Part shown: in pieces, positions 1 to 64,000 of the stretch | Numbering within the stretch: the stretch's first letter is position 1 | How the letters are laid out: every line of letters begins with the position of its first letter | Assembly (NCBI GenBank): GCA_965263035.1 | Contig: OZ253580.1 | Location: 6,048,001-6,112,000, forward strand | Direction of reading: 5' to 3' | Source of the DNA: Acidobacteriota bacterium | Lineage (GTDB): Bacteria > Acidobacteriota > UBA6911 > RPQK01 > JAJDTT01 | Length of the DNA: 64,000 nt | The notes under the pieces: generated by a model | What the model was told of the DNA's origin: nothing | Databases searched by the model: none | Seen by the model: only the letters and a program-made list of their open reading frames with translations | Translations under genes and position numbers: made by a program

Positions 1-120
1 AGCGTCATCCCCTTTCCCCGCGGCCTGGATCAGTTCCTCGTTGATGTTCCCGCCACAGCTGCAGAGCAGAAGAAGAGAGGGGGCAAGCCAAGTCACAAAT
101 CCCCGAAAAGTCAGCATCAT
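1..120 (-). CDS. N-terminus of a putative lipoprotein, possibly ankyrin-repeat (runs off window start)
   Basis: Manual translation MMLTFRGFVTWLAPSLLLLCSCGGNINEELIQAAGKGDDA: hydrophobic signal with lipobox-like LCSC, ankyrin-like LIQAAGKGD, and an AGAAAGGAG RBS upstream. Confidence 0.55.
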   Translation of the reverse strand, partial: MMLTFRGFVTWLAPSLLLLCSCGGNINEELIQAAGKGDDA

Positions 121-288
121 GGGTCTCCTTTCTGAGTCGCGGGACGCGCGGACCGAGCAGTAACAGGTTCCGCCGCAGGAACGGCCCTCCGGGGCGTTCG
201 GGCCAACGAGCCCATCTCCGAATTGCCTCGGAGTTTCGGGCATGATAACACAGCACTCGGGGATTTCACCGGGGAGGAGACGAGCAGA

Positions 289-1983
289 TTGAAGCACCGG
301 AAACGGAAAAACCTGCGCAGCCGCGAGTGGTTCGACACTCCCGAACTGTACGGGTGGACTCGACAGGCGGCCTTGCAGGGACTCGGACTGGACCCCGCAG
401 TGTACCGGGACCGTCCCCTCATCGGCATCTGCAACACCTGGAGCGAGTTGACCCATTGCAATGCCCACCTGCGCACGTTGGCCCAGCGGGTCAAGGAGGG
501 GGTCTGGCAGGCCGGCGGGGTGCCCTTCGAATTTCCGGTCATCTCGTTGGGCGAGTTCAACATGCGCCCCACCTCCATGCTCTTCCGGAACCTCTTGAGC
601 ATGGACGTGGAGGAATGCATCCGGGCCAATCCTCTGGATGGGGTGGTCCTCCTGGGAGGTTGCGACAAGACCACGCCGGGACTGCTCATGGGCGCCGTGA
701 GTGCGGACGTGCCGGCGATTCTCGTGACCGGCGGGCCACAACTCACCGCCCACTGGCGAGGCCAGGAGTTGGGATCCTGCACCGATTGCAGGCGCTTCGA
801 GGCCGAACTTCGAGCCGGGAGGATCGGCCAAGAAGACTGGCTGGATCTCCAGGGCGCCATGGTCCGGAGTCCGGGCCACTGCATGACCATGGGCACGGCC
901 TCCACCCTGGCCACGCTGGCCGAAGCCCTGGGAATGGCACTGCCCGGGAACGCCGCCTACCCGGCGGCCGATTCCCGCCGAACGCGCTTGGCGCACCGGG
1001 CCGGACGCCAGATCGTGCGCCTGGTGGAACTGGACCTGAAACCTTCTCGGCTGCTGAGCGCCGGATCGTTCGACAACGCCATCCGCACCCTTCATGCCAT
1101 CGGCGGTTCCACCAACGCCATCGTTCATCTCCTCGCGGTGGCCGGGCGGACCGGCATCCCGCTGTCCCTCAAGAGGTTCGACGAACTGTCCCAGACCACG
1201 CCGGTGCTGCTGGATCTGAAGCCGGCCGGCCGCTTCCTGATGGAGGACTTCGCCTACGCGGGAGGGGCCCCGGCGCTCCTGAGTGAGATGGCGCCCCTGC
1301 TGGATCTGGACCAGCCGACGGTCACCGGTCTGAGCCTGGGCGAAAACCTCCAGGGGGCGCGCAACGACAATCCGGAAGTCATCCATCCCATGGACCGCCC
1401 TCTGGAGACCTCCGGCGGCCTGGCCGTTCTCTATGGATCCCTGGCCCCGGACGGATGCATCATCAAGCACAGCGCCGCCACGCCCGGACTTCTCCGCCAT
1501 GAGGGCCGGGCGGTGGTTTTCGAAGACCACCACGAACTACTGGAGGGAATCGACGGTCCGGACCTGGACGTCGGTCCCGAAGACGTGCTGGTGCTTCGGG
1601 GCGTCGGCCCCCTCGGCGGGCCGGGCATGCCCGAGTGGGGCTTGCTCCCGATCCCTCGAAAGCTGCTCCGAGCGGGCGTTCAGGACATGGTCCGGATCAG
1701 CGACTCACGTATCAGCGGCACGGCTCGAGGCACGGTGGTGGTCCACGTCTGTCCGGAAAGCGTGGCGGGAGGTCCTCTGGCCGCAGTCCGGACCGGCGAT
1801 CGTATCCGGCTGGACGTCCCCGCGCGGCGGTTGGACCTCCTGGTGGAGCCCCGAGAGATCCAGCGCCGGATGGCAGGCATCCGTTCGACCGTCCGCCCCG
1901 CCGCGAGAGGCTACCGCCGGCTCTACTTCGAGCACGTCCTGCAGGCCGACCAGGGATGTGATTTCGATTTCCTGCAGGCGTAG
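289..1983 (+). CDS. IlvD/Edd family dehydratase (dihydroxy-acid or sugar-acid dehydratase)
   Basis: Motifs PLIGICNTWSELTHCNAH, GGCDKTTPG, GHCMTMGTAST, GGSTNA, GGPGMPE, SDSRISGT. TTG start at 289 follows GGGGAGGA; the ORF track starts at 223. Confidence 0.9.
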   Translation: MKHRKRKNLRSREWFDTPELYGWTRQAALQGLGLDPAVYRDRPLIGICNTWSELTHCNAHLRTLAQRVKEGVWQAGGVPFEFPVISLGEFNMRPTSMLFRNLLSMDVEECIRANPLDGVVLLGGCDKTTPGLLMGAVSADVPAILVTGGPQLTAHWRGQELGSCTDCRRFEAELRAGRIGQEDWLDLQGAMVRSPGHCMTMGTASTLATLAEALGMALPGNAAYPAADSRRTRLAHRAGRQIVRLVELDLKPSRLLSAGSFDNAIRTLHAIGGSTNAIVHLLAVAGRTGIPLSLKRFDELSQTTPVLLDLKPAGRFLMEDFAYAGGAPALLSEMAPLLDLDQPTVTGLSLGENLQGARNDNPEVIHPMDRPLETSGGLAVLYGSLAPDGCIIKHSAATPGLLRHEGRAVVFEDHHELLEGIDGPDLDVGPEDVLVLRGVGPLGGPGMPEWGLLPIPRKLLRAGVQDMVRISDSRISGTARGTVVVHVCPESVAGGPLAAVRTGDRIRLDVPARRLDLLVEPREIQRRMAGIRSTVRPAARGYRRLYFEHVLQADQGCDFDFLQA

Positions 1984-2250
1984 GGAGCGGCGGTTTCCAA
2001 CCGCCGAACAGGAGCGGCGACTTTCTTGTCGCCGACAGGGGGGCAGGGGGGACGGAGTCCCCACTTTACACTTTCCGGCCCCTACACTATCCGGCCGCCG
2101 AATCGAATAGGGACACAGAAGAGCAGGCGGCAAGAAAGCCGCCTGGCCCAGTGGGCGACAAGAAAGTCGCCCCTCCAGCAGGCGGCAAGAAAGCCGCTTG
2201 GCCCGGTGGGCGATTAGAAATCGCCCCTCCCAGTGGGCGGCAAGAAAGCT
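1983..2250. repeat. REP/REPIN-like hairpin cluster A
   Basis: Several short palindromes (GGCGGTTTCCAACCGCC, GGCGACTTTCTTGTCGCC, GGCGGCAAGAAAGCCGCC, GGCGATTAGAAATCGCC) between convergent genes; similar to 12613-12741. Confidence 0.8.
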
Positions 2251-2287
2251 GTCCCTCCTCGTCGCCTCTCCACGGTCTTCTTCCCGT

Positions 2288-4072
2288 TTACCTTTGCCGC
2301 AGGCACCAGCGGACCGCGTTCTTCATGAGCCGCTGGTACATGGGGTGAAACAGGGGTTCGGCCGGGTGGCCGGCAGCCAGGTGGCAGACTCTTCCCTTCC
2401 CCACCTCGCGGACCCATCCGGCCGGGACCGCGATTCCGTTGTCCATACGACTTTCCAGGATCATGTGGACCTGGCTCTCGTCGTACAGGACCGGCGTGTG
2501 CTGCTCGTCCGCCGTCGTGAAATCGCTGACGCCCTCGGTGATGGGATGGTCCGGGTCCACGACCTCGATGCGGAAGCGCTCGTAGGGTCCGTGGCCGATG
2601 TAACGGCCTCCCACCAGCTTCAGGTAGGGTCCGGCGGGCGGATACAGCCCCAGGGAGTTGTGGAGATTCAGGAAGGATCCGCCCTTGTCGACGAATTCCG
2701 CCACGGCCCGCTCCTGATCCAGGGTCATCCAGGTCTTGATCTCCCCATGAAGGGGATCCACCAGCGTTCTCAAAGGCTCCCGGCCCTCGCCCACGCGCTC
2801 CACCTGACGGCCGTCCCGCAGAATCACCAGCAACTGGACCCGAGACAGGTTCTCCGCTGAAAGAGCGTTCACATCCACGGTGAAGTGGGGCGTGACGCCG
2901 GTGGCCTGGAAAACCAGAGTCAGTGCTTTCCGGATCGGAGCGGGTGGATGGGGGCTGTCCCCAATCAGGACCAGCGCGTGGGGACTGGAGTCGCCGGGCT
3001 GGGGTGGACGGCCATGGAACGGAGCGTTGGGGACCGTGAGCTCCGTGTAGACATGCGCGATCTGAGCTTCCCTGGGGCGCGTATGGGTGGTCCAGTACTG
3101 GAGCCCGTCGGGAATCCGGACGTATTTCTGGACCTCGGGCAGGGAGTATCCGATGGCGATCCCATAGGCGACCTCGTCCCGGAGCTCCACCATCAGGTCC
3201 CGAAGCCGTCCCACCATGTTCGGACCGGTCCAGGAACCGAATCCGGGCACCACTTCCCGGGCGCCAAGTTCATGAAGGCGATCCAGAACGCCGATCCAGG
3301 CTGCGGTGTCTTTCCCCTTCGGGTTGAAACGGATCCCGTTCATCACCGAGGGCCCACCAAACAGAACTTTGTCCCGCTGGAGATACAGGGCCCCGGCCCC
3401 CTCGTCCCAAACCTCGTCCAGGGGCAGGAACTGGATGGACCGGGCGGGATCTCCCACGAACCCCGGCTTTGACAGCGCCGTCACCAGGGCTGGTTCCAGA
3501 TCCGGAATTCCGGCCAGCAGGCGCTCCCGAATCCGGGGCGAGGTCACGATCTGGGTGACGCCCGCCTTGAGCAGCGCCCGGACCAGCGGAGCGATGGGAT
3601 CCAGCCCCATGGGCTCGGCGGAGCGATACCAGCGCTTCTCCACCGGGTCGTAGGCCGAGGAGGTCCCCCAGGACGGATCTTCCCAGATATGCGTCAAGAC
3701 CAGCCGCCGCGCAGGGCGCTTGCCCCCGCTCGTGACCCGAGCCAGATAGGCATCGACCGATCTGCCCCGGGGCAGATCGATGAGCAGGGTTTCCCCGTCC
3801 AACTCCACCCATCCGCAGTTGGCGCTGGCGAATTGGTGGGAGAAGCCGGCGGCGTGAACCCCCGGGGCCAGTTCCGCGTGATGAGGGAGGAGCTGCTGGT
3901 GCGACTCGGCAATCATCGGCGCCGTGGAGAGTACCAAAATCAGCAACAAACCCACGGTTCCAAGCTCCCGGGAACGCGGAATGGTTCCCGAATGCCTCAA
4001 GTCCCTGGCCCGAGTCATCGAATGGGCCCCAATTTGTAATGACATTTCGATCCTCCCTGAAAACCAGGACAC
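2288..4072 (-). CDS. Secreted MBL-fold (degenerate) plus C-terminal ThuA-like domain protein
   Basis: N-terminal ANCGWV..LLID..VLTH and VVPGFG (MBL fold); C-terminal FVDKGGSFLNLH, DHPITEG, GKGRVCHLAAGH (ThuA/class I GAT). Start uncertain. Confidence 0.7.
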   Translation of the reverse strand: MSWFSGRIEMSLQIGAHSMTRARDLRHSGTIPRSRELGTVGLLLILVLSTAPMIAESHQQLLPHHAELAPGVHAAGFSHQFASANCGWVELDGETLLIDLPRGRSVDAYLARVTSGGKRPARRLVLTHIWEDPSWGTSSAYDPVEKRWYRSAEPMGLDPIAPLVRALLKAGVTQIVTSPRIRERLLAGIPDLEPALVTALSKPGFVGDPARSIQFLPLDEVWDEGAGALYLQRDKVLFGGPSVMNGIRFNPKGKDTAAWIGVLDRLHELGAREVVPGFGSWTGPNMVGRLRDLMVELRDEVAYGIAIGYSLPEVQKYVRIPDGLQYWTTHTRPREAQIAHVYTELTVPNAPFHGRPPQPGDSSPHALVLIGDSPHPPAPIRKALTLVFQATGVTPHFTVDVNALSAENLSRVQLLVILRDGRQVERVGEGREPLRTLVDPLHGEIKTWMTLDQERAVAEFVDKGGSFLNLHNSLGLYPPAGPYLKLVGGRYIGHGPYERFRIEVVDPDHPITEGVSDFTTADEQHTPVLYDESQVHMILESRMDNGIAVPAGWVREVGKGRVCHLAAGHPAEPLFHPMYQRLMKNAVRWCLRQR

Positions 4073-4173
4073 GGTTGGCGGATGGCCGCGGCGGCCGGAC
4101 CCGGCGTCAGTCTACTATGGCCAGGAGCCCGCCGTGACGGCTATCCCGCCACTCGATCCGCACTTCGACAAAG

Positions 4174-5157
4174 TCAAGGGACCAGAACGGCGGCTCCATC
4201 CAGTTCGCCCTGCTTCAACCGCCTGAGGGCTTCGTTGGCCTCGGTGAGAGGGAACTCCTCGGTCTCGGTGCGCACCGGAACCCGTGGAGCCAACTCCAGG
4301 AACTCCACCGCATCCTTCCGGGTCAGGTTGGCCACCGAACAGAGCCGGCGCTCCTCCCACAGGAGGCGGTAGGGAAACGACGGGATGTCACTCATGTGGA
4401 TTCCACCGCAGACCACCGTTCCTCCCTTGCCCACGGCTTCGAGCGCCACCGGCACCAGCGGACCCACCGGAGCGAAGATGACGGCGGCATCCAGAGGGTG
4501 CGGCGGCTTCCGTTGCGAGCCCCCGGCCCAGACCGCTCCCAGGGAACGGGCGAAGTCCTGCGCCGTCCCATCGCCGGGACGGGTGAAGGCGTAGACGCTT
4601 CTGCCCTGGTGACGGGCGACCTGAGCGACGATATGGGCCGCCGCTCCGAACCCGTAGAGACCCAGACGCCGTCCCGGACCGGCCATGACCAGCGACCGAT
4701 AGCCGATGAGGCCGGCACACAAAAGGGGAGCCGCCTTCACATCCGAGTACTCCCGGGGGATGGGAAAGCAGAAGCGCTCGTGAGCCAGCACCTGCTCGGC
4801 GTAGCCTCCGTTCAAGGTATATCCGGTAAACTGGGCTCTCGAGCAGAGATTCTCCCGTTCCGACCGGCAGTAGTCGCACTGTCCGCAGGTCCATCCCAAC
4901 CAGGGGATTCCGACCCGGTCGCCGATGCCGTGCCGCCCCACGCCGGGACCCAACTGGGTCACGACACCCACGATTTCATGCCCAGGGATGATGGGCAGCT
5001 TGGGGTCGGTCAGATCTCCGTCCACGACGTGGAGATCGGTTCGGCACACGGCGCAGGCCCGCACCTTGACCCTCACCTGACCCGGGCCGGGCTGCAAGGG
5101 CGGCAGATCCACTGCCTCCAGCCTCGTCCCCGGCTGCTTCAGGATCATGGCCCGCAT
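4174..5157 (-). CDS. Zinc-dependent alcohol dehydrogenase family protein
   Basis: CRTDLH, GHE, CGQCDYC..C and GLYGFGAAA motifs. Confidence 0.92.
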   Translation of the reverse strand: MRAMILKQPGTRLEAVDLPPLQPGPGQVRVKVRACAVCRTDLHVVDGDLTDPKLPIIPGHEIVGVVTQLGPGVGRHGIGDRVGIPWLGWTCGQCDYCRSERENLCSRAQFTGYTLNGGYAEQVLAHERFCFPIPREYSDVKAAPLLCAGLIGYRSLVMAGPGRRLGLYGFGAAAHIVAQVARHQGRSVYAFTRPGDGTAQDFARSLGAVWAGGSQRKPPHPLDAAVIFAPVGPLVPVALEAVGKGGTVVCGGIHMSDIPSFPYRLLWEERRLCSVANLTRKDAVEFLELAPRVPVRTETEEFPLTEANEALRRLKQGELDGAAVLVP

Positions 5158-5158
5158 G

Positions 5159-5983
5159 TCAATGCTCCCGCCGGAGTCCGCCTGCGGTCCCCTGAAGATG
5201 GTCCAACAGGCAGTAGAGGAAGGACTCCAGCTCGTCCGGATGCTGAAGCTGGTAGTGGGCTTCGGTGGCCGAATCGCCCCCGCTCACGACGAAGGTCAGT
5301 CCCTCGTCGCTCAGCGCCTGAAACGCCGTCTCATCGTCTGGGTGCGTCCCCACGTAGAGGGGGATCCGACCGGATCCCGGCGGCGCCAATTCAGCCGCGA
5401 TCCGTGTCGCGGCCCGGCCCCGATCCCATTCCAGCCGGGGACGCACCTGTAGTCCGTCCCGGCCCCGCATCTTCCGGAGTTGAGGATATCCTCTCAGAAC
5501 CGAATCGAGAACTCGCTCCACCTCATCCGAATCAGCCCGGACCGCCGGATCCAGATGGAGGCGCAGGGTGATGTCCCTGGGGTCTACCAGAACTCCGTTC
5601 GTTCCAAGGTACGCTTGGACCAGATCGGCAGCAAGGGAGCGAATCTGCAACACCCACTCCGCCTTGGTTCGCGACCGGCCGCTCAATCCCGGTCCCGAGA
5701 AATCCAACCCGTCGCTGCCGGCGTGATACAGGCCGTCGATATCCACCATGGAGGCCAGATCCTGCCGTCCGCGCCGGCTCACGATCACCGTGGGACAGAG
5801 ACCGGCCAATTGGCGGAGCACCTCTTTCATCCCCCGGGACAGAACCGCCATGTCCTCTCGGGAGACCAGAGGCGCCAGCGCCCCGTCGTAGGACAGAAAA
5901 AGCAGCGGCTGCCGACCCTGAAGGCGATGCCTGATCCGCGGCCAGTGGGCCGGGGCAGCCGGCAACCGGCGATCCCGCACCAT
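5159..5983 (-). CDS. Trehalose-phosphatase (OtsB)-like HAD protein with degenerate catalytic motifs
   Basis: LFLSYDGALAP, VRPRLEWDRGRA, YVGTHPDDETAF. Start placed at ATG 5983 after GGAGG. Confidence 0.7.
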   Translation of the reverse strand: MVRDRRLPAAPAHWPRIRHRLQGRQPLLFLSYDGALAPLVSREDMAVLSRGMKEVLRQLAGLCPTVIVSRRGRQDLASMVDIDGLYHAGSDGLDFSGPGLSGRSRTKAEWVLQIRSLAADLVQAYLGTNGVLVDPRDITLRLHLDPAVRADSDEVERVLDSVLRGYPQLRKMRGRDGLQVRPRLEWDRGRAATRIAAELAPPGSGRIPLYVGTHPDDETAFQALSDEGLTFVVSGGDSATEAHYQLQHPDELESFLYCLLDHLQGTAGGLRREH

Positions 5984-6110
5984 CCCCACCTCCAGATACT
6001 CCGGTGTCAGTGTCGTCGGGTCCGCATTGTTTCTTCCCCTTCCCACCGAGTCAATTGAACCTGCCGTGCCTTGACTCGCCCCGGTGCGGAAACTACCATC
6101 CCGAACCATC

Positions 6111-7316
6111 ATGTACGCGCGTCAACTCGTCGGTTTCTCCTGGTGCATCCTGCTGGCGGCCGGAAGCATGGTCCTGGCTCAATCGTCCGATCGCCCGGTG
6201 AACTGGAAGGAACTTCCCGAACCGTTCCACACCAAATCGTCCAGCAACCGTCCGCAGGTCGTCCCTCGCCCTGAAGGTGCAAAACTCAATCTCCCCAACG
6301 GCTTCCATGGCGAAGTCATCGCCAGCGGTTTCGAGCGTCCTCGTTTCATGCTCCTGGGTCCCACCGGAGAGGTTCTGGTGACCGACAGCGGCAAGCGAAA
6401 TGAGCCCACCGGGTCGGTGACCCGACTATTGCCCGGGAAACGCACCGTCCTGCTGGAAGGATTGGACCGCCCTTACGGATTGGCTCGGTACAGAGGTTAC
6501 CTTTACGTGGGCGAGCCCACTTCCATCAAGCGCTACCCCTACCAAAATCAACAGATAACGGGCGAGGGGGAGGAAGTCTTCTCCCTGGCGGGATTCGGCA
6601 AGGGGCACTGGACTCGGACCCTCCTCTTCGACCGGCAGCGGGAGAAGCTCTACGTGACGGTGGGATCCAGTTCCAACATCGGCAAGGGAGATCCGCCGGT
6701 CCGTGCGGCCATCAACCGGATCAATCCCGACGGCAGCGGACACGACATCTTCGCCACCGGTCTGCGCAACACCGTGGGCTTGCGCTGGCGCCCGGGGACG
6801 GATGAGCTCTGGGGCAGCGTGCAGGAACGGGACGGCCTGGGCGACGATCTGGTGGACGACTACCTGGTCCACATCAAGCAGGGCAGATTCTACGGCTTTC
6901 CTGACGCGTATTCCGGCCCCCACAAGGAGCCGCGGCACCAGGAGACGGACCAGGAGAAGGTCGACAGCAGCCTCTATCCGGACGTCCAGCTGGGCGCCCA
7001 TGTCTCGGTCCTGGACATCCTTTTCTACAGCGGCAGCCAGTTCCCCGAGAAATTTCACGGAGGCCTCTTCCTGGCCTTTCACGGCTCTTCCAACCGATCG
7101 GTGCGAGTCGGATATTCCATCGCCTTCATCCCCTTCCTGAAGGGGCGCCCCACCTCAGGCCCCACCGACTTCCTCTCGGGCTGGATGTTGGCGCCCGATC
7201 GGCCGGAGGTCTGGGGACGGCCCGTGGGTCTGCTGCAGATGATCGACGGGTCGCTGCTGATCTCCGAGGACGGGGCCGGCACGATCTGGCGGGTGTCCTA
7301 CGAACCCAAGAGCTAG
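6111..7316 (+). CDS. PQQ-dependent sugar/sorbosone dehydrogenase family beta-propeller
   Basis: Signal peptide; HWTR, LYVTVGSSSN, ATGLRNTVG, ERDGLGDDL, HGSSNRS and GRPVGL motifs. Confidence 0.85.
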   Translation: MYARQLVGFSWCILLAAGSMVLAQSSDRPVNWKELPEPFHTKSSSNRPQVVPRPEGAKLNLPNGFHGEVIASGFERPRFMLLGPTGEVLVTDSGKRNEPTGSVTRLLPGKRTVLLEGLDRPYGLARYRGYLYVGEPTSIKRYPYQNQQITGEGEEVFSLAGFGKGHWTRTLLFDRQREKLYVTVGSSSNIGKGDPPVRAAINRINPDGSGHDIFATGLRNTVGLRWRPGTDELWGSVQERDGLGDDLVDDYLVHIKQGRFYGFPDAYSGPHKEPRHQETDQEKVDSSLYPDVQLGAHVSVLDILFYSGSQFPEKFHGGLFLAFHGSSNRSVRVGYSIAFIPFLKGRPTSGPTDFLSGWMLAPDRPEVWGRPVGLLQMIDGSLLISEDGAGTIWRVSYEPKS

Positions 7317-7420
7317 GAGTCTCACGGCAGGCGTCGCCGCGGGCTGACAATCACGGCGCGAAACGGCGCACAGGCCCACTCCGGCGATGGCCCAATGCGT
7401 TCCGGACGGGAGCGGACCTT

Positions 7421-8071
7421 ATGTCGGGGAAGAGCTTGAGCCAGGTCGGCTACGCCCTCAGCGCGCCGCTTCTGTTCGGCTTGACCCTCTTCTCTTCCCC
7501 GGATTTCTCCCACCCGATTCATCTCGATCTGGGCCTGGCCTGCACCCGGTGCCACGCCGGAGCCGAGACCAGCCGTCAGGCCGGCGATCAAATCTTTCCG
7601 CAACCCGCGGTCTGCCTTTCCTGTCACTCGGGCGGCAAGGCCACAAACCTCGATCCGGCTCGGCTCAGCTGGTCCGCTCCGGAACGAATCTACCGCTTCG
7701 ATCACGGTTTCCACGTCCGGCTGGGCAACCTGGCGCCCTTTCTGGCATCAGCCATCGACGGGGGAAGCTATTTCGGCTCTCCCCATATCCGGCCGCAATT
7801 GGAAAACGCCGACGGCTGCACCGCCTGCCACCGGGGACTCGACACCAGCGAGGCCACGCCTCTTCCCGTCATGTCCGACTGCCTGGTCTGCCACTCGGAG
7901 ATCGACAACCCGTTCAGCTGCAGCTACTGCCACCTGGAGGGGGTGAACCTGCGCCCGGCCGACCACACTCAGGAGTTCGCCGACCTCCACTCCACGGGCA
8001 AGATCCAACTGGACAAGGCCAGTTGCCTGCCCTGCCATGGAACCAACTTCGAATGCCGAGGCTGCCATTGA
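7421..8071 (+). CDS. Small multiheme cytochrome c (7 CxxCH, c3-like)
   Basis: CTRCH, CLSCH, CTACH, CLVCH, CSYCH, CLPCH, CRGCH, plus FSHPIH and FDHGFH distal-His motifs. Confidence 0.85.
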   Translation: MSGKSLSQVGYALSAPLLFGLTLFSSPDFSHPIHLDLGLACTRCHAGAETSRQAGDQIFPQPAVCLSCHSGGKATNLDPARLSWSAPERIYRFDHGFHVRLGNLAPFLASAIDGGSYFGSPHIRPQLENADGCTACHRGLDTSEATPLPVMSDCLVCHSEIDNPFSCSYCHLEGVNLRPADHTQEFADLHSTGKIQLDKASCLPCHGTNFECRGCH

Positions 8072-9369
8072 AACCGATACTGCCCAACGAATTCGGTGGA
8101 ACTGACGCCCCCTTCCTCCCCACTGCCGAGATGAGCCGCCACAACGGCCTCCTCTACGTCGTGTCCATGTGCATCTTCATGTTCGCGGCGCCGGTGGTCT
8201 ACGTGGGAGTGGTCCAGGCCGGGCTGCTGGACAAGCTGGGGGCCAGCGCCATGGTCGCCAACCTCCCGGCCTCCACCTATCTCCTGGGCGCCTTTGCACC
8301 GCCCCTCCTGTCGTGGCTGGTCCCCCACCGGTTCGTCCGAACCACCGCCGTCGTCGCCTGCGCCGTGACCACCACCATGATCTCGGTGGTCTGTATCTGT
8401 CTCTTCGCCCCGGTCAGCGATATGGCCCGCTTGACCGCCGTCATCGGCCAGGGCCTGATCCAGGGTTTTTCCGCCTACACCTTCCAGGTGTACAAGTACC
8501 AGTGCCTGAAACGCGGCACCACACCCGAAGGGCGGGCCTGGGCCTTCAAATGGACGTTCGCCCTGGGTCCCATCTTCGCCGTGGCCGGCTCCCTCTGGGC
8601 CCAGTACATCCTGGGGGGCGGGATCGAGTGGCTCCCCTATCCCTACGACTTCGCCCTGCTCTACCTGATCGGGGCGCCCTGCATGGGCATGGCCTGCTAC
8701 CTGACGAGCCGATACGATCTGGCGCGGGTCCCGGAAACTCCGCGTCAACGCTTCGTCCAATACTACGCGGACAGCTTCAGGTCCTTCGTTCGTCAGCCCA
8801 CCCTGGTCTACCTGTGGCTGGGCTTCTTCATGTGGTTCATGGTCTTCACCGCCATGCCCACCCTCTCCCTCTACAGCCGGGAGGTTCTGGGCGGCGACCC
8901 CAAGGACTACTCGGGTTGGGTGATGGCCCTTCGCTTCGGCTTCAAGGCCGTGGCGGGGTACGCCCTGGGCGTCATCGCGTTGCGGTACGGCCTGCGGTCT
9001 CCCCTCTTCGTCTGCATGGTGCTGTTGGGGACCTCCATCATCTGGGGCTGGGCGGTTCCCGGCTACTTCTACCTGCTCGCCTTCGGATTGATGGGAGCCG
9101 GTGAGCTGGGGGGCGCCTACTTCCCCAACTACATCGTCGGGATCTCATCACCCGCGCTCTCCACCATGAACATGTCGATCCTGATGATGACCAGTTGCGC
9201 CAGCTTCTTCGCTCCCACCACCCACGGGGCCCTGGCGGACCACTTCGGATTCCATGCCAGCTTCATCTTCGCCCTGGTCGCGGCCGTCGTCTCCCTGTTC
9301 CTGATTGCCAAACTGCCCAAGCTCCGGGCCCAGGACGAGGCAACGAGTTCGTCGGCCACGGAGGGATAG
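8068..9369 (+). CDS. MFS-type transporter
   Basis: About 12 hydrophobic segments. TTG start overlaps the cytochrome stop; the N-terminal extension of the 7387 ORF is spurious. Confidence 0.75.
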   Translation: MKPILPNEFGGTDAPFLPTAEMSRHNGLLYVVSMCIFMFAAPVVYVGVVQAGLLDKLGASAMVANLPASTYLLGAFAPPLLSWLVPHRFVRTTAVVACAVTTTMISVVCICLFAPVSDMARLTAVIGQGLIQGFSAYTFQVYKYQCLKRGTTPEGRAWAFKWTFALGPIFAVAGSLWAQYILGGGIEWLPYPYDFALLYLIGAPCMGMACYLTSRYDLARVPETPRQRFVQYYADSFRSFVRQPTLVYLWLGFFMWFMVFTAMPTLSLYSREVLGGDPKDYSGWVMALRFGFKAVAGYALGVIALRYGLRSPLFVCMVLLGTSIIWGWAVPGYFYLLAFGLMGAGELGGAYFPNYIVGISSPALSTMNMSILMMTSCASFFAPTTHGALADHFGFHASFIFALVAAVVSLFLIAKLPKLRAQDEATSSSATEG

Positions 9370-9455
9370 CGTCGAATGCCGCTACGGCGTTGCTAAGGGC
9401 CGTTCGGAAACATGTGCGCGCTCAGAACCAGCGACGGCGAGCTCCCCGGTGAGAT

Positions 9456-11972
9456 ATGAGGGCGAACCGAGGGACCCGATTTTGGAAATACTCCCTGCAC
9501 ATCGGGCCTCTCGCCAGCTTGTCCGTAGCCCAGCCGATTTTCGACCTCCTCTCCCAGCAGCCCGAGTATCTGGTCGCGCGTCACGCCGGACTCTTGGACG
9601 CGGCGTTCTTGATCTCCCTCCTGATTCTGCTCGTTCCTGCATCAGTCGCAGCCGGAGCATATTTCCTGGGATGGGCTCTGGGCGGGATACGTTGGATCCA
9701 AGCCGCCGGCGTCGGGCTGTTTGGTTTTCTCTTGGGTCTTCTGGGCTTGAAAACCCTGATGTGGGACCTGGGAGTATCCCTCATCGCTGCGGTCGGGCTG
9801 CTCGCGTGCTTGAGTGCTCTCGTCTACGCTCGGTTCTCCACTGCGCGTCTGTTCCTGACCTTTCTTTCGCCCGCCATGGTCATCGTTCCCGCGCTCTTTC
9901 TGACAGATCCCACGGTCCAGAAAGTTCTCGATCCAAACCAGCCGCAAGGTACGGCGCTGGAGAGCGGCAAGACGGATACGCCGATCGTCATGGTCGTCTT
10001 CGACGAACTTCCCCTTCAATCTCTCCTTGATCGCCGGGGCGAAATCGACTCCGTACGCTTCCCCAATTTTTCCGGTCTCGCCAACGGCGCCACCTGGTTC
10101 CGAAAAACGACGACCGTCTCGCCTTCCACCCAATACGCGGTCGCAGCCATGACAACCGGGAATCTCCCGCAGCCGGACCGGACGGTTCTCCCCGCATTGG
10201 CCGACTATCCGGACAATCTCTTCACCTGGCTCCGAAACTCCCACCGGCTCAACGTCTCCGAATCGACGACGCACCTCTGTTTCGACTGTCCAGGGTCCGC
10301 ACGCGATCACCTGCAGAGGTGGGTCCAGCTTCTGGTGGATGTCTCGCTGCTCTATCTCAATCTCGTCCTGCCCGAGGACCTGACTTCCGGCTTGCCCGAC
10401 ATCCGTTACGGCTGGACCTGGCAGTTGGGTCATCCAGTCCGGCAATTCGAAGCATTTCTGGAATCTATCCCGGAACCCGGGAAGCCGGGGCTGCATTTCA
10501 TCCATATTCAGATTCCCCATCTGCCCTGGGTCTACCTCCCTTCGGGAAAGCGCTATCTGTTCGGCGGGGACATGGGCCTGTTCACCAAGAGGGATATCTG
10601 GACCCGGGATGAAACTCTGGTGACTCTGGCCTACCAGCGCCACCTGCTGCAGGTGGGCTTCGCCGACCGGCTCCTGGGCCGCCTGCTCCGAAAGCTGAAG
10701 ACTCACGATCTCTACGACCGGAGCCTGATCGTCGTCGCCTCGGACCACGGGGTCAGCTTTCAGCCCGGCGGGTCCAGGCGCACTATGACGGACGCCAACT
10801 TCAGGAACATCCTGAACGTGCCTCTGTTGATCAAAGCTCCCCATCAGAAAGAGGGCCGGGTGTCGGATCGCCCCACACGAACCACGGATATCCTCCCCAG
10901 TGTTGCGGGCATCCTCGGGGTTCCGGCTCCATGGCCCACCGACGGGATTCCGGTTGCGGAAACCGAGCCTCCGGAGAACCGGGATCTTGCATCCACAGTT
11001 CTGAACATCGCTCGCCCGTTCGAGTTTCTGCGTTCGCGAACGACGGTTTGTCTGGGAGGTCGGGCCTTCGATGTGACCCAACGTGGATCCCGGGTCCATT
11101 TGGATGAGGTGAGCGAGAACGGCAACAGGATTGTGTTTTTCGGCTGGTCGGCAGACATGGAAACCCTGGAACCGGCCGATTCCATTCTCGTGTTCGTCAA
11201 TGACGAATTGGTGCACCGGGGAATGGTTCGCCGCCCGCGCCCGGACGTGGTGGAATTCTTCAAGGCCGCAGAACTGGAGAATTCCGGGTTTTTGATTGAG
11301 CTCGACCGGGAACTTCTCGAAGGGAGTCCCACGGTGCGCTGCTTTGCCTCCTTCGGGGACCGAATCCGCGAGGCGCAATATCCGGCGAGTTTTCCCTGGA
11401 CCGCCAAATCGGAAGAAATTCCGGATGAAGCCAAGTCAGTTGATGCCGGTCAGATCTGCTCCCTGGATCAGAACTCGAAACGTTCTTTTCTGATCACACG
11501 GCCGCTCACCCCGGAGACCCTCAGGAAGACCTCCGAACCCAGTGAGTTCGAGATCCGTGTCCAGCAACTGGCGTGGGATGCGGGCGCGGATGGCTTGTTT
11601 CAGCCCGGCCCCTTCCGTGCCCTGATCGGGAAACGGCTGGATCAACTTACCGTACGGCCGACCCCGGGCCTCCAAATCGAGTTGGACAAGCCAAGCCTTC
11701 TTCCGAGGATGAGGCGGAGACTGGATCCCGACTTCATTCCGGCCGCCGTCGAAGGACGAGTCTCGACGAAGTACGCGGAGATTTTGGCAGTGGCCGTGAA
11801 CGGAACCGTCCGGGCGGTTGCTTCCACATTCGTCGGGCCGAGGGGCGACCGGCGTTTCCAGGCGATCGTCCCCGAATCGTCCTTGTTGGAGGAGACATAC
11901 CGAATTCAGGTGTTCGCGGTGGGACAAACGAACGGCGACGTGATCTTGTTTTCCTCAGCCGAGGGCGACTGA
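9456..11972 (+). CDS. Membrane-anchored sulfatase/alkaline-phosphatase-superfamily protein
   Basis: N-terminal TM bundle, VMVVFDELP, HIQIPHLPW, IVVASDHG, VPLLIKAP, DILPSVA. Confidence 0.75.
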   Translation: MRANRGTRFWKYSLHIGPLASLSVAQPIFDLLSQQPEYLVARHAGLLDAAFLISLLILLVPASVAAGAYFLGWALGGIRWIQAAGVGLFGFLLGLLGLKTLMWDLGVSLIAAVGLLACLSALVYARFSTARLFLTFLSPAMVIVPALFLTDPTVQKVLDPNQPQGTALESGKTDTPIVMVVFDELPLQSLLDRRGEIDSVRFPNFSGLANGATWFRKTTTVSPSTQYAVAAMTTGNLPQPDRTVLPALADYPDNLFTWLRNSHRLNVSESTTHLCFDCPGSARDHLQRWVQLLVDVSLLYLNLVLPEDLTSGLPDIRYGWTWQLGHPVRQFEAFLESIPEPGKPGLHFIHIQIPHLPWVYLPSGKRYLFGGDMGLFTKRDIWTRDETLVTLAYQRHLLQVGFADRLLGRLLRKLKTHDLYDRSLIVVASDHGVSFQPGGSRRTMTDANFRNILNVPLLIKAPHQKEGRVSDRPTRTTDILPSVAGILGVPAPWPTDGIPVAETEPPENRDLASTVLNIARPFEFLRSRTTVCLGGRAFDVTQRGSRVHLDEVSENGNRIVFFGWSADMETLEPADSILVFVNDELVHRGMVRRPRPDVVEFFKAAELENSGFLIELDRELLEGSPTVRCFASFGDRIREAQYPASFPWTAKSEEIPDEAKSVDAGQICSLDQNSKRSFLITRPLTPETLRKTSEPSEFEIRVQQLAWDAGADGLFQPGPFRALIGKRLDQLTVRPTPGLQIELDKPSLLPRMRRRLDPDFIPAAVEGRVSTKYAEILAVAVNGTVRAVASTFVGPRGDRRFQAIVPESSLLEETYRIQVFAVGQTNGDVILFSSAEGD

Positions 11973-11982
11973 TTTCCACCGG

Positions 11983-12612
11983 ATCGGGTCGGGCGCAGGG
12001 GATTGCGCCCCTGCACCCTCCCACACCACCGGACGTACCGTTTTCAGTATCCGGCGGTTGGAGTCACCCGAGGCTCTTTCGAGCCTCGTACAGGGCCTTT
12101 CTTTCCGGTTTCCGCCGCCGCTGAGACTTGATCTCCGCCCTTCCGGCTTGCCGGGCTCCACCCGTGGGCCTTCCATGCCGGGTCCGAGGAGGGTTCCCGT
12201 CGCCCCGCTGTCGGAGGTGTTGCGATCCCGCTGACGAGTCCACCATAGGGCCAGTCCGACTCCTTCGGTCCTTCGCTCCACCGGCATTACCCGGCTTCTT
12301 CGCTACTACGACCTCTGCTGACTTCTCAAGGGCTCTCACCCTTGAGATCTCCCCGAGTAAGGTGCTGCATCTTTCCCCCCGGGCCGCCCGGCTCTACCTG
12401 ATGCGTCTGGATGGGGTTCGGGTTTCGCTGTTGCTCGCCAGCTCACCACCCGCACCCGGCCTCACTGCCGGTTCGTGTTCCTGCGGTCGTGGGTTTGCCT
12501 TCCGCTTCCTTCAGCTTCACCTCGCGGCTACGCCTTGCGGTTCGGCTAGGGTTGGTCCCATCACCTCCCTTGGGATCTTTCATCCCTTAGATACAGCCCA
12601 TGTCGGGCGCAC
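11983..12612 (-). ncRNA. ORF-less group IIC intron (630 nt)
   Basis: Minus strand begins GTGCGCCCGACATGGG. It has a DII/DIII-type GAGATCTC..GAGAAGTCAGCAGAGGTCGTAGTAG stretch, DV AACCGCCGGATACTGAAAACGGTACGTCCGGTGGTGTG (CGC triad), and DVI ending CCCGACCCGAT. No RT ORF in DIV. Inserted 4 nt after a stem-loop. Confidence 0.9.
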
Positions 12613-12741
12613 GAGCGGCGACTTTCTTGTCGCCGATTAGGGGGGGTAAGGGGGGACGGAGTCACCCCTCCTCTTCCTCCGTCCGGAACAGACGACAAGA
12701 AAGTCGCCTGTCCCAGTGGGCGACAAGAAAGTCGCCCCTCC
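12613..12741. repeat. REP/REPIN-like hairpin cluster B (intron target)
   Basis: GAGCGGCGACTTTCTTGTCGCCGA and GGGCGACAAGAAAGTCGCCCCTCC units, similar to cluster A. Confidence 0.8.
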
Positions 12742-12799
12742 AAGCGCGCCTACATTTTTCTCAGCATTGGCACGATGATCTGACCCCGAATATCCCGAT

Positions 12800-13218
12800 T
12801 GTGAGACCGCTTCTGCATCGCAGTCTCATGAAGTGGCGGAACCCTCCCGAGTCATGGCCGGAATGAACGATGCCCTCTACGATCAGACGGACAACCACTT
12901 CGTGACCGTGACCTACGCCTACTTCGACCTCGAAGCACGAGAGTTGCGAGACCGCCTCGATCCCACTGACTTCAGGCGATCGAATCGTAATCTACAGCGA
13001 CGGCGTCACCGAGGCTGAAGCGCCGAACGGGGAGCAATTCTCGACGGAACGCCTGCTTGATATTCTCGTCGAGCACTCCAACACCACCGCGGCTGAATTC
13101 GCCGACTACACCCTACGGCAACTGATCGGATGGACCCAAGCTCGCACTGGATGACGACCTGACCCTCCTCGTCATCGACGTGCCGGAGAACGGGGAACAA
13201 GCAACTCCAACAGGCTGA
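12800..13218 (+). pseudogene. SpoIIE/PP2C (RsbU-like) phosphatase remnant
   Basis: Fragments MNDALYDQTDNHFVTVTYAYFD and, in another frame, GDRIVIYSDGVTEA..FSTERL..DDDLTLLVID. Internal deletion or frameshift; no N-terminus. Confidence 0.7.
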
Positions 13219-13344
13219 AAGTGCTTCGAATATAGGAAAGACGTCGTGTCAAGAAGTGGCACGGTGCACTGTACGCAATTTTGAGAAAACCCAGGAACAA
13301 CCTGACTCTGGATTCAGCAGTTCAGGATCGGGGTTCGAGACATT

Positions 13345-13914
13345 ATGTCACATGAACGGAGGAATGCTATGCATTCTTCAGAGAGAAAAAGAGCCTTCAA
13401 GAAGACTTGGTTGTGCGTCCAAAAGAGATACGTCATGGGATCCATAGTATCGGAGCGTGGTCTCCAAGCGGCGCTTTCCGAGGAGCTTAGAGGGAAACTT
13501 CCAACTAGTGTATGCGTCGTTGTGGAACCGCCATGGACGATGGCTGACGGAACTAGAAAGACACCAGATCTTATCATAATTGAGGGAGAGCAAATCACCG
13601 ACATTATTGAGCTTAAATTTGTCCCACATCACCGAGCACCGTGGAAGAAAGATATTGAAAAACTTCGCTCTTACATTAGAACACCGAATACACAGTATCC
13701 AATACTCCTGGATCCAAAGACTGGGCAATGGGACAAATATTTTTCAGTCCACGATGCCTGTCGCCTGCATTTTGTTGCGGTTTCTCGGAACGACTCTGAT
13801 GCTGTGTTGCCTCCTCTCCCTCTCGAAAATCAAGTTTCGAGCATCAACCATTGGTATGAGCGTACTGGCGATGGCGATGACAAGTGGGACATTGATTTCG
13901 CATACGATCAATAG
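13345..13914 (+). CDS. Low-GC hypothetical protein, PD-(D/E)XK nuclease-like
   Basis: SERGLQAAL..VE..TPDLII..IIELKF..KDIEKL pattern; AT-rich relative to flanks. Confidence 0.55.
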   Translation: MSHERRNAMHSSERKRAFKKTWLCVQKRYVMGSIVSERGLQAALSEELRGKLPTSVCVVVEPPWTMADGTRKTPDLIIIEGEQITDIIELKFVPHHRAPWKKDIEKLRSYIRTPNTQYPILLDPKTGQWDKYFSVHDACRLHFVAVSRNDSDAVLPPLPLENQVSSINHWYERTGDGDDKWDIDFAYDQ

Positions 13915-14268
13915 AAATTTATTAAATTCGTCTACACCTTAACTCTACTTGAATTAGGGAATTCAATAGATACTATCGGGATAGCGTCGTTTAAGATTTG
14001 CTGCTCAGTTACGGAGCAGACCCGCATTGATTCTACAGGGAATGTATCCATGTAACTTCGGAGTTACAGATACAATACAATAGTAATGTAGTCGTGAGAA
14101 TATGAAGGAGATCCAGCCCAGCTATCATGGGTCCGGGTAGTGAGAGCAGGCATCAATAGCTGGAGTTATTATTCGCATTCCTCGTTAATACAACTATAAT
14201 CCAGTCTTCCAAATGATGCGTAGGAGTACTGCATTTCCACACGTACTGCCGGATTCTTCCAAGCCTGC

Positions 14269-15672
14269 CTACCAAACCCCCAACACCTTCCACCAGAGGC
14301 CACCGGCGACGAAGTAGATGAGGATGTTCACCACGCTCAGGAGGCCGCCCAGCTTCCACCAGTCGCCCATCTCCACGTATCCCGTCCCGAAGAAGACCGG
14401 CGCCGGCCCGGTACCGTAGTGGGTCATGCCGCTGAACAGGTTGCTGAAGAACCCCAGCACCAGCGCCGCCAGCAGGGGCGGGGTTCCCACCGCCAGGGCC
14501 ACGGCCAGGAAGGGAGCGTACATGGAGCTGATGTGGGTCGTGTTACCGGCGAACAGGTAGTGGCTGTAGAAATACACCAGACTCAACAGGAGGAACGACG
14601 GCATCCAGTGGCCGTCCCCCAGGATGGCGGCCAACTGGTCTCCGAACCAGGGGATCAGCCCCATCTGGTTCAGGTGGCTGGCCAGGTTGATGAGGACGGC
14701 GAACCAGACCAGGGCGTCCCAGGCTCCCTTCTCTCCCAGGATGTCCCGCCACCGCAGCGTTCCGGTCAGAAGCAGAATCGCGAGACCCGTAAGCGCCGCC
14801 ACCGTGCTGGTGATTCCGAAACGGCCGCCGAAGATCCACAGAAACAGAAGGAGGGCGAAGGTGCCGAGCATGGTCCACTCGGACGACTTCAAAGGCCCCA
14901 TCTCCTCCAGCTTCTGCCGAGCCATCCGGGCGGCTCCGGCCGTCTCCTTGATCTCCGGCGGATAGATCCGGTAGAGGATCCAGGGGCCCACCGCCAGACT
15001 CAGCAGTCCGGGAACCAGGGCGGCCAGGAACCAGGTGGTCCAATCGATTTCGATTCCCATCCCTGCGGCCAGCCCGGCCGCCATGGGATTGCCGGCCATG
15101 GAGGTGAGGAACATGCCGCTCACCACGACGCTACCCTGATAGGACGCCTTGATCAGAAACGCTCCCAGCCGGCGGGCGCTGGCACCGTCCGGACGGCTCC
15201 CGAAGGAGACGGCCACGGACCGCAGGATGGGGCAGATGACGCCGCCGCAACGGGCTGTATTGCTGGGAATGGCCGGGGCCAGGACCAGATCGACTCCGAT
15301 CATGCTGTAGGCCAGCCCCAGACTCTTCTTTCCTACCGCCGCCATGAACAGATATGCGATCCGCAAACCCAGACCGGTGACCAGGAATCCCCGGGAGATG
15401 AAGAAGGCGGACACGATGAGCCAGACCACGGGGTAACCGAACCCGGCCAATGCCTCGTCCGGCTTCAGGACTCCCGTGAGCATGGTGGCGATCAGCCCGA
15501 CCATGGCCATGGCGCCCAACGGAAGTGTCTTGGCCAGGATCCCTGCGATAGTGGCCAGGAAGATGGCCAGGAGGCGCCACGCCTGGAGCTGCACCTCGTC
15601 CGGAGGCGGCACGAACCAGACCAAGAGGCCGATAAGGATCGGGGGGAGGAATCGCAGCGGCAGACCGCTCAT
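14269..15672 (-). CDS. DASS family (divalent anion:sodium symporter) dicarboxylate transporter
   Basis: PAIPSNTARCGG, MFLTSMAGNP, HYLFAGNTTH, THYGTGPAPVFFG. ATG 15672 overlaps the upstream stop. Confidence 0.9.
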   Translation of the reverse strand: MSGLPLRFLPPILIGLLVWFVPPPDEVQLQAWRLLAIFLATIAGILAKTLPLGAMAMVGLIATMLTGVLKPDEALAGFGYPVVWLIVSAFFISRGFLVTGLGLRIAYLFMAAVGKKSLGLAYSMIGVDLVLAPAIPSNTARCGGVICPILRSVAVSFGSRPDGASARRLGAFLIKASYQGSVVVSGMFLTSMAGNPMAAGLAAGMGIEIDWTTWFLAALVPGLLSLAVGPWILYRIYPPEIKETAGAARMARQKLEEMGPLKSSEWTMLGTFALLLFLWIFGGRFGITSTVAALTGLAILLLTGTLRWRDILGEKGAWDALVWFAVLINLASHLNQMGLIPWFGDQLAAILGDGHWMPSFLLLSLVYFYSHYLFAGNTTHISSMYAPFLAVALAVGTPPLLAALVLGFFSNLFSGMTHYGTGPAPVFFGTGYVEMGDWWKLGGLLSVVNILIYFVAGGLWWKVLGVW

Positions 15673-18506
15673 TGCTCGGACGATGAGTAGGTCACCCAGA
15701 CGGGAGAGCCCCAAGCCACCATGCCGTCCTGCTGCAGGACCCGCACGTAGTAGTAATGCTCGCCGGCCCCGGCGTCGGCGTCCACGTACTCGAACGAGAT
15801 CTCGTCCTCCTCCTCGGGAGACACCTGGTAGACGATGGCCTCATCCCGGATGACGTCCACGCGATGGAGAGGATCGGTCCCCACCACTCTCGTCTTCAGG
15901 CGGAGCGGTCCGGACACGGTGAACTCCTCGCCCATGAGATGCTCGCCCCCGTCGTGGACGAAACGCACGTCCAGGATGATGTTGTCGGTGGACGCATAGG
16001 CGCGGCGGCTCCGGATCGCCTCCATCAGGCTCTCCAGGGTCAGGTCCTCGGCCAGCAGGCAAGCGTAGCTCATGTGGGTGGAATGGTGGTCCGAGGAGGC
16101 GATGAATCCCAACCGGTACCCCTTGGCCAGAGCGTTCCAAACATAGCCGGGACGTTCCTCGGAGTCCCGGGGCTTCAAGGTTCCGGGCTGGGGCGCCCCG
16201 GCGTGCTCGTAGGTGTCCCGCAGACCCTGGTAGATCTCCACCAGGGTCTCCACCTCGGGATCGTTGTCACGCCAGTCGTTGGACCTGCCGGTGGTGTGGG
16301 GGATGGAGGTGCCCCCATGGCGCCGAAGGTACCAGAAAAGCCTCTCGGCGCCCTCCTGTCCCCGCTCCTCAGGCCCCAGGATGGGATGGATGGGCTTCCC
16401 CCGTTCGGTGAAGAAGATGTTCCGGTGGCCGCTGGGGAAACTGAGCGATCGCTCGTAGCCGTAGAAGGCCACGAAATTCTTCAGTTGGAAGAGGTCGGCG
16501 GTTTTCTGGCTCCGCCACCAGGTGTAGGGCTCGTCAACATGGTGAGTGTGATCGCTCACTCCCAGGAAATCCAACCCACCCGCATCCACGGCATACCGGT
16601 AGGCATCCAGGAGGGTGCCGTCCGCCGCACCGTCCACCGAGATTTCCGTATGGCGGTGCAGATCTCCCCGGTAGATGGAGTAGGTCTTCCCCCGATGCTC
16701 CACCCGGAAAGCGCGGATTCGGTCCAACTCTTCCTCTTCGTCGGGATGGATGGGCGGGACCGGAGGATCCTCTGCCGGCGGAGGGGCGGGAACCAGGGAT
16801 ACGCCTTGTTCCAACTCCGGCGGCTGCAGCCTGGCCAGGAAGACCTGATTGTGTTGCTGCATGTAGCTCTTGGCGTTTCGGTGATCCGTGGCCCACGTGA
16901 GCCAGAACGCGCCGTCCGGAGTCCTGGCGCCGGAGGGCATCAGGGCGTTGCGGCCGCTGGTGCGGGCCAGACGTATCGGCGCACTCCATCGGTCGCCCCG
17001 GTATTGGGTGAGGTGAATGTCCCAGCGCGGATAGTAGGCGGGTCCCAGCCTGCCCCTCACTTCCCGGATGTCGGGCTGGCGCAGGTACAGTTTTCGGACC
17101 AGCAGCCAGGGTTCGCCGGAGGGCCCCATCTCCAAGTGGGGCATCTCCCAAAGGTCTCCGATGAAGATCGTCGAGAGAGACCCCTCCGTGTCCAACCGCT
17201 GCTCTCCGTCCAGACAGACGATCCGGATTTCCCTGGACTCGCGAAGCTGTGTCCCTTGCACCCGGGACAGCCGGCCCGAGTCCTTGCCCCACTCGACGCC
17301 CGACTCCTGCCAAGCCACCCAGATGCGGCCTCCCGGGTCTACAGTGACCGAAGGGTTGGCCTCGAACCGGGCGGTTCCCGCCACCGTCCGGACCGGCATC
17401 CACTGGCCCGACGACCAGACCCGCAGATAGACGTCGTAGCTCCCGGAGGCGTAACCGTCCCAGACCACCGCCAGCGTGCCCTCGGGTCCGGCCGCGGCGA
17501 CCGGCCACCAATTGTTGCCCGCGGCGGAATCCCCCGTGCTGATCTGCCGGGGCGGCGACCAGCGGTCCTTCTCCAAGCTCCGGGCCATGATCTGCGCCCG
17601 GTCTCCCGGGACGGCCCGCCAGATCAGCCAAAGACGTCCCGAGGCATCCCGGACCAGGCTGTGGTGGATGTCGGGACCCGAGCCCTCGGTGAGCCGCTCC
17701 ATCCCGGACCAGCGGCCTCGCTCATGGGATCGGCCATAGAGATCCCAGTTGCCGTCCACCTGCATGGACCAGACCACCCAGATCCGCCCGGAGTCGTCCT
17801 CCGCCACCGCCGTCTGCAACACATCCGACTCCGCCGCCAGCACCTGGGTGGGCCCCCAGGAATCCCCTGAAATGTTCCGGACGCAGACCGAATCGGAGTC
17901 GTTCTCGTACTCCTGCCAAGCCACCCAGAGATCGCCCGAGCCGGTTGCCCAGACCGCCGGGTAGTCCTGCTGTCCCGCCGGACGGGAGTCGGCAGCCAGG
18001 GGCGACGGCAGGGACTCGACGCGGACGCCTCCGTCCAGAAAGTCGGCCGCCGCGAATGGAGGGAGCTCCCGGGGAAGGAAGGAAAAGGCTCCTCGGACGG
18101 TTTCGATCTCAACCGGTCCATGGGAGGAATTCTCCCAGACCTGGATCAGAATGCTGGGATACTCCAACTGGTAGCTCTTCGGATTCCGCATCCACGCCTT
18201 CCGCGTGCTCACGACCCAACTGGAGCCGGTCCGGACGTAGTCGTTGGGGAAGACCGGGTCCTCGCCGGTCTGGATGTTGTGCTCCCGGATCAGATCGGGA
18301 ACCGCCTGGATCCGTTGCCCCGGGGAGAGGACCAGACGGCCGTCCCAGGCGGTCGGGGTAGCGTCCTTCAGTCCGAAGGTGAGCCGGTAGGTGGCTTCCG
18401 GGGCCGGAGACGGGCTCGCCGGCCGGTGGGAAACCGGGGTTGAGTCCAGGGCACAGCCTGCAGCCAGCCCCAACAGCAGAAAGAGAGCCCACGTGCGGGT
18501 CAGCAT
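15669..18506 (-). CDS. Lipoprotein with beta-propeller repeats and C-terminal PHP-like (DUF3604-like) metallohydrolase domain
   Basis: LAAGC lipobox, repeated W..W blades, YRGDLHRHT, GVSDH, GYE, GHRN, IPH, VEIYQ, GFIASSDHH. Confidence 0.7.
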   Translation of the reverse strand: MLTRTWALFLLLGLAAGCALDSTPVSHRPASPSPAPEATYRLTFGLKDATPTAWDGRLVLSPGQRIQAVPDLIREHNIQTGEDPVFPNDYVRTGSSWVVSTRKAWMRNPKSYQLEYPSILIQVWENSSHGPVEIETVRGAFSFLPRELPPFAAADFLDGGVRVESLPSPLAADSRPAGQQDYPAVWATGSGDLWVAWQEYENDSDSVCVRNISGDSWGPTQVLAAESDVLQTAVAEDDSGRIWVVWSMQVDGNWDLYGRSHERGRWSGMERLTEGSGPDIHHSLVRDASGRLWLIWRAVPGDRAQIMARSLEKDRWSPPRQISTGDSAAGNNWWPVAAAGPEGTLAVVWDGYASGSYDVYLRVWSSGQWMPVRTVAGTARFEANPSVTVDPGGRIWVAWQESGVEWGKDSGRLSRVQGTQLRESREIRIVCLDGEQRLDTEGSLSTIFIGDLWEMPHLEMGPSGEPWLLVRKLYLRQPDIREVRGRLGPAYYPRWDIHLTQYRGDRWSAPIRLARTSGRNALMPSGARTPDGAFWLTWATDHRNAKSYMQQHNQVFLARLQPPELEQGVSLVPAPPPAEDPPVPPIHPDEEEELDRIRAFRVEHRGKTYSIYRGDLHRHTEISVDGAADGTLLDAYRYAVDAGGLDFLGVSDHTHHVDEPYTWWRSQKTADLFQLKNFVAFYGYERSLSFPSGHRNIFFTERGKPIHPILGPEERGQEGAERLFWYLRRHGGTSIPHTTGRSNDWRDNDPEVETLVEIYQGLRDTYEHAGAPQPGTLKPRDSEERPGYVWNALAKGYRLGFIASSDHHSTHMSYACLLAEDLTLESLMEAIRSRRAYASTDNIILDVRFVHDGGEHLMGEEFTVSGPLRLKTRVVGTDPLHRVDVIRDEAIVYQVSPEEEDEISFEYVDADAGAGEHYYYVRVLQQDGMVAWGSPVWVTYSSSEQ

Positions 18507-18577
18507 CGCCTGTCCCCTCCGAATTTCGATGGCCCCGTCGTGGCGCGTTTGCCCGGCGCTGTGCCCGACGGCCGCCC

Positions 18578-19162
18578 TCAGTCCGACTCCAGCAGGCCGG
18601 CCGCTTCCAGTGGACGCCAAAAGGCGTAGTCGGCATGGTGGACGATGGTCACGTGTAGAGAACGGCGGACCAGCTCGCCCTCGCCCGAGTGGCAACCGGC
18701 GGCGTGGCAGACTTCCTCGGGAAGCCCCACCACCAGGCAAACGTGAGTTCCGTACTGGGGATGGCGGATGGGGGGCCAGCCCGAGGCGGCGGGCCGGCTG
18801 CTCCAGCGCTTCTGTCGCGGAGGATCGAACTCGTAGGGCTTGCCCACATCATGGCAGAGTGCGCAAGCGGCCAGCAGGTCCCGATCGATGGGGAGCTGGG
18901 GAAACTGTTCCTTGAGCGTGTCGGCCAAGGCCAGCGCCAGTCGGGTCACACCCCGGATGTGGTCGGTCTGGGTGCCCCCCTTCAGCGTGGGCGTGTCGGG
19001 ATTGCCCGAGGGGCGAATCTCGTCGATGGACTGGAAGGTACTCTGGCCCAGGCAGTAGGCCCAGGCGTCCACCACCAGATTACGGAGTTCTTCGTCCTTG
19101 ATCTCCGACAACTCGGGAAGAGATTTTCGGACCGATTCGCGCAGGTCCTCACGTATTTCCAT
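18578..19162 (-). CDS. HD domain phosphohydrolase
   Basis: DHIRGV..LCHDVGK..RH..CHS..HHAD. Confidence 0.8.
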   Translation of the reverse strand: MEIREDLRESVRKSLPELSEIKDEELRNLVVDAWAYCLGQSTFQSIDEIRPSGNPDTPTLKGGTQTDHIRGVTRLALALADTLKEQFPQLPIDRDLLAACALCHDVGKPYEFDPPRQKRWSSRPAASGWPPIRHPQYGTHVCLVVGLPEEVCHAAGCHSGEGELVRRSLHVTIVHHADYAFWRPLEAAGLLESD

Positions 19163-19252
19163 GGCCTCACCCCCAGTGCGGTCAAGCTATCCCCCACCCC
19201 GGGGGGTGTCAAGTCGGGACGCCCCTGGTGGGCGCCCTCGTTCGTCTTGAAA

Positions 19253-19438
19253 GGAGGGGCGATTTCCAGTCGCCCTCTTCCACCCCTGCCCCAGACTCAC
19301 TCCGGTGTCGGCGGGAGGGGTGATTTCCAATCGCCCTCTTCCACCCCTGCCCACAAACTCACCCCGGTGTCGGCGGGAGGGGTGATTTCCAATCGCCCTC
19401 TTCCACCCCTGCCCACAAACTCACCCCGGTGTCGGCGG
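19253..19438. repeat. Three tandem 61-62 bp repeats, each containing a REP-type hairpin
   Basis: Unit GGAGGGG(C/T)GATTTCCA(G/A)TCGCCCTCTTCCACCCCTGCCC..ACTCAC(T/C)CCGGTGTCGGCG at about 19253, 19314 and 19376. Confidence 0.85.
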
Positions 19439-19490
19439 CTAGAAACCGCCGCTCCCATTCGGCGGCTGGAAACCGCCGCTTGTCTGTTTA

Positions 19491-19660
19491 AATGGGGCCG
19501 TCCGGGTCGCTCATGAGCGACCCGGACGGCGGTGGCTGGACCGTACCGCCGCGGACTGTTACGAACCGTATGGGAGTGAGGTCGGCCACCGTCTTTCCCG
19601 ATGTCCTGAATGGATACGAGGGCATCAAGGCCCGAATGACAAGCACAGGAGACAGGAAAG
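19491..19660 (+). ncRNA. IS110 bridge RNA (5' hairpin, target-binding loop, donor-binding loop)
   Basis: Hairpin GCCGTCCGGGTCGCTC-AT-GAGCGACCCGGACGGC. Target loop holds ACCGCCGC (19545-52) and ATGGGAG (19570-76); donor loop holds ATGGATAC (19610-17) and GACAAG (19638-43). Confidence 0.85.
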
Positions 19661-20608
19661 ATGAAACAGCATACCGTAGGCATCGACATCTCGAAAGCGC
19701 ACCTGGACGCGCACCGGCTGGCCGACGGCCATTCCGCCCAGTTCGACAATGACCCGGCCGGCTTCCGGGCGCTGATTGATTGGATCGGAACTCCGGTCGA
19801 GTGCGTCGCGTACGAGGCCACCGGTCCCTACCACCGGGACCTCGAGGAAGCGCTGTCCAAAGCGAAGCTGCCGCTGGCGAAGGTGAACCCCTGGCAGGCG
19901 CGGCGCTTCGCCGAGGCGACCGGGAGCCGCGCCAAGACCGACGCCGTAGACGCTCGGAAACTGGCCCAGCTGGCCGCCACGCTGGAGCCGCGCCGGACCC
20001 AGGTGCCGTCCAAAACGCAACGCCGGCTCCAGGATCTGCAGACGTCCCGGGACGCGCTGATGCGCCAGCGCACGGCCGCGCTCAACCGCCGCCGACAGCT
20101 CCGCGAACCCCTGCTCAAACAGCAGAACCAGATCCAGATCAACATGTTCGAGCGCCACCTGCGCGCCATCGACCGCAAAATGCAGCAGCTGATTGCGGCC
20201 GACGAGGCGCGGGCCCGCAAGTTGGAGATCCTCACCTCCATCCCGGGGATCGCGGCCACCACCGCCGCCGGTCTGCTGGCCGAGATGCCCGAGCTGGGCG
20301 CCCTCAGCGGCAAGGCCGCCGCCAGTCTGGCCGGGTTGGCCGCCGTTCCGCGCGAGTCGGGGGCTTGGCAGGGCCGGGCCTTCATCCGGGGCGGACGGGC
20401 GCGGGCGCGACGGCTCCTGTACATGCCGGCGGTGGCCGCCCTGCGTTGGAACCCCGACTTGGCCGAGGTGTACCGGAGGCTGAGCGAGCGCGGCAAGCCC
20501 GGCAAGGTGGCCCTCGTCGCCGTCATGCGCAAGCTTATCGTCCTGGCCAACACCCTCGTCCGGCAGGACCGCACCTGGTTGCCCGTAGCGCCCCGAGCGA
20601 CCTTCTGA
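19661..20608 (+). CDS. IS110 family transposase/recombinase (DEDD RuvC-like plus Tnp20 domain)
   Basis: VGIDISK, YEATG, AKTDAVDA, SIPGIA, LAGLAAVPRESG, GGRARAR..LYM, KVALVAVMRKL. Confidence 0.95.
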   Translation: MKQHTVGIDISKAHLDAHRLADGHSAQFDNDPAGFRALIDWIGTPVECVAYEATGPYHRDLEEALSKAKLPLAKVNPWQARRFAEATGSRAKTDAVDARKLAQLAATLEPRRTQVPSKTQRRLQDLQTSRDALMRQRTAALNRRRQLREPLLKQQNQIQINMFERHLRAIDRKMQQLIAADEARARKLEILTSIPGIAATTAAGLLAEMPELGALSGKAAASLAGLAAVPRESGAWQGRAFIRGGRARARRLLYMPAVAALRWNPDLAEVYRRLSERGKPGKVALVAVMRKLIVLANTLVRQDRTWLPVAPRATF

Positions 20609-21092
20609 GGCCACGGAGAAACCCCGTGAGGAAAGGGAGCGTGTGGACCCCCTGATGGCCGTCTGTCGAACTTCCGGTCAAGTCTGGCCGGAAGCTTGCT
20701 TACGGCCATGAAAGCTCTTCACGCCCTGGGGAGCGCCGGGTCACCCGAAGGGTCGCAGCGAAGCGGAGGAGCCGGAGGCTTGACCCGACGCTCCCCAGGG
20801 CGTATCCGGACCTCCCGGAGGACTGACGTCGACGATCTCAGGTCCCTCGATCCAGTTATCGGTCCACTCATCGCCCCCTGCACGGCGCCCGGCGGATCCA
20901 GCTCGATCTCCGCCTCACCTCCGGCGGAAGAACGCTCCTCCTAACCCTGTGCCCTTTGGACCGGACAGATCACGTACTAACGACACGGGATGGAAACACC
21001 GATTAGCACCCACCACTTGCAACATGGATACTCCCGTTCGGCGTTTGGAAAACCGCCGCTCCCAAGGAGATTGCCGTATTCTGGGACCGGTA

Positions 21093-24089
21093 ATGCTCCG
21101 ATTACGAGACCTCTTCCTGGTTTTGATCTGGCCCGTGCTGGGCCTGGCCTGCCATTTGGCGCCGGACACGGGCATCAACAACACCGACCTGGAGTTCGCC
21201 CTGGCGGGCCCGTTTCAGTTGGACACCATCGCCTCCGAGCCGGAGATCCGGCAACCGCTGTACATGACCTTCGACGAACGGGGGCGGATCTGGGTGGTTC
21301 AGTATCTCCAGTATCCCTTCCCCGCCGGCTTGAAGGTCGTTTCCCATGACCGCTTCTGGCGCGTCCAATACGACCGCTTTCCGCCCCCGCCGCCACCCGG
21401 CCATATCCCGGGCCGGGACCGGGTCACCATCCTGGAAGACCGGGACGGCGACGGCCGCTACGAGACTCAGAAGGACTTCGTCACTGGACTGAACATCTGC
21501 AGCGCGGCACTGCCCGGGCGCGGCGGCGTCTGGGTGCTGAATCCCCCGTATCTGCTCTTCTACCCGGACGCGGACCGGGACGACGTGCCCGACGGCCCCC
21601 CTGCGGTGCACCTGGAAGGCTTCGGCCTGGAGGACCTCCACTCCGTCTCCAACAGCCTGCTCTGGGGACCGGACGGCTGGCTCTACGGCTGCACCGGAAG
21701 CACCACCACGGCCACCATCCGCCACCCCGGCAAGGAGGGGCCGGGGCTCCACTTCAAGGGACAATCCATCTGGCGCTACCATCCCGGGAAACAGATCTTC
21801 GAGCTCTTCGCCGAGGGCGGGTACAACAATTTCGGCCTCGCCATGGACGCCAAGGGACGACTCTATACCGGCACCAATGGAAGCCTCATCGGCGTCCACT
21901 ACGTTCAAGGGGGCTACTATCGAAAGACCTGGGGCAAGCACGGCCCCCTGACCAACCCGTATGCCTTTGGTTTCTTTCCGGCCATGGAGGATCACAGCAG
22001 CAAGGCGAGGCTCTCCCAGGCCATGATCGTCTACGACGGGGGACAACTGCCCGACGCCTACGAGGGCACGCTGATCACCGCCCGGGTGCTTCGGCGACGC
22101 CTCGACGTTTGCGACCTGGAGAGCCGGGGCTCCACCTATGCCGCTCGCGAACGGGAAACCATCCTCTCCAGCCCCGACGTTCACTTCCGGCCCGTCGACC
22201 TGAAGGCAGGCCCGGACGGCGCCATCTACATTGCGGACTGGTACGACCGGAACGTGACCTGGAACGTCTCCGCCGAGAACGACGGGACCGACCGGTCCAC
22301 CGGACGAATCTACCGCCTCGGCCGCACCGGAACGGCACCCGCCGAGCCCTTCGACCTGAGCCTCCTTTCCGGACCGGAGCTCGTCGACCTCCTGTTGACG
22401 GACAACAAATGGCAGCGGCAGATGGCCCAGCGTCTGCTTCGCGAGCGGAAAGACGCTTCCCTGATCCCGCGTCTGGAGAAGCTGCTGGCCACCAGCGCAG
22501 GACAGCCGGCCCTGGAGGCGCTCTGGGCCCTGGGTGCCAGCGGCGGTTTCAGTCTTGAATCGGCACTCCGTTCGCTGGACCACGCAGACCCCTTCGTCCG
22601 CATCTGGACGATCCGACTCCTGGGGGACGACGGAGAGCTGAATCCGCCCCTCCGAAAGAGATTGCAGGTTCTGGCCGCGGACGAGACGCACCCGCAGGTC
22701 CGCAGCCAACTGTCCTCCTCGGTGAAGCGGTTTCCGCTTGCCGACGCGCTTCCCGTCCTGAGCGTCCTCCTGGAAAAATCAGAGGACCTTGCGGACCCGC
22801 ACATCCCGTTGCTGCTCTGGTGGGCCGTGGAGGCGAAACTGCGAGAGGGACCGAATGAGGTGCTGCACTGGGTGCGGCAGCAGATCCCGGCGGCGACGCC
22901 CCTCATGAATCAGGTCATCCTTCCTCGATTGGGACAGCGCTTCACCGTGGAGAGGAACCGAGAGGATCTCGTGACCTGTCACCGGTTGCTGGAACTCGAG
23001 TTGACGCCGGAACAGGTGCGGAGCCTGGCCCAGGGGATGATTCAGGGCCTGAGGGGCGCTCCGCTCGATCGCTGTCCTCCCCGGCTGCTTCGGAAGGTGG
23101 AGCAACTCTCGTCCCGCCTGCCTTCGGAATCCGCGCTGCTGGATCTGGCGATCCGTTTGGGAAGTGCCATGGCCGTCGAGCGTGTTCTGGCACGGTTCGA
23201 AGATCCCTCCCTCACGGAGGAATCCCGAATCGCCTTCATCCACACGCTGGCCGAATGCCGCATCGGCGGGGGGCTGGACCTGCTTTTGGACAGCTTCCGG
23301 CACGGCGCTTCCCCGGAGATCCGTGCGGAGGCTCTGGGGGCGCTGCACGACTTCCCGGAGGAGCGCGTCGCCCACAGCTTGCTGGAGTACTTCCCGGACA
23401 CCGATGCGGAACTTCGGCCCAAGCTCCTTCACCTGCTGGCCTCGCGAGTCTCGTGGGCCCGGCTGCTGCTGGATCGGATCGACTCCGCCCTGATCCCGGA
23501 GACTGCCGCGTCCCGGGGCCTATTGGTTCGAATCGCGAGTCTGGAGGACGAGGAAATCAACCGGCGGCTCTATGGGCGATGGGGCCGAATTCGCCAGAAT
23601 CCCCAAGAGAAGCTGGCCCGGATGTCGGCCGTCCGTTCCATGCTGACACGGGGCCGGAGGTCGTCCGAACTGGGTGCGGACCTCTTCCGAGAACTCTGCT
23701 CCAGCTGTCATCGCTTTCGAGGCGTGGGCACCCAGGTCGGGCCGGACCTCACGCAGATCGATGGCATGGAGCGAGACGCCCTGATGGAAGCCATCGTGGA
23801 CCCGGGAAGCTCCATCCTTCCCGACTTCATGGGATTTGTCCTGACCGTGGACAGGGACGGGACCGGCGCCGAACCTCAGCTCCTGGAGGGCCTGGTGCTG
23901 GAGGAGAACCCGCGCACCACCACTATCGTCGACTCGTCGGGCAGCCAGATTCAGGTGCCCAGCCCCGCCATCCTCCACAAGGAGGCCATGCAGGAGTCGA
24001 TCATGCCCGACGGTCTGCTGCACAACCTGGACGAGGAGCAAATCAGGGACCTGTTCGCCTATCTCCGAGGTCGAGACGGACCCCAGTAG
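21093..24089 (+). CDS. PVC-type heme-binding CxxCH membrane-bound dehydrogenase domain protein
   Basis: ASEPEIRQPLYMTFDERGRIWV, WGPDGWLYG, FRPVDLKAGPDGAIYIADWY, HEAT-like middle region, CSSCH..GPDLT..SIMPDGL. Confidence 0.88.
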   Translation: MLRLRDLFLVLIWPVLGLACHLAPDTGINNTDLEFALAGPFQLDTIASEPEIRQPLYMTFDERGRIWVVQYLQYPFPAGLKVVSHDRFWRVQYDRFPPPPPPGHIPGRDRVTILEDRDGDGRYETQKDFVTGLNICSAALPGRGGVWVLNPPYLLFYPDADRDDVPDGPPAVHLEGFGLEDLHSVSNSLLWGPDGWLYGCTGSTTTATIRHPGKEGPGLHFKGQSIWRYHPGKQIFELFAEGGYNNFGLAMDAKGRLYTGTNGSLIGVHYVQGGYYRKTWGKHGPLTNPYAFGFFPAMEDHSSKARLSQAMIVYDGGQLPDAYEGTLITARVLRRRLDVCDLESRGSTYAARERETILSSPDVHFRPVDLKAGPDGAIYIADWYDRNVTWNVSAENDGTDRSTGRIYRLGRTGTAPAEPFDLSLLSGPELVDLLLTDNKWQRQMAQRLLRERKDASLIPRLEKLLATSAGQPALEALWALGASGGFSLESALRSLDHADPFVRIWTIRLLGDDGELNPPLRKRLQVLAADETHPQVRSQLSSSVKRFPLADALPVLSVLLEKSEDLADPHIPLLLWWAVEAKLREGPNEVLHWVRQQIPAATPLMNQVILPRLGQRFTVERNREDLVTCHRLLELELTPEQVRSLAQGMIQGLRGAPLDRCPPRLLRKVEQLSSRLPSESALLDLAIRLGSAMAVERVLARFEDPSLTEESRIAFIHTLAECRIGGGLDLLLDSFRHGASPEIRAEALGALHDFPEERVAHSLLEYFPDTDAELRPKLLHLLASRVSWARLLLDRIDSALIPETAASRGLLVRIASLEDEEINRRLYGRWGRIRQNPQEKLARMSAVRSMLTRGRRSSELGADLFRELCSSCHRFRGVGTQVGPDLTQIDGMERDALMEAIVDPGSSILPDFMGFVLTVDRDGTGAEPQLLEGLVLEENPRTTTIVDSSGSQIQVPSPAILHKEAMQESIMPDGLLHNLDEEQIRDLFAYLRGRDGPQ

Positions 24090-24230
24090 AAAGGCACTCC
24101 CATGTTTCCAATCAGACCCCGGAAGCAGGACCGGGAGGGATCCCCTACCAGAACCGGCGGCAACCTCCACCCGTCCGGTGGCGCCGAATTCTGCACGCCG
24201 ATCGAAAAAACGGTTTATCCTGATCCAGTT

Positions 24231-25121
24231 ATGCCTCGACCGTCACTGTTGAGCCGCCTGGCCCAGGAGGAGCCCCTCATCTCGGATGGGGCCACCGGAA
24301 CCTACCTCCAGATGCACGGCCTGGAGCCGGGCGGATGTCCCGAAGCGTTCAACGCCGACCACCCCGACATCGTTCGGGGAATGTCCGCCGCTTATGCCGA
24401 TGCGGGATCGGAGATGGTGCTGACCAACTCCTTCGGCGGCAACCGTTTCATGCTCAAGAAATACGGCTACGGCAACCAGATTCACCGTTTCAACAAACTG
24501 GCTGCCCAACTCGCTCGCGAGGGAGCCGGCGGCGACTGCTACGTCGTCGGGGCCATGGGACCCACCGGAGAGTTCTTGGAGCCGCTGGGTGAGGTGAGCG
24601 AACAGGAAATGTACGAAGCCTTTGCCGAGCAGGCCGCTGCCCTGGCCGAGGGGGGCGCCGACGCGATCCTGGCGGAGACCATGACCGCGGCGGAAGAGGC
24701 AACGCTGGCCATCCAGGCCGCCAAGGACGCCACCGGTCTTCCAGTCCTGGTTTCCATGACCTTCGACAAGGGTCTGCGCGGCTATTTCACCATGATGGGG
24801 ATCTCGCCTGAGCAGGCCGTCCTCAAGCTGCATGCCGCGGGCGCCGATGTGGTGGGAACGAACTGCGGCAACGGCATCGAAAGAATGGTGGAGCTCTCCG
24901 ACATCATGCGGGACCTGACCGACCGGCCCCTCCTGGTCCACTCCAACGCGGGAATCCCCAAACTGGTGGACATGAAGATCGTCTACGATGAAGAGCCCCG
25001 CTGGATGGCCAAACGCTTTCGCCACATGGCCGATATGGGTATCAAGATCATCGGTGGCTGCTGCGGCACCACCCCCGAGCATATCCGCGAACTGGTCAAG
25101 GCGGTCCGGCCGGCGGCCTGA
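24231..25121 (+). CDS. Homocysteine S-methyltransferase family protein (stand-alone MetH N-terminal domain)
   Basis: SDGATGT, TNSFG, GTNCG, NAGIP, IIGGCCGTTPEHI. Confidence 0.9.
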   Translation: MPRPSLLSRLAQEEPLISDGATGTYLQMHGLEPGGCPEAFNADHPDIVRGMSAAYADAGSEMVLTNSFGGNRFMLKKYGYGNQIHRFNKLAAQLAREGAGGDCYVVGAMGPTGEFLEPLGEVSEQEMYEAFAEQAAALAEGGADAILAETMTAAEEATLAIQAAKDATGLPVLVSMTFDKGLRGYFTMMGISPEQAVLKLHAAGADVVGTNCGNGIERMVELSDIMRDLTDRPLLVHSNAGIPKLVDMKIVYDEEPRWMAKRFRHMADMGIKIIGGCCGTTPEHIRELVKAVRPAA

Positions 25122-25329
25122 GCGGCTCGGGAGAAGCGGTCTTCAACGTGCATTCCACCCATGACCCACTTGCCGACCCCGGTTTGGTAACGCGGGCGAA
25201 AGCTAAGGAGCGCGTTATCGAAGATTCGGTCAATCAGATGTGCGATACCATCGCTAACACTGAACGTGCAACTCGAGAACCGGCCGTCCGATGCATCTTG
25301 GCCTTCCGACAGATCCTCATTGTTGAGGG

Positions 25330-26418
25330 GTGGATTTAGTGTCTCTATCTCTCTACAAGAAACTAGCGGATATGGCCATCACCAGCCTGGACCTACAGCC
25401 AGGGCAGTTCGTTGAAATCCGTGGCGACGTTGCCATCTGGAAATGTATCGAAGCCGTATCGCTCGCCGTAGAAAAAGCTGAGGCGGTCCCATGCCTCAAC
25501 GTAACCTCGATTGCTCACGAGGCGGAACGCATTCGGACGCTGGCTACCGATTGGCTGCGACGTCCGTCACCGTTTCTAATGGACCTCGCTACCAGGGCTA
25601 CTGCCGCCATCGTCATCGAACGTGACTGGACTCAATTGGTCGCATCTTGTCCTTCCGAGCGACTCAAGGCATGGAACCAAGCTATCGGAGTGCTGGTAAA
25701 CCAACAAGAATCCAGACACGTTCCCTGTTGCATGATCGCGCATCCAGGCGCGCTGCGACAGGATGAGCTCCTGGTCCCCAGAGGGGACATTTATAGCATA
25801 ATTGAGAATGCTATTAACGTGGACATAATCGAATTGGATGAGCGTGTACGATCCGTCAAACAAACCATAGAAAATGGAAGCGTTTTGGACATAAGATCTC
25901 CCAATGGTAGTCGCTTGGAGTGTCAACTTGGCAGCAGACCCGTATTCGAAAACGATGGTCGCCTCCGCGATAATTCCGCTCTGAATCTGCCATTCGGTGC
26001 GATCTCGTTTACCGTGCCGGAAACCACCGTTAAGGGCTCCATTTGTTTTAGACGGTGGAGAAATGTACAGGATCTGACTATTACCTTCGTCGACGGTCGT
26101 ATTTCGGACATTTCGGCGGCCAACAGCCCGAAGGCCTTTGCGGACTTTGTTGGCACACATTCCGGCCACCGCGATCGAATAAGCCACATCGGGATTGGGG
26201 TTAACCCGGGCATCCAATCCTCAACGGGACTTATATCCGTAGATGAATGTAAATCGGGGATGCTGTTCGTTGCTTTGGGAGAAAACAGGTATATGGGTGG
26301 AAAAAATGAATCCACCCTGAATATGGATCTGACATGTCCGGATTCGACGGTGTTTATTGGATCACGATGTATAGTCCGAGACGGACGATTGACACTGGAT
26401 TGCCAAGTCCCTTCCTAG
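25330..26418 (+). CDS. Aminopeptidase M29-like protein (low GC, degenerate metal ligands)
   Basis: LQPGQ..I, NLPFG, IGIGVNP, DE..G..VALGEN..GGKNES..D layout. Confidence 0.6.
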   Translation: MDLVSLSLYKKLADMAITSLDLQPGQFVEIRGDVAIWKCIEAVSLAVEKAEAVPCLNVTSIAHEAERIRTLATDWLRRPSPFLMDLATRATAAIVIERDWTQLVASCPSERLKAWNQAIGVLVNQQESRHVPCCMIAHPGALRQDELLVPRGDIYSIIENAINVDIIELDERVRSVKQTIENGSVLDIRSPNGSRLECQLGSRPVFENDGRLRDNSALNLPFGAISFTVPETTVKGSICFRRWRNVQDLTITFVDGRISDISAANSPKAFADFVGTHSGHRDRISHIGIGVNPGIQSSTGLISVDECKSGMLFVALGENRYMGGKNESTLNMDLTCPDSTVFIGSRCIVRDGRLTLDCQVPS

Positions 26419-26508
26419 GAGTCTGCGCTCGCATCTCCTGACCGTGGTTTTCGGTTAAATTGAGGCGAAGCCTATACCGAGTGGAAACACGCACTAGTTC
26501 CCCGGTTT

Positions 26509-27459
26509 TCAATCCCGAGACTGCGCGTTGATCCGGTTGATGAGGACCGCGCCCAGGATGAGGGCGCCCTGGACCACGTGCTGCCAGTACTCGTTGATGT
26601 TCATCAACGTCATGCCGTTGACCAGGATGCCCAGGAAGATGACGCCCATCAGGGTGCCCCGGATCTTCCCTTCTCCGCCCATGAGGCTGGTGCCGCCGAT
26701 GATGACCGAAGCGATGACGGCCAGTTCCCAACCCCGGGCCGTGGTCGCGGACCCGGACATGATCTGGGCCGACTGCATGATCCCGGCCAGGGCGGCCAGG
26801 CAAGCGACGCTGGCCATCACCAGCACCTTGACCCGTCCCACCCGGATCCCGCTGAGACGGGCCGCTTCCGGGTTTCCTCCCACGGCATAGACGGAGCGTC
26901 CGAACGACGTGTACCCCATGAGGACATGGGTGGTCAGGAAGACCAGCAGGAAGACCAGCGCGGGAAAGGGCACGCCGAAGAGATAGCCCCCGCCGAAGAA
27001 GTTGTACCACTCGGGGAAGGGAGTCAGCGGAAAGCCGCCGGTGATGAGCTCGGCGACTCCCGTCAGCACGGTCATCCAGGCCAGGGTGATGATGAAGCTG
27101 GGAACGGCGAAGCGGACCCGGATCAGGCCCGTCAAGGCTCCGATGCTCATGCCCAGAAGAAGCGTCGAGAACATGGCCAGGGGAAGAGCCACTACCATGG
27201 ACAGCCCCATGGCAGCCAGCCACTGCGCCAGCCAGGCCGTGACGCAACCGGCGAAGGCCACGGCCGATCCCACGCTCAGGTCGATCTCGCCCGAGATGAT
27301 GACCATGGTCATGCCGAAGGCGATGATCCCCGGCATGGAGACGTTCCGCAGAACGTTGAGCAGGTTGACCACGGTAAAGAAGCCCTCCGCCTGAAATGCC
27401 AGCACCAGGCAGAGAACCACCAGGACCAACTCCAGGATGGAGCTTCGGGCCCAGACCAT
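26509..27459 (-). CDS. Sugar ABC transporter permease (RbsC-like)
   Basis: GEIDLSVGS, FGRSVYAVGGNPEAARLSGI, IASVIIGGTSLMGG. Start uncertain. Confidence 0.9.
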   Translation of the reverse strand: MVWARSSILELVLVVLCLVLAFQAEGFFTVVNLLNVLRNVSMPGIIAFGMTMVIISGEIDLSVGSAVAFAGCVTAWLAQWLAAMGLSMVVALPLAMFSTLLLGMSIGALTGLIRVRFAVPSFIITLAWMTVLTGVAELITGGFPLTPFPEWYNFFGGGYLFGVPFPALVFLLVFLTTHVLMGYTSFGRSVYAVGGNPEAARLSGIRVGRVKVLVMASVACLAALAGIMQSAQIMSGSATTARGWELAVIASVIIGGTSLMGGEGKIRGTLMGVIFLGILVNGMTLMNINEYWQHVVQGALILGAVLINRINAQSRD

Positions 27460-27482
27460 CAGTCGGGTAGGGGTCAGCCGGA

Positions 27483-28976
27483 TTACATGCACTGGACGAA
27501 GAGTTGATCGGCGGTCGTGTTTTCGGGCCGGATCTCCTGCTGAATCCGACCGTGCTTCATGACCAGGATACGGTGGCACACCTCCACCAGTTCCTCAAGC
27601 TCGCTGGAGACGAAGAGGATGGCAATCCCCTGGCGGCTCAGGTCCCACATCAGTTGGAAGATCTGCTGCTTGGCCTGGAGATCGATGCCGCGCGTGGGCT
27701 CGTCCAGGAGCAGCACTTGCAAGGCAGTGCCAAGCCACTTGCCCACCACTACCTTCTGCTGGTTGCCGCCGCTCAGCGAAGAGACGGCCTCTTCCACGTC
27801 GGGAGCCTTGATGTGCAAACGATCCACCTGCTCCCGGATCAGCCTCCGCTCCCGCCGCCGACTCAGGAATCCCCGCCTCGAAATCCGGTCCAGACTGGCC
27901 AGACAGAGATTGGACCGGATGCTCTGGGTCTGAATCAGGCCCTCCTGCTTCCGGTCCTCGGGGGCAAATCCGAGACCCAGATCCTTCATCTCAGGTGGAG
28001 AGACTTTACGGCAAGTCCTCTCGGAGAAAAGGATTTCACCGCGATCGAAGGGCAGGGCTCCGAAGACGGCCTTCAGCAACTCGGTGCGTCCCGAGCCCAG
28101 CATGCCGGCGATTCCCAGGATCTCTCCCCGGTGAAGGGTCAGGTCCACGTCCTGGAACTCCTCGCCCCGGGACAATCCCCGGACCTGCAGGACCGGCTCC
28201 CGGCCGGCCAACAGGTCGGCGGGACGCTCCTTCTGCACGGTCTCACCGAACATGTAGTGGACGATCTCTTCGGCCGACGTCTCGGCCATTTCCACAGTCG
28301 CCACGTGATCGCCGTCCCGGAGGACCGTAACCCGGTCGGCGATTTCCCCCAACTCCTGGAGCCGATGGGAGATGTAGAGGATGGCCACGCCCTGCTCCGC
28401 CAGTTGGCGGACCAGCCGGAAGAGGCTCTGGGTCTCGTGGCGGGCCAGTCCCGACGTCGGCTCGTCCAGCATCAAAACCGAGGGCCGGAAGGACATGGCC
28501 TTGGCGATCTCCACCGTCTGCTGCTGAGCGAAGCCCAGCCGGCCCACCGGCTCGTCCACGTCCATCTCCACGTCCATGGTGGCCAGCACGGCACGGGCCC
28601 GCTCGGCGGCCGACGTCCAGTCGATGAAGGGGCCGCGGCTCCGGGGCATGCGTCCCAGGAGGATGTTCTCGGCCACGCTCAACCCCGGCACCAGGCTCAA
28701 CTCCTGGTAGACGGTGGCGATCCCCCGCTGGAAAGCGTCGCCGGGCGATCTGAGCGCCACCGGTTCGCCGTCGAGCAGGACCTGGCCGGCGGTGGGTTGA
28801 GTGGAGCCGGCCAGAATCCGGACCAGCGTGCTCTTCCCGGCGCCGTTCCGGCCGATGAGGGCGTGCACCTTGCCCCCTTCGAACCGCACCCGGACGTCTT
28901 TGAGGGCGACGATTCCCGGATATTCCTTCCGGATTCCGCGGGCTTCGAGCTGGATCGGCTTGGGGACGGGCCTCAC
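27483..28976 (-). CDS. Sugar ABC transporter ATP-binding protein (RbsA-like)
   Basis: GRNGAGKST, LDEPT, LSGGNQQKV, DEPTRGID. Confidence 0.93.
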   Translation of the reverse strand: MRPVPKPIQLEARGIRKEYPGIVALKDVRVRFEGGKVHALIGRNGAGKSTLVRILAGSTQPTAGQVLLDGEPVALRSPGDAFQRGIATVYQELSLVPGLSVAENILLGRMPRSRGPFIDWTSAAERARAVLATMDVEMDVDEPVGRLGFAQQQTVEIAKAMSFRPSVLMLDEPTSGLARHETQSLFRLVRQLAEQGVAILYISHRLQELGEIADRVTVLRDGDHVATVEMAETSAEEIVHYMFGETVQKERPADLLAGREPVLQVRGLSRGEEFQDVDLTLHRGEILGIAGMLGSGRTELLKAVFGALPFDRGEILFSERTCRKVSPPEMKDLGLGFAPEDRKQEGLIQTQSIRSNLCLASLDRISRRGFLSRRRERRLIREQVDRLHIKAPDVEEAVSSLSGGNQQKVVVGKWLGTALQVLLLDEPTRGIDLQAKQQIFQLMWDLSRQGIAILFVSSELEELVEVCHRILVMKHGRIQQEIRPENTTADQLFVQCM

Positions 28977-28978
28977 AA

Positions 28979-29980
28979 TTAAGAACCGGGGCTGGCGATG
29001 AGTTCCTGCAGCCGGGCCCGGTAGGCGCGGACGTTCTCGAGGTCCCGGCGCTCGAGCAGGACTCCCGACATGGAGACGTGGCTCTCGACTTCCCTGCCCT
29101 GAATGACGTTGACGGCGGCTTTGACTGCCTGGTAGCCGATTTCAAAGGGTTTCTGGCCGGTGACGGCTTGCAGGATCCGGTCCTCCGACAGGAGAAAACC
29201 GAGCATCTGGTCGCTCACGTCGGTCCCGAAGACGGCGATGTCGCCTCCGCGTCCGGCGTTCTTGACGGCCATGACGGCCCCCACCGTCCCGCCCTCGTTG
29301 GCGCACCAGATCAGGTCGATCCCGGGATTGGCGGTGAGGATGTCGCCGGCCTTTCGGATGCCCATCTCGGGCAACCAGGCATCCTGCTCCGCCACGATCT
29401 CGACGCCGGGCAAATCGGCGATCTGACTCTTGAAACCGTTGGTCCGGGCTTCGCTCTGCTCCGTCAGCGCCGACTTGAAGGCCAGAATGGCGATCTGAGC
29501 CTTTCCATCCAGCTTCTCCTCGATGTAGGCGCGGGCCACCGTACCCGTCTGGGCGCCCAGGTTGGACTGGTCGCTCTCGATGAATGTGGCCGGAAGCCCG
29601 CCCACCACGGTGGAGTTGTACGCGATGACATGGATCCCGGCATCTCGCGCCTGCCGCAGAGCCGTGACCGATGCGGTGGCGCTCAGAGGCGAGAGGACGA
29701 TGGCGTCCACCTGCCGGGCGATGTAAGTGTTGACGAGCTGCAGTTCCTTCTCCGGCTTGCCGTCGACGGTGGACAGCAGCAGCTCGGCCCCTTCCTCCCT
29801 GGCCGCCTCCTGCATCCCGAATCGGACCAGACGGAAGAACTGGTCCTCCTGCATGAACATCCCGGCTATCTTCATGCGGCCGTCCTCGTCCGCCGCCGGC
29901 CCGCAGGCCGCCGACGAGAGCACCAGAAACAGGGAAATTCTGATCAGGAAGCGAAGTTGTGGTCGATGTCTCATGGCCAC
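28979..29980 (-). CDS. Sugar ABC transporter substrate-binding lipoprotein
   Basis: SAAC lipobox; RbsB-type motifs RTNGF, ANE and GTD. Confidence 0.88.
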   Translation of the reverse strand: MAMRHRPQLRFLIRISLFLVLSSAACGPAADEDGRMKIAGMFMQEDQFFRLVRFGMQEAAREEGAELLLSTVDGKPEKELQLVNTYIARQVDAIVLSPLSATASVTALRQARDAGIHVIAYNSTVVGGLPATFIESDQSNLGAQTGTVARAYIEEKLDGKAQIAILAFKSALTEQSEARTNGFKSQIADLPGVEIVAEQDAWLPEMGIRKAGDILTANPGIDLIWCANEGGTVGAVMAVKNAGRGGDIAVFGTDVSDQMLGFLLSEDRILQAVTGQKPFEIGYQAVKAAVNVIQGREVESHVSMSGVLLERRDLENVRAYRARLQELIASPGS

Positions 29981-30042
29981 GTCATTCTAGCAGCCCGCAG
30001 CTATAGTCCCGCACCGAGGAGAGAACGTCGACCGGCCCGCCC

Positions 30043-30840
30043 TCACAACTCTTTCAGCAACTTGCGGATCTGGGACGGAGTGTCCCTGCTCGGCACCGAT
30101 TCGGCGTCTTCGAGATAGCGTTCCAGCAGCTTCCGCGCTCTCGGATACAGGGGGGAGCGTTTCGCTCCGATCCACGCTTTGGCCGCAACCACCCAAAGTT
30201 TGCGGTTGTCGGGATCCCGTGCGAACGCGGTCTCGAAGAGCTCGTCGCTCTCCGCATGCTGGCGGCGCCGGGAGAGGTACGCGGCGTGTTCCGCCAAGTA
30301 ATCGGTGTTGTCCGGGTCAAGTTTGCGGGCCAGCACATACTGAGCGGCCGCATTCGTGAAGTCCTTGTCGTGCTCGAAACAGACGGCCCAGGCGATGGCG
30401 CCTCGTCCCTCGTCGATCTGCTTGATGCGATCGGCTATCTTCGGGGTTTCCGCCTTGTTTCCTCCCACGATGCCGGGAGCCTCAAAGTGGAAGTTCTGCA
30501 GGGCCTCCAAGGCGTCAAGATTCGAACCGTCCAGTTCCACGGCGCGTTCGAAATGCACCTTCACCTTCTTCGCCAGACCCATGGCCCGGAAGCGGCCAAA
30601 TCCCGTCATGCCTTCGGCCCGCCGCCCCATCGCGAGGCCCAGCCAATAATGGTAGGTCGAGCTGCCGGGATCCTTGCTCACAGCTCGTTCCAGCGATTTC
30701 TGCGCACGCTTGTAGTCCTCGATCCCATAAAGGCGGCGCCCTTCCTCCCAGTCCTCCCGTCCCGGCTCGCCGACCGCAAGGGCCGCGATGCAGAACAGCG
30801 CAAGTGCCAAACTCCCTCTAGCCATTATCGTCGCTCCCAT
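30043..30840 (-). CDS. Secreted tetratricopeptide-repeat protein
   Basis: Signal peptide; YHYWLGLAMG, FERAVELD and APGIVGG TPR patterns. Confidence 0.75.
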   Translation of the reverse strand: MGATIMARGSLALALFCIAALAVGEPGREDWEEGRRLYGIEDYKRAQKSLERAVSKDPGSSTYHYWLGLAMGRRAEGMTGFGRFRAMGLAKKVKVHFERAVELDGSNLDALEALQNFHFEAPGIVGGNKAETPKIADRIKQIDEGRGAIAWAVCFEHDKDFTNAAAQYVLARKLDPDNTDYLAEHAAYLSRRRQHAESDELFETAFARDPDNRKLWVVAAKAWIGAKRSPLYPRARKLLERYLEDAESVPSRDTPSQIRKLLKEL

Positions 30841-31130
30841 TCACATGAACTTGGATTCTTCGTTTCCCTGCTGCGCGGGGACTCATTCTCCATGACGCAA
30901 GTATCCGTCGGCAACCTTGCAGCTGTCATGATCATGGGTTCTGCCGTTTCTTCCTGCTCCCGACAGGAAAAACACACTGGAATCGGGCTGCCGGGAACAT
31001 GCCGGTGATAGTGGATGTCAGGCCGCCGGGTTCCAAAGGCGGGTTTGCAGAGGGCGTGAAGACCCAAGTTGGCAAGGTGCCGATCTGGGTGGCTACGAAT
31101 TGATGCCTTGGATGAGCTGGCCGGCGGCTT

Positions 31131-31220
31131 GGAAGGGGGACATTCTTGTCCCCCTGAATCCCAAGATTCGGCGACTGCAAATCGCCGCTCCGGTTCGGCG
31201 GCTGGAATGTCGCCGCTCCC
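31131..31220. repeat. REP-like hairpin cluster
   Basis: GGGGACATTCTTGTCCCC, CGGCGACTGCAAATCGCCGCTCC, CGGCGGCTGGAATGTCGCCGCTCCC. Confidence 0.7.
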
Positions 31221-31309
31221 GCCGAATCCCGATCCTCGTTTCTCCCAAGAGTTCGCCGCGCGCGGGCCCTTTGGGATGCACTATGGGCCTATCCGAGAGA
31301 TTGGTCGAA

Positions 31310-31891
31310 TCAGTCGGCGATCGTGATGATGGTGGTTTGGCGATCCAATCGCTTGCCCAACCAATGGCCAAGAATACCGCCCCCGACGGGTGCGACCACC
31401 AAGGCGACGATCCTGCCTACAGCCGCAGCACCACTCCATTCTCCCCATCCGCGAATGCCGAAGGCAGCCGGAAGCAAGGATCCGCCGCCGATTCCCAGCA
31501 TGAGTCCCTGCTTCCGTGCGATACCCACCAGTTTCTCCACACGGATTTCCTTCACTGATCCTCTGGCGATGGAAGCCTCGGAACCCCAGGGGTACTGCTT
31601 CGGGTCCGTGGCCATGATGATGCGATGGAGGTGGATGCTGTCGTCCAGCAACGTGACCGAATCGCTCCGGACAGCTCCTCCCTCGGTCAGGACGATGGTG
31701 ACCGTCGAGTCCCTGTCGAGGAGATAGGGGAGTCCCTCCCAGTGCATTTCACGCCGAGTCTCCGACCGGGCCTCCAGCGTCTGGGGAACCAAGAAAAGAG
31801 CGATCAAGCCTTGAACCAACAACATGGGCAACATCCCCGCTGCCGTGGTTTTCGTGAGCCAACCTTCATTCTTTTTGGTGTGATTTCTCAT
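31310..31891 (-). CDS. Hypothetical secreted/membrane protein with C-terminal glycine-rich helices
   Basis: AGGAGGAGG RBS, signal-like N-terminus, two C-terminal hydrophobic segments. Confidence 0.65.
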   Translation of the reverse strand: MRNHTKKNEGWLTKTTAAGMLPMLLVQGLIALFLVPQTLEARSETRREMHWEGLPYLLDRDSTVTIVLTEGGAVRSDSVTLLDDSIHLHRIIMATDPKQYPWGSEASIARGSVKEIRVEKLVGIARKQGLMLGIGGGSLLPAAFGIRGWGEWSGAAAVGRIVALVVAPVGGGILGHWLGKRLDRQTTIITIAD

Positions 31892-32062
31892 GGCGTCCTC
31901 CTCCTCATGGTTCGAAACCTCCGGACATTAGTAGATGTGAATTTTTCTCCGGAGGAGGCTCACCGAGTGAATTCGGACGGAGTGAGTCCGGAGGGTTTCG
32001 AAGGAAGGGGCCACGCCGATTGGCGCCGGTCCGAAACGTCCATCACAGGCGGCGATTCCGTG

Positions 32063-33619
32063 TCAGGATCGAGATCCTGGCCGCCAGACGGTAAGTCCCC
32101 GCAGATCCCTGTCATGCCGGCTTCCGATCAGGAGGCTGACGAAATACGCCACTCCAAAGAGAAGGAGATTGGCGAACGCGCTCACCCAGAAGTTGTCGGG
32201 GACGTGTGCGGACAGGCCGGGCAGGAGCTGCTTGCCGAGGGGAGTGCCCACGAACAGCCACCCTCCGACTGAGAGGACCGTGACCGCGGTGGCGGTCAGG
32301 GCCGCCCGGCTGTCCACGCGCAAGGTGACCATCCCCACGACGAACAAGCTGAAGAGACCCCCTCCCAGGATCGAGAGGAACATTCTGGAAAGATCGTCCA
32401 GGGTCTCGGAGACCCGGTAGAAGTGGATCGTACAGGCGGTGGTGATCATCACCACGCTGAAGAGCAAACTGACCAATCTTCCGACTTTCGCATAGTGATG
32501 CGGTCCCCGATCCTTGACCCACAATCTTCGGTAGAAGTCGGTGGTGACGGTGGCCGCCGTGGCGTTGATGCTCGAATCTAGCGTCGACATGGCGGACGCG
32601 AGCAGTCCGGTCAACACCAGCCCGGCCAAGCCGGCGGGGAGCTGAGTCAGGATGAATCTGGGAAATACGGCATCCGCTGGGAGCCCCTCCAGCCCGGTGT
32701 TGGGAACCACCTTCACGAAGACGTATAGGGCCGTACCCAGAAACACGAAGTAGGTCCAGGTCGGCACCGCCAGGCAGCAGCCGATGATGGCGCCCCGGTA
32801 GGCATCCTTGTCGCTCTTGGCGGCCGCGTAACGCTGGACGTTCGTCTGATCCGTGCCCGAGATCTGCAGCAGGATCATGAATTCGGCGACGATGTAGGCC
32901 CAGACGGTCTTCCCGTGGAGGGTGAGGTCGGTGCTGCCCAAATCGAACTTGTTGTCGGCTTCGGCCACCTGCAACAACTCGGCAAAACCTCCCGGCAGTT
33001 GAGACACGATGATGGGCAGACACAGGAGTCCTCCCCCGATGAGGGCGATTCCTTGAAAGACGTCCGTCCAGATCACCGCCTGGAGCCCTCCCAGGATGGT
33101 GTAGGCGGAGACCAGGATCCCCGCGACGATGATGATCACGGGCAGCGAGTCCTCGTCCGTCCCCAGGATGGACCGGATCGCCAGGGAGACGGCGTAGAGC
33201 ACCAGTCCGGTCCGGAAAAAGTGGAAGAGCACGAAGGCGGCGGCCGCATAGATCCGGGCCCAGAGTCCGAATCTGAGTTCCAGGTACTCGTAGGCCGAGC
33301 GCACACGCGTCGCCCGGTAGAAGGGAATGAACAGATAGACGGCCACGAACACCGCCGGAATGTAGGTGAAGAGGGACAGGACATTGCGCCAATTGGCGTC
33401 GCCGAAGGCGAAAGCGGGAAGTCCCAGGAAGGTCAGAGAGCTGACGATGGTGGCCATCAGGGAGAAGCCCACGACCCAGCCCGGCATGGACCGGCCCGCC
33501 AGGAAGTAGCCTTCATCCGTCTGGCTGCGGCGGGAGCAGTGAATTCCGATGGCGACCAGCAACAGGAAACCGAGGCCGATGATGATCTGGTCGAGCAATC
33601 GGATGTTGAGTCCCGTCAT
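32063..33619 (-). CDS. Sodium:solute symporter (SSS family)
   Basis: YFLAGRSMP, SAYEYLELRFG, GGLQAVIWTD, DQTNVQRY, SAMSTLDSSIN. Confidence 0.92.
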   Translation of the reverse strand: MTGLNIRLLDQIIIGLGFLLLVAIGIHCSRRSQTDEGYFLAGRSMPGWVVGFSLMATIVSSLTFLGLPAFAFGDANWRNVLSLFTYIPAVFVAVYLFIPFYRATRVRSAYEYLELRFGLWARIYAAAAFVLFHFFRTGLVLYAVSLAIRSILGTDEDSLPVIIIVAGILVSAYTILGGLQAVIWTDVFQGIALIGGGLLCLPIIVSQLPGGFAELLQVAEADNKFDLGSTDLTLHGKTVWAYIVAEFMILLQISGTDQTNVQRYAAAKSDKDAYRGAIIGCCLAVPTWTYFVFLGTALYVFVKVVPNTGLEGLPADAVFPRFILTQLPAGLAGLVLTGLLASAMSTLDSSINATAATVTTDFYRRLWVKDRGPHHYAKVGRLVSLLFSVVMITTACTIHFYRVSETLDDLSRMFLSILGGGLFSLFVVGMVTLRVDSRAALTATAVTVLSVGGWLFVGTPLGKQLLPGLSAHVPDNFWVSAFANLLLFGVAYFVSLLIGSRHDRDLRGLTVWRPGSRS

Positions 33620-33790
33620 GGTTTGGCTAGGAGTCTGCGCGGTAGAAATGATCGTAGCGAGAAAGTGGGGAATCGAGGCCAGATTTTCTCGATTTGGAGG
33701 TGCATAGTTGTTCTATTCGCCGAGAAATCGAGGAAATATGGACCGATTCTACCGCTTTCGCAGTAGATCAATTTCTGCGGCGCAGGCTCC

Positions 33791-33890
33791 TAGGAGGGGC
33801 GACTTTCTTGTCGCCCACTCCGGTCTTGTTCGCTCACGCCTCGGGGTTTCGTTACTCGGGAGTTCGGCGGCAAGAAATCCGCCGCCCCCA
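33791..33890. repeat. REP-like hairpin pair
   Basis: GGGCGACTTTCTTGTCGCCC and CGGCGGCAAGAAATCCGCCG. Confidence 0.7.
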
Positions 33891-33927
33891 TGCCTCCCCT
33901 ATTTCCGACTTGTAGGCGCAACCGTGG

Positions 33928-35466
33928 TTACTCTCCTCCGTGGGCCTGGAACCAGAATGCGTACAGGTCCGCCTCGCGCATATGGAAACGCAATCTTACG
34001 GATCGGCCTCGCAATGAATCCAGTTGAAAGGCCCGATTCCAGCGGATCATCTGACGGAGCCCGTCGGAGCGGATCGGAACGCAGTCTTCGGCGGAATAGC
34101 CGGGAAGAACGCGCCCCTCGGAATCCAGGAACTCGGCCCTCAGTTCCCCTTTTACATCGGCGTTCACGAACAACGATCCACCCGGCACGTGCAGAGTCCT
34201 GGTCGTGACCGTCCCCGGTTCCCGAGTCGCCGCCAGAGAGACGAAACCGTCCAGTCGAAGAGTCGCCAAGCCGATGGCCCGCTGCATCCGTCGCTCATCT
34301 TCGATCCAGCCCTCCTGCACCCGTTCCATCGCGTCCCGCCGGTACGGATGATTCCAAGCTCCGTAGTAGATCCAGATCTGGCCGTGACGGACGATGGGAG
34401 TGTTCAGGGAAACCATTTCAGAGTCCCACGTACCGGGTGCGCCGAGGCGGAACGCGACCCTCCCCGGAAAGATCCGCTGCCACCGAACGCCGTCCCGGCT
34501 GGTCGCCAGCTCGAAATGCGATTCCCGGCCTTTCCAGACCCAGAGCCAGGCGACGTAGTAGTGCTCGTAGATCAACGCCGGAAAGCCCTTGTAGTCCAGG
34601 TCCTCTCGCTCCGGAGCCAGGACCAGCTTCGGCTCGGACCACCGGAGAAAATCGTCGCTGGTGGAGCGAAAAATCGAGATCTGCGACTCCGCCGGGGAGG
34701 ATCCGGACGGATACATCCGAATGTAGACGACGTATTTTCCCGCGGCACGGTCCCAGCCCAACACGTTGGTTCCATTGCCTCCGGGACGCCAGGGATTGAG
34801 GTCCACATTGTGTTGCCAGTTTATTCCGTCCGGCGACGTCGCTTTGGTGATTCCCGCGAGTTGCCGGTAATCGGTCCGTGGCCAATCGCCGACGACGTCC
34901 GTATAGAGCATCTTGAAACGGCGTTGGGGATCCGGGTCCCGCGGGTCCCGGATGACGTTGGGCCGGCGCATCCAATGCTGTCCCCAGGGAAGGATGTTGT
35001 TTGCCCGGGAGCCGGCCCACTCCACCAATCCCAGATCGGGTTTCGTCCATCGGACTCCGTCTTCGGAAAAGGCGTAGCAGACCTTGTACCTCAGACCGCT
35101 GGGAACGGCGTCATCGAAGGTCGGAGCGAGGTACCAGGTCTTGAACAACCGGTCGTCATCGTCGTAGAGGATTCCACGACCATTCAGGTAGGCGGTCCAC
35201 TTCTCCCAGGGCTTGTCGCCGATGATCACCGGGTTTCCCGGCCAGCGTTGCGGTTCCTTGAGCAACCGCGAAACGTTCTCGGTGGAATCGATAACCCAGT
35301 CGTCCAGGAATAGCTGTTTCTGCCAGCCGACGGTGAGCACCGGCTCCTCTGAAGGCGCTGCGGACAGCCATGCCGTGGCTGTCAGGGCGGCAAGAAGGAC
35401 TGATAACGAGCCGTTTAATCCCATCATGCTCTTACGCATGAGTGTAAGCGCCTCAGGTGTGATCAA
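33928..35466 (-). CDS. Secreted five-bladed beta-propeller glycosidase-like protein
   Basis: QLFLDD, YAFSEDGVRWTKP, SPDGINW, SRDGVRW, IGLATLRLDGFVS. Start uncertain. Confidence 0.7.
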   Translation of the reverse strand: MITPEALTLMRKSMMGLNGSLSVLLAALTATAWLSAAPSEEPVLTVGWQKQLFLDDWVIDSTENVSRLLKEPQRWPGNPVIIGDKPWEKWTAYLNGRGILYDDDDRLFKTWYLAPTFDDAVPSGLRYKVCYAFSEDGVRWTKPDLGLVEWAGSRANNILPWGQHWMRRPNVIRDPRDPDPQRRFKMLYTDVVGDWPRTDYRQLAGITKATSPDGINWQHNVDLNPWRPGGNGTNVLGWDRAAGKYVVYIRMYPSGSSPAESQISIFRSTSDDFLRWSEPKLVLAPEREDLDYKGFPALIYEHYYVAWLWVWKGRESHFELATSRDGVRWQRIFPGRVAFRLGAPGTWDSEMVSLNTPIVRHGQIWIYYGAWNHPYRRDAMERVQEGWIEDERRMQRAIGLATLRLDGFVSLAATREPGTVTTRTLHVPGGSLFVNADVKGELRAEFLDSEGRVLPGYSAEDCVPIRSDGLRQMIRWNRAFQLDSLRGRSVRLRFHMREADLYAFWFQAHGGE

Positions 35467-36635
35467 GATGTCGGCATCGCCTCACTTAACTGCCGAGCCA
35501 GTCCGACAAATGCTTTCTCCGCTTCTTCGATCGCGCCATCGTTAGTCGCAAACGCGAGAACAGTGTTCTTGGCGGGCAGCAACATCAGCAAGGCGTACCA
35601 GAGCGTGTTGCTGCCGTTGTGCCAGATCAAAGGACCGCCCGCCCATTCTCGCTTGTATCGGACCCAGCCGTGCGCATAGTTCTCGAGAAACGGCGTATGC
35701 AGGCGTTCCCAACTCTCCTGCGGTAGCAAGGATGTTGCAGTCCTGCTTTCTCCCTCGAGATGGATGGCGCCGTAACGCGCCAAGTCCCGGATGCTCAAAT
35801 GCAGCCCGCCGGCCGGTGCCATTACCGGCGTATTGTCAGCAGGCGATTCGAATGGATCGACGGCGAACCGAAACCACAGCAACTTCATATGACCGAGCGG
35901 TTCCTCGTTCGGCTTGCCGCCCTTCGGCGGGCCAAATCCAGCGCTCTTCAGTTCCAGTGGAGTGAACACCTTCTGCGCAATCAAGGCTTCGTACGGGACA
36001 CCGGCGATGGCCTCGGAGATATGGCCGACGATGGTGTAACCAACGTTGGAATAGGCGAAACGCTTGCCACACGAGGATTCCGGTTCCTCCGCGAGGATGT
36101 CGGAGATGAATCGGCGTCTCGCGGCGACGAGTTCTTCCGCGCTGTCCGGCCACACCTGCAGCACCTTCCAAGAAAAGTTGGCGGGCGCTCCGGCGGTGTG
36201 AGTCAGCAGGTGTTGCAGCGTGCAGGGACGCCAACCGTCGGCCATCTCGATCTCGGGCAACAGATCAGGCAACGGCGTGTCGACCGACAGCCGCCCCTCG
36301 TGTTCCAGAACCGCAATCAACGTAGCCGTCATCGACTTGGCGATCGAGCCGGCGTGCCAGCGGTCGTCTACGGTCACCTCAATGCCCGTGCCCCGTCGGC
36401 GTTCGCCGCTGACGGCCACACCATTGAACCGGCCATCGGTGATCACGGCGGCGGCGACGCCGGTCAGACCCGTCTCGGATCGAAGTTGCCGGATGCTGGA
36501 CTCCAGAACCGTTTGGAAGTCTCCGGCGGACCAGTCGACAGTGACCTCCTCTGAACTGGAACAAGCGGTCGTCAACGCGATGATTGCCGTCGCGAGGCCG
36601 TTTGCGACCGAAAGGCAGAGGCGGCGGATTCCCAT
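35463..36635 (-). CDS. Serine hydrolase (beta-lactamase class C-like) lipoprotein
   Basis: SIAK (SxxK), LLTHTAG, YSN, HNGS. Confidence 0.88.
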   Translation of the reverse strand: MGIRRLCLSVANGLATAIIALTTACSSSEEVTVDWSAGDFQTVLESSIRQLRSETGLTGVAAAVITDGRFNGVAVSGERRRGTGIEVTVDDRWHAGSIAKSMTATLIAVLEHEGRLSVDTPLPDLLPEIEMADGWRPCTLQHLLTHTAGAPANFSWKVLQVWPDSAEELVAARRRFISDILAEEPESSCGKRFAYSNVGYTIVGHISEAIAGVPYEALIAQKVFTPLELKSAGFGPPKGGKPNEEPLGHMKLLWFRFAVDPFESPADNTPVMAPAGGLHLSIRDLARYGAIHLEGESRTATSLLPQESWERLHTPFLENYAHGWVRYKREWAGGPLIWHNGSNTLWYALLMLLPAKNTVLAFATNDGAIEEAEKAFVGLARQLSEAMPTS

Positions 36636-36705
36636 ATCTTCCTGAGAATCGCTATTCTAGACGGAATTGCTCTCCGCTTCCCCGATGATAAAGGCATCCG
36701 ACATC

Positions 36706-38373
36706 ATGAGAAGGCCATCCAGATCTCGGCTGATTCTCATCGCGATCGCCATCCTAGCTCTGATTGCCTCCCTGTGGCTCATCTGGGACCGACCACCCGA
36801 CGTTGCCTCTCACACAGAGAATTTCACTCCGCAGATCACCAGCGACAACGAAGCACTTGATGTGGTCTCGGCGCGCAAGAGAGACACCGGGCGAAAGCAG
36901 ATAAGGCTCGAAGCCTCGAGTTCGGCAGCTTTGGAGGAATCAGCAGCGATTCCAGACAGGCGCTGGCCGTCTGTTGGCACAGAGAAGCGACGGGCTGTGC
37001 AATCGATCATCGCCGGCATCGTCGCGAACAGCCAGGATGATGCTCCCATACAAGACGCACGCGTCACGCTATCTACGGCTGGCAGCGAGGAGGTACGGCT
37101 CGAAGCCGTCAGCGGTCACGACGGCAGGTTCCAGATGACCATCCGCGGATCAGGACGATACACGCTCCGTGCCCAGGCGAACGGCTTCCGGCCCTATTTC
37201 ACCGACGGGATACTCATTACGCCTGCTGAGGGAAGCCTTAATAAGAACATCCTGATGACACCGCAGATGGAACTTAGGGGCAGAGTCGTAGACCGGCACT
37301 CCCGAGGGATCGCTGGAGCGCCAGTCTGGCTCCGGGATGTGACCCGTAGACCGTTTGATAAGAAATCCAAGGTGCAGAGTGACAAATCAGGCCGTTTTCT
37401 GATGGCCGAGACACCTGTCTCCGGAACTTACTTCGCCGAGACCGCGCATCCTGAGTATGAACTTGATTCTGGTGTTCCTGTCACACTGCCCGAGGACGAC
37501 GAGGTGGTCATCACGATGCGCCGAGTGCCGGATCCGCTATTGGCCTCCGTATCTGGTCATGTTTGGGATTCGGACGGGCAACCCATTCATGGGGCACGCG
37601 TCAAATTAATTGAAGTTGAACCAGGCAGTCGGCTTTTGAACTATCTTGGAGACTCGTCGACAGACCCGACGGGCCGCTTTTTCTTTTCCAGAGTTCGTTG
37701 GGGTACATATTCGATAGGTGCGGAAGCCGGAGATTACGTCCACGGGAGGAAGGCATTAAAAGTTGAATCAAGTCAAGAATATGAAATCGATCTGGTTCTG
37801 AAAAGTGGGACGATAGTCCAAGGTGTCGTTGTCGACACGGAAGGTCTGCCCGTTGCCACAGCAGGCGTACATGTAACAATCGTAAAGGGAACAGGAGGAT
37901 CAGTTATTGGTGTTTTTACTCCCTCTGACGGCACTTTCAATATTCCAAAAGTTCCCCATGGAAGACACAGGATACAGGTGACCCATCGCGATTACGTTAT
38001 CTATGAATTCGCATTGGTGACGCCTACAGACGAATTCCTCACCGTCACCCTGCAGCCGGGACTCTCGTTGACCGGCTACGTCATGGATAAAAACAATGAA
38101 CAGATAAGAGAATTCTCCCTTCGACTGTCCCCAGCCAGTCGCCAACACGACGTAGCCGCCTACCCCTTCGAGTCAAAGACCGCAGACGTCTCCTCATCGG
38201 ACGGTTATTTCCGCATCAACGGTCTGGCACCCCAGACATATATTCTCTCTCTGCACCCGCCGAACGCAGAAAGCTTGGAGACTCTTCTCGAACTCTTGGA
38301 ATCGACGAGCGTCACCATCGTGCTCGACCCGTCAGACTCGGACTCACCCATTCAGATTCGCAAGTCCCGGTAG
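36706..38373 (+). CDS. Membrane-anchored carboxypeptidase-regulatory-like domain repeat protein (module copy 1)
   Basis: N-terminal TM helix; repeated G.V.D..G.PI.GA.V and T...G.F beta-sandwich motifs. Confidence 0.75.
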   Translation: MRRPSRSRLILIAIAILALIASLWLIWDRPPDVASHTENFTPQITSDNEALDVVSARKRDTGRKQIRLEASSSAALEESAAIPDRRWPSVGTEKRRAVQSIIAGIVANSQDDAPIQDARVTLSTAGSEEVRLEAVSGHDGRFQMTIRGSGRYTLRAQANGFRPYFTDGILITPAEGSLNKNILMTPQMELRGRVVDRHSRGIAGAPVWLRDVTRRPFDKKSKVQSDKSGRFLMAETPVSGTYFAETAHPEYELDSGVPVTLPEDDEVVITMRRVPDPLLASVSGHVWDSDGQPIHGARVKLIEVEPGSRLLNYLGDSSTDPTGRFFFSRVRWGTYSIGAEAGDYVHGRKALKVESSQEYEIDLVLKSGTIVQGVVVDTEGLPVATAGVHVTIVKGTGGSVIGVFTPSDGTFNIPKVPHGRHRIQVTHRDYVIYEFALVTPTDEFLTVTLQPGLSLTGYVMDKNNEQIREFSLRLSPASRQHDVAAYPFESKTADVSSSDGYFRINGLAPQTYILSLHPPNAESLETLLELLESTSVTIVLDPSDSDSPIQIRKSR

Positions 38374-38445
38374 ACATCGGGGTCTACGGGACGGAAACCG
38401 GCGGTAATACGACTCGTCGTGAGGCACCAGCCGTCCTTGGATTCC

Positions 38446-38475
38446 TTGCCCTGGGCCGTCCGCCATCGCTACACT
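38446..38475 (+). promoter_or_regulatory. Putative sigma70 promoter for the PSD1 gene, conserved in both module copies (also 52040-52069)
   Basis: TTGCC(C/T)-N18-TACACT retained in both paralogous intergenic regions. Confidence 0.45.
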
Positions 38476-38521
38476 TCCGGGCATCGGTGGAGAGCCCGCG
38501 GGTTCGAAACCGACTTCAGCC

Positions 38522-41500
38522 ATGAAGAGTCTATCGGCAAGCTTGAGCGCCGGAACTGCACTATCGGTCTGCCTGACCGCTGCTCTGGCCTTGCCTACTG
38601 ATCCCGCCTCGCTCGAATTCTTCGAAAAAGAGATCCGTCCCCTGCTGGCCAACCACTGCTACGAATGCCACAGCGCCCAGACGGCGACGCCCTTCGCCGG
38701 ACTGCGCCTGGACCGGCGTGAAGACCTGATCAAGGGAGGCGTATCGGGCCCGACCGTCGTTCCCGGCAAGCCGGACGAGAGCCCCTTGATCCATCGCGTC
38801 CAGGGACGGCCGGCACTGATGCCGCCCGCCGGAGCGCTTTCGGACGCGCAGATCCAGTCCCTCATCGAATGGGTGAAGATGGGAGCCCCTTGGACCGATC
38901 CCGCGGCGACCTCGGCGGATTCGAGCGAGGCATTCCATCTGGAAGCCCGAAAGCGCAGCCACTGGGCCTGGCAACCGGTCCGATCCGTCCCGCCGCCGGC
39001 GGTGACCGACACCAGTTGGCCGTACCAGCCCCTGGACCGGTTCATCCTGGCCCGATTGGAGCAGGAAGGGTTGCAACCGGCGCCGGCGGCGGACCGGCAC
39101 ACACTGATCCGGCGCCTTTCCTACGACCTGAGAGGACTCCCACCCCTCCCCGGAGAGGTCCAGGCCTTCGTCGGCGACTCCTCTCCACGGGCCTACGAAA
39201 ACCTGGTGGACGAATTCCTGGACTCGCCCCAATTTGGCGAGCACTGGGCTCGCCACTGGATGGACCTGGTCCGCTACAGCGAGTCCCACGGGAGCGAAGG
39301 CGATCCCGACACTCCATCCGCGTGGCGTTACCGCGACTACCTGATCCGGGCCCTGAACGCCGACGTCCCTTACGACCAGCTCATCCGGGAACATATGGCG
39401 GGCGACCTGATTCCCTACCCCAGGATGAACTCGTCTCTTGGAATCAACGAATCCCTCGTGGGCACCGCCCACTTCCGCATGGTGGAGCACGGGTACCAGC
39501 CGGTGGACCCGTTGGAAGACCGGATCAAGTGGACCGACAACCAGGTCGACGTCGTCTCCAAGGCGTTTCAAGGACTCACCATCTCCTGTGCCCGCTGCCA
39601 CGACCACAAGTTCGACGCCATCAGCCAGGAGGACTACTACGCCCTCTACGGAGTGCTCTACGGCGCCCGGCCCACCCAGAGGGCCATCGACGACCCGGAG
39701 CGCCTCGATTACGGCCGGCTCGAACTCGTGGACCTCAAGGAGGAGGTCCGCTGGGAACTGGCCAAGAGCTGGATCCGGGAGGCGTCCGCCTTCGGTTCGC
39801 GGTTGGCGGAGACACCGTACGAAGACTTCGCCGACCCGCCGGACACCCCGTGTGAGTCGGAAGAGTCTCGGGCCAAGGCCGGTGAACCGGCTGCTGCTGA
39901 CGCCACGGGAGCCCCTGCCGAAACCGCTGAGCCTAAAGCCGCCAACACAACGGCGTCAGCCGCCGAGCAGGCGCTGGCAGGTGCGCTGCAGGAGGCGCGA
40001 TGCAATCCCGCCAGTCCCCTGGCGGCCTGGGTTCGCCTGGCGGGCCGGCCGGGTGACGAGTTTCTCCCGGAATGGACCGCCTTGAATCAGGAATGGGATA
40101 CCAGGACCCGCAACGACAAATCTTTCAACCGGGACCACTTCCAGGTCCGCTGGGATCTGGCCGGGCCCGACTACCTGGAGTGGATCGGTCACGGCGCGGG
40201 TCTTCCCCCGGAACCGTCCCCTCCCGGCGATTTCGCCGTGAACGCCGACGGGAAACGGATTCTCAACGGCATCTATCCCGGAGGGGTCTACACCCACCTC
40301 CTGTCCAACAAGCACAACGGCGTGGTCCAGTCGCCCCGATTCACCATCGACAGCAATTTCATCAGTCTGCGCGTGCTGGGCTCCGACTTCGGTTTCGCCC
40401 AACTGATCGTGGAGAACTACGCCGTTCCCCGGGGTGGCATCTATCACATGCAGCACATCCCCGAATCGGACCGGATGGAGTGGGTTCAGTGGGACGTCGA
40501 ATACTGGAAGGGTTTTTCCGCCTATATCGAGCTGGCCACTCGGGACGACGCCGCGAGGGTCGAGACCCAGCCGGAGCAGCGCACGGATGGACGTTCCGCC
40601 ATCGGCGCCAGCCGGATCCTGTTTCACGAAACGAAGGAAACCCCCAGAGAGAGCCGCGCCCCGATTCTTTATCTGCTGCGGGGAAATGCGCCGCGGTCGG
40701 CCGACGATCTGGCGCGTCGAACGGTCCGCCGCTTGGTGGAGGCCATCGAAGCGTGGCGAAACGGCAGCGCGTCCGAGCTCCAAGCCGCGTATCTGGACGC
40801 GTTCGTCCGGTCCGACCTGCTGCCCCGTTCCCTGGATCGGCTCCCCTCCCTAAACCCGCTCCTGACTCAATACCGGGAAGTGGAGGCCCAAGTGCCGGTT
40901 CCGCGGCGGGCTCCTTCCGTCCTGGACGAAGCGGCTCCGGATCATCCATTTCTGGTGCGCGGCGACCAGGATGCCCGCGGGGAACCGGTGCCCAGACGCT
41001 ATCTCGCTGCCCTGGGCAGCGCTCCCTACTCCGATCCCGGACGGGTTCGGCTGGGGCTCGCCCACGACCTCGCCTCACCCGACAATCCCCTTACCGCCCG
41101 GGTGATGGTCAACCGCATCTGGCGGTACCTGTTCGGATACGGCATCGTCCGCACCACCGACAACTTCGGCAAGCTGGGCGACGCGCCGACGCACCCGAAG
41201 CTGCTGGATCATCTGGCCGCCCGCTTCATTGAGGAGGGCTACTCCATCAAGAGCATGGTGCGCCGGCTGGCCACGTCCCAGACTTACCGCATGAGCAGCC
41301 GGGCCTCCGCCGAGGCGTTCCGGGTGGACCCCGCCAACCGTCTCCTCCAGCATGCCAACCTGAGACGGCTCGAAGCCGAAGAGATCCGCGACGCCATGTT
41401 GCGCGTCTCCGGCAGCCTGGACCCGACCCTCTACGGCCGCTCCATCCCCGTCTATCACCAAATCAGAAAAGGCAAGAGCAAAGGGATCACCCCGCCCGGC

Positions 41501-41926
41501 CCCCTGGACGGAGCCGGGAGGCGCAGCGTCTACCAGGAGATTCGGCGAAATCCCTACAACCCTTTTTTGGAGGCCTTCGGTCTGCCCAAGCCCGCCAGCA
41601 CCCGGGGACAACGAGACCTGACCAACGTCCCGGCCCAATCCCTGACCCTGCTCAACAGCCCCTTCGTCTGGCATCAGGCCGAAGCGTGGGGCAAGCATCT
41701 GGCGGCCGGGGAGGGCAACACCGTCTCCTCCCGTATCCGGCACATGTTCCTCAAGGCTCTGGGCCGGGAGCCCTCCGCCCACGAAGCGTCCCGCGCCGAG
41801 GCGTTCCTCGCCACCGTCATACGCCAGCGGAAGACTCGGGAGCATCTGGTCCTCACCGACCACCGGGTCTGGACCGACCTCGCCCACGCCCTCTTCAATC
41901 TGAAGAGCTTCATCTACCTGCAATAG
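38522..41926 (+). CDS. Planctomycete cytochrome c plus DUF1549/DUF1553 (PSD1) domain protein (copy 1)
   Basis: FFEKEIRPLL..CYECH, HWAWQP, RRLSYDL.GLPP, CARCHDHKFD, NPLTARVMVNRIW, RRLEAEEIRD. Confidence 0.9.
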   Translation: MKSLSASLSAGTALSVCLTAALALPTDPASLEFFEKEIRPLLANHCYECHSAQTATPFAGLRLDRREDLIKGGVSGPTVVPGKPDESPLIHRVQGRPALMPPAGALSDAQIQSLIEWVKMGAPWTDPAATSADSSEAFHLEARKRSHWAWQPVRSVPPPAVTDTSWPYQPLDRFILARLEQEGLQPAPAADRHTLIRRLSYDLRGLPPLPGEVQAFVGDSSPRAYENLVDEFLDSPQFGEHWARHWMDLVRYSESHGSEGDPDTPSAWRYRDYLIRALNADVPYDQLIREHMAGDLIPYPRMNSSLGINESLVGTAHFRMVEHGYQPVDPLEDRIKWTDNQVDVVSKAFQGLTISCARCHDHKFDAISQEDYYALYGVLYGARPTQRAIDDPERLDYGRLELVDLKEEVRWELAKSWIREASAFGSRLAETPYEDFADPPDTPCESEESRAKAGEPAAADATGAPAETAEPKAANTTASAAEQALAGALQEARCNPASPLAAWVRLAGRPGDEFLPEWTALNQEWDTRTRNDKSFNRDHFQVRWDLAGPDYLEWIGHGAGLPPEPSPPGDFAVNADGKRILNGIYPGGVYTHLLSNKHNGVVQSPRFTIDSNFISLRVLGSDFGFAQLIVENYAVPRGGIYHMQHIPESDRMEWVQWDVEYWKGFSAYIELATRDDAARVETQPEQRTDGRSAIGASRILFHETKETPRESRAPILYLLRGNAPRSADDLARRTVRRLVEAIEAWRNGSASELQAAYLDAFVRSDLLPRSLDRLPSLNPLLTQYREVEAQVPVPRRAPSVLDEAAPDHPFLVRGDQDARGEPVPRRYLAALGSAPYSDPGRVRLGLAHDLASPDNPLTARVMVNRIWRYLFGYGIVRTTDNFGKLGDAPTHPKLLDHLAARFIEEGYSIKSMVRRLATSQTYRMSSRASAEAFRVDPANRLLQHANLRRLEAEEIRDAMLRVSGSLDPTLYGRSIPVYHQIRKGKSKGITPPGPLDGAGRRSVYQEIRRNPYNPFLEAFGLPKPASTRGQRDLTNVPAQSLTLLNSPFVWHQAEAWGKHLAAGEGNTVSSRIRHMFLKALGREPSAHEASRAEAFLATVIRQRKTREHLVLTDHRVWTDLAHALFNLKSFIYLQ

Positions 41927-42163
41927 CCGGCGTACGACCGGCGTCATCCGCGGGAGAGGACCGCAGCGTTCCGCACGAGCCGCGTCCGGACATGCGTGGG
42001 ACAGGAGTATGCCCAAGAATCGGGGAGCAATCTACGAAAGCGATTGATAACAGGAGAGTAAAACGATCTGACAAATAGACTGTCGTTTCTTATTCCAGAT
42101 CCTGCCGAAATACACCGACAAGGGGCTTCTAATTGCAGTTTGAGAAGAAGAATCCGCTACGTT

Positions 42164-42238
42164 CTATAGGCCTAGCCATCGACGCTTTCGAGCAATAGCA
42201 TGTGCCTTGTATGATCGTATAAAGTTAACAACGTCGAG
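42164..42238 (-). pseudogene. C-terminal part of the DUF2087-like gene split by the IS1380 array
   Basis: Joining at the TCGAG duplication gives in-frame ..IEALD-VVNFIRSYKAHAIARKRRWLGL-stop. Confidence 0.8.
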
Positions 42239-42521
42239 CCCAGATTATTCACCACGCAAACATAAAATGAGCAAGCGTGCCCGTCATGTCGAGTCGGATC
42301 AGAGGGTTACCGGATACCCACAGAAAACGGCTGAGACCCGACCTGGGTGAAACGCTATCTTTGTTTTCAACGTCGGTTTAAACTCAGGATTCAAGGGGGG
42401 CCGAAAGCCAAGAAATTCCACGGTTTTCGTCCCCTCCAAGGGCGGCATAAAGAGGCGGCGTGCCCGTCATTTGTGGTATGATTATAGTGCTAAGAAACAA
42501 CCACAATAAACGGAGCACGCC

Positions 42522-43994
42522 ATGCCTGAGACGATACCGCAGATCCGGCCCTCATTCAACCGATCCCTCCGCCTCGAGACCCGCCCCGAGTTGCTCAGTG
42601 CGGACACGGGAGCCCTGGTGCAACGGGAGATGATGGATCGTAGCGGCCTCATCGACTGGTTGACCGGGCGGTTGCACGATCCGCGACACCCGAGTTCGAT
42701 CCGCTATCCGCTGTCGGATCTGCTGCGGACTCGACTCCTGCTGCTGGGTCAGGGCTGGCGCGACCAGTCCGACGCCGACCGCCTGCGTCAGGATCCGAGC
42801 TTGCGGGTGGCGAGCCGGACCCGTCGGGGCACGGCGGCCTTGGAGGAGGGCCAGGGGCTGGCGTCGCAGCCGACCTTGTCCCGACTGCTGGACACGCTCA
42901 GCCGGGAGGAGAACCTTCCGGTCCTGCACCAGGCGGTGACGGAGCTGGCGTGCCGTCGGATCGAGATGATCGAAGGCCGGCGGCGAAAACGGAGGGAAAA
43001 GACCCCACGGAAGAAGAGACGGAAAAAGACGATGGTCCTGGACGTGGACGGTCTCCCGGTCGAGGTCCATGGGCATCCCCCGGGAAGCGAATGGAACGGA
43101 TACTATCGCCAGCGGATGTACCACGGGTTGGTGGCGAGTTGTGCCGAGACGGGGGACCTGATCGACGGGGAGATTTTTCCGGGAGCCAGCTACCTGGGGA
43201 AAAAGGCGCTGAAGTTGACGCTCCGGGTGGTGGACCACTGTCGCGGGCGTCTGTGCGGCTCGATGATCGTGCGGATGGATGCGGGGTTCCCGGAGCCGGG
43301 GCTGCTGAAGGGGCTGGAGTCGAGAAGCGTGCCCTATATCGCTCGAATCCGCAAGAATGAGGTCCTGAACCGGATGGCGAAGCCCTACTTGACCCAACCG
43401 GCGGGGCGATCCCCGGATGCACCACCGAGGCTCTGGTTCCATGAGCTGACCTATCAGGCGGAGAGTTGGGATCGGGCGCGCCGGGTGGTGCTGGTGGTGC
43501 GGGAGCGACCGGAGGAGTTGTATCCGGATCATTTCTGGTTGCTGACGAGCCTGAGCCGGAAACGATACCAGGCTCAGGAGTTGCTGGCACAGTATCGAAA
43601 GCGGGGGAAGGCGGAAGGGCACATGGGGGAGTTGATGGACGTGCTCGATCCGGCCTTGTCCTCCGCGAGCCGGCCCAAGACGCACTATCGGGGCCAACCG
43701 CTGAAGTCGGAAGCCAAGCCGGAAGCGAGGACGGAGGCCGGGGTTCGACCCCACAACGAAGTCTTGTTCCTGCTGAATCTTCTGGGGTACGAGATCCTGC
43801 ACCTGGGTCGGGTGCTGATGGAGCAGGCGACGCGTCGGGGCTGGAGTCTGCGTCGTTTTCGCGAGCGGGTGTTGCGAGTGGCGAGTCGGGCGCTACGTCA
43901 GGGGAGGCGATTGATTTTCGTCATCAGTCAAGGGGCGACGGACTGGAAGGAGTTGTGGCAGAGACTGGCGCGGGTGTCCTGGGCGCCGGGATAG
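42522..43994 (+). CDS. IS1380 family transposase (copy 1)
   Basis: LASQPTLSRL, LDVD, HG..EWNGYY, VRMDAGF, YRKRGKAE. Confidence 0.9.
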   Translation: MPETIPQIRPSFNRSLRLETRPELLSADTGALVQREMMDRSGLIDWLTGRLHDPRHPSSIRYPLSDLLRTRLLLLGQGWRDQSDADRLRQDPSLRVASRTRRGTAALEEGQGLASQPTLSRLLDTLSREENLPVLHQAVTELACRRIEMIEGRRRKRREKTPRKKRRKKTMVLDVDGLPVEVHGHPPGSEWNGYYRQRMYHGLVASCAETGDLIDGEIFPGASYLGKKALKLTLRVVDHCRGRLCGSMIVRMDAGFPEPGLLKGLESRSVPYIARIRKNEVLNRMAKPYLTQPAGRSPDAPPRLWFHELTYQAESWDRARRVVLVVRERPEELYPDHFWLLTSLSRKRYQAQELLAQYRKRGKAEGHMGELMDVLDPALSSASRPKTHYRGQPLKSEAKPEARTEAGVRPHNEVLFLLNLLGYEILHLGRVLMEQATRRGWSLRRFRERVLRVASRALRQGRRLIFVISQGATDWKELWQRLARVSWAPG

Positions 43995-44445
43995 TGGACG
44001 GAGGAGGCATCGGGCCCGTGGAAGGGACCGAAACGGTGGGGATTTCTCACCGGAAAGTCAACCTGTTGGCGGGTGACGGTCCCCCTGGCCGGAAAACGGT
44101 TAATGACTGGTTCAATCGTCCTGTTTTCGAGCCGATTCAGTCGAATCGACAGAGGTTCAAGCCCAGATTATTCACCACGCAAACATAAAATGAGCAAGCG
44201 TGCCCGTCATGTCGAGTCGGATCAGAGGGTTACCGGATACCCACAGAAAACGGCTGAGACCCGACCTGGGTGAAACGCTATCTTTGTTTTCAACGTCGGT
44301 TTAAACTCAGGATTCAAGGGGGGCCGAAAGCCAAGAAATTCCACGGTTTTCGTCCCCTCCAAGGGCGGCATAAAGAGGCGGCGTGCCCGTCATTTGTGGT
44401 ATAGTTATGGTGTTACAAAAACAACCACAATAAACGGAGCACGCC

Positions 44446-45918
44446 ATGCCTGAGACGATACCGCAGATCCGGCCCTCATTCAACCGATCCCTCCGCCTCG
44501 AGACCCGCCCCGAGTTGCTCAGTGCGGACACGGGAGCCCTGGTGCAACGGGAGATGATGGATCGTAGCGGCCTCATCGACTGGTTGACCGGGCGGTTGCA
44601 CGATCCGCGACACCCGAGTTCGATCCGCTATCCGCTGTCGGATCTGCTGCGGACTCGACTCCTGCTGCTGGGTCAGGGCTGGCGCGACCAGTCCGACGCC
44701 GACCGCCTGCGTCAGGATCCGAGCTTGCGGGTGGCGAGCCGGACCCGTCGGGGCACGGCGGCCTTGGAGGAGGGCCAGGGGCTGGCGTCGCAGCCGACCT
44801 TGTCCCGACTGCTGGACACGCTCAGCCGGGAGGAGAACCTTCCGGTCCTGCACCAGGCGGTGACGGAGCTGGCGTGCCGTCGGATCGAGATGATCGAAGG
44901 CCGGCGGCGAAAACGGAGGGAAAAGACCCCACGGAAGAAGAGACGGAAAAAGACGATGGTCCTGGACGTGGACGGTCTCCCGGTCGAGGTCCATGGGCAT
45001 CCCCCGGGAAGCGAATGGAACGGATACTATCGCCAGCGGATGTACCACGGGTTGGTGGCGAGTTGTGCCGAGACGGGGGACCTGATCGACGGGGAGATTT
45101 TTCCGGGAGCCAGCTACCTGGGGAAAAAGGCGCTGAAGTTGACGCTCCGGGTGGTGGACCACTGTCGCGGGCGTCTGTGCGGCTCGATGATCGTGCGGAT
45201 GGATGCGGGGTTCCCGGAGCCGGGGCTGCTGAAGGGGCTGGAGTCGAGAAGCGTGCCCTATATCGCTCGAATCCGCAAGAATGAGGTCCTGAACCGGATG
45301 GCGAAGCCCTACTTGACCCAACCGGCGGGGCGATCCCCGGATGCACCACCGAGGCTCTGGTTCCATGAGCTGACCTATCAGGCGGAGAGTTGGGATCGGG
45401 CGCGCCGGGTGGTGCTGGTGGTGCGGGAGCGACCGGAGGAGTTGTATCCGGATCATTTCTGGTTGCTGACGAGCCTGAGCCGGAAACGATACCAGGCTCA
45501 GGAGTTGCTGGCACAGTATCGAAAGCGGGGGAAGGCGGAAGGGCACATGGGGGAGTTGATGGACGTGCTCGATCCGGCCTTGTCCTCCGCGAGCCGGCCC
45601 AAGACGCACTATCGGGGCCAACCGCTGAAGTCGGAAGCCAAGCCGGAAGCGAGGACGGAGGCCGGGGTTCGACCCCACAACGAAGTCTTGTTCCTGCTGA
45701 ATCTTCTGGGGTACGAGATCCTGCACCTGGGTCGGGTGCTGATGGAGCAGGCGACGCGTCGGGGCTGGAGTCTGCGTCGTTTTCGCGAGCGGGTGTTGCG
45801 AGTGGCGAGTCGGGCGCTACGTCAGGGGAGGCGATTGATTTTCGTCATCAGTCAAGGGGCGACGGACTGGAAGGAGTTGTGGCAGAGACTGGCGCGGGTG
45901 TCCTGGGCGCCGGGATAG
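44446..45918 (+). CDS. IS1380 family transposase (copy 2)
   Basis: Protein identical to copy 1 in the ORF track. Confidence 0.9.
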   Translation: MPETIPQIRPSFNRSLRLETRPELLSADTGALVQREMMDRSGLIDWLTGRLHDPRHPSSIRYPLSDLLRTRLLLLGQGWRDQSDADRLRQDPSLRVASRTRRGTAALEEGQGLASQPTLSRLLDTLSREENLPVLHQAVTELACRRIEMIEGRRRKRREKTPRKKRRKKTMVLDVDGLPVEVHGHPPGSEWNGYYRQRMYHGLVASCAETGDLIDGEIFPGASYLGKKALKLTLRVVDHCRGRLCGSMIVRMDAGFPEPGLLKGLESRSVPYIARIRKNEVLNRMAKPYLTQPAGRSPDAPPRLWFHELTYQAESWDRARRVVLVVRERPEELYPDHFWLLTSLSRKRYQAQELLAQYRKRGKAEGHMGELMDVLDPALSSASRPKTHYRGQPLKSEAKPEARTEAGVRPHNEVLFLLNLLGYEILHLGRVLMEQATRRGWSLRRFRERVLRVASRALRQGRRLIFVISQGATDWKELWQRLARVSWAPG

Positions 45919-46369
45919 TGGACGGAGGAGGCATCGGGCCCGTGGAAGGGACCGAAACGGTGGGGATTTCTCACCGGAAAGTCAACCTGTTGGCGGGTGA
46001 CGGTCCCCCTGGCCGGAAAACGGTTAATGACTGGTTCAATCGTCCTGTTTTCGAGCCGATTCAGTCGAATCGACAGAGGTTCAAGCCCAGATTATTCACC
46101 ACGCAAACATAAAATGAGCAAGCGTGCCCGTCATGTCGAGTCGGATCAGAGGGTTACCGGATACCCACAGAAAACGGCTGAGACCCGACCTGGGTGAAAC
46201 GCTATCTTTGTTTTCAACGTCGGTTTAAACTCAGGATTCAAGGGGGGCCGAAAGCCAAGAAATTCCACGGTTTTCGTCCCCTCCAAGGGCGGCATAAAGA
46301 GGCGGCGTGCCCGTCATTTGTGGTATAGTTATGGTGTTACAAAAACAACCACAATAAACGGAGCACGCC

Positions 46370-47842
46370 ATGCCTGAGACGATACCGCAGATCCGGCCCT
46401 CATTCAACCGATCCCTCCGCCTCGAGACCCGCCCCGAGTTGCTCAGTGCGGACACGGGAGCCCTGGTGCAACGGGAGATGATGGATCGTAGCGGCCTCAT
46501 CGACTGGTTGACCGGGCGGTTGCACGATCCGCGACACCCGAGTTCGATCCGCTATCCGCTGTCGGATCTGCTGCGGACTCGACTCCTGCTGCTGGGTCAG
46601 GGCTGGCGCGACCAGTCCGACGCCGACCGCCTGCGTCAGGATCCGAGCTTGCGGGTGGCGAGCCGGACCCGTCGGGGCACGGCGGCCTTGGAGGAGGGCC
46701 AGGGGCTGGCGTCGCAGCCGACCTTGTCCCGACTGCTGGACACGCTCAGCCGGGAGGAGAACCTTCCGGTCCTGCACCAGGCGGTGACGGAGCTGGCGTG
46801 CCGTCGGATCGAGATGATCGAAGGCCGGCGGCGAAAACGGAGGGAAAAGACCCCACGGAAGAAGAGACGGAAAAAGACGATGGTCCTGGACGTGGACGGT
46901 CTCCCGGTCGAGGTCCATGGGCATCCCCCGGGAAGCGAATGGAACGGATACTATCGCCAGCGGATGTACCACGGGTTGGTGGCGAGTTGTGCCGAGACGG
47001 GGGACCTGATCGACGGGGAGATTTTTCCGGGAGCCAGCTACCTGGGGAAAAAGGCGCTGAAGTTGACGCTCCGGGTGGTGGACCACTGTCGCGGGCGTCT
47101 GTGCGGCTCGATGATCGTGCGGATGGATGCGGGGTTCCCGGAGCCGGGGCTGCTGAAGGGGCTGGAGTCGAGAAGCGTGCCCTATATCGCTCGAATCCGC
47201 AAGAATGAGGTCCTGAACCGGATGGCGAAGCCCTACTTGACCCAACCGGCGGGGCGATCCCCGGATGCACCACCGAGGCTCTGGTTCCATGAGCTGACCT
47301 ATCAGGCGGAGAGTTGGGATCGGGCGCGCCGGGTGGTGCTGGTGGTGCGGGAGCGACCGGAGGAGTTGTATCCGGATCATTTCTGGTTGCTGACGAGCCT
47401 GAGCCGGAAACGATACCAGGCTCAGGAGTTGCTGGCACAGTATCGAAAGCGGGGGAAGGCGGAAGGGCACATGGGGGAGTTGATGGACGTGCTCGATCCG
47501 GCCTTGTCCTCCGCGAGCCGGCCCAAGACGCACTATCGGGGCCAACCGCTGAAGTCGGAAGCCAAGCCGGAAGCGAGGACGGAGGCCGGGGTTCGACCCC
47601 ACAACGAAGTCTTGTTCCTGCTGAATCTTCTGGGGTACGAGATCCTGCACCTGGGTCGGGTGCTGATGGAGCAGGCGACGCGTCGGGGCTGGAGTCTGCG
47701 TCGTTTTCGCGAGCGGGTGTTGCGAGTGGCGAGTCGGGCGCTACGTCAGGGGAGGCGATTGATTTTCGTCATCAGTCAAGGGGCGACGGACTGGAAGGAG
47801 TTGTGGCAGAGACTGGCGCGGGTGTCCTGGGCGCCGGGATAG
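46370..47842 (+). CDS. IS1380 family transposase (copy 3)
   Basis: Protein identical to copy 1 in the ORF track. Confidence 0.9.
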   Translation: MPETIPQIRPSFNRSLRLETRPELLSADTGALVQREMMDRSGLIDWLTGRLHDPRHPSSIRYPLSDLLRTRLLLLGQGWRDQSDADRLRQDPSLRVASRTRRGTAALEEGQGLASQPTLSRLLDTLSREENLPVLHQAVTELACRRIEMIEGRRRKRREKTPRKKRRKKTMVLDVDGLPVEVHGHPPGSEWNGYYRQRMYHGLVASCAETGDLIDGEIFPGASYLGKKALKLTLRVVDHCRGRLCGSMIVRMDAGFPEPGLLKGLESRSVPYIARIRKNEVLNRMAKPYLTQPAGRSPDAPPRLWFHELTYQAESWDRARRVVLVVRERPEELYPDHFWLLTSLSRKRYQAQELLAQYRKRGKAEGHMGELMDVLDPALSSASRPKTHYRGQPLKSEAKPEARTEAGVRPHNEVLFLLNLLGYEILHLGRVLMEQATRRGWSLRRFRERVLRVASRALRQGRRLIFVISQGATDWKELWQRLARVSWAPG

Positions 47843-48082
47843 TGGACGGAGGAGGCATCGGGCCCGTGGAAGGGACCGAAACGGTGGGGATTTCTCACCG
47901 GAAAGTCAACCTGTTGGCGGGTGACGGTCCCCCTGGCCGGAAAACGGTTAATGACTGGTTCAATCGTCCTGTTTTCGAGCCGATTCAGTCGAATCGACAG
48001 AGGTTCAAGAGAAACCGGGCTCCGACCGCACGAAAACGCCGGGTTGGAAGCCCTTATCAACATGTCCCATGAATAATCTGGG

Positions 48083-48450
48083 TCGAGAGCTTCTATGCCT
48101 GAATCAAACAATACACTTTCATTTCCATTGATGCGGACTGTATACAGTCTCCCTCCTTCATCACGGAGCAGATATCCGTTTTCGACAAGGTAGCGTCGTA
48201 ACGACACACAATCAAACGACACACAGTCTAAGGATGCATCCAGGCCGATTGAACCAATCCACTCTCTAAGCGAACTATTCAATTCTCGTTCCGAGTACGG
48301 ACTCTTGCTCTCAAGTGTTTGAGCAATTGCTCGAAACAATATGTGGCGATCACGCTGCTTCCGTGGCAGCACAATCACACCGCCGCCACACACAGCGGAT
48401 AGCCTCGCCTCAAACTCGCGCCGATCTACTGGGGGCTGTTTTCCATTCAT
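48083..48450 (-). pseudogene. N-terminal part of a DUF2087-like gene (IS-disrupted, low GC)
   Basis: LPRKQRDR..YSERELN..DCVSLRRYLVENGYLLRD..G..Y pattern. Confidence 0.75.
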
Positions 48451-48687
48451 CCTATCCCTTACTGTCTCTTACCGGCCGGCAAGTATAAACGAAAGTTCCG
48501 TTTCTACCTGATCGCAGATGGCATCAAGCAGCTCTTGTTCGGCCGTGCCGCCGGAATTTGGAAAACCTCGTCATGAACCCCGAGCGAACTTGCTTCCCCT
48601 GTTCTCCTAAACCTCCAGAAAGATGGGGAAAGTCCAGATGCGTGGGAAGCTCGACGGATGTGCGGTTGCCTTGTAAACTGGAGTTTC

Positions 48688-50151
48688 ATGTCGAGCCTCT
48701 CACCCGACCCGTTGCCGCCGTTCCATCCCGGCTTCTCCCGGCGGGAGATGCTCCGGCGCACTTCCACCGGGTTCGGGATGCTGGCCCTGTCGGCCCTCCT
48801 GGCCGACCCGGCATACGCCGGTCGGGCTCCCTCTACTCCCAAAAATCCGCTGGCGCCCAAACCGAGCCATTACAAGCCCCGGGTCCGCAACGTCATCTTC
48901 TGCTATCTGTCGGGGGGCCTCTCCCATATCGATTCCTTCGATCCCAAGCCCCGCCTGGACAAGGAGGCGGGCGAGCCCATGCCGTTCAGGACCGAACGGA
49001 CCATGTTCAACCTGGACGGCAACATCTTCCCCAGTCCCTGGAAGTTCCGGCGTTACGGGAGCAGCGGAATCCCCGTCAGCGACCTGTTTCCCCACATCGG
49101 AAGCGTGGCCGACGAGTTGACGGTGATCCGTTCCATGACCGCCAAGTTCATGGCCCACGCCCAAGCCAACTACTATTTCCACTGCGGGACCCCCTTCTCG
49201 GGGTTCCCCAGCATGGGCGCCTGGATCAGCTACGGCCTGGGCAGCGAGAACCGGAACCTGCCCGGTTTCGTAGTGCTGGGGAGCGGCGGGATCCCCCTGG
49301 GGGGCATCAACATGTTCGGCAACGGATTCCTGTCGGCCGTCCACCAGGGATCCTTCATCTTTCCCGGACGCGAGGAGCCTCTCGGCAACATCCGGCCCCG
49401 GGAATCGGACCTCCGCCAGCGACAGACGATGTCTTTCGTCAACGACCTGGACCGGGAATTTCTGGCGGCTGCCGGCAGGCACTCCCAGGTGGAGGCCGCC
49501 ATCCGGAACTACGAGACCGCCTACCGGATGCAGAGTTCGGTGCCCGAGTTGGTGGATCTGAGGGGAGAAAGCCAGGCCACTCGAAAGTTGTACGGTGTCG
49601 ACTCGGCAGTTCCGGCCAAGGCGGCCTACGCACGCCAGTGCCTGGTGGCCCGGCGGCTCGTGGAACGGGGAGTGCGTTTCGTGGAGCTCACCATGGTCCG
49701 GGGCGACGGCAAGGGGGGCATGAGCAACCCGTGGGACCAGCACACCAAGCTGGTTCACGGGCACGGCTCCAACGCCCTGGCGGTGGACCAGCCGGTGGCG
49801 GCCCTGATCAAGGATCTCAAGGCCCGGGGTCTCCTGGACGAGACCCTGGTCATCTTCTCGGGCGAGTTCGGACGGACGCCTTTCATCCAAGGCGAGGACG
49901 GCCGGGACCACAATCCCTTCGGCTTCAGCCTCTGGCTGGCCGGCGGCGGCCTCAAGAAGGGATTCATCTACGGCGCCACCGACGAGTACGGTTACCGGGT
50001 GGTGGAGAACCGGCAGACCATCCACGATCTCCACGCCACCATCCTCCACCTCATGGGACTCGATCACCAGGCGCTCAGCTACCGTTTCGGCGGACGAGAC
50101 TTCCGTCTCACCGACGTCCACGGGCACGTGATCCAGGGTATTCTGGCCTGA
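48688..50151 (+). CDS. DUF1501 domain protein with Tat-like signal (copy 1)
   Basis: [59 protein letters not shown]. Confidence 0.92.
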   Translation: MSSLSPDPLPPFHPGFSRREMLRRTSTGFGMLALSALLADPAYAGRAPSTPKNPLAPKPSHYKPRVRNVIFCYLSGGLSHIDSFDPKPRLDKEAGEPMPFRTERTMFNLDGNIFPSPWKFRRYGSSGIPVSDLFPHIGSVADELTVIRSMTAKFMAHAQANYYFHCGTPFSGFPSMGAWISYGLGSENRNLPGFVVLGSGGIPLGGINMFGNGFLSAVHQGSFIFPGREEPLGNIRPRESDLRQRQTMSFVNDLDREFLAAAGRHSQVEAAIRNYETAYRMQSSVPELVDLRGESQATRKLYGVDSAVPAKAAYARQCLVARRLVERGVRFVELTMVRGDGKGGMSNPWDQHTKLVHGHGSNALAVDQPVAALIKDLKARGLLDETLVIFSGEFGRTPFIQGEDGRDHNPFGFSLWLAGGGLKKGFIYGATDEYGYRVVENRQTIHDLHATILHLMGLDHQALSYRFGGRDFRLTDVHGHVIQGILA

Positions 50152-50271
50152 TTCGAGAGTCGGCGAGCTTCCAACGAACCATTCGATTAGAGTTCCGAAC
50201 ACTGGTGACGTCCAGCGACCACCCGGTCTGAGTCGCATCGTGCGATAATTACTGAAACCTCGCCTCGCCAC

Positions 50272-51975
50272 ATGGTCGACGTCATGAGAAAGCGAACCAA
50301 GTCTCGGTTCATTCTCATCGGGATCGGCATATTGGCTCTGATTTTCTGCCTGTGGGTCATTTTCCTTGAACCTCGGGGCGATTCCTCAAATGCCGTCAGT
50401 CTCGCTCCCCAAACGATCAGCGACGACGGAGCACGGGATTCTGACCCGGTGCGCAATAGAAACGCTGAACGAGCGCACGTCAGGCTCCAAGGGTCAAGAT
50501 CGGCAGTCCCGGACGAATCCGTTCCAAATCAAGGCAGGCCTCCGCAATCTATTGGCTCGGAGAAGCGACGGGCAGTGCAATCGACCATTGCCGGCATCGT
50601 CGCGAACAGCCAGGATGGCGCTCCAATCCAAGGCGCACGCCTCAAGTTATCGCCGGTTGGCAGCGAGGACGTGCGGTCCGAAGCCGTCAGCGGTCACGAC
50701 GGCAGTTTTCGGATGACCATCCGCGACGCAGGGCGATACACGCTCCGTGCCCAGGCGGACAGCTTCCGCCCCCATTCCACCGACGGGATACTCATTACGC
50801 CTGCTGAGAGAAGCCTCCAAAAGAACATCCTGATGACACCGCGGTTGGAACTTCGGGGCAGAGTCGTAGACCGCCATTCTCGAGGTATCGCTGGAGCGCA
50901 GGTCCGGCTCCGAGAAGAGACCCCAGGGCGGTTCGGGCGGTTCAAATCTTGTTGCGGCGAGCAGAGTGACGAATCGGGCCGTTTTCTGATGCCCAGACCA
51001 CCTGTTTCCGGAACCTTCTTCGCTGAGGCCGCACATCCTGAATACGAACTTGATTCTCGCGTTCCTGTGACATTGCCCAAGGATGACGAGGTGGTCATCA
51101 CGATGCGCCGCGTGCCGGAACCGCTATTGGCATCGATATCTGGTCACGTCTGGGATGCGAAAGGACATCCTATACACGGGGCAAGTGTCGGATTAATTGA
51201 ACGTGAACAAGACAGTCGTGTTTCGAACTATCTTGGAGACACGTCGACGGACCCGATGGGCCGCTTTTTCTTTCCCCGAGTCCGTTGGGGTACGTATTCG
51301 ATTAGTGCGGACGCAGAAGGCTACGCCGTACCAAGTCCTGGCCAAGGAAGGAAGGACTTAATAGTTGAATCCAGTCAGGAATATGAAATCGATCTGGTTC
51401 TGGAACGTCAGACGGCAGTCCAAGGTGTCGTTGTCGACACGGAGGGTCGGCCCGTTACCAAAGCTGGCGTAAATGCCGTTTTCGAACTGGGAACAGGAAG
51501 AACATTTATCGGTGTTTTTACTCCCTCTGACGGCACTTTCAATATTCCAGAAGTTCCCCCTGGAAGACTCTGGATGCAAGTGACTCATCGTGATTACGTT
51601 ACTTATGAAGCCGTTTTAGTGACGCCGACAGACGAATTCCTCACGGTCACCCTGCAGCCGGGATTTTCGTTGACCGGTTATGTCATGGACCAAAATAATG
51701 AACCGATAAGAGAATTCTCCCTTCGACTGTCCCCAGCCAGCCGCCAACACGACGTACCCGCCTCCCCCTTCGATTCCAAGACCGCGGACGTCTCCCCATC
51801 GGACGGTCATTTCCGCGTCAACGGTCTGGCACCCCAGACATACATTCTCTCTCTGCGCCCGCCGAACGCAGAAAGCTTGGAAACTCGTCTCGAACTCTCA
51901 GAATCGACAAGCGTCACCATCGTGCACGACCCGTCAGACTCGGACGCACCCATCCAGGTCCGCAAGTCCTGGTAG
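50272..51975 (+). CDS. Carboxypeptidase-regulatory-like domain repeat protein (module copy 2)
   Basis: Clear paralog of 36706-38373. Confidence 0.75.
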   Translation: MVDVMRKRTKSRFILIGIGILALIFCLWVIFLEPRGDSSNAVSLAPQTISDDGARDSDPVRNRNAERAHVRLQGSRSAVPDESVPNQGRPPQSIGSEKRRAVQSTIAGIVANSQDGAPIQGARLKLSPVGSEDVRSEAVSGHDGSFRMTIRDAGRYTLRAQADSFRPHSTDGILITPAERSLQKNILMTPRLELRGRVVDRHSRGIAGAQVRLREETPGRFGRFKSCCGEQSDESGRFLMPRPPVSGTFFAEAAHPEYELDSRVPVTLPKDDEVVITMRRVPEPLLASISGHVWDAKGHPIHGASVGLIEREQDSRVSNYLGDTSTDPMGRFFFPRVRWGTYSISADAEGYAVPSPGQGRKDLIVESSQEYEIDLVLERQTAVQGVVVDTEGRPVTKAGVNAVFELGTGRTFIGVFTPSDGTFNIPEVPPGRLWMQVTHRDYVTYEAVLVTPTDEFLTVTLQPGFSLTGYVMDQNNEPIREFSLRLSPASRQHDVPASPFDSKTADVSPSDGHFRVNGLAPQTYILSLRPPNAESLETRLELSESTSVTIVHDPSDSDAPIQVRKSW

Positions 51976-52115
51976 GCCTGCGCGACGGCAACCGGCGTCA
52001 ATGCGATTCGTCGCGAGACACCGGCAGCACTTGGATTCCTTGCCTCTCGCCATCCACCATCGCTACACTTCCGATCAGCGGTGGAGAGCCCGCGGGTTCG
52101 AAACCGGCTTCAGTC

Positions 52116-55100
52116 ATGAAGAGTCTTTCAGCGAGCTTGGGCGCGAGTTCCGCGCTTTTCGTATGCCTGACCGTTGCTCTGGCCTCGCCTACGGATCCCG
52201 CCTCCCTGGAATTCTTCGAAAAAGAGATCCGCCCCCTGCTGGCCGATCGCTGCTATGAATGCCACAGCGCCCAGACGGCGACGCCATTTGCCGGATTGCG
52301 CCTGGACCGGCGCGAAGACCTGATCAAGGGGGGCGTCTCGGGACCGGCGGTCGTTCCGGGCAAGCCGGAGGAGAGCCCCTTGATCCTCCGCATCCAGGGC
52401 CGGCCCGCGTTGATGCCACCCACCGGTGCCCTGTCGGATGCCCAGATCCGGTCGCTCATCGAATGGGTGAAGATGGGAGCCCCTTGGACCGATCTTGCGG
52501 AGGCCTCTCAGGCGTCAGCCGGCGGTTTCGACCTGGAAGCTCGCAAGCGCAGCCACTGGGCCTGGCAACCGATCCGGTCCGTCCCGCCACCTGCGGTAGC
52601 CGACACCAATTGGCCGCTTCATCCTATGGACCGGTTCATTCTGGCCAAACTGGAGCAGGAGGGGTTGGAACCGGCGCCGGCGGCGGACCGGTACACGCTG
52701 ATCCGGCGCCTTTCCTACGATCTGCGGGGACTGCCACCCCTCCCCGGAGAGGTCCAGGCCTTCGTCGCCGATTCCTCTCCACGGGCCTACGAAAACCTGG
52801 TGGACGACTTCCTGGACTCGCCTCATTTCGGCGAGCAATGGGCCCGCCACTGGATGGACCTGATCCGCTACAGCGAGTCCCACGGCAGTCAGGGCGACCC
52901 CAAGGCGCCTTACGCCTGGCGTTACCGCGACTACCTGATTCGGGCTCTGAATGCCGACATCCCCTACGACCAGCTGATCCGGGAACATCTGGCGGGCGAC
53001 CTGCTTCCTTCCTCCAGGATGAATCCGGCCCTGGGGATCAACGAGTCCCTCCTGGCCACGGCTCACTTCCGCATGGTGGAGCATGGGTTCCAGCCGGTGG
53101 ACCCCCTGGGAGACCGAATCAAGTGGACCGACAACCAGGTCGATGTCGTTTCCAAGGCATTTCAGGGGCTCACCATCTCGTGCGCGCGCTGCCACGACCA
53201 CAAGTTCGACGCCATCAGCCAAGAGGACTACTACGCCCTGTACGGAGTGCTCTACGGAGCCCGGCCGACCCAGCGGGCCATCGACGACCCGGAGCGCCTC
53301 GATTGGGGCCGGAGTCAACTCTCGGAGGTGAAGGAGGAGTTTCGCCGGCGGCTGGCTGAAATCTGGATCCAGGAAGCGTCGGCGCTAGCCTCCATGCTAT
53401 TGGAAGCACCGCATGAAACCTTCAGCAACCCACCCGACTCTCCCTGCCAGCCTGAAGAGTCAGCGGACACTGCCACTGATCCGGCGGCTCCGGAAGCCGA
53501 GGCCGCTCCCATCGAAACGGGCGAGACCAAGGTTGCCGGGACCAAGAGCCCGGCCGCCGAACAGGCGCTGACTCGAGCGCTGGAGGAGGCGCTGTGCGAA
53601 CCCGGCAGTCCCCTGGCGGCGTGGATTCGCCTGGCAGGCAAGGAGGGTGCCGAGTTCCGTCAGGAATGGGGCACCTTGAAGGAGGAATGGGACAACAGGA
53701 TCCGCACCGACAGGGCCTTCAACCGGGATCACTTTCAGATCCGCTGGGATCTGTCCGGCCCCGATTACGCGGAGTGGATCGGACACGGCACCGGACTTCC
53801 TCCCGAACCGTCTCCGCCCGGCGAGTTCTCTGTGGCTGCCGAAGGGAAACGGATCCTCAGCGGAATTTATCCCGGGGGTGTCTACACCCATCTCCTGTCC
53901 GGCAAGCACAACGGCGTAATCCAGTCGCCCCGCTTTACCATCGACAGCAATTTCATCAGCCTCAGCGTCCTCGGATCCGACTTCAGCTTCGCCCAGTTGA
54001 TCGTGGAGAACTACGCCGTCCCCCGAGGCGGCATCTACCACATGCGGCACAACCTCAAAACGGACCGGATGGAGTGGGTTCAATGGGACGTGGCCTATTG
54101 GAAAGGATTCTCCGCCTATATCGAGTTGGCCACCCGGGACGACGTCACACTCACCAGATACGACTCCACCGAGACCAGAACCAAGGCGGAGAAGCGCACC
54201 GACGGCCGTTCCGCCATCGGCGCCAGCCGGATCCTGTTTCACGAGACCAAGGAGACGCCGCGAGAGACGCGCCCGCCGCTTCTCTATCTGCTCCGGGGCC
54301 TGCCACCCCGCTCGCCCGCCGATCTGGCCGAGCGATTGGGCCGCCGCCTGGTGGAAGCCATCGAAGCCTGGCGGGATGGCGGCGCATCCGAGCTCCAGGC
54401 CGCATATCTGGACGCGTTCGTCCGCGCCGACCTGCTGCCCCGGTCCCTGGACCGGCTCCCCTCCCTGGATTCCCTCCTGAGCCAATATCGGGAAGTCGAT
54501 TCCCAAGTGCCGGTTCCCCGGCGCGCACCTTCCATCCTGGACGAAGCGGCGCCGGATCATCCCTTCCTGGTCCGCGGGGACCAGGATGCGCACGGCGAAC
54601 CGGTCCCCAGGCGCTATCTTTCGGCCCTTGGGAGCCTTCCCTACCCCGATCCGGGACGGGTCCGCCTGGACTTGGCCCGGGACCTCACTTCGGCCGACAA
54701 CCCCCTCACCTCCCGGGTGATGGTCAACCGCATCTGGCGCTACCTGTTCGGATACGGTTTGGTGCGCACCACGGACAACTTCGGAAAGCTGGGCGACCCG
54801 CCCACGCATCCGGAGCTTCTGGATCATCTGGCCGACCGGTTCGTGGAGGAGGGCTACTCCATCAAGAGCATGGTGCGCCGGCTGGCCACATCTCAGACCT
54901 ACCGCATGAACAGCCAGGGATCCGCGATGGCGCTCCGATTGGACCCCGCCAACCGGCTCCACCAACATGCCAACCTGAGACGGCTGGAGGCCGAGGAGAT
55001 CCGCGACGCCATGCTGCGAGTCTCCGGAAACCTGGACCCCGCGCTGTACGGAGCCTCCATTCCCGTCCAACACCAGATCGAGAAGGACAAGAGTACGGGA

Positions 55101-55541
55101 CTCGGGCCGTCTGGCTCCCTGGACGGGGCCGGAAGACGCAGCATCTACCAGGCGATTCGGCGAAACTTCTACAACTCCTTCCTGGAGACCTTCGGGCAAC
55201 CCAAACCCGCCAGCACCCGGGGGCAACGGGATCAGACCAACGACCCGGCCCAATCCCTGACCCTGCTCAACAGCCCCTTCGTCTGGAACCAGGCCGAGTC
55301 CTGGGGCAAGCATCTCGCGGCCGGTGAAGGCAACACCGTCCCGTCCCGCGTCCGCCACATGTTCTTCAAGGCTCTGGGCCGGGCACCCACCGCCCAGGAG
55401 GCCTCCCGCGCCGAGGCGTATCTCAACACGGTCATCGACCAGCGAAAGATCCGGGAGCACCTGGTCCTCACGGACCGCGCGGTCTGGACCGATCTTGCCC
55501 ACGTTATCTTCAACCTGAAGAGCTTCATCTATCTCCAGTAG
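52116..55541 (+). CDS. Planctomycete cytochrome c plus DUF1549/DUF1553 (PSD1) domain protein (copy 2)
   Basis: Paralog of 38522-41926 with the same motifs. Confidence 0.9.
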   Translation: MKSLSASLGASSALFVCLTVALASPTDPASLEFFEKEIRPLLADRCYECHSAQTATPFAGLRLDRREDLIKGGVSGPAVVPGKPEESPLILRIQGRPALMPPTGALSDAQIRSLIEWVKMGAPWTDLAEASQASAGGFDLEARKRSHWAWQPIRSVPPPAVADTNWPLHPMDRFILAKLEQEGLEPAPAADRYTLIRRLSYDLRGLPPLPGEVQAFVADSSPRAYENLVDDFLDSPHFGEQWARHWMDLIRYSESHGSQGDPKAPYAWRYRDYLIRALNADIPYDQLIREHLAGDLLPSSRMNPALGINESLLATAHFRMVEHGFQPVDPLGDRIKWTDNQVDVVSKAFQGLTISCARCHDHKFDAISQEDYYALYGVLYGARPTQRAIDDPERLDWGRSQLSEVKEEFRRRLAEIWIQEASALASMLLEAPHETFSNPPDSPCQPEESADTATDPAAPEAEAAPIETGETKVAGTKSPAAEQALTRALEEALCEPGSPLAAWIRLAGKEGAEFRQEWGTLKEEWDNRIRTDRAFNRDHFQIRWDLSGPDYAEWIGHGTGLPPEPSPPGEFSVAAEGKRILSGIYPGGVYTHLLSGKHNGVIQSPRFTIDSNFISLSVLGSDFSFAQLIVENYAVPRGGIYHMRHNLKTDRMEWVQWDVAYWKGFSAYIELATRDDVTLTRYDSTETRTKAEKRTDGRSAIGASRILFHETKETPRETRPPLLYLLRGLPPRSPADLAERLGRRLVEAIEAWRDGGASELQAAYLDAFVRADLLPRSLDRLPSLDSLLSQYREVDSQVPVPRRAPSILDEAAPDHPFLVRGDQDAHGEPVPRRYLSALGSLPYPDPGRVRLDLARDLTSADNPLTSRVMVNRIWRYLFGYGLVRTTDNFGKLGDPPTHPELLDHLADRFVEEGYSIKSMVRRLATSQTYRMNSQGSAMALRLDPANRLHQHANLRRLEAEEIRDAMLRVSGNLDPALYGASIPVQHQIEKDKSTGLGPSGSLDGAGRRSIYQAIRRNFYNSFLETFGQPKPASTRGQRDQTNDPAQSLTLLNSPFVWNQAESWGKHLAAGEGNTVPSRVRHMFFKALGRAPTAQEASRAEAYLNTVIDQRKIREHLVLTDRAVWTDLAHVIFNLKSFIYLQ

Positions 55542-55575
55542 GGGCAACCTGGAATCGAGTCCGGCCATCCCGCTA

Positions 55576-56436
55576 ATGAAGAAGCGCAGAAATCATATAG
55601 TCCCTCGGTTTTATCTGGAGAGGTGGGCTCCAAAGGGATACGTTGGTCTATGGGTGAAAGAGGAGAAGAAAATCAAGCTGATTCCTCCGAAAAAAGTACT
55701 TCGAGAAAAAGGGAAACATGAAACTGTTGATGATCTTCTACAGGTAGTTGAAAGCCATATTGCACCTATAATTTCTAAAATAGTTGAAAACGAAGAGATT
55801 CCGAGAAATTATCAAGAGAGGGAAAATATTTTAGTTTGGATATTAATCCAAATTCAACGAACCCATCTTTGGGAAAAAAAGACACAATCCCTGTATAGAG
55901 GGATCTTGGATATGATCCGCAGTGATTCCGTTATTCGTCGTTATATAAGAGAGGATGGGATTGGGATTGATGAGGTCATGTCTTTCTACAAGAGGAAGTT
56001 TCCGCGCGACATATTTAACTTTAATCGAATGAGGACTGAGCTCTACATAAAATATATGAAGGATTGTCGCATGGTTCTTGGCAGGTCAAAGATTTCGATG
56101 GTTACTAGCGATGATCCAGTACTTGATATGCCAGACAAAAGGAAGAATCTGTTGGAAACATGGTATCCAGTCTCGCCTCACTTGGCGATAATTTTAGAGA
56201 AAGGATCGATAGATTCAGTTCATGATTTCCCGTCTGTGATCGATGTGTCGGACAGGGTGGTCAAGGATCGGTCTATCGGGCATTATCTGAATTGCAATCG
56301 TTTTTTGGTGATCGACCCGAACTCGATACCAGAATATTTCTCTAAGGACGGAGACTTTCGGTTTCGAATGCCAAAAAATCGTGTTATGAGAACAGCGATT
56401 GCTGACTGGGTTCGTAGGAGCTATGCACAATATTAA
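55576..56436 (+). CDS. DUF4238-like protein (low GC)
   Basis: NHIVPRFYLERW N-terminus, QIQRT, TSDDPV, PVSPHLAI. Confidence 0.7.
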   Translation: MKKRRNHIVPRFYLERWAPKGYVGLWVKEEKKIKLIPPKKVLREKGKHETVDDLLQVVESHIAPIISKIVENEEIPRNYQERENILVWILIQIQRTHLWEKKTQSLYRGILDMIRSDSVIRRYIREDGIGIDEVMSFYKRKFPRDIFNFNRMRTELYIKYMKDCRMVLGRSKISMVTSDDPVLDMPDKRKNLLETWYPVSPHLAIILEKGSIDSVHDFPSVIDVSDRVVKDRSIGHYLNCNRFLVIDPNSIPEYFSKDGDFRFRMPKNRVMRTAIADWVRRSYAQY

Positions 56437-56855
56437 TTCTGAGAGAGTAGGAAGCAAAATGATGAATGTTTGCGTCGAAAGGTTCGTCGATACAGCCGTA
56501 CGGATGATACCGATCATCCACGAAATCGAAGGTGATGATGCGTAGCCGCCACTACCAGATTGGTTTCAAACTAATACTGATACAAAGTTAGGGTCCGTTT
56601 CTGGATGGGTACTTACGTCTCACTCCTCGGAAAACAATAGGAAATTGGAGTAGCAATCAATGGTCTCTACTTTATATGCGTCCAAGAGACCTTTTTCCTT
56701 CCGAACGCGGTGAGTAAAAACGAAGTCCCTTGGCCTCAGATGCCAATTGCCTCCGGTTGGAGACGCCCGCGGAGCCGGCGTCCCAATGCAGCCCTGGCTG
56801 ACGCAAATATACTGGATATCGACGAGTGGACAATTCCTCTGTAGACTGGATCTCG

Positions 56856-58319
56856 ATGCCGCCTGTGCCGCACTACACCTCGCCGCCATTCCCACCCGGT
56901 TTCTCCCGGCGCGAAATGCTGCGGCGGACATCCACCGGATTCGGGATGCTGGCGCTCTCGGCCCTCATGGCCGACCCCGCATACGCGGGCCTGGCACCCT
57001 CCCCTCCCGAGAATCCCTTGTCCCCCCGGCGGGGACATCACCAGCCTCGGGTCAAGAACGTCATCTTCTGCTATCTGTCGGGAGGCCTGTCCCAGATCGA
57101 TTCCTTCGATCCCAAGCCCCGGCTGGACAAGGAAGCGGGCGAACCCATGCCGTTCAAAACCGAACGAACCATGTTCAACCTGGACGGCAACATCTTCCCC
57201 AGTCCGTGGAAGTTCAAACGCTACGGAAGCAGTGGAATCCCCGTCAGCGATCTCTTTCCCCACATCGGCAGCGTCGCCGACGAGTTGACGGTGATCCGCT
57301 CCATGACCGCCAAGTTCATGTCCCACGCCCAGGCCAACTTCTATTTTCACTGTGGGACGCCCTTCGCCGGGTTTCCCAGCATGGGCGCCTGGATCAGCTA
57401 CGGGCTGGGCAGCGAGAACCGGAACCTGCCCGGATTCGTGGTGTTGGGCAGCGGCGGGATCCCGCTGGGGGGCGTCACCATATTCGGCAACGGATTCCTG
57501 TCGGCCGTCCATCAAGGCTCGTTCATCTATCCCGAACGTAAGGAGCCTCTCGGCAACATCCGTCCCCGGGAATCGGACCTCCGCCAGCGACAGAGGATTT
57601 CTGTGATCGACGACCTGGACCGGGGATTTCTGGCTGCTGCCGGCGGCCACTCGCAGGTGGAAGCCGCCATCCGGAACTACGAGACCGCCTACCGCATGCA
57701 GAGCTCGGTGCCCGAGCTGGTGGACCTGAGTGGAGAAACCCCGGCCACCCGCAAGCTGTACGGTGTCGACTCCGCGGTTCCGGCCAAGGCGGCCTATGCG
57801 CGCCAGTGCCTGGTGGCGCGAAGGCTGGTGGAACGCGGCGTGCGTTTCGTCGAGCTCACCACGGTCCGAGGCGGCGGCGAGGCCATAGATGCCAATCCCT
57901 GGGACCAGCATACGAAGCTGGTCGAAGGGCACAGCGCCAACGCCTTGGTAGTGGACCAGCCCGTGGCGGCGCTGATCAAGGACCTCAAGGCCCGGGGCCT
58001 CCTGGACGAGACCCTGGTCATCTTCTCGGGCGAGTTCGGACGAACGCCATTCGTCCAGGGCAAGGACGGCCGGGACCACAACCCCTTCGGCTTCAGCCTG
58101 TGGCTGGCCGGCGGCGGACTCAAGAAGGGATTCATCTACGGCGCCACCGACGAGTACGGTTACCGCGTGGTGGAGAACCGCCAGACCATCCATGATCTCC
58201 ACGCCACCATCCTCCACCTCCTGGGGCTCGACCACCAAGAGCTCAGCTACCGCTTCGGCGGACGCGATTTCCGGCTCACCGACGTTCACGGAAGCGTGAT
58301 CCAGGGGATTCTGTCCTGA
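56856..58319 (+). CDS. DUF1501 domain protein with Tat-like signal (copy 2)
   Basis: Paralog of 48688-50151. Confidence 0.92.
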
Positions 58320-58330
58320 CTCGAGAAGGG

Positions 58331-58403
58331 GTAGGAGGGGGGACATTCTTGTCCCCCTCTTCAAAACGCATCCGGAATCGGGAACCGAGAGGCACCGCTC
58401 CCA
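58331..58403. repeat. REP-like hairpin
   Basis: GAGGGGGGACATTCTTGTCCCCCTC and a CCGCTCCC tail. Confidence 0.6.
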
Positions 58404-58453
58404 CTCGATGGGACATACTCCACTTCTGGCATCGCAAATAGGCGGAGGCCGAA

Positions 58454-58948
58454 ATGACGTCTTCCGATACCGCTCAAAGCTTCCTGTCCCAGGCCCGCCA
58501 CCATCTGAACGACGATTACCTGCCCAAGATCCGCCGCTGTCTCGAAGTGCTGTCCCGTGAGGATATCTGGTGGCGGGCCCACGAGAACACCAACAGCATC
58601 GGCAATCTGGTCCTGCACCTGTGTGGAAACGTGAGGCAGTGGATCGTCTCGGGCCTGGGCGGCGAGGAGGACCAGCGACGGCGGCCAGCCGAATTCTCCC
58701 GGCGCCTCCCCCTTCCCAAGGACCAATTGCTGGAAATGCTGGAGGCGACCGTCCAAGAGGCGACCCAGGTGCTGGATTCCTTGACCGAACAGGATCTGGC
58801 AACGACCCGAAGGATTCAGGTTTACGACATTTCCGGGCTCCAGGCTGTCCTCCACGTCGTCGAGCACTTCGCCTATCACACGGGACAGATCATCTACATC
58901 ACTCGTCTGCGCAAGAACGTGGACTTGAGATTCTACGACCTTCCGTAG
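58454..58948 (+). CDS. DinB-family (DUF1572-like) protein
   Basis: NSIGNLVLHLCGN, R..EF, HFAYHTGQI. Confidence 0.85.
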   Translation: MTSSDTAQSFLSQARHHLNDDYLPKIRRCLEVLSREDIWWRAHENTNSIGNLVLHLCGNVRQWIVSGLGGEEDQRRRPAEFSRRLPLPKDQLLEMLEATVQEATQVLDSLTEQDLATTRRIQVYDISGLQAVLHVVEHFAYHTGQIIYITRLRKNVDLRFYDLP

Positions 58949-58992
58949 CCGTCACTTACGGCGTCCCGGCCGGACTCAGGCATACGGTTACA

Positions 58993-59057
58993 GAAGGGGA
59001 CATCCTTGTCCCCCGTTCTCCATTGGGAGTTCAGCGGTTGGAAACCGACGCTCCTGT
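58993..59057. repeat. REP-like hairpin pair
   Basis: GGGGACATCCTTGTCCCC and CGGTTGGAAACCGACGCTCC. Confidence 0.6.
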
Positions 59058-59122
59058 CCCCTTTGATCTGCGGCGTGTCCTGAATATTCTCAGAGGCCTG
59101 GGCAGAAAAAGGGGAGAGGACA

Positions 59123-60352
59123 ATGAAACGATCGTTGCTCGTGTTTCTGTTGACGAATACGCCTTGGTGGGTCGCCGGAGCGGATCGGGCTGATCAGGTC
59201 GGGACCTGGAGAGGTCTCCAGATCGCTCCGGAAGAGAGATGCTCTGAGTACGACCGGGGCGACTATCCCATTCCGCCGGCTCTGGAAGATGAGATCGTCG
59301 CCGTGATGGAACAGATTTACGGGCGCTGCTTCGAAGACACTACGGACACCACCGTTGAGCACATCGTCGCTGTTTCGGAGGCTCACGACAGCGGATTGTG
59401 TTCGGCCGATGCAGAGACGAAAAAAGAATTTTCCAGGGATCCTCTCAACTTGACCCTCGCCAGTCCGCACCTGAACAGCGTCAAGGGGGATCGGGACGCA
59501 GCCGAGTGGTTGCCCGGCGAAAACCGGTGTTGGTTCGCCGACCGGGTGCTCCAGGTACGCCTCAAGTACGACTTGACGATAGACCAGGCGGAAGCCGATG
59601 CCCTGGAACTCATTCTGGCCCGATGCGAGTCTACCGAGTTGAAGGTCCGCGACTGTTCGGAAGACCAGCCGGAACCCTGCCCCTCAGGTTCTTCCACTCT
59701 GATCTTCCCCCAATATGTCGACGGTGAATACGGAGGTTTCCAGAACCGGACACGCCTGATTCTGCTCAACTTGGCGGCCACGACCGACAATCCGGTGATC
59801 GTCCGGTATCTCGACGACATGGGTCAAGTCGTTGACAGTCAGACCCATACGGTTCCGGCCCGCGGGCTGATCGACCTGAGTACCAGCGGCGAGGGCCCGC
59901 TGAAGGTGGGACCTCTGACCGTCGAATCCGAGTTGGCGGAGGATTCCCTGCTGCGAGGTTCCGTCGTCTACGAGCTGCTGGGACACCGGGTCTCGGTTCC
60001 GGCAGCGAAGCTGACCGACGAGGCCACCGTCTTTGTCAGCAAGTCTCCGCAAGAAAATACCGGCATCGCTCTGTTCAATCCCAACCCGGAAGATCCTGTT
60101 GAACTGGAACTCGCGCTGCACGATGCGGACGGGAGCCGTGTTGGGCAAGTTGACCTGACTCTGGAACCCGGACAACATCTGGCCCGCTATATGGACGAGG
60201 CCCCATTGTTCCCGGACGCCCTGGGTCCCCAATCCGAGTTCGTCGGACACGCCATTATCAGGAGCACGGAGGATGGACAGTTCGCCGTCGTCAGCATATT
60301 ACAGGATACAAGGACGGGAGCCGTCGCCCTTGTAACGCCGGGAATACGATAA
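59123..60352 (+). CDS. Secreted HNH (DUF1524-like) nuclease fused to a C-terminal beta-rich domain
   Basis: Signal peptide; EHIVAVSEAHDSG..DPLNLTLA..NSVKGDRDAAEWLP..KYDLTID; C-terminal TGIALFNPN-type domain. Confidence 0.7.
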   Translation: MKRSLLVFLLTNTPWWVAGADRADQVGTWRGLQIAPEERCSEYDRGDYPIPPALEDEIVAVMEQIYGRCFEDTTDTTVEHIVAVSEAHDSGLCSADAETKKEFSRDPLNLTLASPHLNSVKGDRDAAEWLPGENRCWFADRVLQVRLKYDLTIDQAEADALELILARCESTELKVRDCSEDQPEPCPSGSSTLIFPQYVDGEYGGFQNRTRLILLNLAATTDNPVIVRYLDDMGQVVDSQTHTVPARGLIDLSTSGEGPLKVGPLTVESELAEDSLLRGSVVYELLGHRVSVPAAKLTDEATVFVSKSPQENTGIALFNPNPEDPVELELALHDADGSRVGQVDLTLEPGQHLARYMDEAPLFPDALGPQSEFVGHAIIRSTEDGQFAVVSILQDTRTGAVALVTPGIR

Positions 60353-60394
60353 ATATGCGTTTCCTTCCCGAGGGGACATCCATTTCCCCGTTAG

Positions 60395-60432
60395 CCATTG
60401 GGAACTCGGCGGTCGGAAACCGCCGCTCTTGC
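60395..60432. repeat. REP-like hairpin
   Basis: CGGCGGTCGGAAACCGCCGCTC. Confidence 0.65.
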
Positions 60433-60815
60433 CTGGCAAGAGGTGAGACATTCCAGGATACAGGCAAAAAAGGGCGCATGGTACACTACTTGGGAAGTTT
60501 GATCAGTGGAGTGGTCAGAGGCCCTGATCCGGCTGTGCACCTGGACAAAGCCTGCCCGTCCCGGCAGTTCCCAAGCCGTTTGAAGATCCGCGACATGGTT
60601 CGAAAATATCCGCGAAACGGCGCGATGATCGGGGAAGAGATCGGGCGTGGAACGAGCCCAGCCCAAGAAGCTGTAAGCTCTTCAACCCGTGAAGGCGAGA
60701 AGCAAAGACGCCACGAGCGGCTACGCGAGTTGTGGCGCGTACCCGCCATCCTGGGCAGCTCGGGGAACGCTGGCATCGAGGCCGGTCCGCATGCCTTAGG
60801 GATTGGGAAAGAAGC

Positions 60816-62552
60816 ATGACTTACAGTGATGCAGAGATCTTGCTTCAGTTGGAATTGGGTGAGGACAGCCGCTGGGAATTCAAACAGATCGAGTTTGCCG
60901 GGAATATCCCAAAGAAGCCACGGCGCGATGATTTGGCAGATGAGATCGCGGCGTTCGCCAACGCCGACGGTGGCGTTCTAATGTGTGGCGCAACCGACAA
61001 TGGAGATGTACAGGATCTGTCGCGCGCGCAGATGGTCGAGTTCGACTCCTTTCTGGTCGAGGTGAGTTCCGATTCCATCAAGCCACCCGTTCGCATCCGC
61101 ACCTACCACCGGCAACTCTCGGTTGGCGGGCGCTTGCTGCTGGTCGAGATACCGCGGGAGGATTCGCAACATGACAGTCCCGGCGGGAGTTTTATTCGCG
61201 TCGGCGGGTCGAAGCGAAAGATGACGAGTGACGAGCGGTTGCGCTTGGCGCAACGGCGGGGACAGGCGCGCTCCCTTTCGTTCGATGAGCAGTCTATCCA
61301 GGGCACGGGATTCAAGACTCTGGACGAATCACTTTGGAAACCCCTGTTGACCGCAGAGGGCGCGGCGAATCCCGAGTCCGCGCTCGAAAAGTTGGCGCTC
61401 TTGGCAGACGACGACGGGATTCGGCGCGCCACGGTCGCCGGCGTGTTGTTGTGCACCCGCAATCCCGAGCAGTGGCTTCCCAGCGCCTGCATCACCGCGA
61501 CCCGTTACCAGGGAAAGGACCGCGCGTCCGCCCAAATCGATGCCCGGGAAATCACCGGTCCGCTGAACCGCCAGATCGCAGATGCGGTGGATTTCTCCGT
61601 GAAGAACATGCGGGTTGCGGCGCGCAAGGATCCGGCGCGGGTGGACCTGCCCCAGTACAGCAAGAAGGCGCTGTTCGAGGCAATCGTCAACGCCGTGGCG
61701 CATCGCGACTATTCGATGCGTGGAAGCAAAATTCGTCTTTCGATGTTCGAAGACCGTTTAGAGATTCAGTCGCCGGGCGCGCTCCCGAACAACCTGACGA
61801 TCGAGAACATGGGCACACGCCAAGCGACTCGCAACGAAGCGTTGACTTCCGTATTGGGGCGCCTGCCGGTAGGAGGAGTCCGAGGCTCGGAGAACAGACG
61901 GTATTTCATGGAAACCAGGGGAGACGGGGTTCCTATTATCCGGCGTGAAACTCGGGAACTCTGCGGAAAACTGCCGGAATTCCGAATGATCGACGATTCG
62001 GAACTCTGCCTCACTATCCCTGCGGCAGCACAAGAGCCGAGTCCTGCCCGCGCCGTCATCATCGTGTGGTCTGAGGGCCAGCCCTTGAGTGGCATCGACC
62101 TGTTGGTTCTTTTCCCGAACCATACCTGGAAGCATGCGAGTACGAACGAAGATGGTGAGGCGACCGTAGACCTGTACACAACTCATCTCCCTATGACGGT
62201 GTTCGCCTCCGCTCCCGGGTACGCGGCTCACCTGGAACGATACTGGGAGCCCAACCGGGGAGCGCTGGCGATCGAACTCGATTCCTTACCCGAGGGTGGA
62301 AGCGTCATCTTCTCCGAGGCGACTGGCACCCTCCCGGGACTCAAAGGCAGATTGAACCCCATTCGCGATACTCACGACCGCACGTATCTCTATGCTTCCA
62401 ATATCGCCATCAACCAAGGGAGCCCGCAACCGGTCAATTTCATGCTCGGAGAAGAACTGCGTCTGACCGATGCATACGGAGGGGAGAAGCGGATTCGCAT
62501 TATCGAAATCCTGGGCCGGTCGGTGCTGGTTGAATACAGGTCTTGCAAATAG
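60816..62552 (+). CDS. AlbA_2 (Schlafen-like) plus HATPase_c_4 domain protein with C-terminal extension
   Basis: GEDSRWEFK, IAAFANADGG..G..D.G, EAIVNAVAHRDY, I.SPG.LP, RN..L, ETRGDGV. Confidence 0.85.
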   Translation: MTYSDAEILLQLELGEDSRWEFKQIEFAGNIPKKPRRDDLADEIAAFANADGGVLMCGATDNGDVQDLSRAQMVEFDSFLVEVSSDSIKPPVRIRTYHRQLSVGGRLLLVEIPREDSQHDSPGGSFIRVGGSKRKMTSDERLRLAQRRGQARSLSFDEQSIQGTGFKTLDESLWKPLLTAEGAANPESALEKLALLADDDGIRRATVAGVLLCTRNPEQWLPSACITATRYQGKDRASAQIDAREITGPLNRQIADAVDFSVKNMRVAARKDPARVDLPQYSKKALFEAIVNAVAHRDYSMRGSKIRLSMFEDRLEIQSPGALPNNLTIENMGTRQATRNEALTSVLGRLPVGGVRGSENRRYFMETRGDGVPIIRRETRELCGKLPEFRMIDDSELCLTIPAAAQEPSPARAVIIVWSEGQPLSGIDLLVLFPNHTWKHASTNEDGEATVDLYTTHLPMTVFASAPGYAAHLERYWEPNRGALAIELDSLPEGGSVIFSEATGTLPGLKGRLNPIRDTHDRTYLYASNIAINQGSPQPVNFMLGEELRLTDAYGGEKRIRIIEILGRSVLVEYRSCK

Positions 62553-62554
62553 CC

Positions 62555-64000
62555 TTGTCCATCCTATGGTTCACAAGACGATCGCTCGCATGCATATTGG
62601 CCGCTGTAACGGTGGCCTTGTCCCACGGTCCCGGAATCCTTCCAGGCCAGTCCTTGGAAAAAGGCGCCATCAGCGGCACCATCTTCGATCCCTCCGGCGC
62701 CTTGGTCCCGGGAGCCGACGTGACGGTGATCAACACCTCGACGGGCGGCGAGAGGGTGCTGATCAGCAACCAGGCGGGACGGTTTCGAGCCGATGTCCTG
62801 CCGGCCGGAGAATACGTGATCGAAATCTCCCTGGCCGGTTTCGCCAGGACGATCGTGGAAGGCGTGGTGCTCTCGGTGGGGCAGGAGTTGATCGAGGACG
62901 TCACCCTCCAGCTCGAGGCGGTCGGTCAGGAAATCACAGTCCAGAGCGGAACCGCCCGCATGGACAAGAGCGAGACCCGCGTCAATACCGCGATCAACAA
63001 CGAATACGTGGAGAACCTGCCCATCAGTGGCCGTGACTTCCGGGATTTCGCCAACCTGTCGCCGACGGCCGACACCACTCCGGGGCTGCGCTCTCCCGTC
63101 AGGCTCCAGGGTCAGGCCGGAGAGTACACGGGACTGATCATCGATGGAGTGGACAACCGGAACTCGTTCTTCGGCGAATGGTTCGGTTCGTTGGAAACCA
63201 AGAACTTCACCGTGCCGCAGGATGCGATTCAGGAGTTCCAGGTTCGCGACACGGGACTCTCGGCGGAGTTCGGGCACGCCACCGGAGGTTTGATCAACGT
63301 GGTGACCAAGTCGGGCACCAACGATTGGCACGGGTCGGCCCACTGGTTCTTCCAGTCCAACACCTTCATCGCGGACACCTCGGTTCCGGCCGATCCGGAA
63401 ACCACCATTGCGCCGGGTTTGAATACCCGGCACCAATTCGGGGGTACGGTCGGGGGACCGATCGCCCGGGACAAGGCCTTCTTTTTCCTGGCCCTGGACG
63501 CCCAACAGCAGAAGGGACCCCTCACCGCCGTCTTCGCCCGCGACGTGTCCGTCCCGCCCTGCCCTTGTCCGGTCCCGTCGTTTTACGGCGGCTCCACTCT
63601 GGCCGAGCTGGAGCGCGGCAGTTCCCAGCGGCAGGACCTGACCGCCGTTCTATCCAAATTCGACTACAACCTCACCAACAATCACTTGGCGACGACCCGC
63701 CTGAACTACACCCGCAACGAGACCGACAACTTTACCGGTTACGCCGGCAGCCAGACCTTCGTGCTGGGCCGGGTGGAATCCAACTTCGAGAACTTCGTCA
63801 ACGAAGGCTGGGCCGCGGCTCAATCGATCACGTCATTGCTGGGGAACGCGAGCGTCAACGAATTTCGATTCTCCTACTCGCAGGAAGTCCGGCCCCGCCG
63901 GGAACGGGCTCCCGGACCGGAGACCGCCATCACCGACACGGGCAACTTCGGCCAGATCTTCTTTCTTCCCATCGACAGCCAGCACAAGCGCTACCAGGTC
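62555..64000 (+). CDS. TonB-dependent receptor with N-terminal carboxypeptidase-regulatory-like domain (runs off window end)
   Basis: Manual translation: signal peptide, GAISGTIFDPSGALVPGA.VT, NLPISGRDF, IDGVDN, DAIQEFQV, SAEFGHATGGLINVVTKSGTN, QFGGTVGGPIARDKAFFF. Start (TTG) uncertain. Confidence 0.88.
   Translation, partial: MSILWFTRRSLACILAAVTVALSHGPGILPGQSLEKGAISGTIFDPSGALVPGADVTVINTSTGGERVLISNQAGRFRADVLPAGEYVIEISLAGFARTIVEGVVLSVGQELIEDVTLQLEAVGQEITVQSGTARMDKSETRVNTAINNEYVENLPISGRDFRDFANLSPTADTTPGLRSPVRLQGQAGEYTGLIIDGVDNRNSFFGEWFGSLETKNFTVPQDAIQEFQVRDTGLSAEFGHATGGLINVVTKSGTNDWHGSAHWFFQSNTFIADTSVPADPETTIAPGLNTRHQFGGTVGGPIARDKAFFFLALDAQQQKGPLTAVFARDVSVPPCPCPVPSFYGGSTLAELERGSSQRQDLTAVLSKFDYNLTNNHLATTRLNYTRNETDNFTGYAGSQTFVLGRVESNFENFVNEGWAAAQSITSLLGNASVNEFRFSYSQEVRPRRERAPGPETAITDTGNFGQIFFLPIDSQHKRYQV

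Follow-up and report, generated by a model that had tools for sequence, protein, structure and literature searches.

The conserved 3' tail of one type of REP in the genome of an Acidobacteriota bacterium (GCA_965263035.1) is very probably a shared address of two unrelated RNA-guided elements, an IS110-family element and a group IIC intron. We analyzed a 64,000-nucleotide stretch of this genome that holds a copy of each element (hereafter the window; contig OZ253580.1, positions 6,048,001 to 6,112,000, forward strand) and followed the elements and REPs through the genome and its congeners. In agreement with a preliminary description of the window, which had proposed a common landing pad, strict type-A REP tails hold 22 of the 24 intron copies and 8 of the 13 IS110 copies in the genome. 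With ~263 such tails set against 12.4 million position-strands, the binomial P values for the placement of the two elements on type-A tails are ~1e-40 and ~1e-101. IS110s that target REPs are already known, as are IIC introns that target hairpins; what is new is the overlapping co-targeting of one REP tail, backed by covariation.

The REP family and its clusters in the window

The REPs share a 6-bp G+C-rich stem whose arms covary, a loop rich in purines and, at the 3' side, a conserved tail that reads GCTCC in type A and CCTCC in type B. The tail is the only conserved nonpalindromic stretch beside the variable stem. All five arm pairs reported in the preliminary description (GGCGAC/GTCGCC, GGCGGC/GCCGCC, GGCGAT/ATCGCC, GGCGGT/ACCGCC, and GGGGAC/GTCCCC) were seen in the window, and where that description had counted at least 8 hairpin clusters, a strict scan found 9 at the positions reported. 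Within the window, all nine lie between ORFs with Pfam matches:

1984..2260: REP cluster with every site empty; type-A REPs at 1989-2005 and 2016-2033, minus strand, each followed by GCTCC; G-rich hairpin at 2046-2064; type-C and type-B REPs at 2126-2225, plus strand
12613..12745: intron-occupied REP mosaic; type-A REP at 12617-12634, minus strand, with tail GCTC at 12613-12616; G-rich hairpin at 12650-12668; type-C and type-B REPs at 12691-12736, plus strand
19228..19480: REP cluster; three ~62-nt units, each with a type-B REP, minus strand, then two type-A REPs at 19434-19450 and 19461-19477, plus strand; the second of these plus GCT (19478-19480) forms the IS110 left target
21033..21062, plus strand: IS110 right target CCCGTTC, then a type-A REP at 21040-21057 with tail GCTCC
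31126..31220: empty REP cluster; type-B-like GGGGAC REP at 31136-31153, minus strand; type-A REPs at 31170-31186 and 31197-31214, plus strand, both with tail GCTCC
33788..33890: REP cluster; type-B REP at 33798-33815, minus strand; REP with a degenerate tail (GCCCC) at 33866-33883, plus strand
58329..58358, minus strand: lone GGGGAC-type REP with tail CCTCC (type B)
58986..59015, minus strand: lone GGGGAC-type REP with a degenerate tail
60372..60432: REP pair; imperfect GGGGAA/GTCCCC hairpin at 60372-60389, minus strand, and type-A REP at 60408-60424, plus strand, with tail GCTCT

The hairpins are common well beyond the window. The 6.2-Mb genome carries ~263 type-A tails (hairpin+GCTCC), including 225 empty sites, as well as 184 hairpin+CCTCC sites, and we found REPs in all eight congeners searched. 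An exact REP pattern matched the genome 96 times and its reversed control never, while a covariance-model census in which 150 of 2,720 candidates were scored gave at least 159 matches, a lower bound. The motif CGCCGCTCC occurs eight times in the window against 2.05 expected, a count attained by 1 of 100 shuffles; six of the eight are REP tails, and the remaining two, at 4639 and 49280, are not among the listed REPs. The cluster at 1984..2260 is an unoccupied copy of the mosaic that holds the intron at 12613-12745. Of the copies of this upstream mosaic that were found, 34 are empty, 11 hold the intron and 2 hold the IS110.

A group IIC intron in type-A tails

11983..12612, minus strand: ORF-less group IIC intron, family 1, 630 nt, 5' GUGCG and 3' GAU
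12268-12531: intron domains D1-D3, with EBS1 (GAGC) in a D1 terminal loop at 12433-12436
11983-12059: intron domains D5/D6

The intron matches Rfam models RF02001 (86.4 bits), RF01998 (45.3 bits) and RF00029 (40.4 bits; gathering score 40), which together cover D1-D4 and D5/D6, and its nucleotides 101-108, GAAGGAAG, align with the conserved UCUGAAGGAAG of RF02001 and are a candidate for the conserved AGGAA bulge. Its minus-strand junctions read ...GTCGCCGCTC|GTGCG (12613|12612) and ...CCCGAT|CCGG (11983|11982), so that the tail GCTC at 12613-12616 is the end of the 5' exon (IBS1). The copy in the window has no reverse transcriptase gene, and no RVT_1 match was found anywhere in the window. Across the genome, 19 of the 24 copies are ORF-less derivatives of 630 to 632 nt. 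Two copies are full length, and the intron-encoded protein (IEP) of the full-length intron has RVT_1 and GIIM domains (362 bits on TIGR04416) and no match to an endonuclease (HNH) domain at an E value of ≤0.001.

The 22 copies on strict type-A REPs occupy the position hairpin+GCTC^C, and one further copy (436835) is preceded by a different, 7-bp hairpin. At 24 of 25 intron 5' ends the junction is ...GCTC|GTGCG (GTACG in one copy), the 25th being a 55-nt fragment after CCTC, and the 3' exon starts with C in 23 of 24 copies. EBS1 follows the tail type. The loop reads GAGC in 22/22 copies at GCTC| in G000 for which it was found and in 2/2 copies in G004, and it reads GAGG in 8/8 copies at CCTC| in G001, G003 and G008. 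The EBS1-IBS1 pairing is GAGC/GCUC in 24 copies and GAGG/CCUC in 8, with no exception among the loops found; these counts are not independent events, because the genomes are kin and the change between C and G may have happened once in evolution and then been passed on to related copies.

These features suggest a route of insertion in which the intron would recognize the REP stem-loop as a structure, as other IIC introns do terminators, EBS1 GAGC would pair with the tail GCUC, and reverse splicing would take place at GCUC^C. Judged from its sequence, the intron RNA would be expressed and mobile, and the ORF-less copies are presumably mobilized in trans by the reverse transcriptase/maturase of the two full-length copies. 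The intron sense strand coincides with the G-rich strand in 20/24 copies, compared with 95/225 empty sites, with the origin and terminus placed by GC skew alone; this bias is consistent with insertion into the lagging-strand template while it is single stranded.

An IS110 element and its predicted bridge RNA

19481..21032, plus strand: IS110-family element, 1552 bp, with ends defined from 13 genomic copies; left noncoding end 19481-19660, transposase CDS 19661-20608 (315 aa), and right noncoding end 20609-21032, closing with core CT
19531..19662, plus strand: predicted bridge RNA in the left end of the element
19531-19590: target-binding stem-loop; left target guide, ACCGCCGC (19545-19552); right target guide, AUGGGAG (19570-19576)
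19591-19662: donor-binding stem-loop; left donor guide, AUGGAUAC (19610-19617); right donor guide, GACAAG (19638-19643)

The transposase matches the Pfam domains DEDD_Tnp_IS110 (PF01548, 81.5 bits) and Transposase_20 (PF02371, 68 bits), and it scores 208.2 bits on NCBIfam NF033542, "IS110 family RNA-guided transposase" (cutoff, 140). The left junction is ...AAACCGCCGCT|TGTCTG (19480|19481) and the right junction is ...GGATACT|CCCGTTC (21032|21033), which places the element at hairpin+GCT^CC. While a strict type-A REP precedes 8/13 copies, the shorter motif (A/G)CCGCCGCT| precedes 10/13; two of the copies outside strict REPs follow degenerate hairpins alone (78134 and 5836383). The other three are non-REP copies preceded by CACCGACGCT|, and they sit inside another multicopy element (~10 copies); empty CACCGACGCT sites were found at C1:4173844 and C1:1954208. 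In all 12 copies having both ends, the left flank terminates in CT and so does the element, and no direct repeat of the flanks indicative of target duplication was seen in the copies compared.

The left end of the element folds with -89.8 kcal/mol (z = -5.8), and none of 200 shuffles was equally stable. The four guides match target and donor over 8, 5, 8 and 6 nt, a joint result reached in 0/20,000 shuffles. The right target guide of the window copy pairs over 5 nt (CTCCC), as do 13,751 of 20,000 shuffles, and so is not significant alone; three copies with the guide AAAAGCAG (2496249, 4766665, and 5836383) match their own right flanks poorly. The left target guide ends in ...GCG, opposite GCT in the target, and in this lineage it therefore covers just one core base, the C. 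A strong hairpin was also seen at 19497-19530, 5' of the predicted loops.

The predicted left target guide occurs in three variants, ACCGCCGC, GTCGCCGCT and ACCGACGC, in covariation with the 3' arm of the REP. The variant ACCGCCGC goes together with the ACCGCC arm, which is present in 8/10 occupied REPs compared with 67/225 empty ones (Fisher P = 0.002). In 3/3 copies ACCGACGC accompanies the CACCGACGCT target, and in 3/4 copies, from congeners G007 and G004, GTCGCCGCT accompanies the GTCGCCGCT arm. According to this model, ACCGCCGC would spell out the REP 3' arm followed by GC, AUGGGAG would be complementary to CTCCCAT, and the second loop would match the termini of the element itself, AUGGAUAC the right end and GACAAG the left end. 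The element would then come to lie at arm-GCT^CC through recombination at the core CT. The bridge RNA is presumably expressed and the element presumably mobile.

Overlap of the two sites and alternative explanations

As drawn, the two insertion points lie one base apart (GCT^CC for the IS110 and GCTC^C for the intron), as the preliminary description had stated. The true distance is 1 to 3 bases, because the core CT is present in both donor and target and the IS110 crossover can be drawn anywhere within it. Guide/target covariation in both elements supports the earlier proposal that each would read the tail through RNA, and, read in evolutionary terms, the guides would have converged on it. One REP can hold only one element, because either insertion removes the recognition sequence of the other; the two may compete for sites.

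Contigs of the public run X12 lack the IS110 at the window locus. One of them joins 19472 to 21054 with 3 other letters between and 73 nt on its shorter side; no IS110 circle junction was found among the X12 contigs placed on the window. A weaker joint suggests that the intron is absent there as well, in a contig that connects 11982 to 12613, an exact skip of the 630-nt intron; one side of this joint is just 29 nt long, and the contig comes from a run whose kind (DNA or RNA) is not on record.

Whether the overlap is incidental could go either way. Each element may independently need an abundant, harmless and conserved site, for which the tail offers the only invariant nonpalindromic sequence, with no interaction or competition between them. 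Only ~32 of the ~263 type-A sites (~12%) are occupied, and the elements differ in arm preference, the ACCGCC arm being found at 8/10 IS110 sites and 2/22 intron sites (Fisher P = 0.00016). In addition, a second IS110 type in the genome uses type-B REPs, a second intron family inserts by way of the REP loop, on the opposite strand, and congener introns are found at CCTC tails instead. An incidental overlap is uncontradicted and differs from a shared address in emphasis alone, but the arm difference could itself come from partitioning.

It is conceivable, if rather doubtful, that the REPs form a shared RNA-addressable safe harbor for at least four elements (two IS110 types and two ORF-less intron families), which keep retuning a few guide nucleotides to follow RAYT-diversified REP subtypes and partition the REPs by arm, tail, strand and loop. 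The retuned positions would tentatively be C/G in EBS1 and ACCGCC, GTCGCC or ACCGAC in the left target guide. If this were true, REP diversification and guide evolution would be coupled, rather than the insertions being unrelated.

Copies might also have multiplied as passengers of larger duplicated segments in which REP and element were already together, rather than by repeated targeted insertion, and the three CACCGACGCT IS110 copies could indeed have traveled with their host multicopy element. We consider this highly unlikely for the family as a whole, as none of the 24 intron copies resembles another in its 3' flank past the REPs, nor do the REP-located IS110 copies in their right flanks, homology upstream of the introns stops within ~130 nt, and the copies are dispersed across the whole chromosome. 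Finally, although ~60 to 130 nt upstream are alike in 11 to 14 intron copies, it is scarcely credible that the hairpins are terminal parts or footprints of the elements rather than preexisting targets, given the 225 type-A sites and 34 copies of that upstream mosaic that are empty, the varied arms of REPs adjoining elements, the presence of REPs in 8/8 congeners (including G002, which has no intron match) and beside RAYT-like genes, and the X12 contigs without the IS110 and, from the weaker joint, without the intron.

Comparison with known systems

Bridge RNA guidance was described for IS621-type IS110 elements (Durrant et al. 2024, PMC11208160), and REP insertions were reported for ISPpu9 (7/7), ISPpu10 (7/7) and ISPa11 (6/6) (Tobes and Pareja 2006, PMC1525189); for ISPpu10, a target stem-loop adds specificity (2026 preprint, 10.64898/2026.03.19.712850). 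The element studied here resembles this group in its DEDD plus Transposase_20 recombinase, its CT core, the lack of target duplication, its predicted left-end noncoding RNA with target and donor loops, and REPs as natural targets. It differs in host phylum and REP family. It also differs in that guide variants within one genus track differing REP arms and one non-REP target, and in that the left target guide spans the first core base alone.

Group IIC introns insert after terminator stem-loops (Toor et al. 2006, PMC1702495; Waldern et al. 2020, PMC7306698), and an IIC-attC lineage occupies integron attC sites (PMC3001079). The present introns are similar in that an upstream stem-loop replaces IBS2, EBS1-IBS1 pairing is 3 to 4 bp, no endonuclease domain was found in the IEP, and the insertions are intergenic. 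Unlike in the known cases, the stem-loop belongs to a REP and has no U-run, the conserved REP tail serves as IBS1, congeners differ in which of two REP tail types EBS1 has come to match, and 19/24 copies are ORF-less. Another precedent is Pseudomonas putida KT2440, in which both IS110 elements and a group II intron lie in REPs of one genome; the intron does so in 2/9 copies (22%), and the portion of the report available to us does not describe a shared position (Tobes and Pareja 2006, PMC1525189), whereas here 22/24 copies lie at a defined base overlapping the IS110 site, with guide covariation.

ORF-less group II introns have also proliferated in Thermosynechococcus elongatus (Mohr et al. 2010, PMC2882425). 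Our genome likewise combines many ORF-less copies with few protein-encoding ones. The T. elongatus introns are not known to be IIC introns or to target REPs. The present genome provides ORF-less IIC derivatives multiplied to ~20 copies and, besides the terminators and attC sites already known as targets of IIC introns, a lineage specialized on REPs.

Two elements on one tail provide a natural comparison of bridge RNA recombination and group II intron reverse splicing on the same target. The guides have changed little and in a way that is easily read, by one base in EBS1 and by one to three bases in the left target guide, and these changes predict the REP subtype used, so that retargeting is directly testable. 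For genome engineering, REP-like repeats represent multicopy and apparently tolerated landing sites addressable by either system.

RAYT-like genes

The preliminary description had supposed that a RAYT-type transposase might lie outside the window, and two Y1/RAYT-like genes flanked by these REPs were indeed located elsewhere in the genome. The conserved tail may possibly be the motif on which such a RAYT acts, as that description had also suggested. The genes are as follows:

L001:914-1588 (C1:2.4828 Mb), minus strand: RAYT-like gene, REPs on both sides, PF01797 match
L002: broken RAYT-like copy, REPs on both sides, PF01797 match

Both proteins match NF047646 best, with 73.9 and 75.6 bits, and in contrast to known REP/RAYT systems they fall below its cutoff of 80. 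A GTAG or CGTC tag at the palindrome end is absent; instead, GGAG(C/G), the complement of (G/C)CTCC, forms the tag and lies opposite the tail on the other strand. "GGAG" does not occur in the accessible text of Di Nocera et al. (2013, PMC3733652). As in REP/RAYT systems and REPINs, the repeats are short palindromes, extragenic in the window, present in hundreds of copies and in BIME-like clusters, and a Y1/HUH transposase gene is flanked by its own REPs. REP/RAYT biology is thereby extended to this genus, including attack on REPs that flank a RAYT-like gene.

REP hairpins and the elements inserted in them

The complete genome (6,198,070 bp; the window is C1:6048001-6112000 of the chromosome, C1) was scanned with a strict REP definition, under which stems had 6 bp and no more than one mismatch, 3' arms fitted NNC(G/C)CC, and loops were rich in purines and included AA. 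An earlier census, which accepted any 6-bp hairpin with at most one mismatch followed by a given 5-mer, returned 1008 sites for GCTCC against 475 to 1061 for control 5-mers; because it was uninformative relative to the controls, we adopted the arm- and loop-restricted definition. In the window, the strict scan found REP-like hairpins in nine intergenic clusters, and their covarying stem arms agreed exactly with those listed in the preliminary description. The tails fell into three classes: GCTCC (type A), CCTCC (type B), and TGTCCC or TGGCCC (type C). The sequence CGCCGCTCC occurs eight times in the window against 2.05 expected, a count reached in 1 of 100 shuffles.

Genome-wide, the strict definition gave 225 empty hairpins followed by GCTCC and 184 hairpins followed by CCTCC. 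An exact 23-nt degenerate REP pattern had 96 matches, against none for the reversed control. A covariance model built from eight window REPs returned at least 159 matches at E ≤ 0.01, a minimum, as scoring covered 150 of the 2,720 candidates. Between 2.44 and 2.60 Mb these matches were very dense. The REP pattern was present in all eight congeneric genomes (18 to 164 matches per genome) and had no match in the 22 searched genomes of other genera.

Two elements of the window are inserted in these hairpins:

19481-21032, + strand: IS110, a bridge-RNA-type transposon with DEDD_Tnp_IS110 and Transposase_20 domains (Pfam), matching NCBIfam 'IS110 family RNA-guided transposase' at 208 bits (cut-off, 140)
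12612-11983, - strand: intron family 1, a group IIC intron of 630 nt without an ORF, matching RF02001, RF01998, and RF00029

No RVT_1 match was found within the window. Under the strict definition, 22 sites in the genome are occupied by the intron (hairpin plus GCTC|GTGCG) and 10 by IS110 (hairpin plus GCT|TGTCTG), two of the latter being solo IS110 left-end remnants.

Target and EBS1 of intron family 1

The window copy has the junctions GTCGCCGCTC|GTGCG and CCCGAT|CCGG. BLAST searches of the genome identified 25 5' ends and 24 3' ends, giving 24 paired copies: 18 of 630 nt, one of 632 nt, two of 1848 nt that carry an RT/maturase ORF, and three that other insertion sequences have split (2401, 2415, and 5182 nt). 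The ORF-less copies share 96 to 99% identity with one another. Two copies (C1:3067627-3070027 and C1:3923178-3925592) are broken by the same 1.78-kb multicopy element at different intron positions. Loose contig ends of public sequencing runs cluster within the intron at window positions 12263-12270 and 12308-12311, which suggests more insertions into it in other strains.

All 24 copies are preceded by GCTC, and the 3' exon starts with C in 23. The proportion lying inside REPs, which the preliminary description had proposed to measure, is 22 of 24; the remaining two follow another 7-bp hairpin (436835) and a REP with two stem mismatches (2489581). Beyond the upstream REP mosaic, the flanks are unrelated among copies. 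The mosaic was found empty 34 times, occupied by the intron 11 times, and occupied by IS110 twice, and its empty copies identify it as a preexisting target and not a part of the intron. The mosaic occupied by the intron at 12613-12668 also has an unoccupied copy in the window, the cluster at 1984-2064.

We considered two candidates for EBS1. The motif GGAGCG at intron nucleotide 334 was rejected as a conserved D3 motif: the RF01998 consensus includes it in the alignment, and a second intron family has it too. The variable 8-nt terminal loop of D1, GCGAGCAA (nucleotides 175 to 182, placed by Rfam alignment), holds GAGC, complementary to GCUC. A related intron in the congeners sits after REP tails of both types, and its D1 loop varies with the tail: GAGG in 8 of 8 copies after CCTC (G001, G003, and G008) and GAGC in both G004 copies after GCTC. 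Three more G008 junctions that follow CCTC are on contigs that end short of the D1 loop and stand outside this count. In the genome under study, GAGC was present in all 22 copies in which the loop was found. A further intron 5' end, which follows a CCTC tail at 56971 and is the 25th in the BLAST set, was set aside as evidence because another element truncates it to 55 nt. This covariation with the tail confirms, at the level of sequence, GAGC in the D1 loop as the predicted EBS1. Because the intron copies are related, the C/G difference may reflect one switch and not many. PMC1702495 names as characteristic of group IIC introns a 4-bp IBS1-EBS1 pairing, an upstream stem-loop that replaces IBS2, and an intron-encoded protein that lacks an endonuclease domain.

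With origin and terminus placed by GC skew, 20 of 24 copies have their sense strand on the G-rich strand, compared with 95 of 225 empty type-A REPs. This bias fits insertion into the lagging-strand template, a preference reported for class C introns (PMC8919778).

Relatives of the intron were found in seven of the eight congeners and relatives of IS110 in all eight, and close full-length relatives (at least 87% identity) were confined to G001, G003, G004, and G007. In X12, a public run of unrecorded kind, one contig passes directly from 11982 to 12613, skipping the intron exactly, with 29 nt on one side of the joint. In a second contig, three other letters separate 19472 from 21054, and the shorter side has 73 nt; this is the locus without IS110 and with one REP fewer. 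Both elements occur elsewhere in X12. Like the high identity among ORF-less copies and the strand bias, these joints may be signs that the elements move. Contigs of runs X6 and X9 end at repeats, so that occupancy is unreadable in them. For the RNA run X15, coverage of the intron and of the left end of IS110 was unusable as a measure of expression.

IS110 and its predicted bridge RNA

The window IS110 has the junctions AAACCGCCGCT|TGTCTG (left) and GGATACT|CCCGTTC (right), and the genome holds 13 copies with a left end. The predicted fold of this end (-89.8 kcal/mol, z = -5.8) consists of a strong hairpin and, after it, two stem-loops. In the predicted target loop, the 5' side reads ACCGCCGC, which is the REP 3' arm sequence plus GC, and the 3' side reads AUGGGAG, the complement of CTCCCAT. 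In the predicted donor loop, the 5' side, AUGGAUAC, equals the IS110 right end, and the 3' side, GACAAG, is the complement of CT plus the first four left-end bases. The layout is that described for IS621 (PMC11208160), whose left guides bind the bottom strand and whose right guides bind the top one. When the left-end sequence was shuffled 20,000 times, the four guide matches were reached singly in 174, 13,751, 62, and 1,439 shuffles and jointly in none; the right target guide match, reached in 13,751, is therefore not significant on its own. At its start, upstream of the predicted bridge RNA, the left end carries a perfect 15-bp hairpin (19497-19530) that is conserved in the congeners.

The left target guide occurs in variants, including ACCGCCGC, GTCGCCGCU, and ACCGACGC, and we compared guides with the sequences that they follow. 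The ACCGACGC guide is found in three copies of the genome under study, each after CACCGACGCT within another multicopy element, of which empty copies also exist. Copies with the guide GUCGCCGCU (G007 and G004) follow GTCGCCGCT in three of four cases and GCCGCCGCT in one, and two G007 copies with ACCGCCGC follow ACCGCCGCT. In the genome under study, the ACCGCC arm is present in 8 of 10 IS110-occupied REPs, compared with 67 of the 225 that are empty (P = 0.002), and in 2 of 22 intron-occupied REPs. Together, the arm bias and guide covariation suggest that IS110 reads the arm sequence, whereas the intron would accept any arm and read the tail alone. Several observations do not fit this reading: the right flanks of copies with the right guide AAAAGCAG do not match that guide, two copies follow only degenerate hairpins, three lie outside REPs, and the left guide has G at the position where the core has T.

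Within the right noncoding end of IS110 (20722-20799), approximately 70 to 76 nt are absent from three copies in the genome (1474 to 1477 bp) and from an X15 contig. Pieces of the right end recur elsewhere as separate short repeats.

REPs as IS110 targets and bridge-RNA covariation have been published (PMC1525189; PMC11208160; 10.64898/2026.03.19.712850), as has hairpin-directed insertion of group IIC introns (PMC7306698; PMC1702495). IS110s and a group II intron have been recorded together in the REPs of one genome (intron, 2 of 9; Tobes and Pareja, PMC1525189), and the main text of Miura et al. 2022 (PMC8919778) contains neither 'repetitive' nor 'palindrom'. In the literature searched on group II introns in REPs, to which further papers may belong, we found no IIC lineage that specializes in REP tails and whose EBS1 has switched from one tail type to another, no ORF-less expansion of such a lineage, and no overlap of its site, to within 1 to 3 bases, with an IS110 crossover.

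RAYT-like genes and other mobile elements

The preliminary description had suspected a RAYT-type transposase outside the window. Searches with PF01797 located two loci, both with REPs on either side:

L001:914-1588, - strand: RAYT-like gene, intact 224-aa ORF, PF01797
L002: RAYT-like copy broken by a stop, PF01797

For both proteins the best NCBIfam match was 'REP-associated tyrosine transposase', with scores of 73.9 and 75.6 bits, below the cut-off of 80. At L001 (C1:2481900-2485300), both REPs that flank the intact gene are occupied, by IS110 upstream and by a family-2 intron downstream. The published REP superfamilies carry the tag GTAG or CGTC (PMC3733652), whereas the conserved tag here is GGAG(C/G), the complement of the tail.

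Intron family 2 comprises seven copies of approximately 643 nt, all ORF-less. All six copies with junctions read interrupt the loop of a REP, on the opposite strand, at GGCGACT|TTCTTGTCGCC; AGUCGC (nucleotide 185) and GAGUCG (nucleotide 431) are both possible as the EBS1 of this family. One copy lies just past the window end (C1:6114886-6115527), with the others at six further loci, and one copy adjoins a REP that holds IS110 at C1:6115565. In 4 of 4 copies of a second IS110 type, approximately 1.75 kb long (C1 at 2038, 2456, 3361, and 4849 kb), the left junction adjoins a REP hairpin and CCTCC follows the right end; on these flanks, the second type appears to target type-B REPs.

No REPs adjoin the four copies of a third intron family (438-aa RT) or the 13 examined flanks of the DDE_Tnp_1_4 insertion sequence. 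Three copies of the latter stand head to tail at 42239-48082 in units of 1924 bp, each with a 490-aa ORF. Copies 1 and 2 stop ~73 bp short of the unit's end and have no right inverted repeat, and TCGAG is present at both outer flanks of the array; the 13 other genomic copies examined are all single. A repeat of ~167 bp at ~33627-33793, with ~190 other places in the genome (92 to 97% identity), looks like a MITE.

Domains typical of planctomycetes, namely PSCyt1/PSCyt2/PSD1 and DUF1501, are present in proteins of the window. A paralogous gene set recurs ~13.6 kb apart (36667-41926 and 50272-55541, plus 48658-50151 and 56826-58319) at 72 to 91% DNA identity, and its members are a CarboxypepD_reg protein, a PSCyt1/PSCyt2/PSD1 protein, and a DUF1501 protein.

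Follow-up and report, generated by a model that had tools for sequence, protein, structure and literature searches.

The window, a 64,000-nt stretch of contig OZ253580.1 from an Acidobacteriota bacterium, carries on its minus strand an ORF-less group IIC intron that lies between the 3' end of a convergent sulfatase gene and a REP hairpin, behind which follows a cluster of further palindromes (Table 1). The nearest upstream gene on the intron strand encodes an Na/sulfate symporter and is a possible source of read-through transcription of the intron. Gene positions come from a rough GC3-based caller and are approximate; by these calls no gene spans the intron, and the statement of an earlier, sequence-only reading of this DNA that no gene is interrupted here was borne out. 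Orthologues of the sulfatase gene were found in all eight congeneric genomes, and the intron was absent after the stop codon in the seven of these orthologues with downstream sequence read. G011, G013, and G010 each have the REP but no intron at the orthologous position. The intron entered a pre-existing REP.

Table 1. Features at and around the intron, in window coordinates
Feature	Position	Strand	Basis or remark
Sulfatase gene, convergent	9456..11972	+	Pfam PF00884, 60 bits; stop codon 10 nt from intron 3' end
Presumed IBS3, C, first 3' exon base	11982	-	C in 23/24 copies
ORF-less group IIC intron, 630 nt	11983..12612	-	5' GUGCG ... GAU 3'; Rfam RF02001, RF01998, RF00029
Domain VI, bulged A at 11989 as candidate branch point	11985..12023	-	Predicted folds
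Domain V, 34 nt, CGC triad 12054-12056, 2-nt AC bulge	12025..12058	-	RF00029 alignment
Domain IV, 204 nt, without RT ORF	12060..12263	-	Comparison with RT-bearing copy, alignment fold
Domain I (3' part) and domain II + III core	12268..12531	-	Two Rfam D1-D4 models
Domain I hairpin GCUG-GCGAGCAA-CAGC, intron positions 171-186	12427..12442	-	Sequence
Proposed EBS1, GAGC in domain I loop	12433..12436	-	Covariation with IBS1 in relatives
IBS1, GCTC, final 4 nt of 5' exon, abutting the stem	12613..12616	-	GCTC in 24/24 copies
REP target hairpin GGCGAC-AAGAAA-GTCGCC, 5' exon end	12617..12634	-	Sequence
REP cluster upstream of target	12652..12736	-	Sequence
Hairpin GGGGTGAC-TCC-GTCCCC	12652-12668		Within upstream cluster
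Inverted REP GGCGAC-TTTCTT-GTCGTC	12691-12708		Within upstream cluster
Inverted REP GGCGAC-TTTCTT-GTCGCC	12719-12736		Within upstream cluster
Na/sulfate symporter gene, nearest upstream on intron strand, 1.66 kb off	14269..15714	-	Pfam PF00939, 498 bits

Group II introns are defined by a 5' GUGYG, a 3' AY, and a bulged A in domain VI located 7 to 8 nt from the 3' end. The window intron starts with GTGCG (12612-12608) and ends with GAT (11985-11983), and in the predicted fold its bulged A lies 7 nt from the 3' end. Two Rfam models covered end to end, RF02001 at 12364-12531 (86.4 bits; E, 7e-17; gathering score, 32) and RF01998 at 12268-12361 (45.3 bits; E, 6.5e-6; gathering score, 35), match the upstream domains, and RF00029 matches domains V and VI over its full model length at 11983-12059 (40.4 bits; E, 1.9e-5; gathering score, 40). 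A CGC catalytic triad in domain V is typical of group IIC, and the CGC of the window intron (12056-12054) aligns with the AGC of the RF00029 consensus. Domain V is unchanged in 21 of 22 aligned copies, the remaining copy having a C-to-T change in the bulge, and the domain VI substitutions found among the copies preserve the helix (G-C/G-U, U-G/U-A, and A-U/G-U). In the alignment fold, the stem GGAGUCG/UGACUCC forms the base of domain IV, which is capped by the hairpin CGAGGCUC-GAAA-GAGCCUCG (12069-12088), which occupies the place of the 1.2-kb RT ORF of full-length copies; in the alignment to an RT-bearing copy, an 11-nt loop segment stands where that ORF is located. Neither of the two ORFs that overlap domain IV (110 and 91 amino acids) was assigned to a Pfam family. 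The covariance models thus confirm the element as a group II intron with a six-domain ribozyme, predicted to splice, and the sequence-only reading was correct in describing a complete 630-nt group IIC ribozyme with a short domain IV devoid of an RT ORF.

The fold of the window intron has a z-score of -3.25, and none of 20 shuffled sequences folded as well. Two-sided compensatory changes were found in 7 of the 190 pairs predicted in the copy alignment, and of 26 minor variants at paired positions of predicted stems, all from copies of the same genome, 17 retain pairing and 9 disrupt it. This within-genome signal is mild, as might be expected of young copies, and too slight to prove selection on the stems. 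The pairings in the copy alignment are nevertheless not decayed, as the sequence-only reading had expected them to be in a dead relic. No exon-exon joint (12613 to 11982) was seen in the assembled contigs of four public runs, three of them RNA and one of unrecorded kind. Contig depth, which is no measure of RNA level, was ~1050-1230 for the intron versus ~7 for its flanks in two metatranscriptomes; in the fourth run it was ~554 versus ~23, a ratio equal to the copy number, and RNA libraries can hold DNA.

A search of the genome revealed 24 copies of the family, comprising 19 intact ORF-less copies, 3 ORF-less copies interrupted by IS elements, and 2 RT-bearing copies, so that ORF-less copies outnumber RT-bearing ones by 22 to 2 (11:1). 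The window copy shares 96 to 99% identity with the 18 other full-length ORF-less copies, from which it differs at 9 to 27 positions, and is the second most isolated of the intact copies. Ten copies of a different subfamily lie within at most 4 bases of each other, five of them being identical, and constitute a young burst; by its divergence, the window copy is an older family member, and it is antisense to the adjacent sulfatase gene. The junction hairpin-GCTC|GUGCG was found in all 24 copies (with GUACG in one). The 3' flanks of the copies are mutually unrelated, and the insertions are therefore independent. Thirteen additional genome matches to the first 12 bases of the intron were attributed to chance, with no intron sequence behind them. 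Open frames run across the junction at copies 1151210, 2272572, and 3923178; these frames are stop-to-stop extensions of a neighboring gene and were not counted as interrupted genes.

The two RT-bearing copies, at positions 529488-531335 and 2572796-2574643 of this genome (G000), are 1848 nt each, differ from each other at 6 of 1848 positions, and have the same ribozyme ends as the ORF-less copies. They are the RT-encoding parent form with the same ribozyme for which the sequence-only reading had suggested searching. Each contains an intact 409-amino-acid RT/maturase ORF within a 515-codon open frame in which the YADD motif is intact. The protein has RVT_1 and GIIM domains only, with no endonuclease domain, and matches TIGR04416 with 363 bits (cutoff, 300). 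Among structurally solved relatives it is most similar to the GsI-IIC RT (449 bits), followed by LtrA (124 bits) and chain 6me0 (110 bits), and the family is accordingly placed, by similarity ranking of its RT, in group IIC (bacterial class C). Identity between the ORF-less and RT-bearing copies is 97.6% over positions 1-381, ~82-92% over positions 382-514 (the 5' half of domain IV), and 100% over positions 540-630. Judged by these values, the ORF-less lineage did not arise recently from the RT copies now resident, whose intron-encoded protein (IEP) would have to accept a diverged domain IV. A second, unrelated intron family in the same genome has four copies with four RT genes, all with intact open frames, and shares just a 41-nt stretch with the family of the window intron.

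The strict core of the REP occurs 170 times in the genome, compared with 0.002 occurrences expected from base composition. By rough gene calls, 141 of these 170 cores are located in the 23% of the genome left intergenic, and 67 neighboring pairs are no more than 100 nt apart. As its sequence distribution indicates, the motif is not a product of chance; it is a many-copy, mostly extragenic, clustered palindrome. Two Y1_Tnp matches were found in the genome (39 and 36 bits). One, IS200-like, has its frame split in two, and pairs formed by the related hairpins GGGGACATCCTTGTCCCC and GGGGGTTNAAAACCCCC border it to either side; next to the other, AAGAAA-type REPs lie only to one side.

In the window, the arms of the REP target stem (GGCGAC, 12634-12629; GTCGCC, 12622-12617) enclose the AAGAAA loop, and the GCTC that follows reaches the splice site, exactly as the sequence-only reading had placed them. 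Tabulation of the insertion sites extended this arrangement to the whole family: a hairpin followed by GCTC directly precedes all 24 copies, and the hairpin is of REP type in 23. The AAGAAA-loop REP accounts for 19 copies, and other REP-type hairpins account for 4 (GGCGGCTGGAAACCGCC once, GGGGGTTGMAAACCCCC twice, and GGGGACAAGGATGTCCCC once). The target stems are perfect and at least 5 bp long in 22 of 24 cases and imperfect in 2. The sole copy at a non-REP hairpin (G000 436206) follows GGCCATC-AGGTC-GATGGCC plus GCTC and lies antisense inside an open reading frame. That the intron is specialized for this REP family, as had been proposed, therefore stands for most copies and fails for this one, so that the claim is refined rather than refuted; the supported target rule is a GC-rich hairpin that has GCTC immediately behind it, and the bias to this REP family is strong without being absolute. 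The bias is also evident in site occupancy, with 17 of 91 AAGAAA-REPs plus GCTC being occupied compared with 1 of 721 non-REP perfect hairpins plus GCTC. Two CCTC hairpins that had counted as occupied under a loose criterion (the next five bases only) were discarded, all 24 true 5' ends being at GCTC.

The complementarity between GCTC and the GAGC of the domain I loop, noted from the window alone by the sequence-only reading, covaries in relatives. The IBS1/EBS1 combination is GCTC/GAGC in G000, G009, and L050; CCTC/GAGG in G012, G014 (two copies), and G008; GCCA/UGGC in the Bryobacterales relatives L051, L054, and L055; and GCUA/UAGC in another Bryobacterales relative, L052. The EBS1 loop base opposite the first IBS1 base changes from C to G exactly where that IBS1 base changes from G to C. 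Compensatory changes through four pair states thus support GAGC (12433-12436) as the probable EBS1. Group IIC introns are characterized by an IBS1-EBS1 pairing of only 3 to 4 nt next to the stem-loop, the lack of an EBS2-IBS2 pairing, and recognition of the 3' exon through IBS3-EBS3. EBS3 could not be located by covariation since IBS3 is nearly invariant among the 24 copies and 7 distant relatives, the latter starting their 3' exon with C in 5 cases and with C or T in all 7. A proposal that the EBS1 type tracks the commonest REP tail of each species found no support: the AAGAAA REPs of G014 comprise 62 with a GCTC tail and 29 with a CCTC tail, and those of G012 comprise 14 and 0, yet the introns of both carry GAGG. 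The case of G014 indicates that site abundance alone does not set EBS1. G012, which is 99% complete, contains one ORF-less copy and no cognate RT, its best RT being 36% identical; an ORF-less copy is thus able to persist where a partner RT is lacking. The end points of the ORF deletion differ between G000/G012, G014, and G008. Copy number is very unequal between sister species, and a large ORF-less expansion was found in just one of the genomes examined, which also has a cognate RT.

The copies are also distributed unequally with respect to replication. The dnaA gene, at 2.87 Mb, coincides with the minimum of cumulative GC skew, and the maximum is at 5.86 Mb. Relative to these points, the orientation of 20 of 24 copies agrees with the direction in which the fork moves (binomial P = 0.0015). 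Among AAGAAA-REPs plus GCTC, 14 of 17 occupied sites are co-oriented with the fork versus 21 of 74 empty ones (Fisher P = 6e-5), which corresponds to an occupancy of 40% for co-oriented sites versus 5% for the others. Occupied sites favor the lagging-strand template; as genomic evidence that insertion takes place into that template, this strand signal is unusually clean.

We consider it highly probable that the window element is a member of a non-autonomous group IIC family derived by ORF deletion, for which we propose a cycle driven by the RT. An ORF-less copy would be transcribed, probably by read-through from outside, and the RT/maturase of either full-length sister copy would bind the ORF-less RNA in trans and aid lariat splicing. 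Group IIC introns have been reported to recognize a stem-loop located at their 5' splice site and to depend on the IEP for branching (PMC7161350). The resulting RNP would reverse-splice into single-stranded DNA at an extruded GC-rich hairpin followed by GCTC, with EBS1 GAGC pairing to GCTC and the next base, C, serving as IBS3. The lagging-strand template would be preferred, and a nascent lagging-strand fragment would prime cDNA synthesis, as the RT is without an endonuclease domain; introns lacking this domain are described as taking primers from the replication fork (PMC4424553). Mobilization in trans, which the sequence-only reading had already ascribed to an RT encoded elsewhere, is what we infer for the RT copies from the precision of the 22 ORF-less insertions and the near identity of 10 of them, and transcription, splicing, and Okazaki-fragment priming are presumed steps of the same cycle. 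In bacteria, ORF-less introns are described as nearly always accompanying a related IEP-encoding intron (PMC4424553). The abundant REP family of the genus supplies dozens of such sites in intergenic DNA, so that most insertions would do little harm, and the short ORF-less form has multiplied.

It is possible, if rather doubtful, that the family is or was mobile and the window copy itself is a dead relic: old, silent, and retained only because it does no harm where it lies, next to a REP and the end of a gene. Its isolation among the intact copies, the location of the young burst in another subfamily, the lack of any same-strand gene within 1.6 kb upstream, and the missing exon-exon joint in the contigs of the four runs would all fit such a relic. 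Decay, however, is not what the ribozyme displays: GUGCG, EBS1, IBS1, the J2/3 region, domain V, and domain VI either match the family consensus or differ in pair-preserving ways, and the sole private change of the window copy in a domain I stem yields G-U. A different view, which we regard as improbable, would make the ORF-less copies independent of their cognate RTs, either through hydrolytic self-splicing, of which group IIC ribozymes are reported to be capable in vitro (PMC7161350), or through an RT encoded by the second, unrelated intron family, whose four RT frames are intact. The orphan copy in G012 counts in favor of this view. Hydrolytic splicing would nevertheless produce linear intron and leave 22 precise new insertions unaccounted for, and branching of group IIC introns is stated to require the IEP (PMC7161350). 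Dependence on the second family is likewise difficult to reconcile with ORF-less copies whose domain I and domains V and VI are 97.6 to 100% identical to those of the RT copies and which have only 41 nt in common with that family, and the sole genome with a large ORF-less expansion is one that has the cognate RT.

Spread at the DNA level together with REP clusters, by recombination or a REP-associated tyrosine transposase instead of reverse splicing, appears very unlikely. A composite REP flank of ~60 nt, the one found upstream of the target in the window, is common to the 5' sides of nine copies, and the genome encodes the IS200-like Y1 transposase flanked by REPs; the same composite flank, however, occurs at 10 empty sites, all 3' flanks are different, the junctions are base exact in all 24 copies, and EBS1 covaries with the flank. 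The replication-strand bias of the occupied sites, absent or reversed at empty REPs, also argues against such spread. There is equally little to recommend the idea that the host has co-opted the intron RNA, perhaps as a structured 3' element or as an antisense RNA acting on the neighbors. For nine of the 24 copies, a convergent gene does have its stop codon 1 to 11 nt from the end of the intron, but empty orthologous sites have a REP a few bases past the same stop codon, and the position of the introns thus follows from where REPs lie. The neighboring genes are, moreover, unrelated to each other, and the very unequal copy number in sister species is as expected of a selfish element.

Returning to a non-autonomous family mobilized in trans, we lean, with some reserve, toward the further reading that it represents a still active, SINE-like group IIC lineage. 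This lineage would have arisen through at least three separate losses of the RT ORF in the genus, outgrown its parent 11:1 in this genome, and used REP/GCTC landing pads on the lagging-strand template, with the switch from GAGC to GAGG shifting the element between GCTC and CCTC tails in sister species. If this is true, it would be a natural case of a retroelement that parasitizes both the enzyme of its parent and the structure of another repeat. The 22 ORF-less versus 2 autonomous copies, together with the young burst, suggest that a relation like that of SINEs to LINEs also exists in the smallest intron class. The target code is simple, consisting of a hairpin and 4 nt with natural compensatory variants, so that both the EBS1-IBS1 rule and the part played by the DNA stem-loop can be tested directly, and the natural ORF deletion with its GAAA-capped domain IV is a ready-made compact group IIC ribozyme. 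There is also an annotation gap, as intron finders that rely on the RT would overlook 22 of the 24 copies in this genome.

Group IIC introns that insert after intrinsic terminator stem-loops include B.h.I1, GsI-IIC, and Ta.it.I1 (PMC7161350, PMC7306698, and PMC4424553). Like these, the family described here has a small ribozyme (~426 nt outside domain IV), a CGC-type domain V, an RT without an endonuclease domain that is most similar to the GsI-IIC RT, and an intergenic location after a 5' exon stem-loop and a 4-nt IBS1. In contrast to them, the stem-loop is of REP type with no T-run after it, IBS1 is GC-rich (GCUC) rather than U-rich, and most copies are without an ORF; in an Alicyclobacillus relative (L058), the hairpin is followed by TTTCTTT. 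The group IIC-attC introns offer a parallel as a IIC lineage that has shifted from terminators to another repeated imperfect palindrome (PMC4424553 and PMC3001079), although the target here is a REP family dispersed over the chromosome and not an integron attC, and no integron context was seen.

Of ORF-less proliferation there is one well-studied case, a cyanobacterial IIB family (PMC2882425). As in the TeI3/TeI4 introns of Thermosynechococcus elongatus, ORF-less copies with domain IV deletions outnumber ORF-bearing ones (17 and 11 there, 22 and 2 here), and mobilization of the TeI3/TeI4 ORF-less introns by IEPs in trans has been demonstrated (PMC2882425). TeI3/TeI4 are of type IIB/CL and have an endonuclease-containing IEP; they recognize their targets through long EBS1/EBS2 sequences and include several retargeted families (PMC2882425), whereas this family is of type IIC and recognizes one 4-nt IBS1 plus a hairpin. 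All TeI3/TeI4 ORF-less copies go back to one ORF deletion (PMC2882425), unlike those of this genus with their differing deletion end points. The use of REPs as landing sites is shared with ISPpu9, ISPpu10, ISPa11, and other mobile elements, among which a group II intron is already included, 2 of whose 9 copies in Pseudomonas putida KT2440 are REP associated (PMC1525189). Within the literature covered, which lay outside subscription papers, that P. putida entry was the only record bearing on a REP-targeted or proliferated ORF-less group IIC intron. The P. putida association is weak (2/9; PMC1525189) compared with the 23 of 24 REP-type sites, the exact junction rule, and the matching EBS1 of the present family. 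Hairpin targeting by group IIC introns and ORF-less proliferation in Thermosynechococcus were thus already known, and what this family adds is the REP as a landing pad and the 11:1 excess of ORF-less copies.

The 630-nt intron of the window lies on the minus strand and gave three full-length, same-strand matches when Infernal was run with group II intron models, a search that the sequence-only reading had proposed (see the table of window features). That reading had described a group II ribozyme without a reverse transcriptase (RT) ORF in domain IV (DIV), a 5' exon ending in GGCGAC-AAGAAA-GTCGCC-GCTC, and a domain I (DI) hairpin, GCTG-GCGAGCAA-CAGC, bearing GAGC, and each of these descriptions is exact to the base. 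Neither of the two ORFs overlapping DIV had a Pfam match, and the ribozyme without DIV comprises about 426 nt. In the domain V (DV) alignment, the CGC of the window intron aligns with the AGC of the consensus. A single-sequence fold outperformed 20 of 20 shuffled sequences (z = -3.25). The sequence of the element fits a class C intron, in agreement with the outcome of those class C tests that could be run.

Features of the window intron and its surroundings
Feature	Window positions	Strand	Details
Intron	12612 to 11983	minus	First bases GTGCG, last GAT
5' exon end	12634-12613		REP hairpin and GCTC
GAGC of DI hairpin	12436-12433		Proposed EBS1
RF02001 (group-II-D1D4-3)	12364-12531	minus	Infernal versus Rfam, full length, 86.4 bits, E 7e-17
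RF01998 (group-II-D1D4-1)	12268-12361	minus	Infernal versus Rfam, full length, 45.3 bits
RF00029 (domains V-VI)	11983-12059	minus	Infernal versus Rfam, full length, 40.4 bits
DV	12025-12058	minus	Usual 2-nt bulge present
Bulged A of DVI	11989		Seven bases before the intron 3' end
DIV	12263 to 12060	minus	204 nt; terminal hairpin CGAGGCUC-GAAA-GAGCCUCG
REP cluster to symporter gene	12900-14268		1.4 kb without an ORF accepted by a GC3-based caller
Candidate ORF	13345-13914	plus	No match in Pfam search

The intron lies 10 nt from the end of a sulfatase gene. Each of the eight other genomes of the genus has an orthologue of this gene, and the sequence behind its stop codon was compared in seven of them. 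Three (G011, G013, and G010) have downstream of the sulfatase the same REP composite as the window (GAGCGGCGRCTTTCTTGYCGCC...GGGGGGACGGAGTC...) and no intron; the G011 junction, ...CCGG/GAGCGGCGAC, is the window sequence minus the intron. Because these orthologous loci have the REP without the intron, the REP predates the intron at this locus.

A DNA search across the entire 6.2-Mb genome that contains the window (G000; the window corresponds to G000:C1:6048001-6112000) recovered 24 copies, among them two that bear an RT. Nineteen are full-length 630-nt copies with 96 to 100% identity (one of them is 632 nt), three ORF-less copies are broken by insertions, and two copies of 1848 nt have positions 1-528 and 540-630 kept apart by 1.2 kb. 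This insert is an intact ORF for a 409-aa protein (likely start, MEQVV...) with a YADD motif, RVT_1 and GIIM domains and no others, and a score of 363 bits against TIGR04416 ("group II intron reverse transcriptase/maturase"). Among solved structures, GsI-IIC RT is the closest (449 bits over 394 residues), with LtrA at 124 bits. Because an intact RT ORF, closest to GsI-IIC RT, is joined to the same ribozyme, the two long copies, which differ at 6 of 1848 positions, are the class C, RT-encoding parent for which the sequence-only reading had proposed a search. An identical IS3-like element (388-aa integrase-type ORF and 111-aa upstream ORF) interrupts two of the broken copies (G000:C1:3923178-3925592 and 3067627-3070027) at different points (intron position 350 for one copy, 264-276 for the other). 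In the ORF-less copy at G000:C1:5180457-5185638, a 4.7-kb block takes the place of intron positions 121-264; it contains a serine-recombinase-like ORF of 710 aa as well as IS21-like ORFs of the IstA/IstB type. G000 also contains four RT-encoding copies of another, unrelated family of group II introns (RF02003 D1D4-4 type, 91.8 bits), one at G000:C1:5841500-5843480 (locus L131, 303-2273) and three others near 983763, 5056630, and 5538413. In the L131 copy, about 160 nt separate the end of DV-DVI from the start of a downstream 23S rRNA gene, and this intron may lie within the spacer of the rRNA operon.

Ten G000 copies lie within 4 bases of one another, five of them without any difference; this near-identity points to a recent burst of copies. 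The window copy, with 9 to 27 differences from the others, is a member of an older subfamily but has intact functional motifs. The consensus fold of 22 aligned ORF-less copies has 190 pairs, 7 of them with two-sided compensatory change; one-sided changes among G-C, G-U, and A-U pairs are numerous, and DV is unchanged in 21 of the 22. Minor stem variants inside G000 alone gave a weak signal (17 pair keeping versus 9 pair breaking). No exon-exon joint across the window intron was present in the assembled contigs of public sequencing runs. Contig depth over the conserved DII-J2/3-DIII core (window 12256-12309, 54 nt) was about 28,000 to 34,000 in metatranscriptomes X15 and X16, 421 in run X17, and 1,541 in run X1; the surplus in X15 and X16 presumably reflects many other organisms in the samples that have group II introns.

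All 24 copies share the same 5' junction, consisting of a hairpin, no spacer, GCTC, and then the intron. Of the target stems, 22 are perfect with 5 bp or more, and the two imperfect ones are both REP copies. The hairpin is the AAGAAA-loop REP in 19 of 24 copies, including both RT copies, and other REP-type hairpins are GGCGGCTGGAAACCGCC (once), GGGGGTTG(C/A)AAACCCCC (twice), and GGGGACAAGGATGTCCCC (once). One copy (G000 436206), antisense within a 365-codon open frame with a GC3 of 0.81, follows a non-REP hairpin, GGCCATC-AGGTC-GATGGCC. In 23 of 24 copies the first 3' exon base is C; the flanks beyond are unrelated, so these are separate insertion events. The insertion-site table envisaged in the sequence-only reading thus retains its specialization for the REP family as a strong bias but not as exclusivity, and it supports a target rule of hairpin plus GCTC, strongly biased to the AAGAAA REP family.

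The REP is a genuine repeat family, with 170 strict copies in G000 versus 0.002 expected, and it is also present in sister species. By rough gene calls, 141 of the 170 lie within the intergenic 23% of the genome, and clustering is frequent. Head-to-tail REP arrays with a 28-nt period reach eight in a row at G014:C1:1491539-1491756, and pairs with this period occur in G000 at 101479/101507, 2019895/2019923, and 2252955/2252983. An IS200-like Y1 transposase (39 bits; G000:C1:3477692-3478473, locus L129, about 1058-1840), its frame split into 94-aa and 127-aa ORFs, has on both sides a hairpin pair, GGGGACATCCTTGTCCCC and GGGGGTTNAAAACCCCC, related to the REP; this two-sided layout is what a REP-associated transposase would be expected to show.

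Occupancy, the intron-bearing fraction of all hairpin-plus-GCTC sites in G000, was 17/91 for the AAGAAA REP, 1/60 for the TGGAAA type, 0/20 for the GGCGA-TGGAA type, 2/22 for the GGGGGTT type, 1/4 for the GGGGAC type, and 1/721 for all other perfect hairpins. Selection against insertions in genes must account for part of this contrast. The REP subtypes also differ from one another (Fisher's P = 0.0014), which suggests that stem-loop geometry affects insertion as well.

The assignment of GAGC, within the 8-nt loop of the DI hairpin (intron 171-186), as EBS1 for the GCTC of IBS1 is backed by natural variants in four covarying pairing states, with both sides changed and the hairpin always adjoining the 4-nt IBS1. 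GCTC with GAGC recurs in G009 and L050 (a Verrucomicrobiaceae MAG), and CCTC with GAGG is found in G012, G014 (one ORF-less and one RT copy), and G008. Bryobacterales MAGs have GCCA with UGGC (L051, L054, and L055) or GCUA with UAGC (L052). The pairing does not fit at L053, a locus with an uncertain 5' boundary, and the Alicyclobacillus relative L058 has a classical terminator-type flank, a hairpin followed by TTTCTTT. In G000, a 5' intron fragment (51 nt in the genome search, about 55 nt in locus L132) at G000:C1:56917-56967 lies behind a hairpin with a CCTC tail and is truncated by an IstB-like coding sequence; it resembles the CCTC/GAGG lineage of the sister species and may be what is left of a second targeting lineage in this genome.

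Insertion is also strand biased. With dnaA at 2.87 Mb, coinciding with the cumulative GC skew minimum, and the maximum at 5.86 Mb, 20 of 24 copies are co-oriented with fork movement, the sense strand being in the lagging-strand template (binomial P = 0.0015). Empty hairpin-plus-GCTC sites are unbiased (429/896 co-oriented; Fisher's P = 0.0019 versus occupied), and genes are almost so (52.5% by rough calls). Among AAGAAA REPs, 14/17 occupied versus 21/74 empty sites are co-oriented (P = 6e-5), corresponding to occupancy of 14/35 co-oriented sites versus 3/56 of the others. This bias fits published descriptions of endonuclease-less introns taking primers from the replication fork (PMC4424553) and of strand bias in class C introns (PMC8919778).

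A family-level search gave some match in 12 of 15 genomes including G000, most matches being a conserved 41-nt stretch common to other introns. Across the order, with seven candidates per genome scored, 14 of 76 genomes including G000 matched at E 1e-20 or better, and only G000, G012, G014, and G008 had contiguous ORF-less matches. G014 has five RT copies and one ORF-less copy, G009 has one RT copy, and G012 (99% complete) has a single ORF-less copy and no cognate RT. Among the genomes compared, G000 alone shows the large ORF-less expansion. The closest RTs beyond the order share 72% (Acidobacteriota MAG) and then about 65% identity.

DIV of the long copies reads ...GTACGAG/TCGCTGATGGAACAG...(ORF)...CCATCGGA/CCTCGGGTGAC, and the G000 ORF-less copies have GCTCGAAAGAG in place of the entire ORF, closing an 8-bp stem with a GAAA loop. 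In the G014 ORF-less copy, the initial 12 ORF bases (ATGGAACAGGTG) remain together with the final ones, and in that of G008 the final ones remain alone. Like those of G000, the G012 ORF-less copy has the GAGGCTC...AGAGCCT frame, with 18 nt of extra length. The 5' half of DIV (382-514) is of two types, one common to the G000 and G012 ORF-less copies and the other found in all RT copies and the ORF-less copies of G014 and G008. Because the end points differ among species and there are two DIV types, the simplest reading is that the ORF was lost independently at least three times within the genus, with the G000 family deriving from an older loss.

Overall, the observation made in the sequence-only reading is confirmed and its interpretation supported. 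The family brings no new principle; it provides a clean natural system for studying SINE-like parasitism and the way in which class C introns recognize targets and choose strands. Since key subscription papers were outside the reach of our full-text literature search, we say of precedents closer than the following two only that none was found. Unlike the textbook class C intron, which targets a terminator or attC site, this family targets a REP stem-loop, has a GC-rich IBS1, and has 11 ORF-less copies for each autonomous one. The ORF-less excess has its nearest precedent in the IIB family of T. elongatus, for which PMC2882425 reports demonstrated trans-mobilization, and the REP target has its nearest precedent in a group II intron of P. 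putida, with two of nine copies listed as REP associated in a table of PMC1525189.

Follow-up and report, generated by a model that had tools for sequence, protein, structure and literature searches.

What directs an insertion sequence into the tail of one kind of hairpin repeat? This question is raised by an element of the IS110 group found in a stretch of 64,000 nucleotides (the window), for which the original prediction had proposed a bridge RNA programmed against the REP-like hairpins of the host. The bridge RNA system of IS621 from Escherichia coli serves as reference, as described in the accessible parts of Durrant 2024 (PMC11208160) and Hiraizumi 2024 (PMC11208158). Our analysis indicates that the locus is a complete IS110-group insertion sequence, which very probably works as IS621 does. 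Its left end would encode a bridge RNA of about 165 nt, consisting of a 5' hairpin, a target-binding loop and a donor-binding loop. The complex of this RNA with the recombinase would bring the RE-CT-LE circle, as donor, into pairing with REP tails of a single subtype (…ACCGCCG-CT-CCC…), and strand exchange at the CT core would insert the element without duplication. The features of the locus are as follows.

19445..19457, + strand: free matching site in the neighbouring REP unit
19460..19480, + strand: REP-like hairpin CGGCGG-CTGGAAA-CCGCCG and left CT core (19479-80), from the sequence and the REP census
19481..21030, + strand: IS110-group insertion sequence, 1550 bp, in the tail of the REP-like hairpin
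19488..19493, + strand: TTAAAT, candidate -10 half of a junction promoter that only the circular form would complete
19497..19530, + strand: 5' stem-loop of the predicted bridge RNA, 15 base pairs, from the fold
19531..19590, + strand: predicted target-binding loop with its closing stem, from the fold and the comparison of copies and relatives
19545-53, + strand: left target guide ACCGCCGCG, in the target loop
19566-76, + strand: right target guide CCGTATGGGAG, in the target loop
19593..19660, + strand: predicted donor-binding loop, from the fold and the comparison of relatives
19610-18, + strand: left donor guide ATGGATACG, in the donor loop
19638-43, + strand: right donor guide GACAAG, in the donor loop
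19661..20608, + strand: recombinase gene, 315 aa, with a DEDD RuvC-like domain and a Tnp domain carrying the catalytic Ser
20609..21030, + strand: right end, 422 nt, with a nested 130-nt hairpin repeat, TTGCAA and the left donor arm ATGGATA (21024-30)
21031..21041, + strand: right CT core (21031-32) and right target arm CTCCCGTTCGG
21052..21063, + strand: free matching site in the next REP unit

Boundaries, recombinase and REP target sites

The element is bordered by a CT core on both sides. It starts with TGTCTG from 19481 and ends with ATGGATA. When the flanks are rejoined without it, the left target arm ACCGCCG (19472-78) is followed by the core and the right arm as ACCGCCG-CT-CCCGT, which restores the REP tail of the 91 unoccupied sites. 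The placement of the element between two CT dinucleotides and the rejoined target were already part of the original prediction, and all its coordinates and strings were found in the sequence. No target duplication beyond the CT core was observed at either junction, showing that insertion was scarless. The REP-like hairpin together with the T-rich start of the element scored as terminator-like.

The recombinase is a member of a family already named by NCBIfam: it scores 208.2 bits (cut-off 140) against NF033542, 'IS110 family RNA-guided transposase', and it matches PF01548 with 81.5 bits (cut-off 29) and PF02371 with 68 bits (cut-off 21.3). Among solved structures, ISCro4 (PDB 9t56; E 1.7e-35) is the best match, with the same domain order and a likeness confined to the protein chain, followed by IS621 (E 3e-32); both matches span residues 3-299, nearly the full length. 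About one third of the residues aligned with IS621 are identical, as estimated by eye. Residues D9, E52, D94, D97 and S233 fall at the DEDD and Ser positions of IS621 in the alignment to chain 8wt6_A, assuming an offset of 2 residues in the chain numbering that was read from the alignment itself. The IS621 catalytic residues are given as D11, E60, D102, D105 and S241 in the available part of PMC11208158.

With 180 nt on the left and 422 nt on the right, the element shows the reverse of the long left and short right ends that are typical of the IS110 group without defining it. The right end is long because of the nested hairpin repeat (20686-20815, 130 nt), which is absent from three genomic copies and from the relatives. 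The length of this end is not conserved either: from about 420 nt in the present element it drops to about 155 nt in the Foliamicus relatives and to less than 20 nt in those from Alphaproteobacteria. For the loci L038, L039 and L089 of relatives, no left boundary was found within the fetched flank.

We then examined the REP nature of the target, which proved to be real as predicted: 182 hairpins of the form CGGCGN-loop-NCGCCG followed by CTCC were counted in the genome, compared to 2 when its sequence is reversed, and 33 pairs of neighbouring REPs lie less than 60 nt apart. The genome also encodes Y1 (RAYT-like) transposase, with two PF01797 matches above cut-off. The ACCGCCGCTCC motif is present 91 times, where base composition predicts about 12. 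It was also found at the three sites proposed as free targets, two of them on the + strand (19445 and 21052) and one on the - strand (1984).

A predicted two-loop RNA in the left end

Minimum free energy folding of 19481-19665 gave exactly the stems of the two-loop RNA that had been proposed for the left end. The fold is far more stable than chance (z = -5.8), none of 200 shuffled sequences being as stable. Behind the 5' stem-loop, the target loop is closed by GGTGGCTGGACC (19531-42) pairing with GGTCGGCCACC (19580-90). The donor loop has an outer stem (19593-98 with 19655-60), a closing stem formed by TCCTG (19604-08) and CAGGA (19646-50), and a distal hairpin at 19620-33.

Each loop contains one sense and one antisense guide. 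In the target loop, the left target arm and the core C are represented in sense by ACCGCCGC (19545-52), and the core and the right target arm (CT-CCCATxCGG) in antisense by the right target guide, which includes ATGGGAG (19570-76). The donor loop gives the right-end tip and the core C in sense as ATGGATAC (19610-17), and CT with the left-end tip TGTC in antisense as GACAAG. For the window copy, the left and right target guides match at 8/9 and 9/11 positions, and the left and right donor guides at 8/9 and 6/7. Each right guide pairs with the whole core (…AG). In this lineage, the two left guides have G or A and not U as their ninth base; these guides pair with the core C only, leaving the core T unpaired by them, unlike in IS621. 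A U occupies this position in the relatives L031, L045 and L047. The handshake bases are located at 19577-78 in the target loop and 19644-45 in the donor loop, with U19577 opposite donor A7 and C19644 opposite target G7. The guide strings and closing stems on which the original prediction relied are thus present letter for letter, and its comparison with IS621 is supported as well: the two-loop fold, both guide pairs, the handshake bases and the CT core match the IS621 definitions.

A search of 19000-21500 against Rfam 15, with E up to 10, returned nothing in the left end, only chance microRNA-like matches on hairpins. As no curated family matched, we built our own covariance model. It finds all 13 copies in the genome as well as relatives down to 44% protein identity, and the two-loop RNA is kept, with compensatory pair changes, in relatives whose recombinases are 44-94% identical. 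In an alignment of 19 sequences fitted to the covariance model itself (built from 7 sequences, 6 of them among the 19), the predicted stems are paired in 96.9% of cells, compared to 35-51% when the partners are slid, and 17 of the 41 stem pairs have changed on both sides, a value reached by none of 500 shuffles. The 5' stem-loop accounts for many of these changes (11 of its 15 pairs). This model-fitted alignment replaced a plain MAFFT alignment for the structure counts. RNAalifold on the plain alignment was dropped: it missed the target-loop closing stem, the Foliamicus and Alphaproteobacteria rows being one base out of register.

Guides and target sites in relatives and genomic copies

Guides were compared with flanks for 26 elements of 8 genomes. 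Between the left target guide and its own left arm and core, 7-9 of 9 positions agree (mean 8.19), whereas non-cognate pairs reach 5.45. The main types of this guide, ACCGCCGC, ACCGACGC, GTCGCCGCT, GCCCTCGCT and TTCGTGTCT, track their targets. The right target guide and the flanks agree likewise, on CTCCC in most lineages and, in that of the Alphaproteobacteria, on CTCACG. For the right donor guide, three types were observed (CTTGTC, CTTGTA and CTTATC), each in agreement with the tip of the left end. The left donor arm is invariant, so that the left donor guide matches it without variation in which covariation could appear. Just 3' of the right donor guide, C accompanies a G at target position 7, and A accompanies a T, the latter in the Alphaproteobacteria lineage. 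Just 3' of the right target guide, all 18 rows that can be aligned there have a U opposite donor A7, the 19th, a diverged module (L038:1005-1179), not being alignable in the target loop. Three guides (left target, right target and right donor) and one handshake base therefore covary with the flanks. We also considered a one-base bulge after position 4 of the right target guide; it fits L033 (10/10) but not the copies of the present genome, and it was rejected.

The genome carries 13 copies of the element, and two of the others are 100% identical to the window copy over 1550 bp. CT precedes the element in all 13 copies and follows it in all 12 that have an intact right end. The original prediction proposed to test whether all flanks match one target. 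The CT core is shared throughout; the site is …CCGCCG-CT in 10 copies and ACCGACG-CT in the other 3, with a matching change in the guide. Indeed, the left target guide has turned from ACCGCCGC to ACCGACGC, a C-to-A change, in exactly these 3 copies. They sit inside the end of an IS1182-family element, within its terminal 40 nt. Two of them, at 653131 and 3695502, resemble each other at 98.5% and their IS1182 hosts at only 88.7%, which points to at least two independent insertion events into IS1182.

The choice among REP sites was analysed in the same way. The ACCGCCG subtype holds 9 of the 10 REP insertions; unoccupied sites are spread over the subtypes as 64 ACCGCCG, 53 GCCGCCG and 50 GTCGCCG. 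At ACCGCCGCTCC sites, the match to the extended right target guide is 4.2/7 for occupied and 2.03/7 for unoccupied sites (permutation p = 0.001).

These sites bear on whether the RNA or the hairpin sets the target. ISPpu9 and ISPpu10 of Pseudomonas putida are reportedly multi-copy IS110 elements inserted at one position of REP-type stem-loops. For ISPpu10, the accessible part of a recent report describes the target stem-loop as a second layer of specificity (10.64898/2026.03.19.712850). The protein could likewise read the REP hairpin here, mainly by itself or by combining structure with pairing, the loop matches being secondary; 10 of the 13 copies do lie directly 3' of a GC-rich hairpin. We consider this reading possible but rather unlikely, as the 3 copies in the IS1182 end have no CGGCGG-N7-CCGCCG hairpin at their site and carry a guide base changed to match it, and the REP subtype used tracks the left target guide. 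The occupation of the matching ACCGACG-CT site by copies with a one-base guide variant suggests that specificity resides in the RNA. That the locus is a natural bridge system with a specificity of its own, as originally proposed, is thus supported by guides that change with the flanks both across lineages and within one genome.

Variation in the left end is highest inside the target loop, with 10 variable positions out of 37, compared to 4 out of 143 in the rest. In copy 2494775, a loop allele from one lineage is found on a backbone from another, which suggests that loops are exchanged between copies by recombination; its right flank matches its own right target guide at only 2 of 11 positions. 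In three copies, a G-to-C change in the right target guide creates a mismatch at the first position of the right arm, and 2 of these 3 have broken reading frames. The chances seem about even that bridge RNA reprogramming has here been caught within one genome, with 3 coexisting loop alleles, a C-to-A shift from REP to IS1182 and a target loop that acts as a swappable, fast-evolving cassette.

Expression, alternative readings and known systems

Joining the two ends would place TTGCAA (21017-22, the candidate -35) and TTAAAT 17 nt apart. The hexamers and their spacing across the joined RE-CT-LE were confirmed in the sequence, and the arrangement is kept in the Acidobacteriota and Foliamicus relatives. 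The candidate junction promoter is a moderate match: each hexamer agrees at 4 of 6 positions, and TTAAAT does not have the A at position 2 required by the scan. A promoter rebuilt at the joined ends would mean that the RNA and the recombinase are transcribed mainly from the excised form. We infer the expression, the circular form and the activity of the element from its sequence. In two studies, RNA libraries yielded contigs over the left end and the gene, such contigs being liable to contain DNA; uncovered parts of the element were not counted as evidence. One contig contains a joint that goes back from 21200 to 19432, with 40 letters on its shorter side; it was identified as REP sequence and not as a circle junction. 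The short contigs that cover 19492-19619 in run X17 are far deeper in words than the gene contig, which is a hint only, as contig depth cannot rank parts of a gene.

The copies might also be fossils of a past burst, the window copy being immobile and its RNA not made when integrated. The promoter scan of the integrated state detected no sigma-70-like site, no RE-to-LE junction was seen in the contigs of four runs (two RNA-library and two other), in which rare forms are dropped, and the frame is broken or truncated in 4 of the 13 copies. We nevertheless regard this as improbable. Three copies are identical over their whole length, the window frame is intact with its five catalytic residues, the full 315-aa frame is kept in 9 of the 13 copies, and the element is covered by RNA-library contigs. 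Moreover, the available part of PMC13626964 reports weak bridge RNA expression at integrated IS621 loci, so that weak expression in place would be normal for the family. It is hardly credible that the loop-flank matches are captured REP leftovers or chance and that the guide RNA, if any, lies in the long right end as in IS1111-like elements. A right end longer than the left is typical of IS1111 rather than IS110, according to the accessible part of PMC11208160, but its extra length here comes from a repeat missing in three copies and its size varies among relatives. In addition, the left-end structure and guides covary with the flanks, and a captured copy of the target would not give one sense and one antisense guide in each loop.

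An element working as IS621 does thus remains our preferred reading. Both share the DEDD plus Ser recombinase, the left-end bridge RNA with its 5' hairpin, target loop and donor loop, the CT core, left guides in sense and right guides in antisense, a handshake pair at position 7, natural targets in the tails of REP hairpins and, as a candidate here, a promoter whose halves meet when the ends are joined. Complementarity between the right target guide and the REP consensus extends over up to 10/11 nt here versus 4 nt in IS621, which might add a natural stringency absent in IS621. The long right end with its nested repeat and the target ACCGCCG-CT-CCC also set the element apart, as does its host: E. 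coli for IS621, a genome among Acidobacteriota-like MAG relatives here.

The original prediction rated the novelty of the locus too high, since the protein belongs to a named family and the architecture is already published (Durrant 2024, Hiraizumi 2024; PMC11208160 and PMC11208158, in their accessible parts), as is REP targeting. Our searches of the literature available to us (bridge RNA with Acidobacteria; IS110 with IS1182) returned no paper on this element. The known working of IS110 elements is unchanged by this find, which adds to the bridge recombinase family a natural orthologue of an uncultured lineage rich in GC. It is a candidate for a system in which the right target guide is longer, and it offers a clean natural case of retargeting. 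Its target, donor and handshake bases, with three natural guide alleles and their sites, form a ready-made test set for specificity. IS110-family elements of another subgroup, with the RNA in the right end, are said to land inside the end of another mobile element. They resemble the ACCGACG variant in this landing place, their host element not being of the IS1182 family.

Insertion site and recombinase

The element, an insertion sequence of the IS110 group, is bounded by CT dinucleotides:

19481-21030, + strand: element, starting with TGTCTGTTTAAAT and ending with TTGCAACATGGATA; CT at 19479-80 and 21031-32

On the left it is flanked by the 3' strand of the hairpin CGGCGG-CTGGAAA-CCGCCG, on the right the flank reads on as CCCGTTCGGCG, and rejoining the two flanks gives ACCGCCG-CT-CCCGT, the tail of the repeat unit. 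Unoccupied tails of this type are also present 34 nt upstream (19445) and 21 nt downstream (21052). The original prediction was of a bridge recombinase programmed against the REP hairpin tail. On re-reading the sequence, all the strings that it named were found in place; the finding is real and the interpretation correct, as judged from the genomic copies, the comparison of guides with flanks, the RNA structure and the protein family.

The sole long reading frame (19661-20608) encodes a protein of 315 residues, which matches PF01548 and PF02371 and passes the NCBIfam equivalog 'IS110 family RNA-guided transposase' with 208 bits (cut-off 140). Among solved structures, those of the ISCro4 and IS621 recombinases are closest, with an alignment that spans residues 3-299. 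As read off this alignment, D9, E52, D94, D97 and S233 correspond to D11, E60, D102, D105 and S241 of IS621, whose mutation abolishes recombination according to PMC11208158. The element belongs to a known, well-described kind, whose family is already named by a standard protein model.

The right end sets the element apart from IS621, as it is long owing to a nested 130-nt hairpin repeat (20686-20815, -73 kcal/mol). About 75 bp of this hairpin are absent from three genomic copies of the element, and solo or partial hairpins occur elsewhere, for example at 1959693-1959822 (90%) and 2981641-2981723 (95%) of G000, the whole host genome. A small palindromic repeat seems to have become part of the element here. 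Directly upstream of the host REP cluster, a 62-nt unit is repeated in tandem (19253-19438, 3.0 units, 96% matches), each unit ending in GGTGTCGGCG, which is similar to the REP stem. The REP hairpin and the T-rich start of the element (19460-19490) score as an intrinsic-terminator-like site, which could shield the integrated element against read-through transcription.

Predicted left-end RNA and its expression

At the level of sequence, the element combines an IS621-like recombinase with an RNA-shaped left end, whose two loops spell out the target as well as the joined ends of the element itself, with a CT core. Compared with shuffled sequences, the 180-nt left end has a much more stable fold (z = -5.8), with the predicted two-loop structure:

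19497-19530: 5' hairpin, 15 bp
19531-42 with 19580-90: closing stem of the first internal (target-binding) loop
19604-08 with 19646-50: closing stem of the second (donor-binding) loop
19593-98 with 19655-60: outer stem of the second loop
19620-33: small distal hairpin of the second loop

A covariance model with five helices was built from seven Acidobacteriota-type sequences, and 19 distinct matches were aligned to it. In this alignment 96.9% of cells are paired, against 35-51% with the partners slid, a fraction that is inflated because the rows were fitted to the model and include six of the seven sequences from which it was built. The compensatory counts are less affected: two-sided changes occur in 17 of 41 pairs, a value reached by 0 of 500 shuffles, and stem mainly from the Foliamicus and Alphaproteobacteria rows.

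In the donor-loop outer stem, CTTTCC (19593-19598) pairs with GGAAAG (19655-19660), the purine run directly before the start codon, and this pairing (helix 3) is kept in relatives. When the RNA folds, the ribosome-binding site of the recombinase gene could thus be masked. A second, diverged bridge-RNA-like module was found in two other Acidobacteriota MAGs (L038:1005-1179, L039:1056-1179, L089:1056-1179), 300-470 nt upstream of the regular one, with 33-50 bits against 172-185 bits for the latter. The left boundary of these elements lies outside the fetched flank; the module could be a nested old copy or belong to an enlarged element with two RNAs. The model had no match beside four copies of a second IS110-family transposase type (G000 4847789, 2456930, 3359813, 2038242), which has longer frames and scores 187-194 bits with NF033542.

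If it behaves as its family does, the element would excise as a circle, its RNA would begin near the 5' hairpin, and the recombinase-RNA complex would pair the circle junction with the REP tail, with strand exchange at the CT. A promoter scan detected no sigma-70-like site in the integrated state. Joining of the ends would set TTGCAA 17 nt upstream of TTAAAT, as predicted for a candidate junction promoter, but the match to a promoter is only moderate; Foliamicus relatives have a perfect TTGACA as -35. Both the left end and the gene are covered by contigs from the RNA libraries of two studies, and these contigs also carry loop variants, at 19562 and 19570, identical to those of the host genome; this shows presence in RNA libraries and not a defined transcript.

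Guide variants and target sites in the host genome

There are 13 copies of the element in the genome, a single contig of 6.2 Mb; two of the others are 100% identical to the window copy, and the covariance model recovers exactly the same 13. CT precedes the first base in 13 of 13 and follows the last base in all 12 with an intact right end. A common target for all copies had been expected: the CT core is indeed general and the left flank is …CCGCCG in 10 of 13 (nine of them ACCGCCG), but three lie at CACCGACG, followed by CT-CCCTA. Alignment of the left ends revealed ACCGACGC in place of ACCGCCGC in the first loop of exactly these three copies, a guide change that matches their flank. This tidy natural record of retargeting by single guide changes within one genome is the main addition of our analysis.

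An IS1182-family element of about 1.8 kb, whose transposase scores 402.6 bits against a cut-off of 270, contains the ACCGACG site 40 nt inside its left end and hosts the three ACCGACGC-guide copies:

G000 653131-654683 (locus L009)
G000 3695502-3696976 (L010/L016)
G000 1125872-1127343 (L012/L017)

Uninterrupted IS1182-family copies mostly read CACCGAAG-CT-CCTT there (4 copies), a mismatch to the guide. Identity between the elements at 653131 and 3695502 is 98.5%, but only 88.7% between their IS1182 hosts, so these insertions are not one event copied with the host; the copies at 3695502 and 1125872 could represent a single event. A right-end fragment 100% identical to the window copy (G000 4205115-4205364) adjoins another IS1182-family copy.

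Four copies form a second group, whose loop differs in its 3' half (…AAAAGGAG or …AAAAGCAG); those with readable flanks are located at CT-CCT… sites. Among the 13 copies, 10 of 37 positions vary inside the first loop, against 4 of 143 in the rest of the left end and 83 of 1083 in the rest of the first 1120 nt (Fisher p = 5e-4). The copy at G000 2494775-2496249 (L011) bears the …AAAAGCAG target-loop allele of one lineage on a backbone nearest the ACCGACG lineage (97.5%), and its right flank agrees with its own guide at just 2 of 11 positions. Recombination or a rearrangement of the flank may account for this.

Hairpins of the form CGGCGN-loop-NCGCCG followed by CTCC number 182 in the genome and 2 in the reversed sequence, with 33 neighbouring pairs within 60 nt. 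By a looser pattern, unoccupied REP units comprise ACCGCCG (64), GCCGCCG (53), GTCGCCG (50), ATCGCCG (15) and others (14). The ACCGCCG subtype, spelled by the guide, was taken in 9 of 10 REP insertions, which has a probability of ~6e-4 under proportional subtype use (binomial, hand arithmetic). Over positions 3-9 of the extended right guide, the five occupied ACCGCCGCTCC sites match at 4.2 of 7 positions and the 91 unoccupied ones at 2.03 (permutation p = 0.001), the occupied set being the reference-loop copies, without copy 1745803 (left arm GCCGCCG) and the variant-loop copies. The right target guide is complementary to the REP consensus CT-CCCATTCGG at 10 of 11 positions (copy 1856899), compared with 4 nt in IS621; according to Durrant et al., some orthologues have longer ones. 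Two Y1-transposase (PF01797) matches exceed the cut-off, one RAYT-like at G000 2482924-2483100, ~400 bp from the element copy 2483506-2485055, and one at G000 3478135-3478365; they are candidate makers of the REP family.

Guides and flanks in relatives

Scanning one genome per species gave relatives at 60 loci:

Acidobacteriota MAGs: 84-94% protein identity
Candidatus Foliamicus: 65-69% protein identity
one Alphaproteobacteria MAG: 37-44% protein identity
one Maritimibacter MAG fragment: 49% over 82 residues

Guides were compared with flanks in 26 elements (14 loci with readable ends and the 12 complete host-genome copies). When the nine bases that follow the 5' anchor of the first loop are set against each element's left flank plus CT, 7-9 of 9 positions agree in 26/26 (mean 8.19, against 5.45/9 for non-cognate pairings). 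The left target guides are of types ACCGCCGC, ACCGACGC, GTCGCCGCT, GCCCTCGCT (including two variants one or two bases different) and TTCGTGTCT, each next to a matching flank. Second-loop antisense guides GACAAG, TACAAG and GATAAG correspond to element starts TGTC, TGTA and TATC, while in the first loop …GGGAG accompanies CT-CCC flanks and CGTGAG accompanies CT-CACG flanks. The right-end tip ATGGATA is invariant among the 26 elements, so that its guide is consistent with it but there is no variation to probe the match. In this lineage the ninth position of each sense guide holds G or A, not U, unlike in IS621.

Read from sequence, the handshake positions of the element and its relatives fit the definition of Hiraizumi et al. 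The right donor guide is followed by C if target position 7 is G; the lineage with T at that position has A instead. Next to the right target guide stands U, opposite donor A7, in 18/18 aligned rows, the 19th (the diverged module L038:1005-1179), whose target loop is not alignable, standing outside this count.
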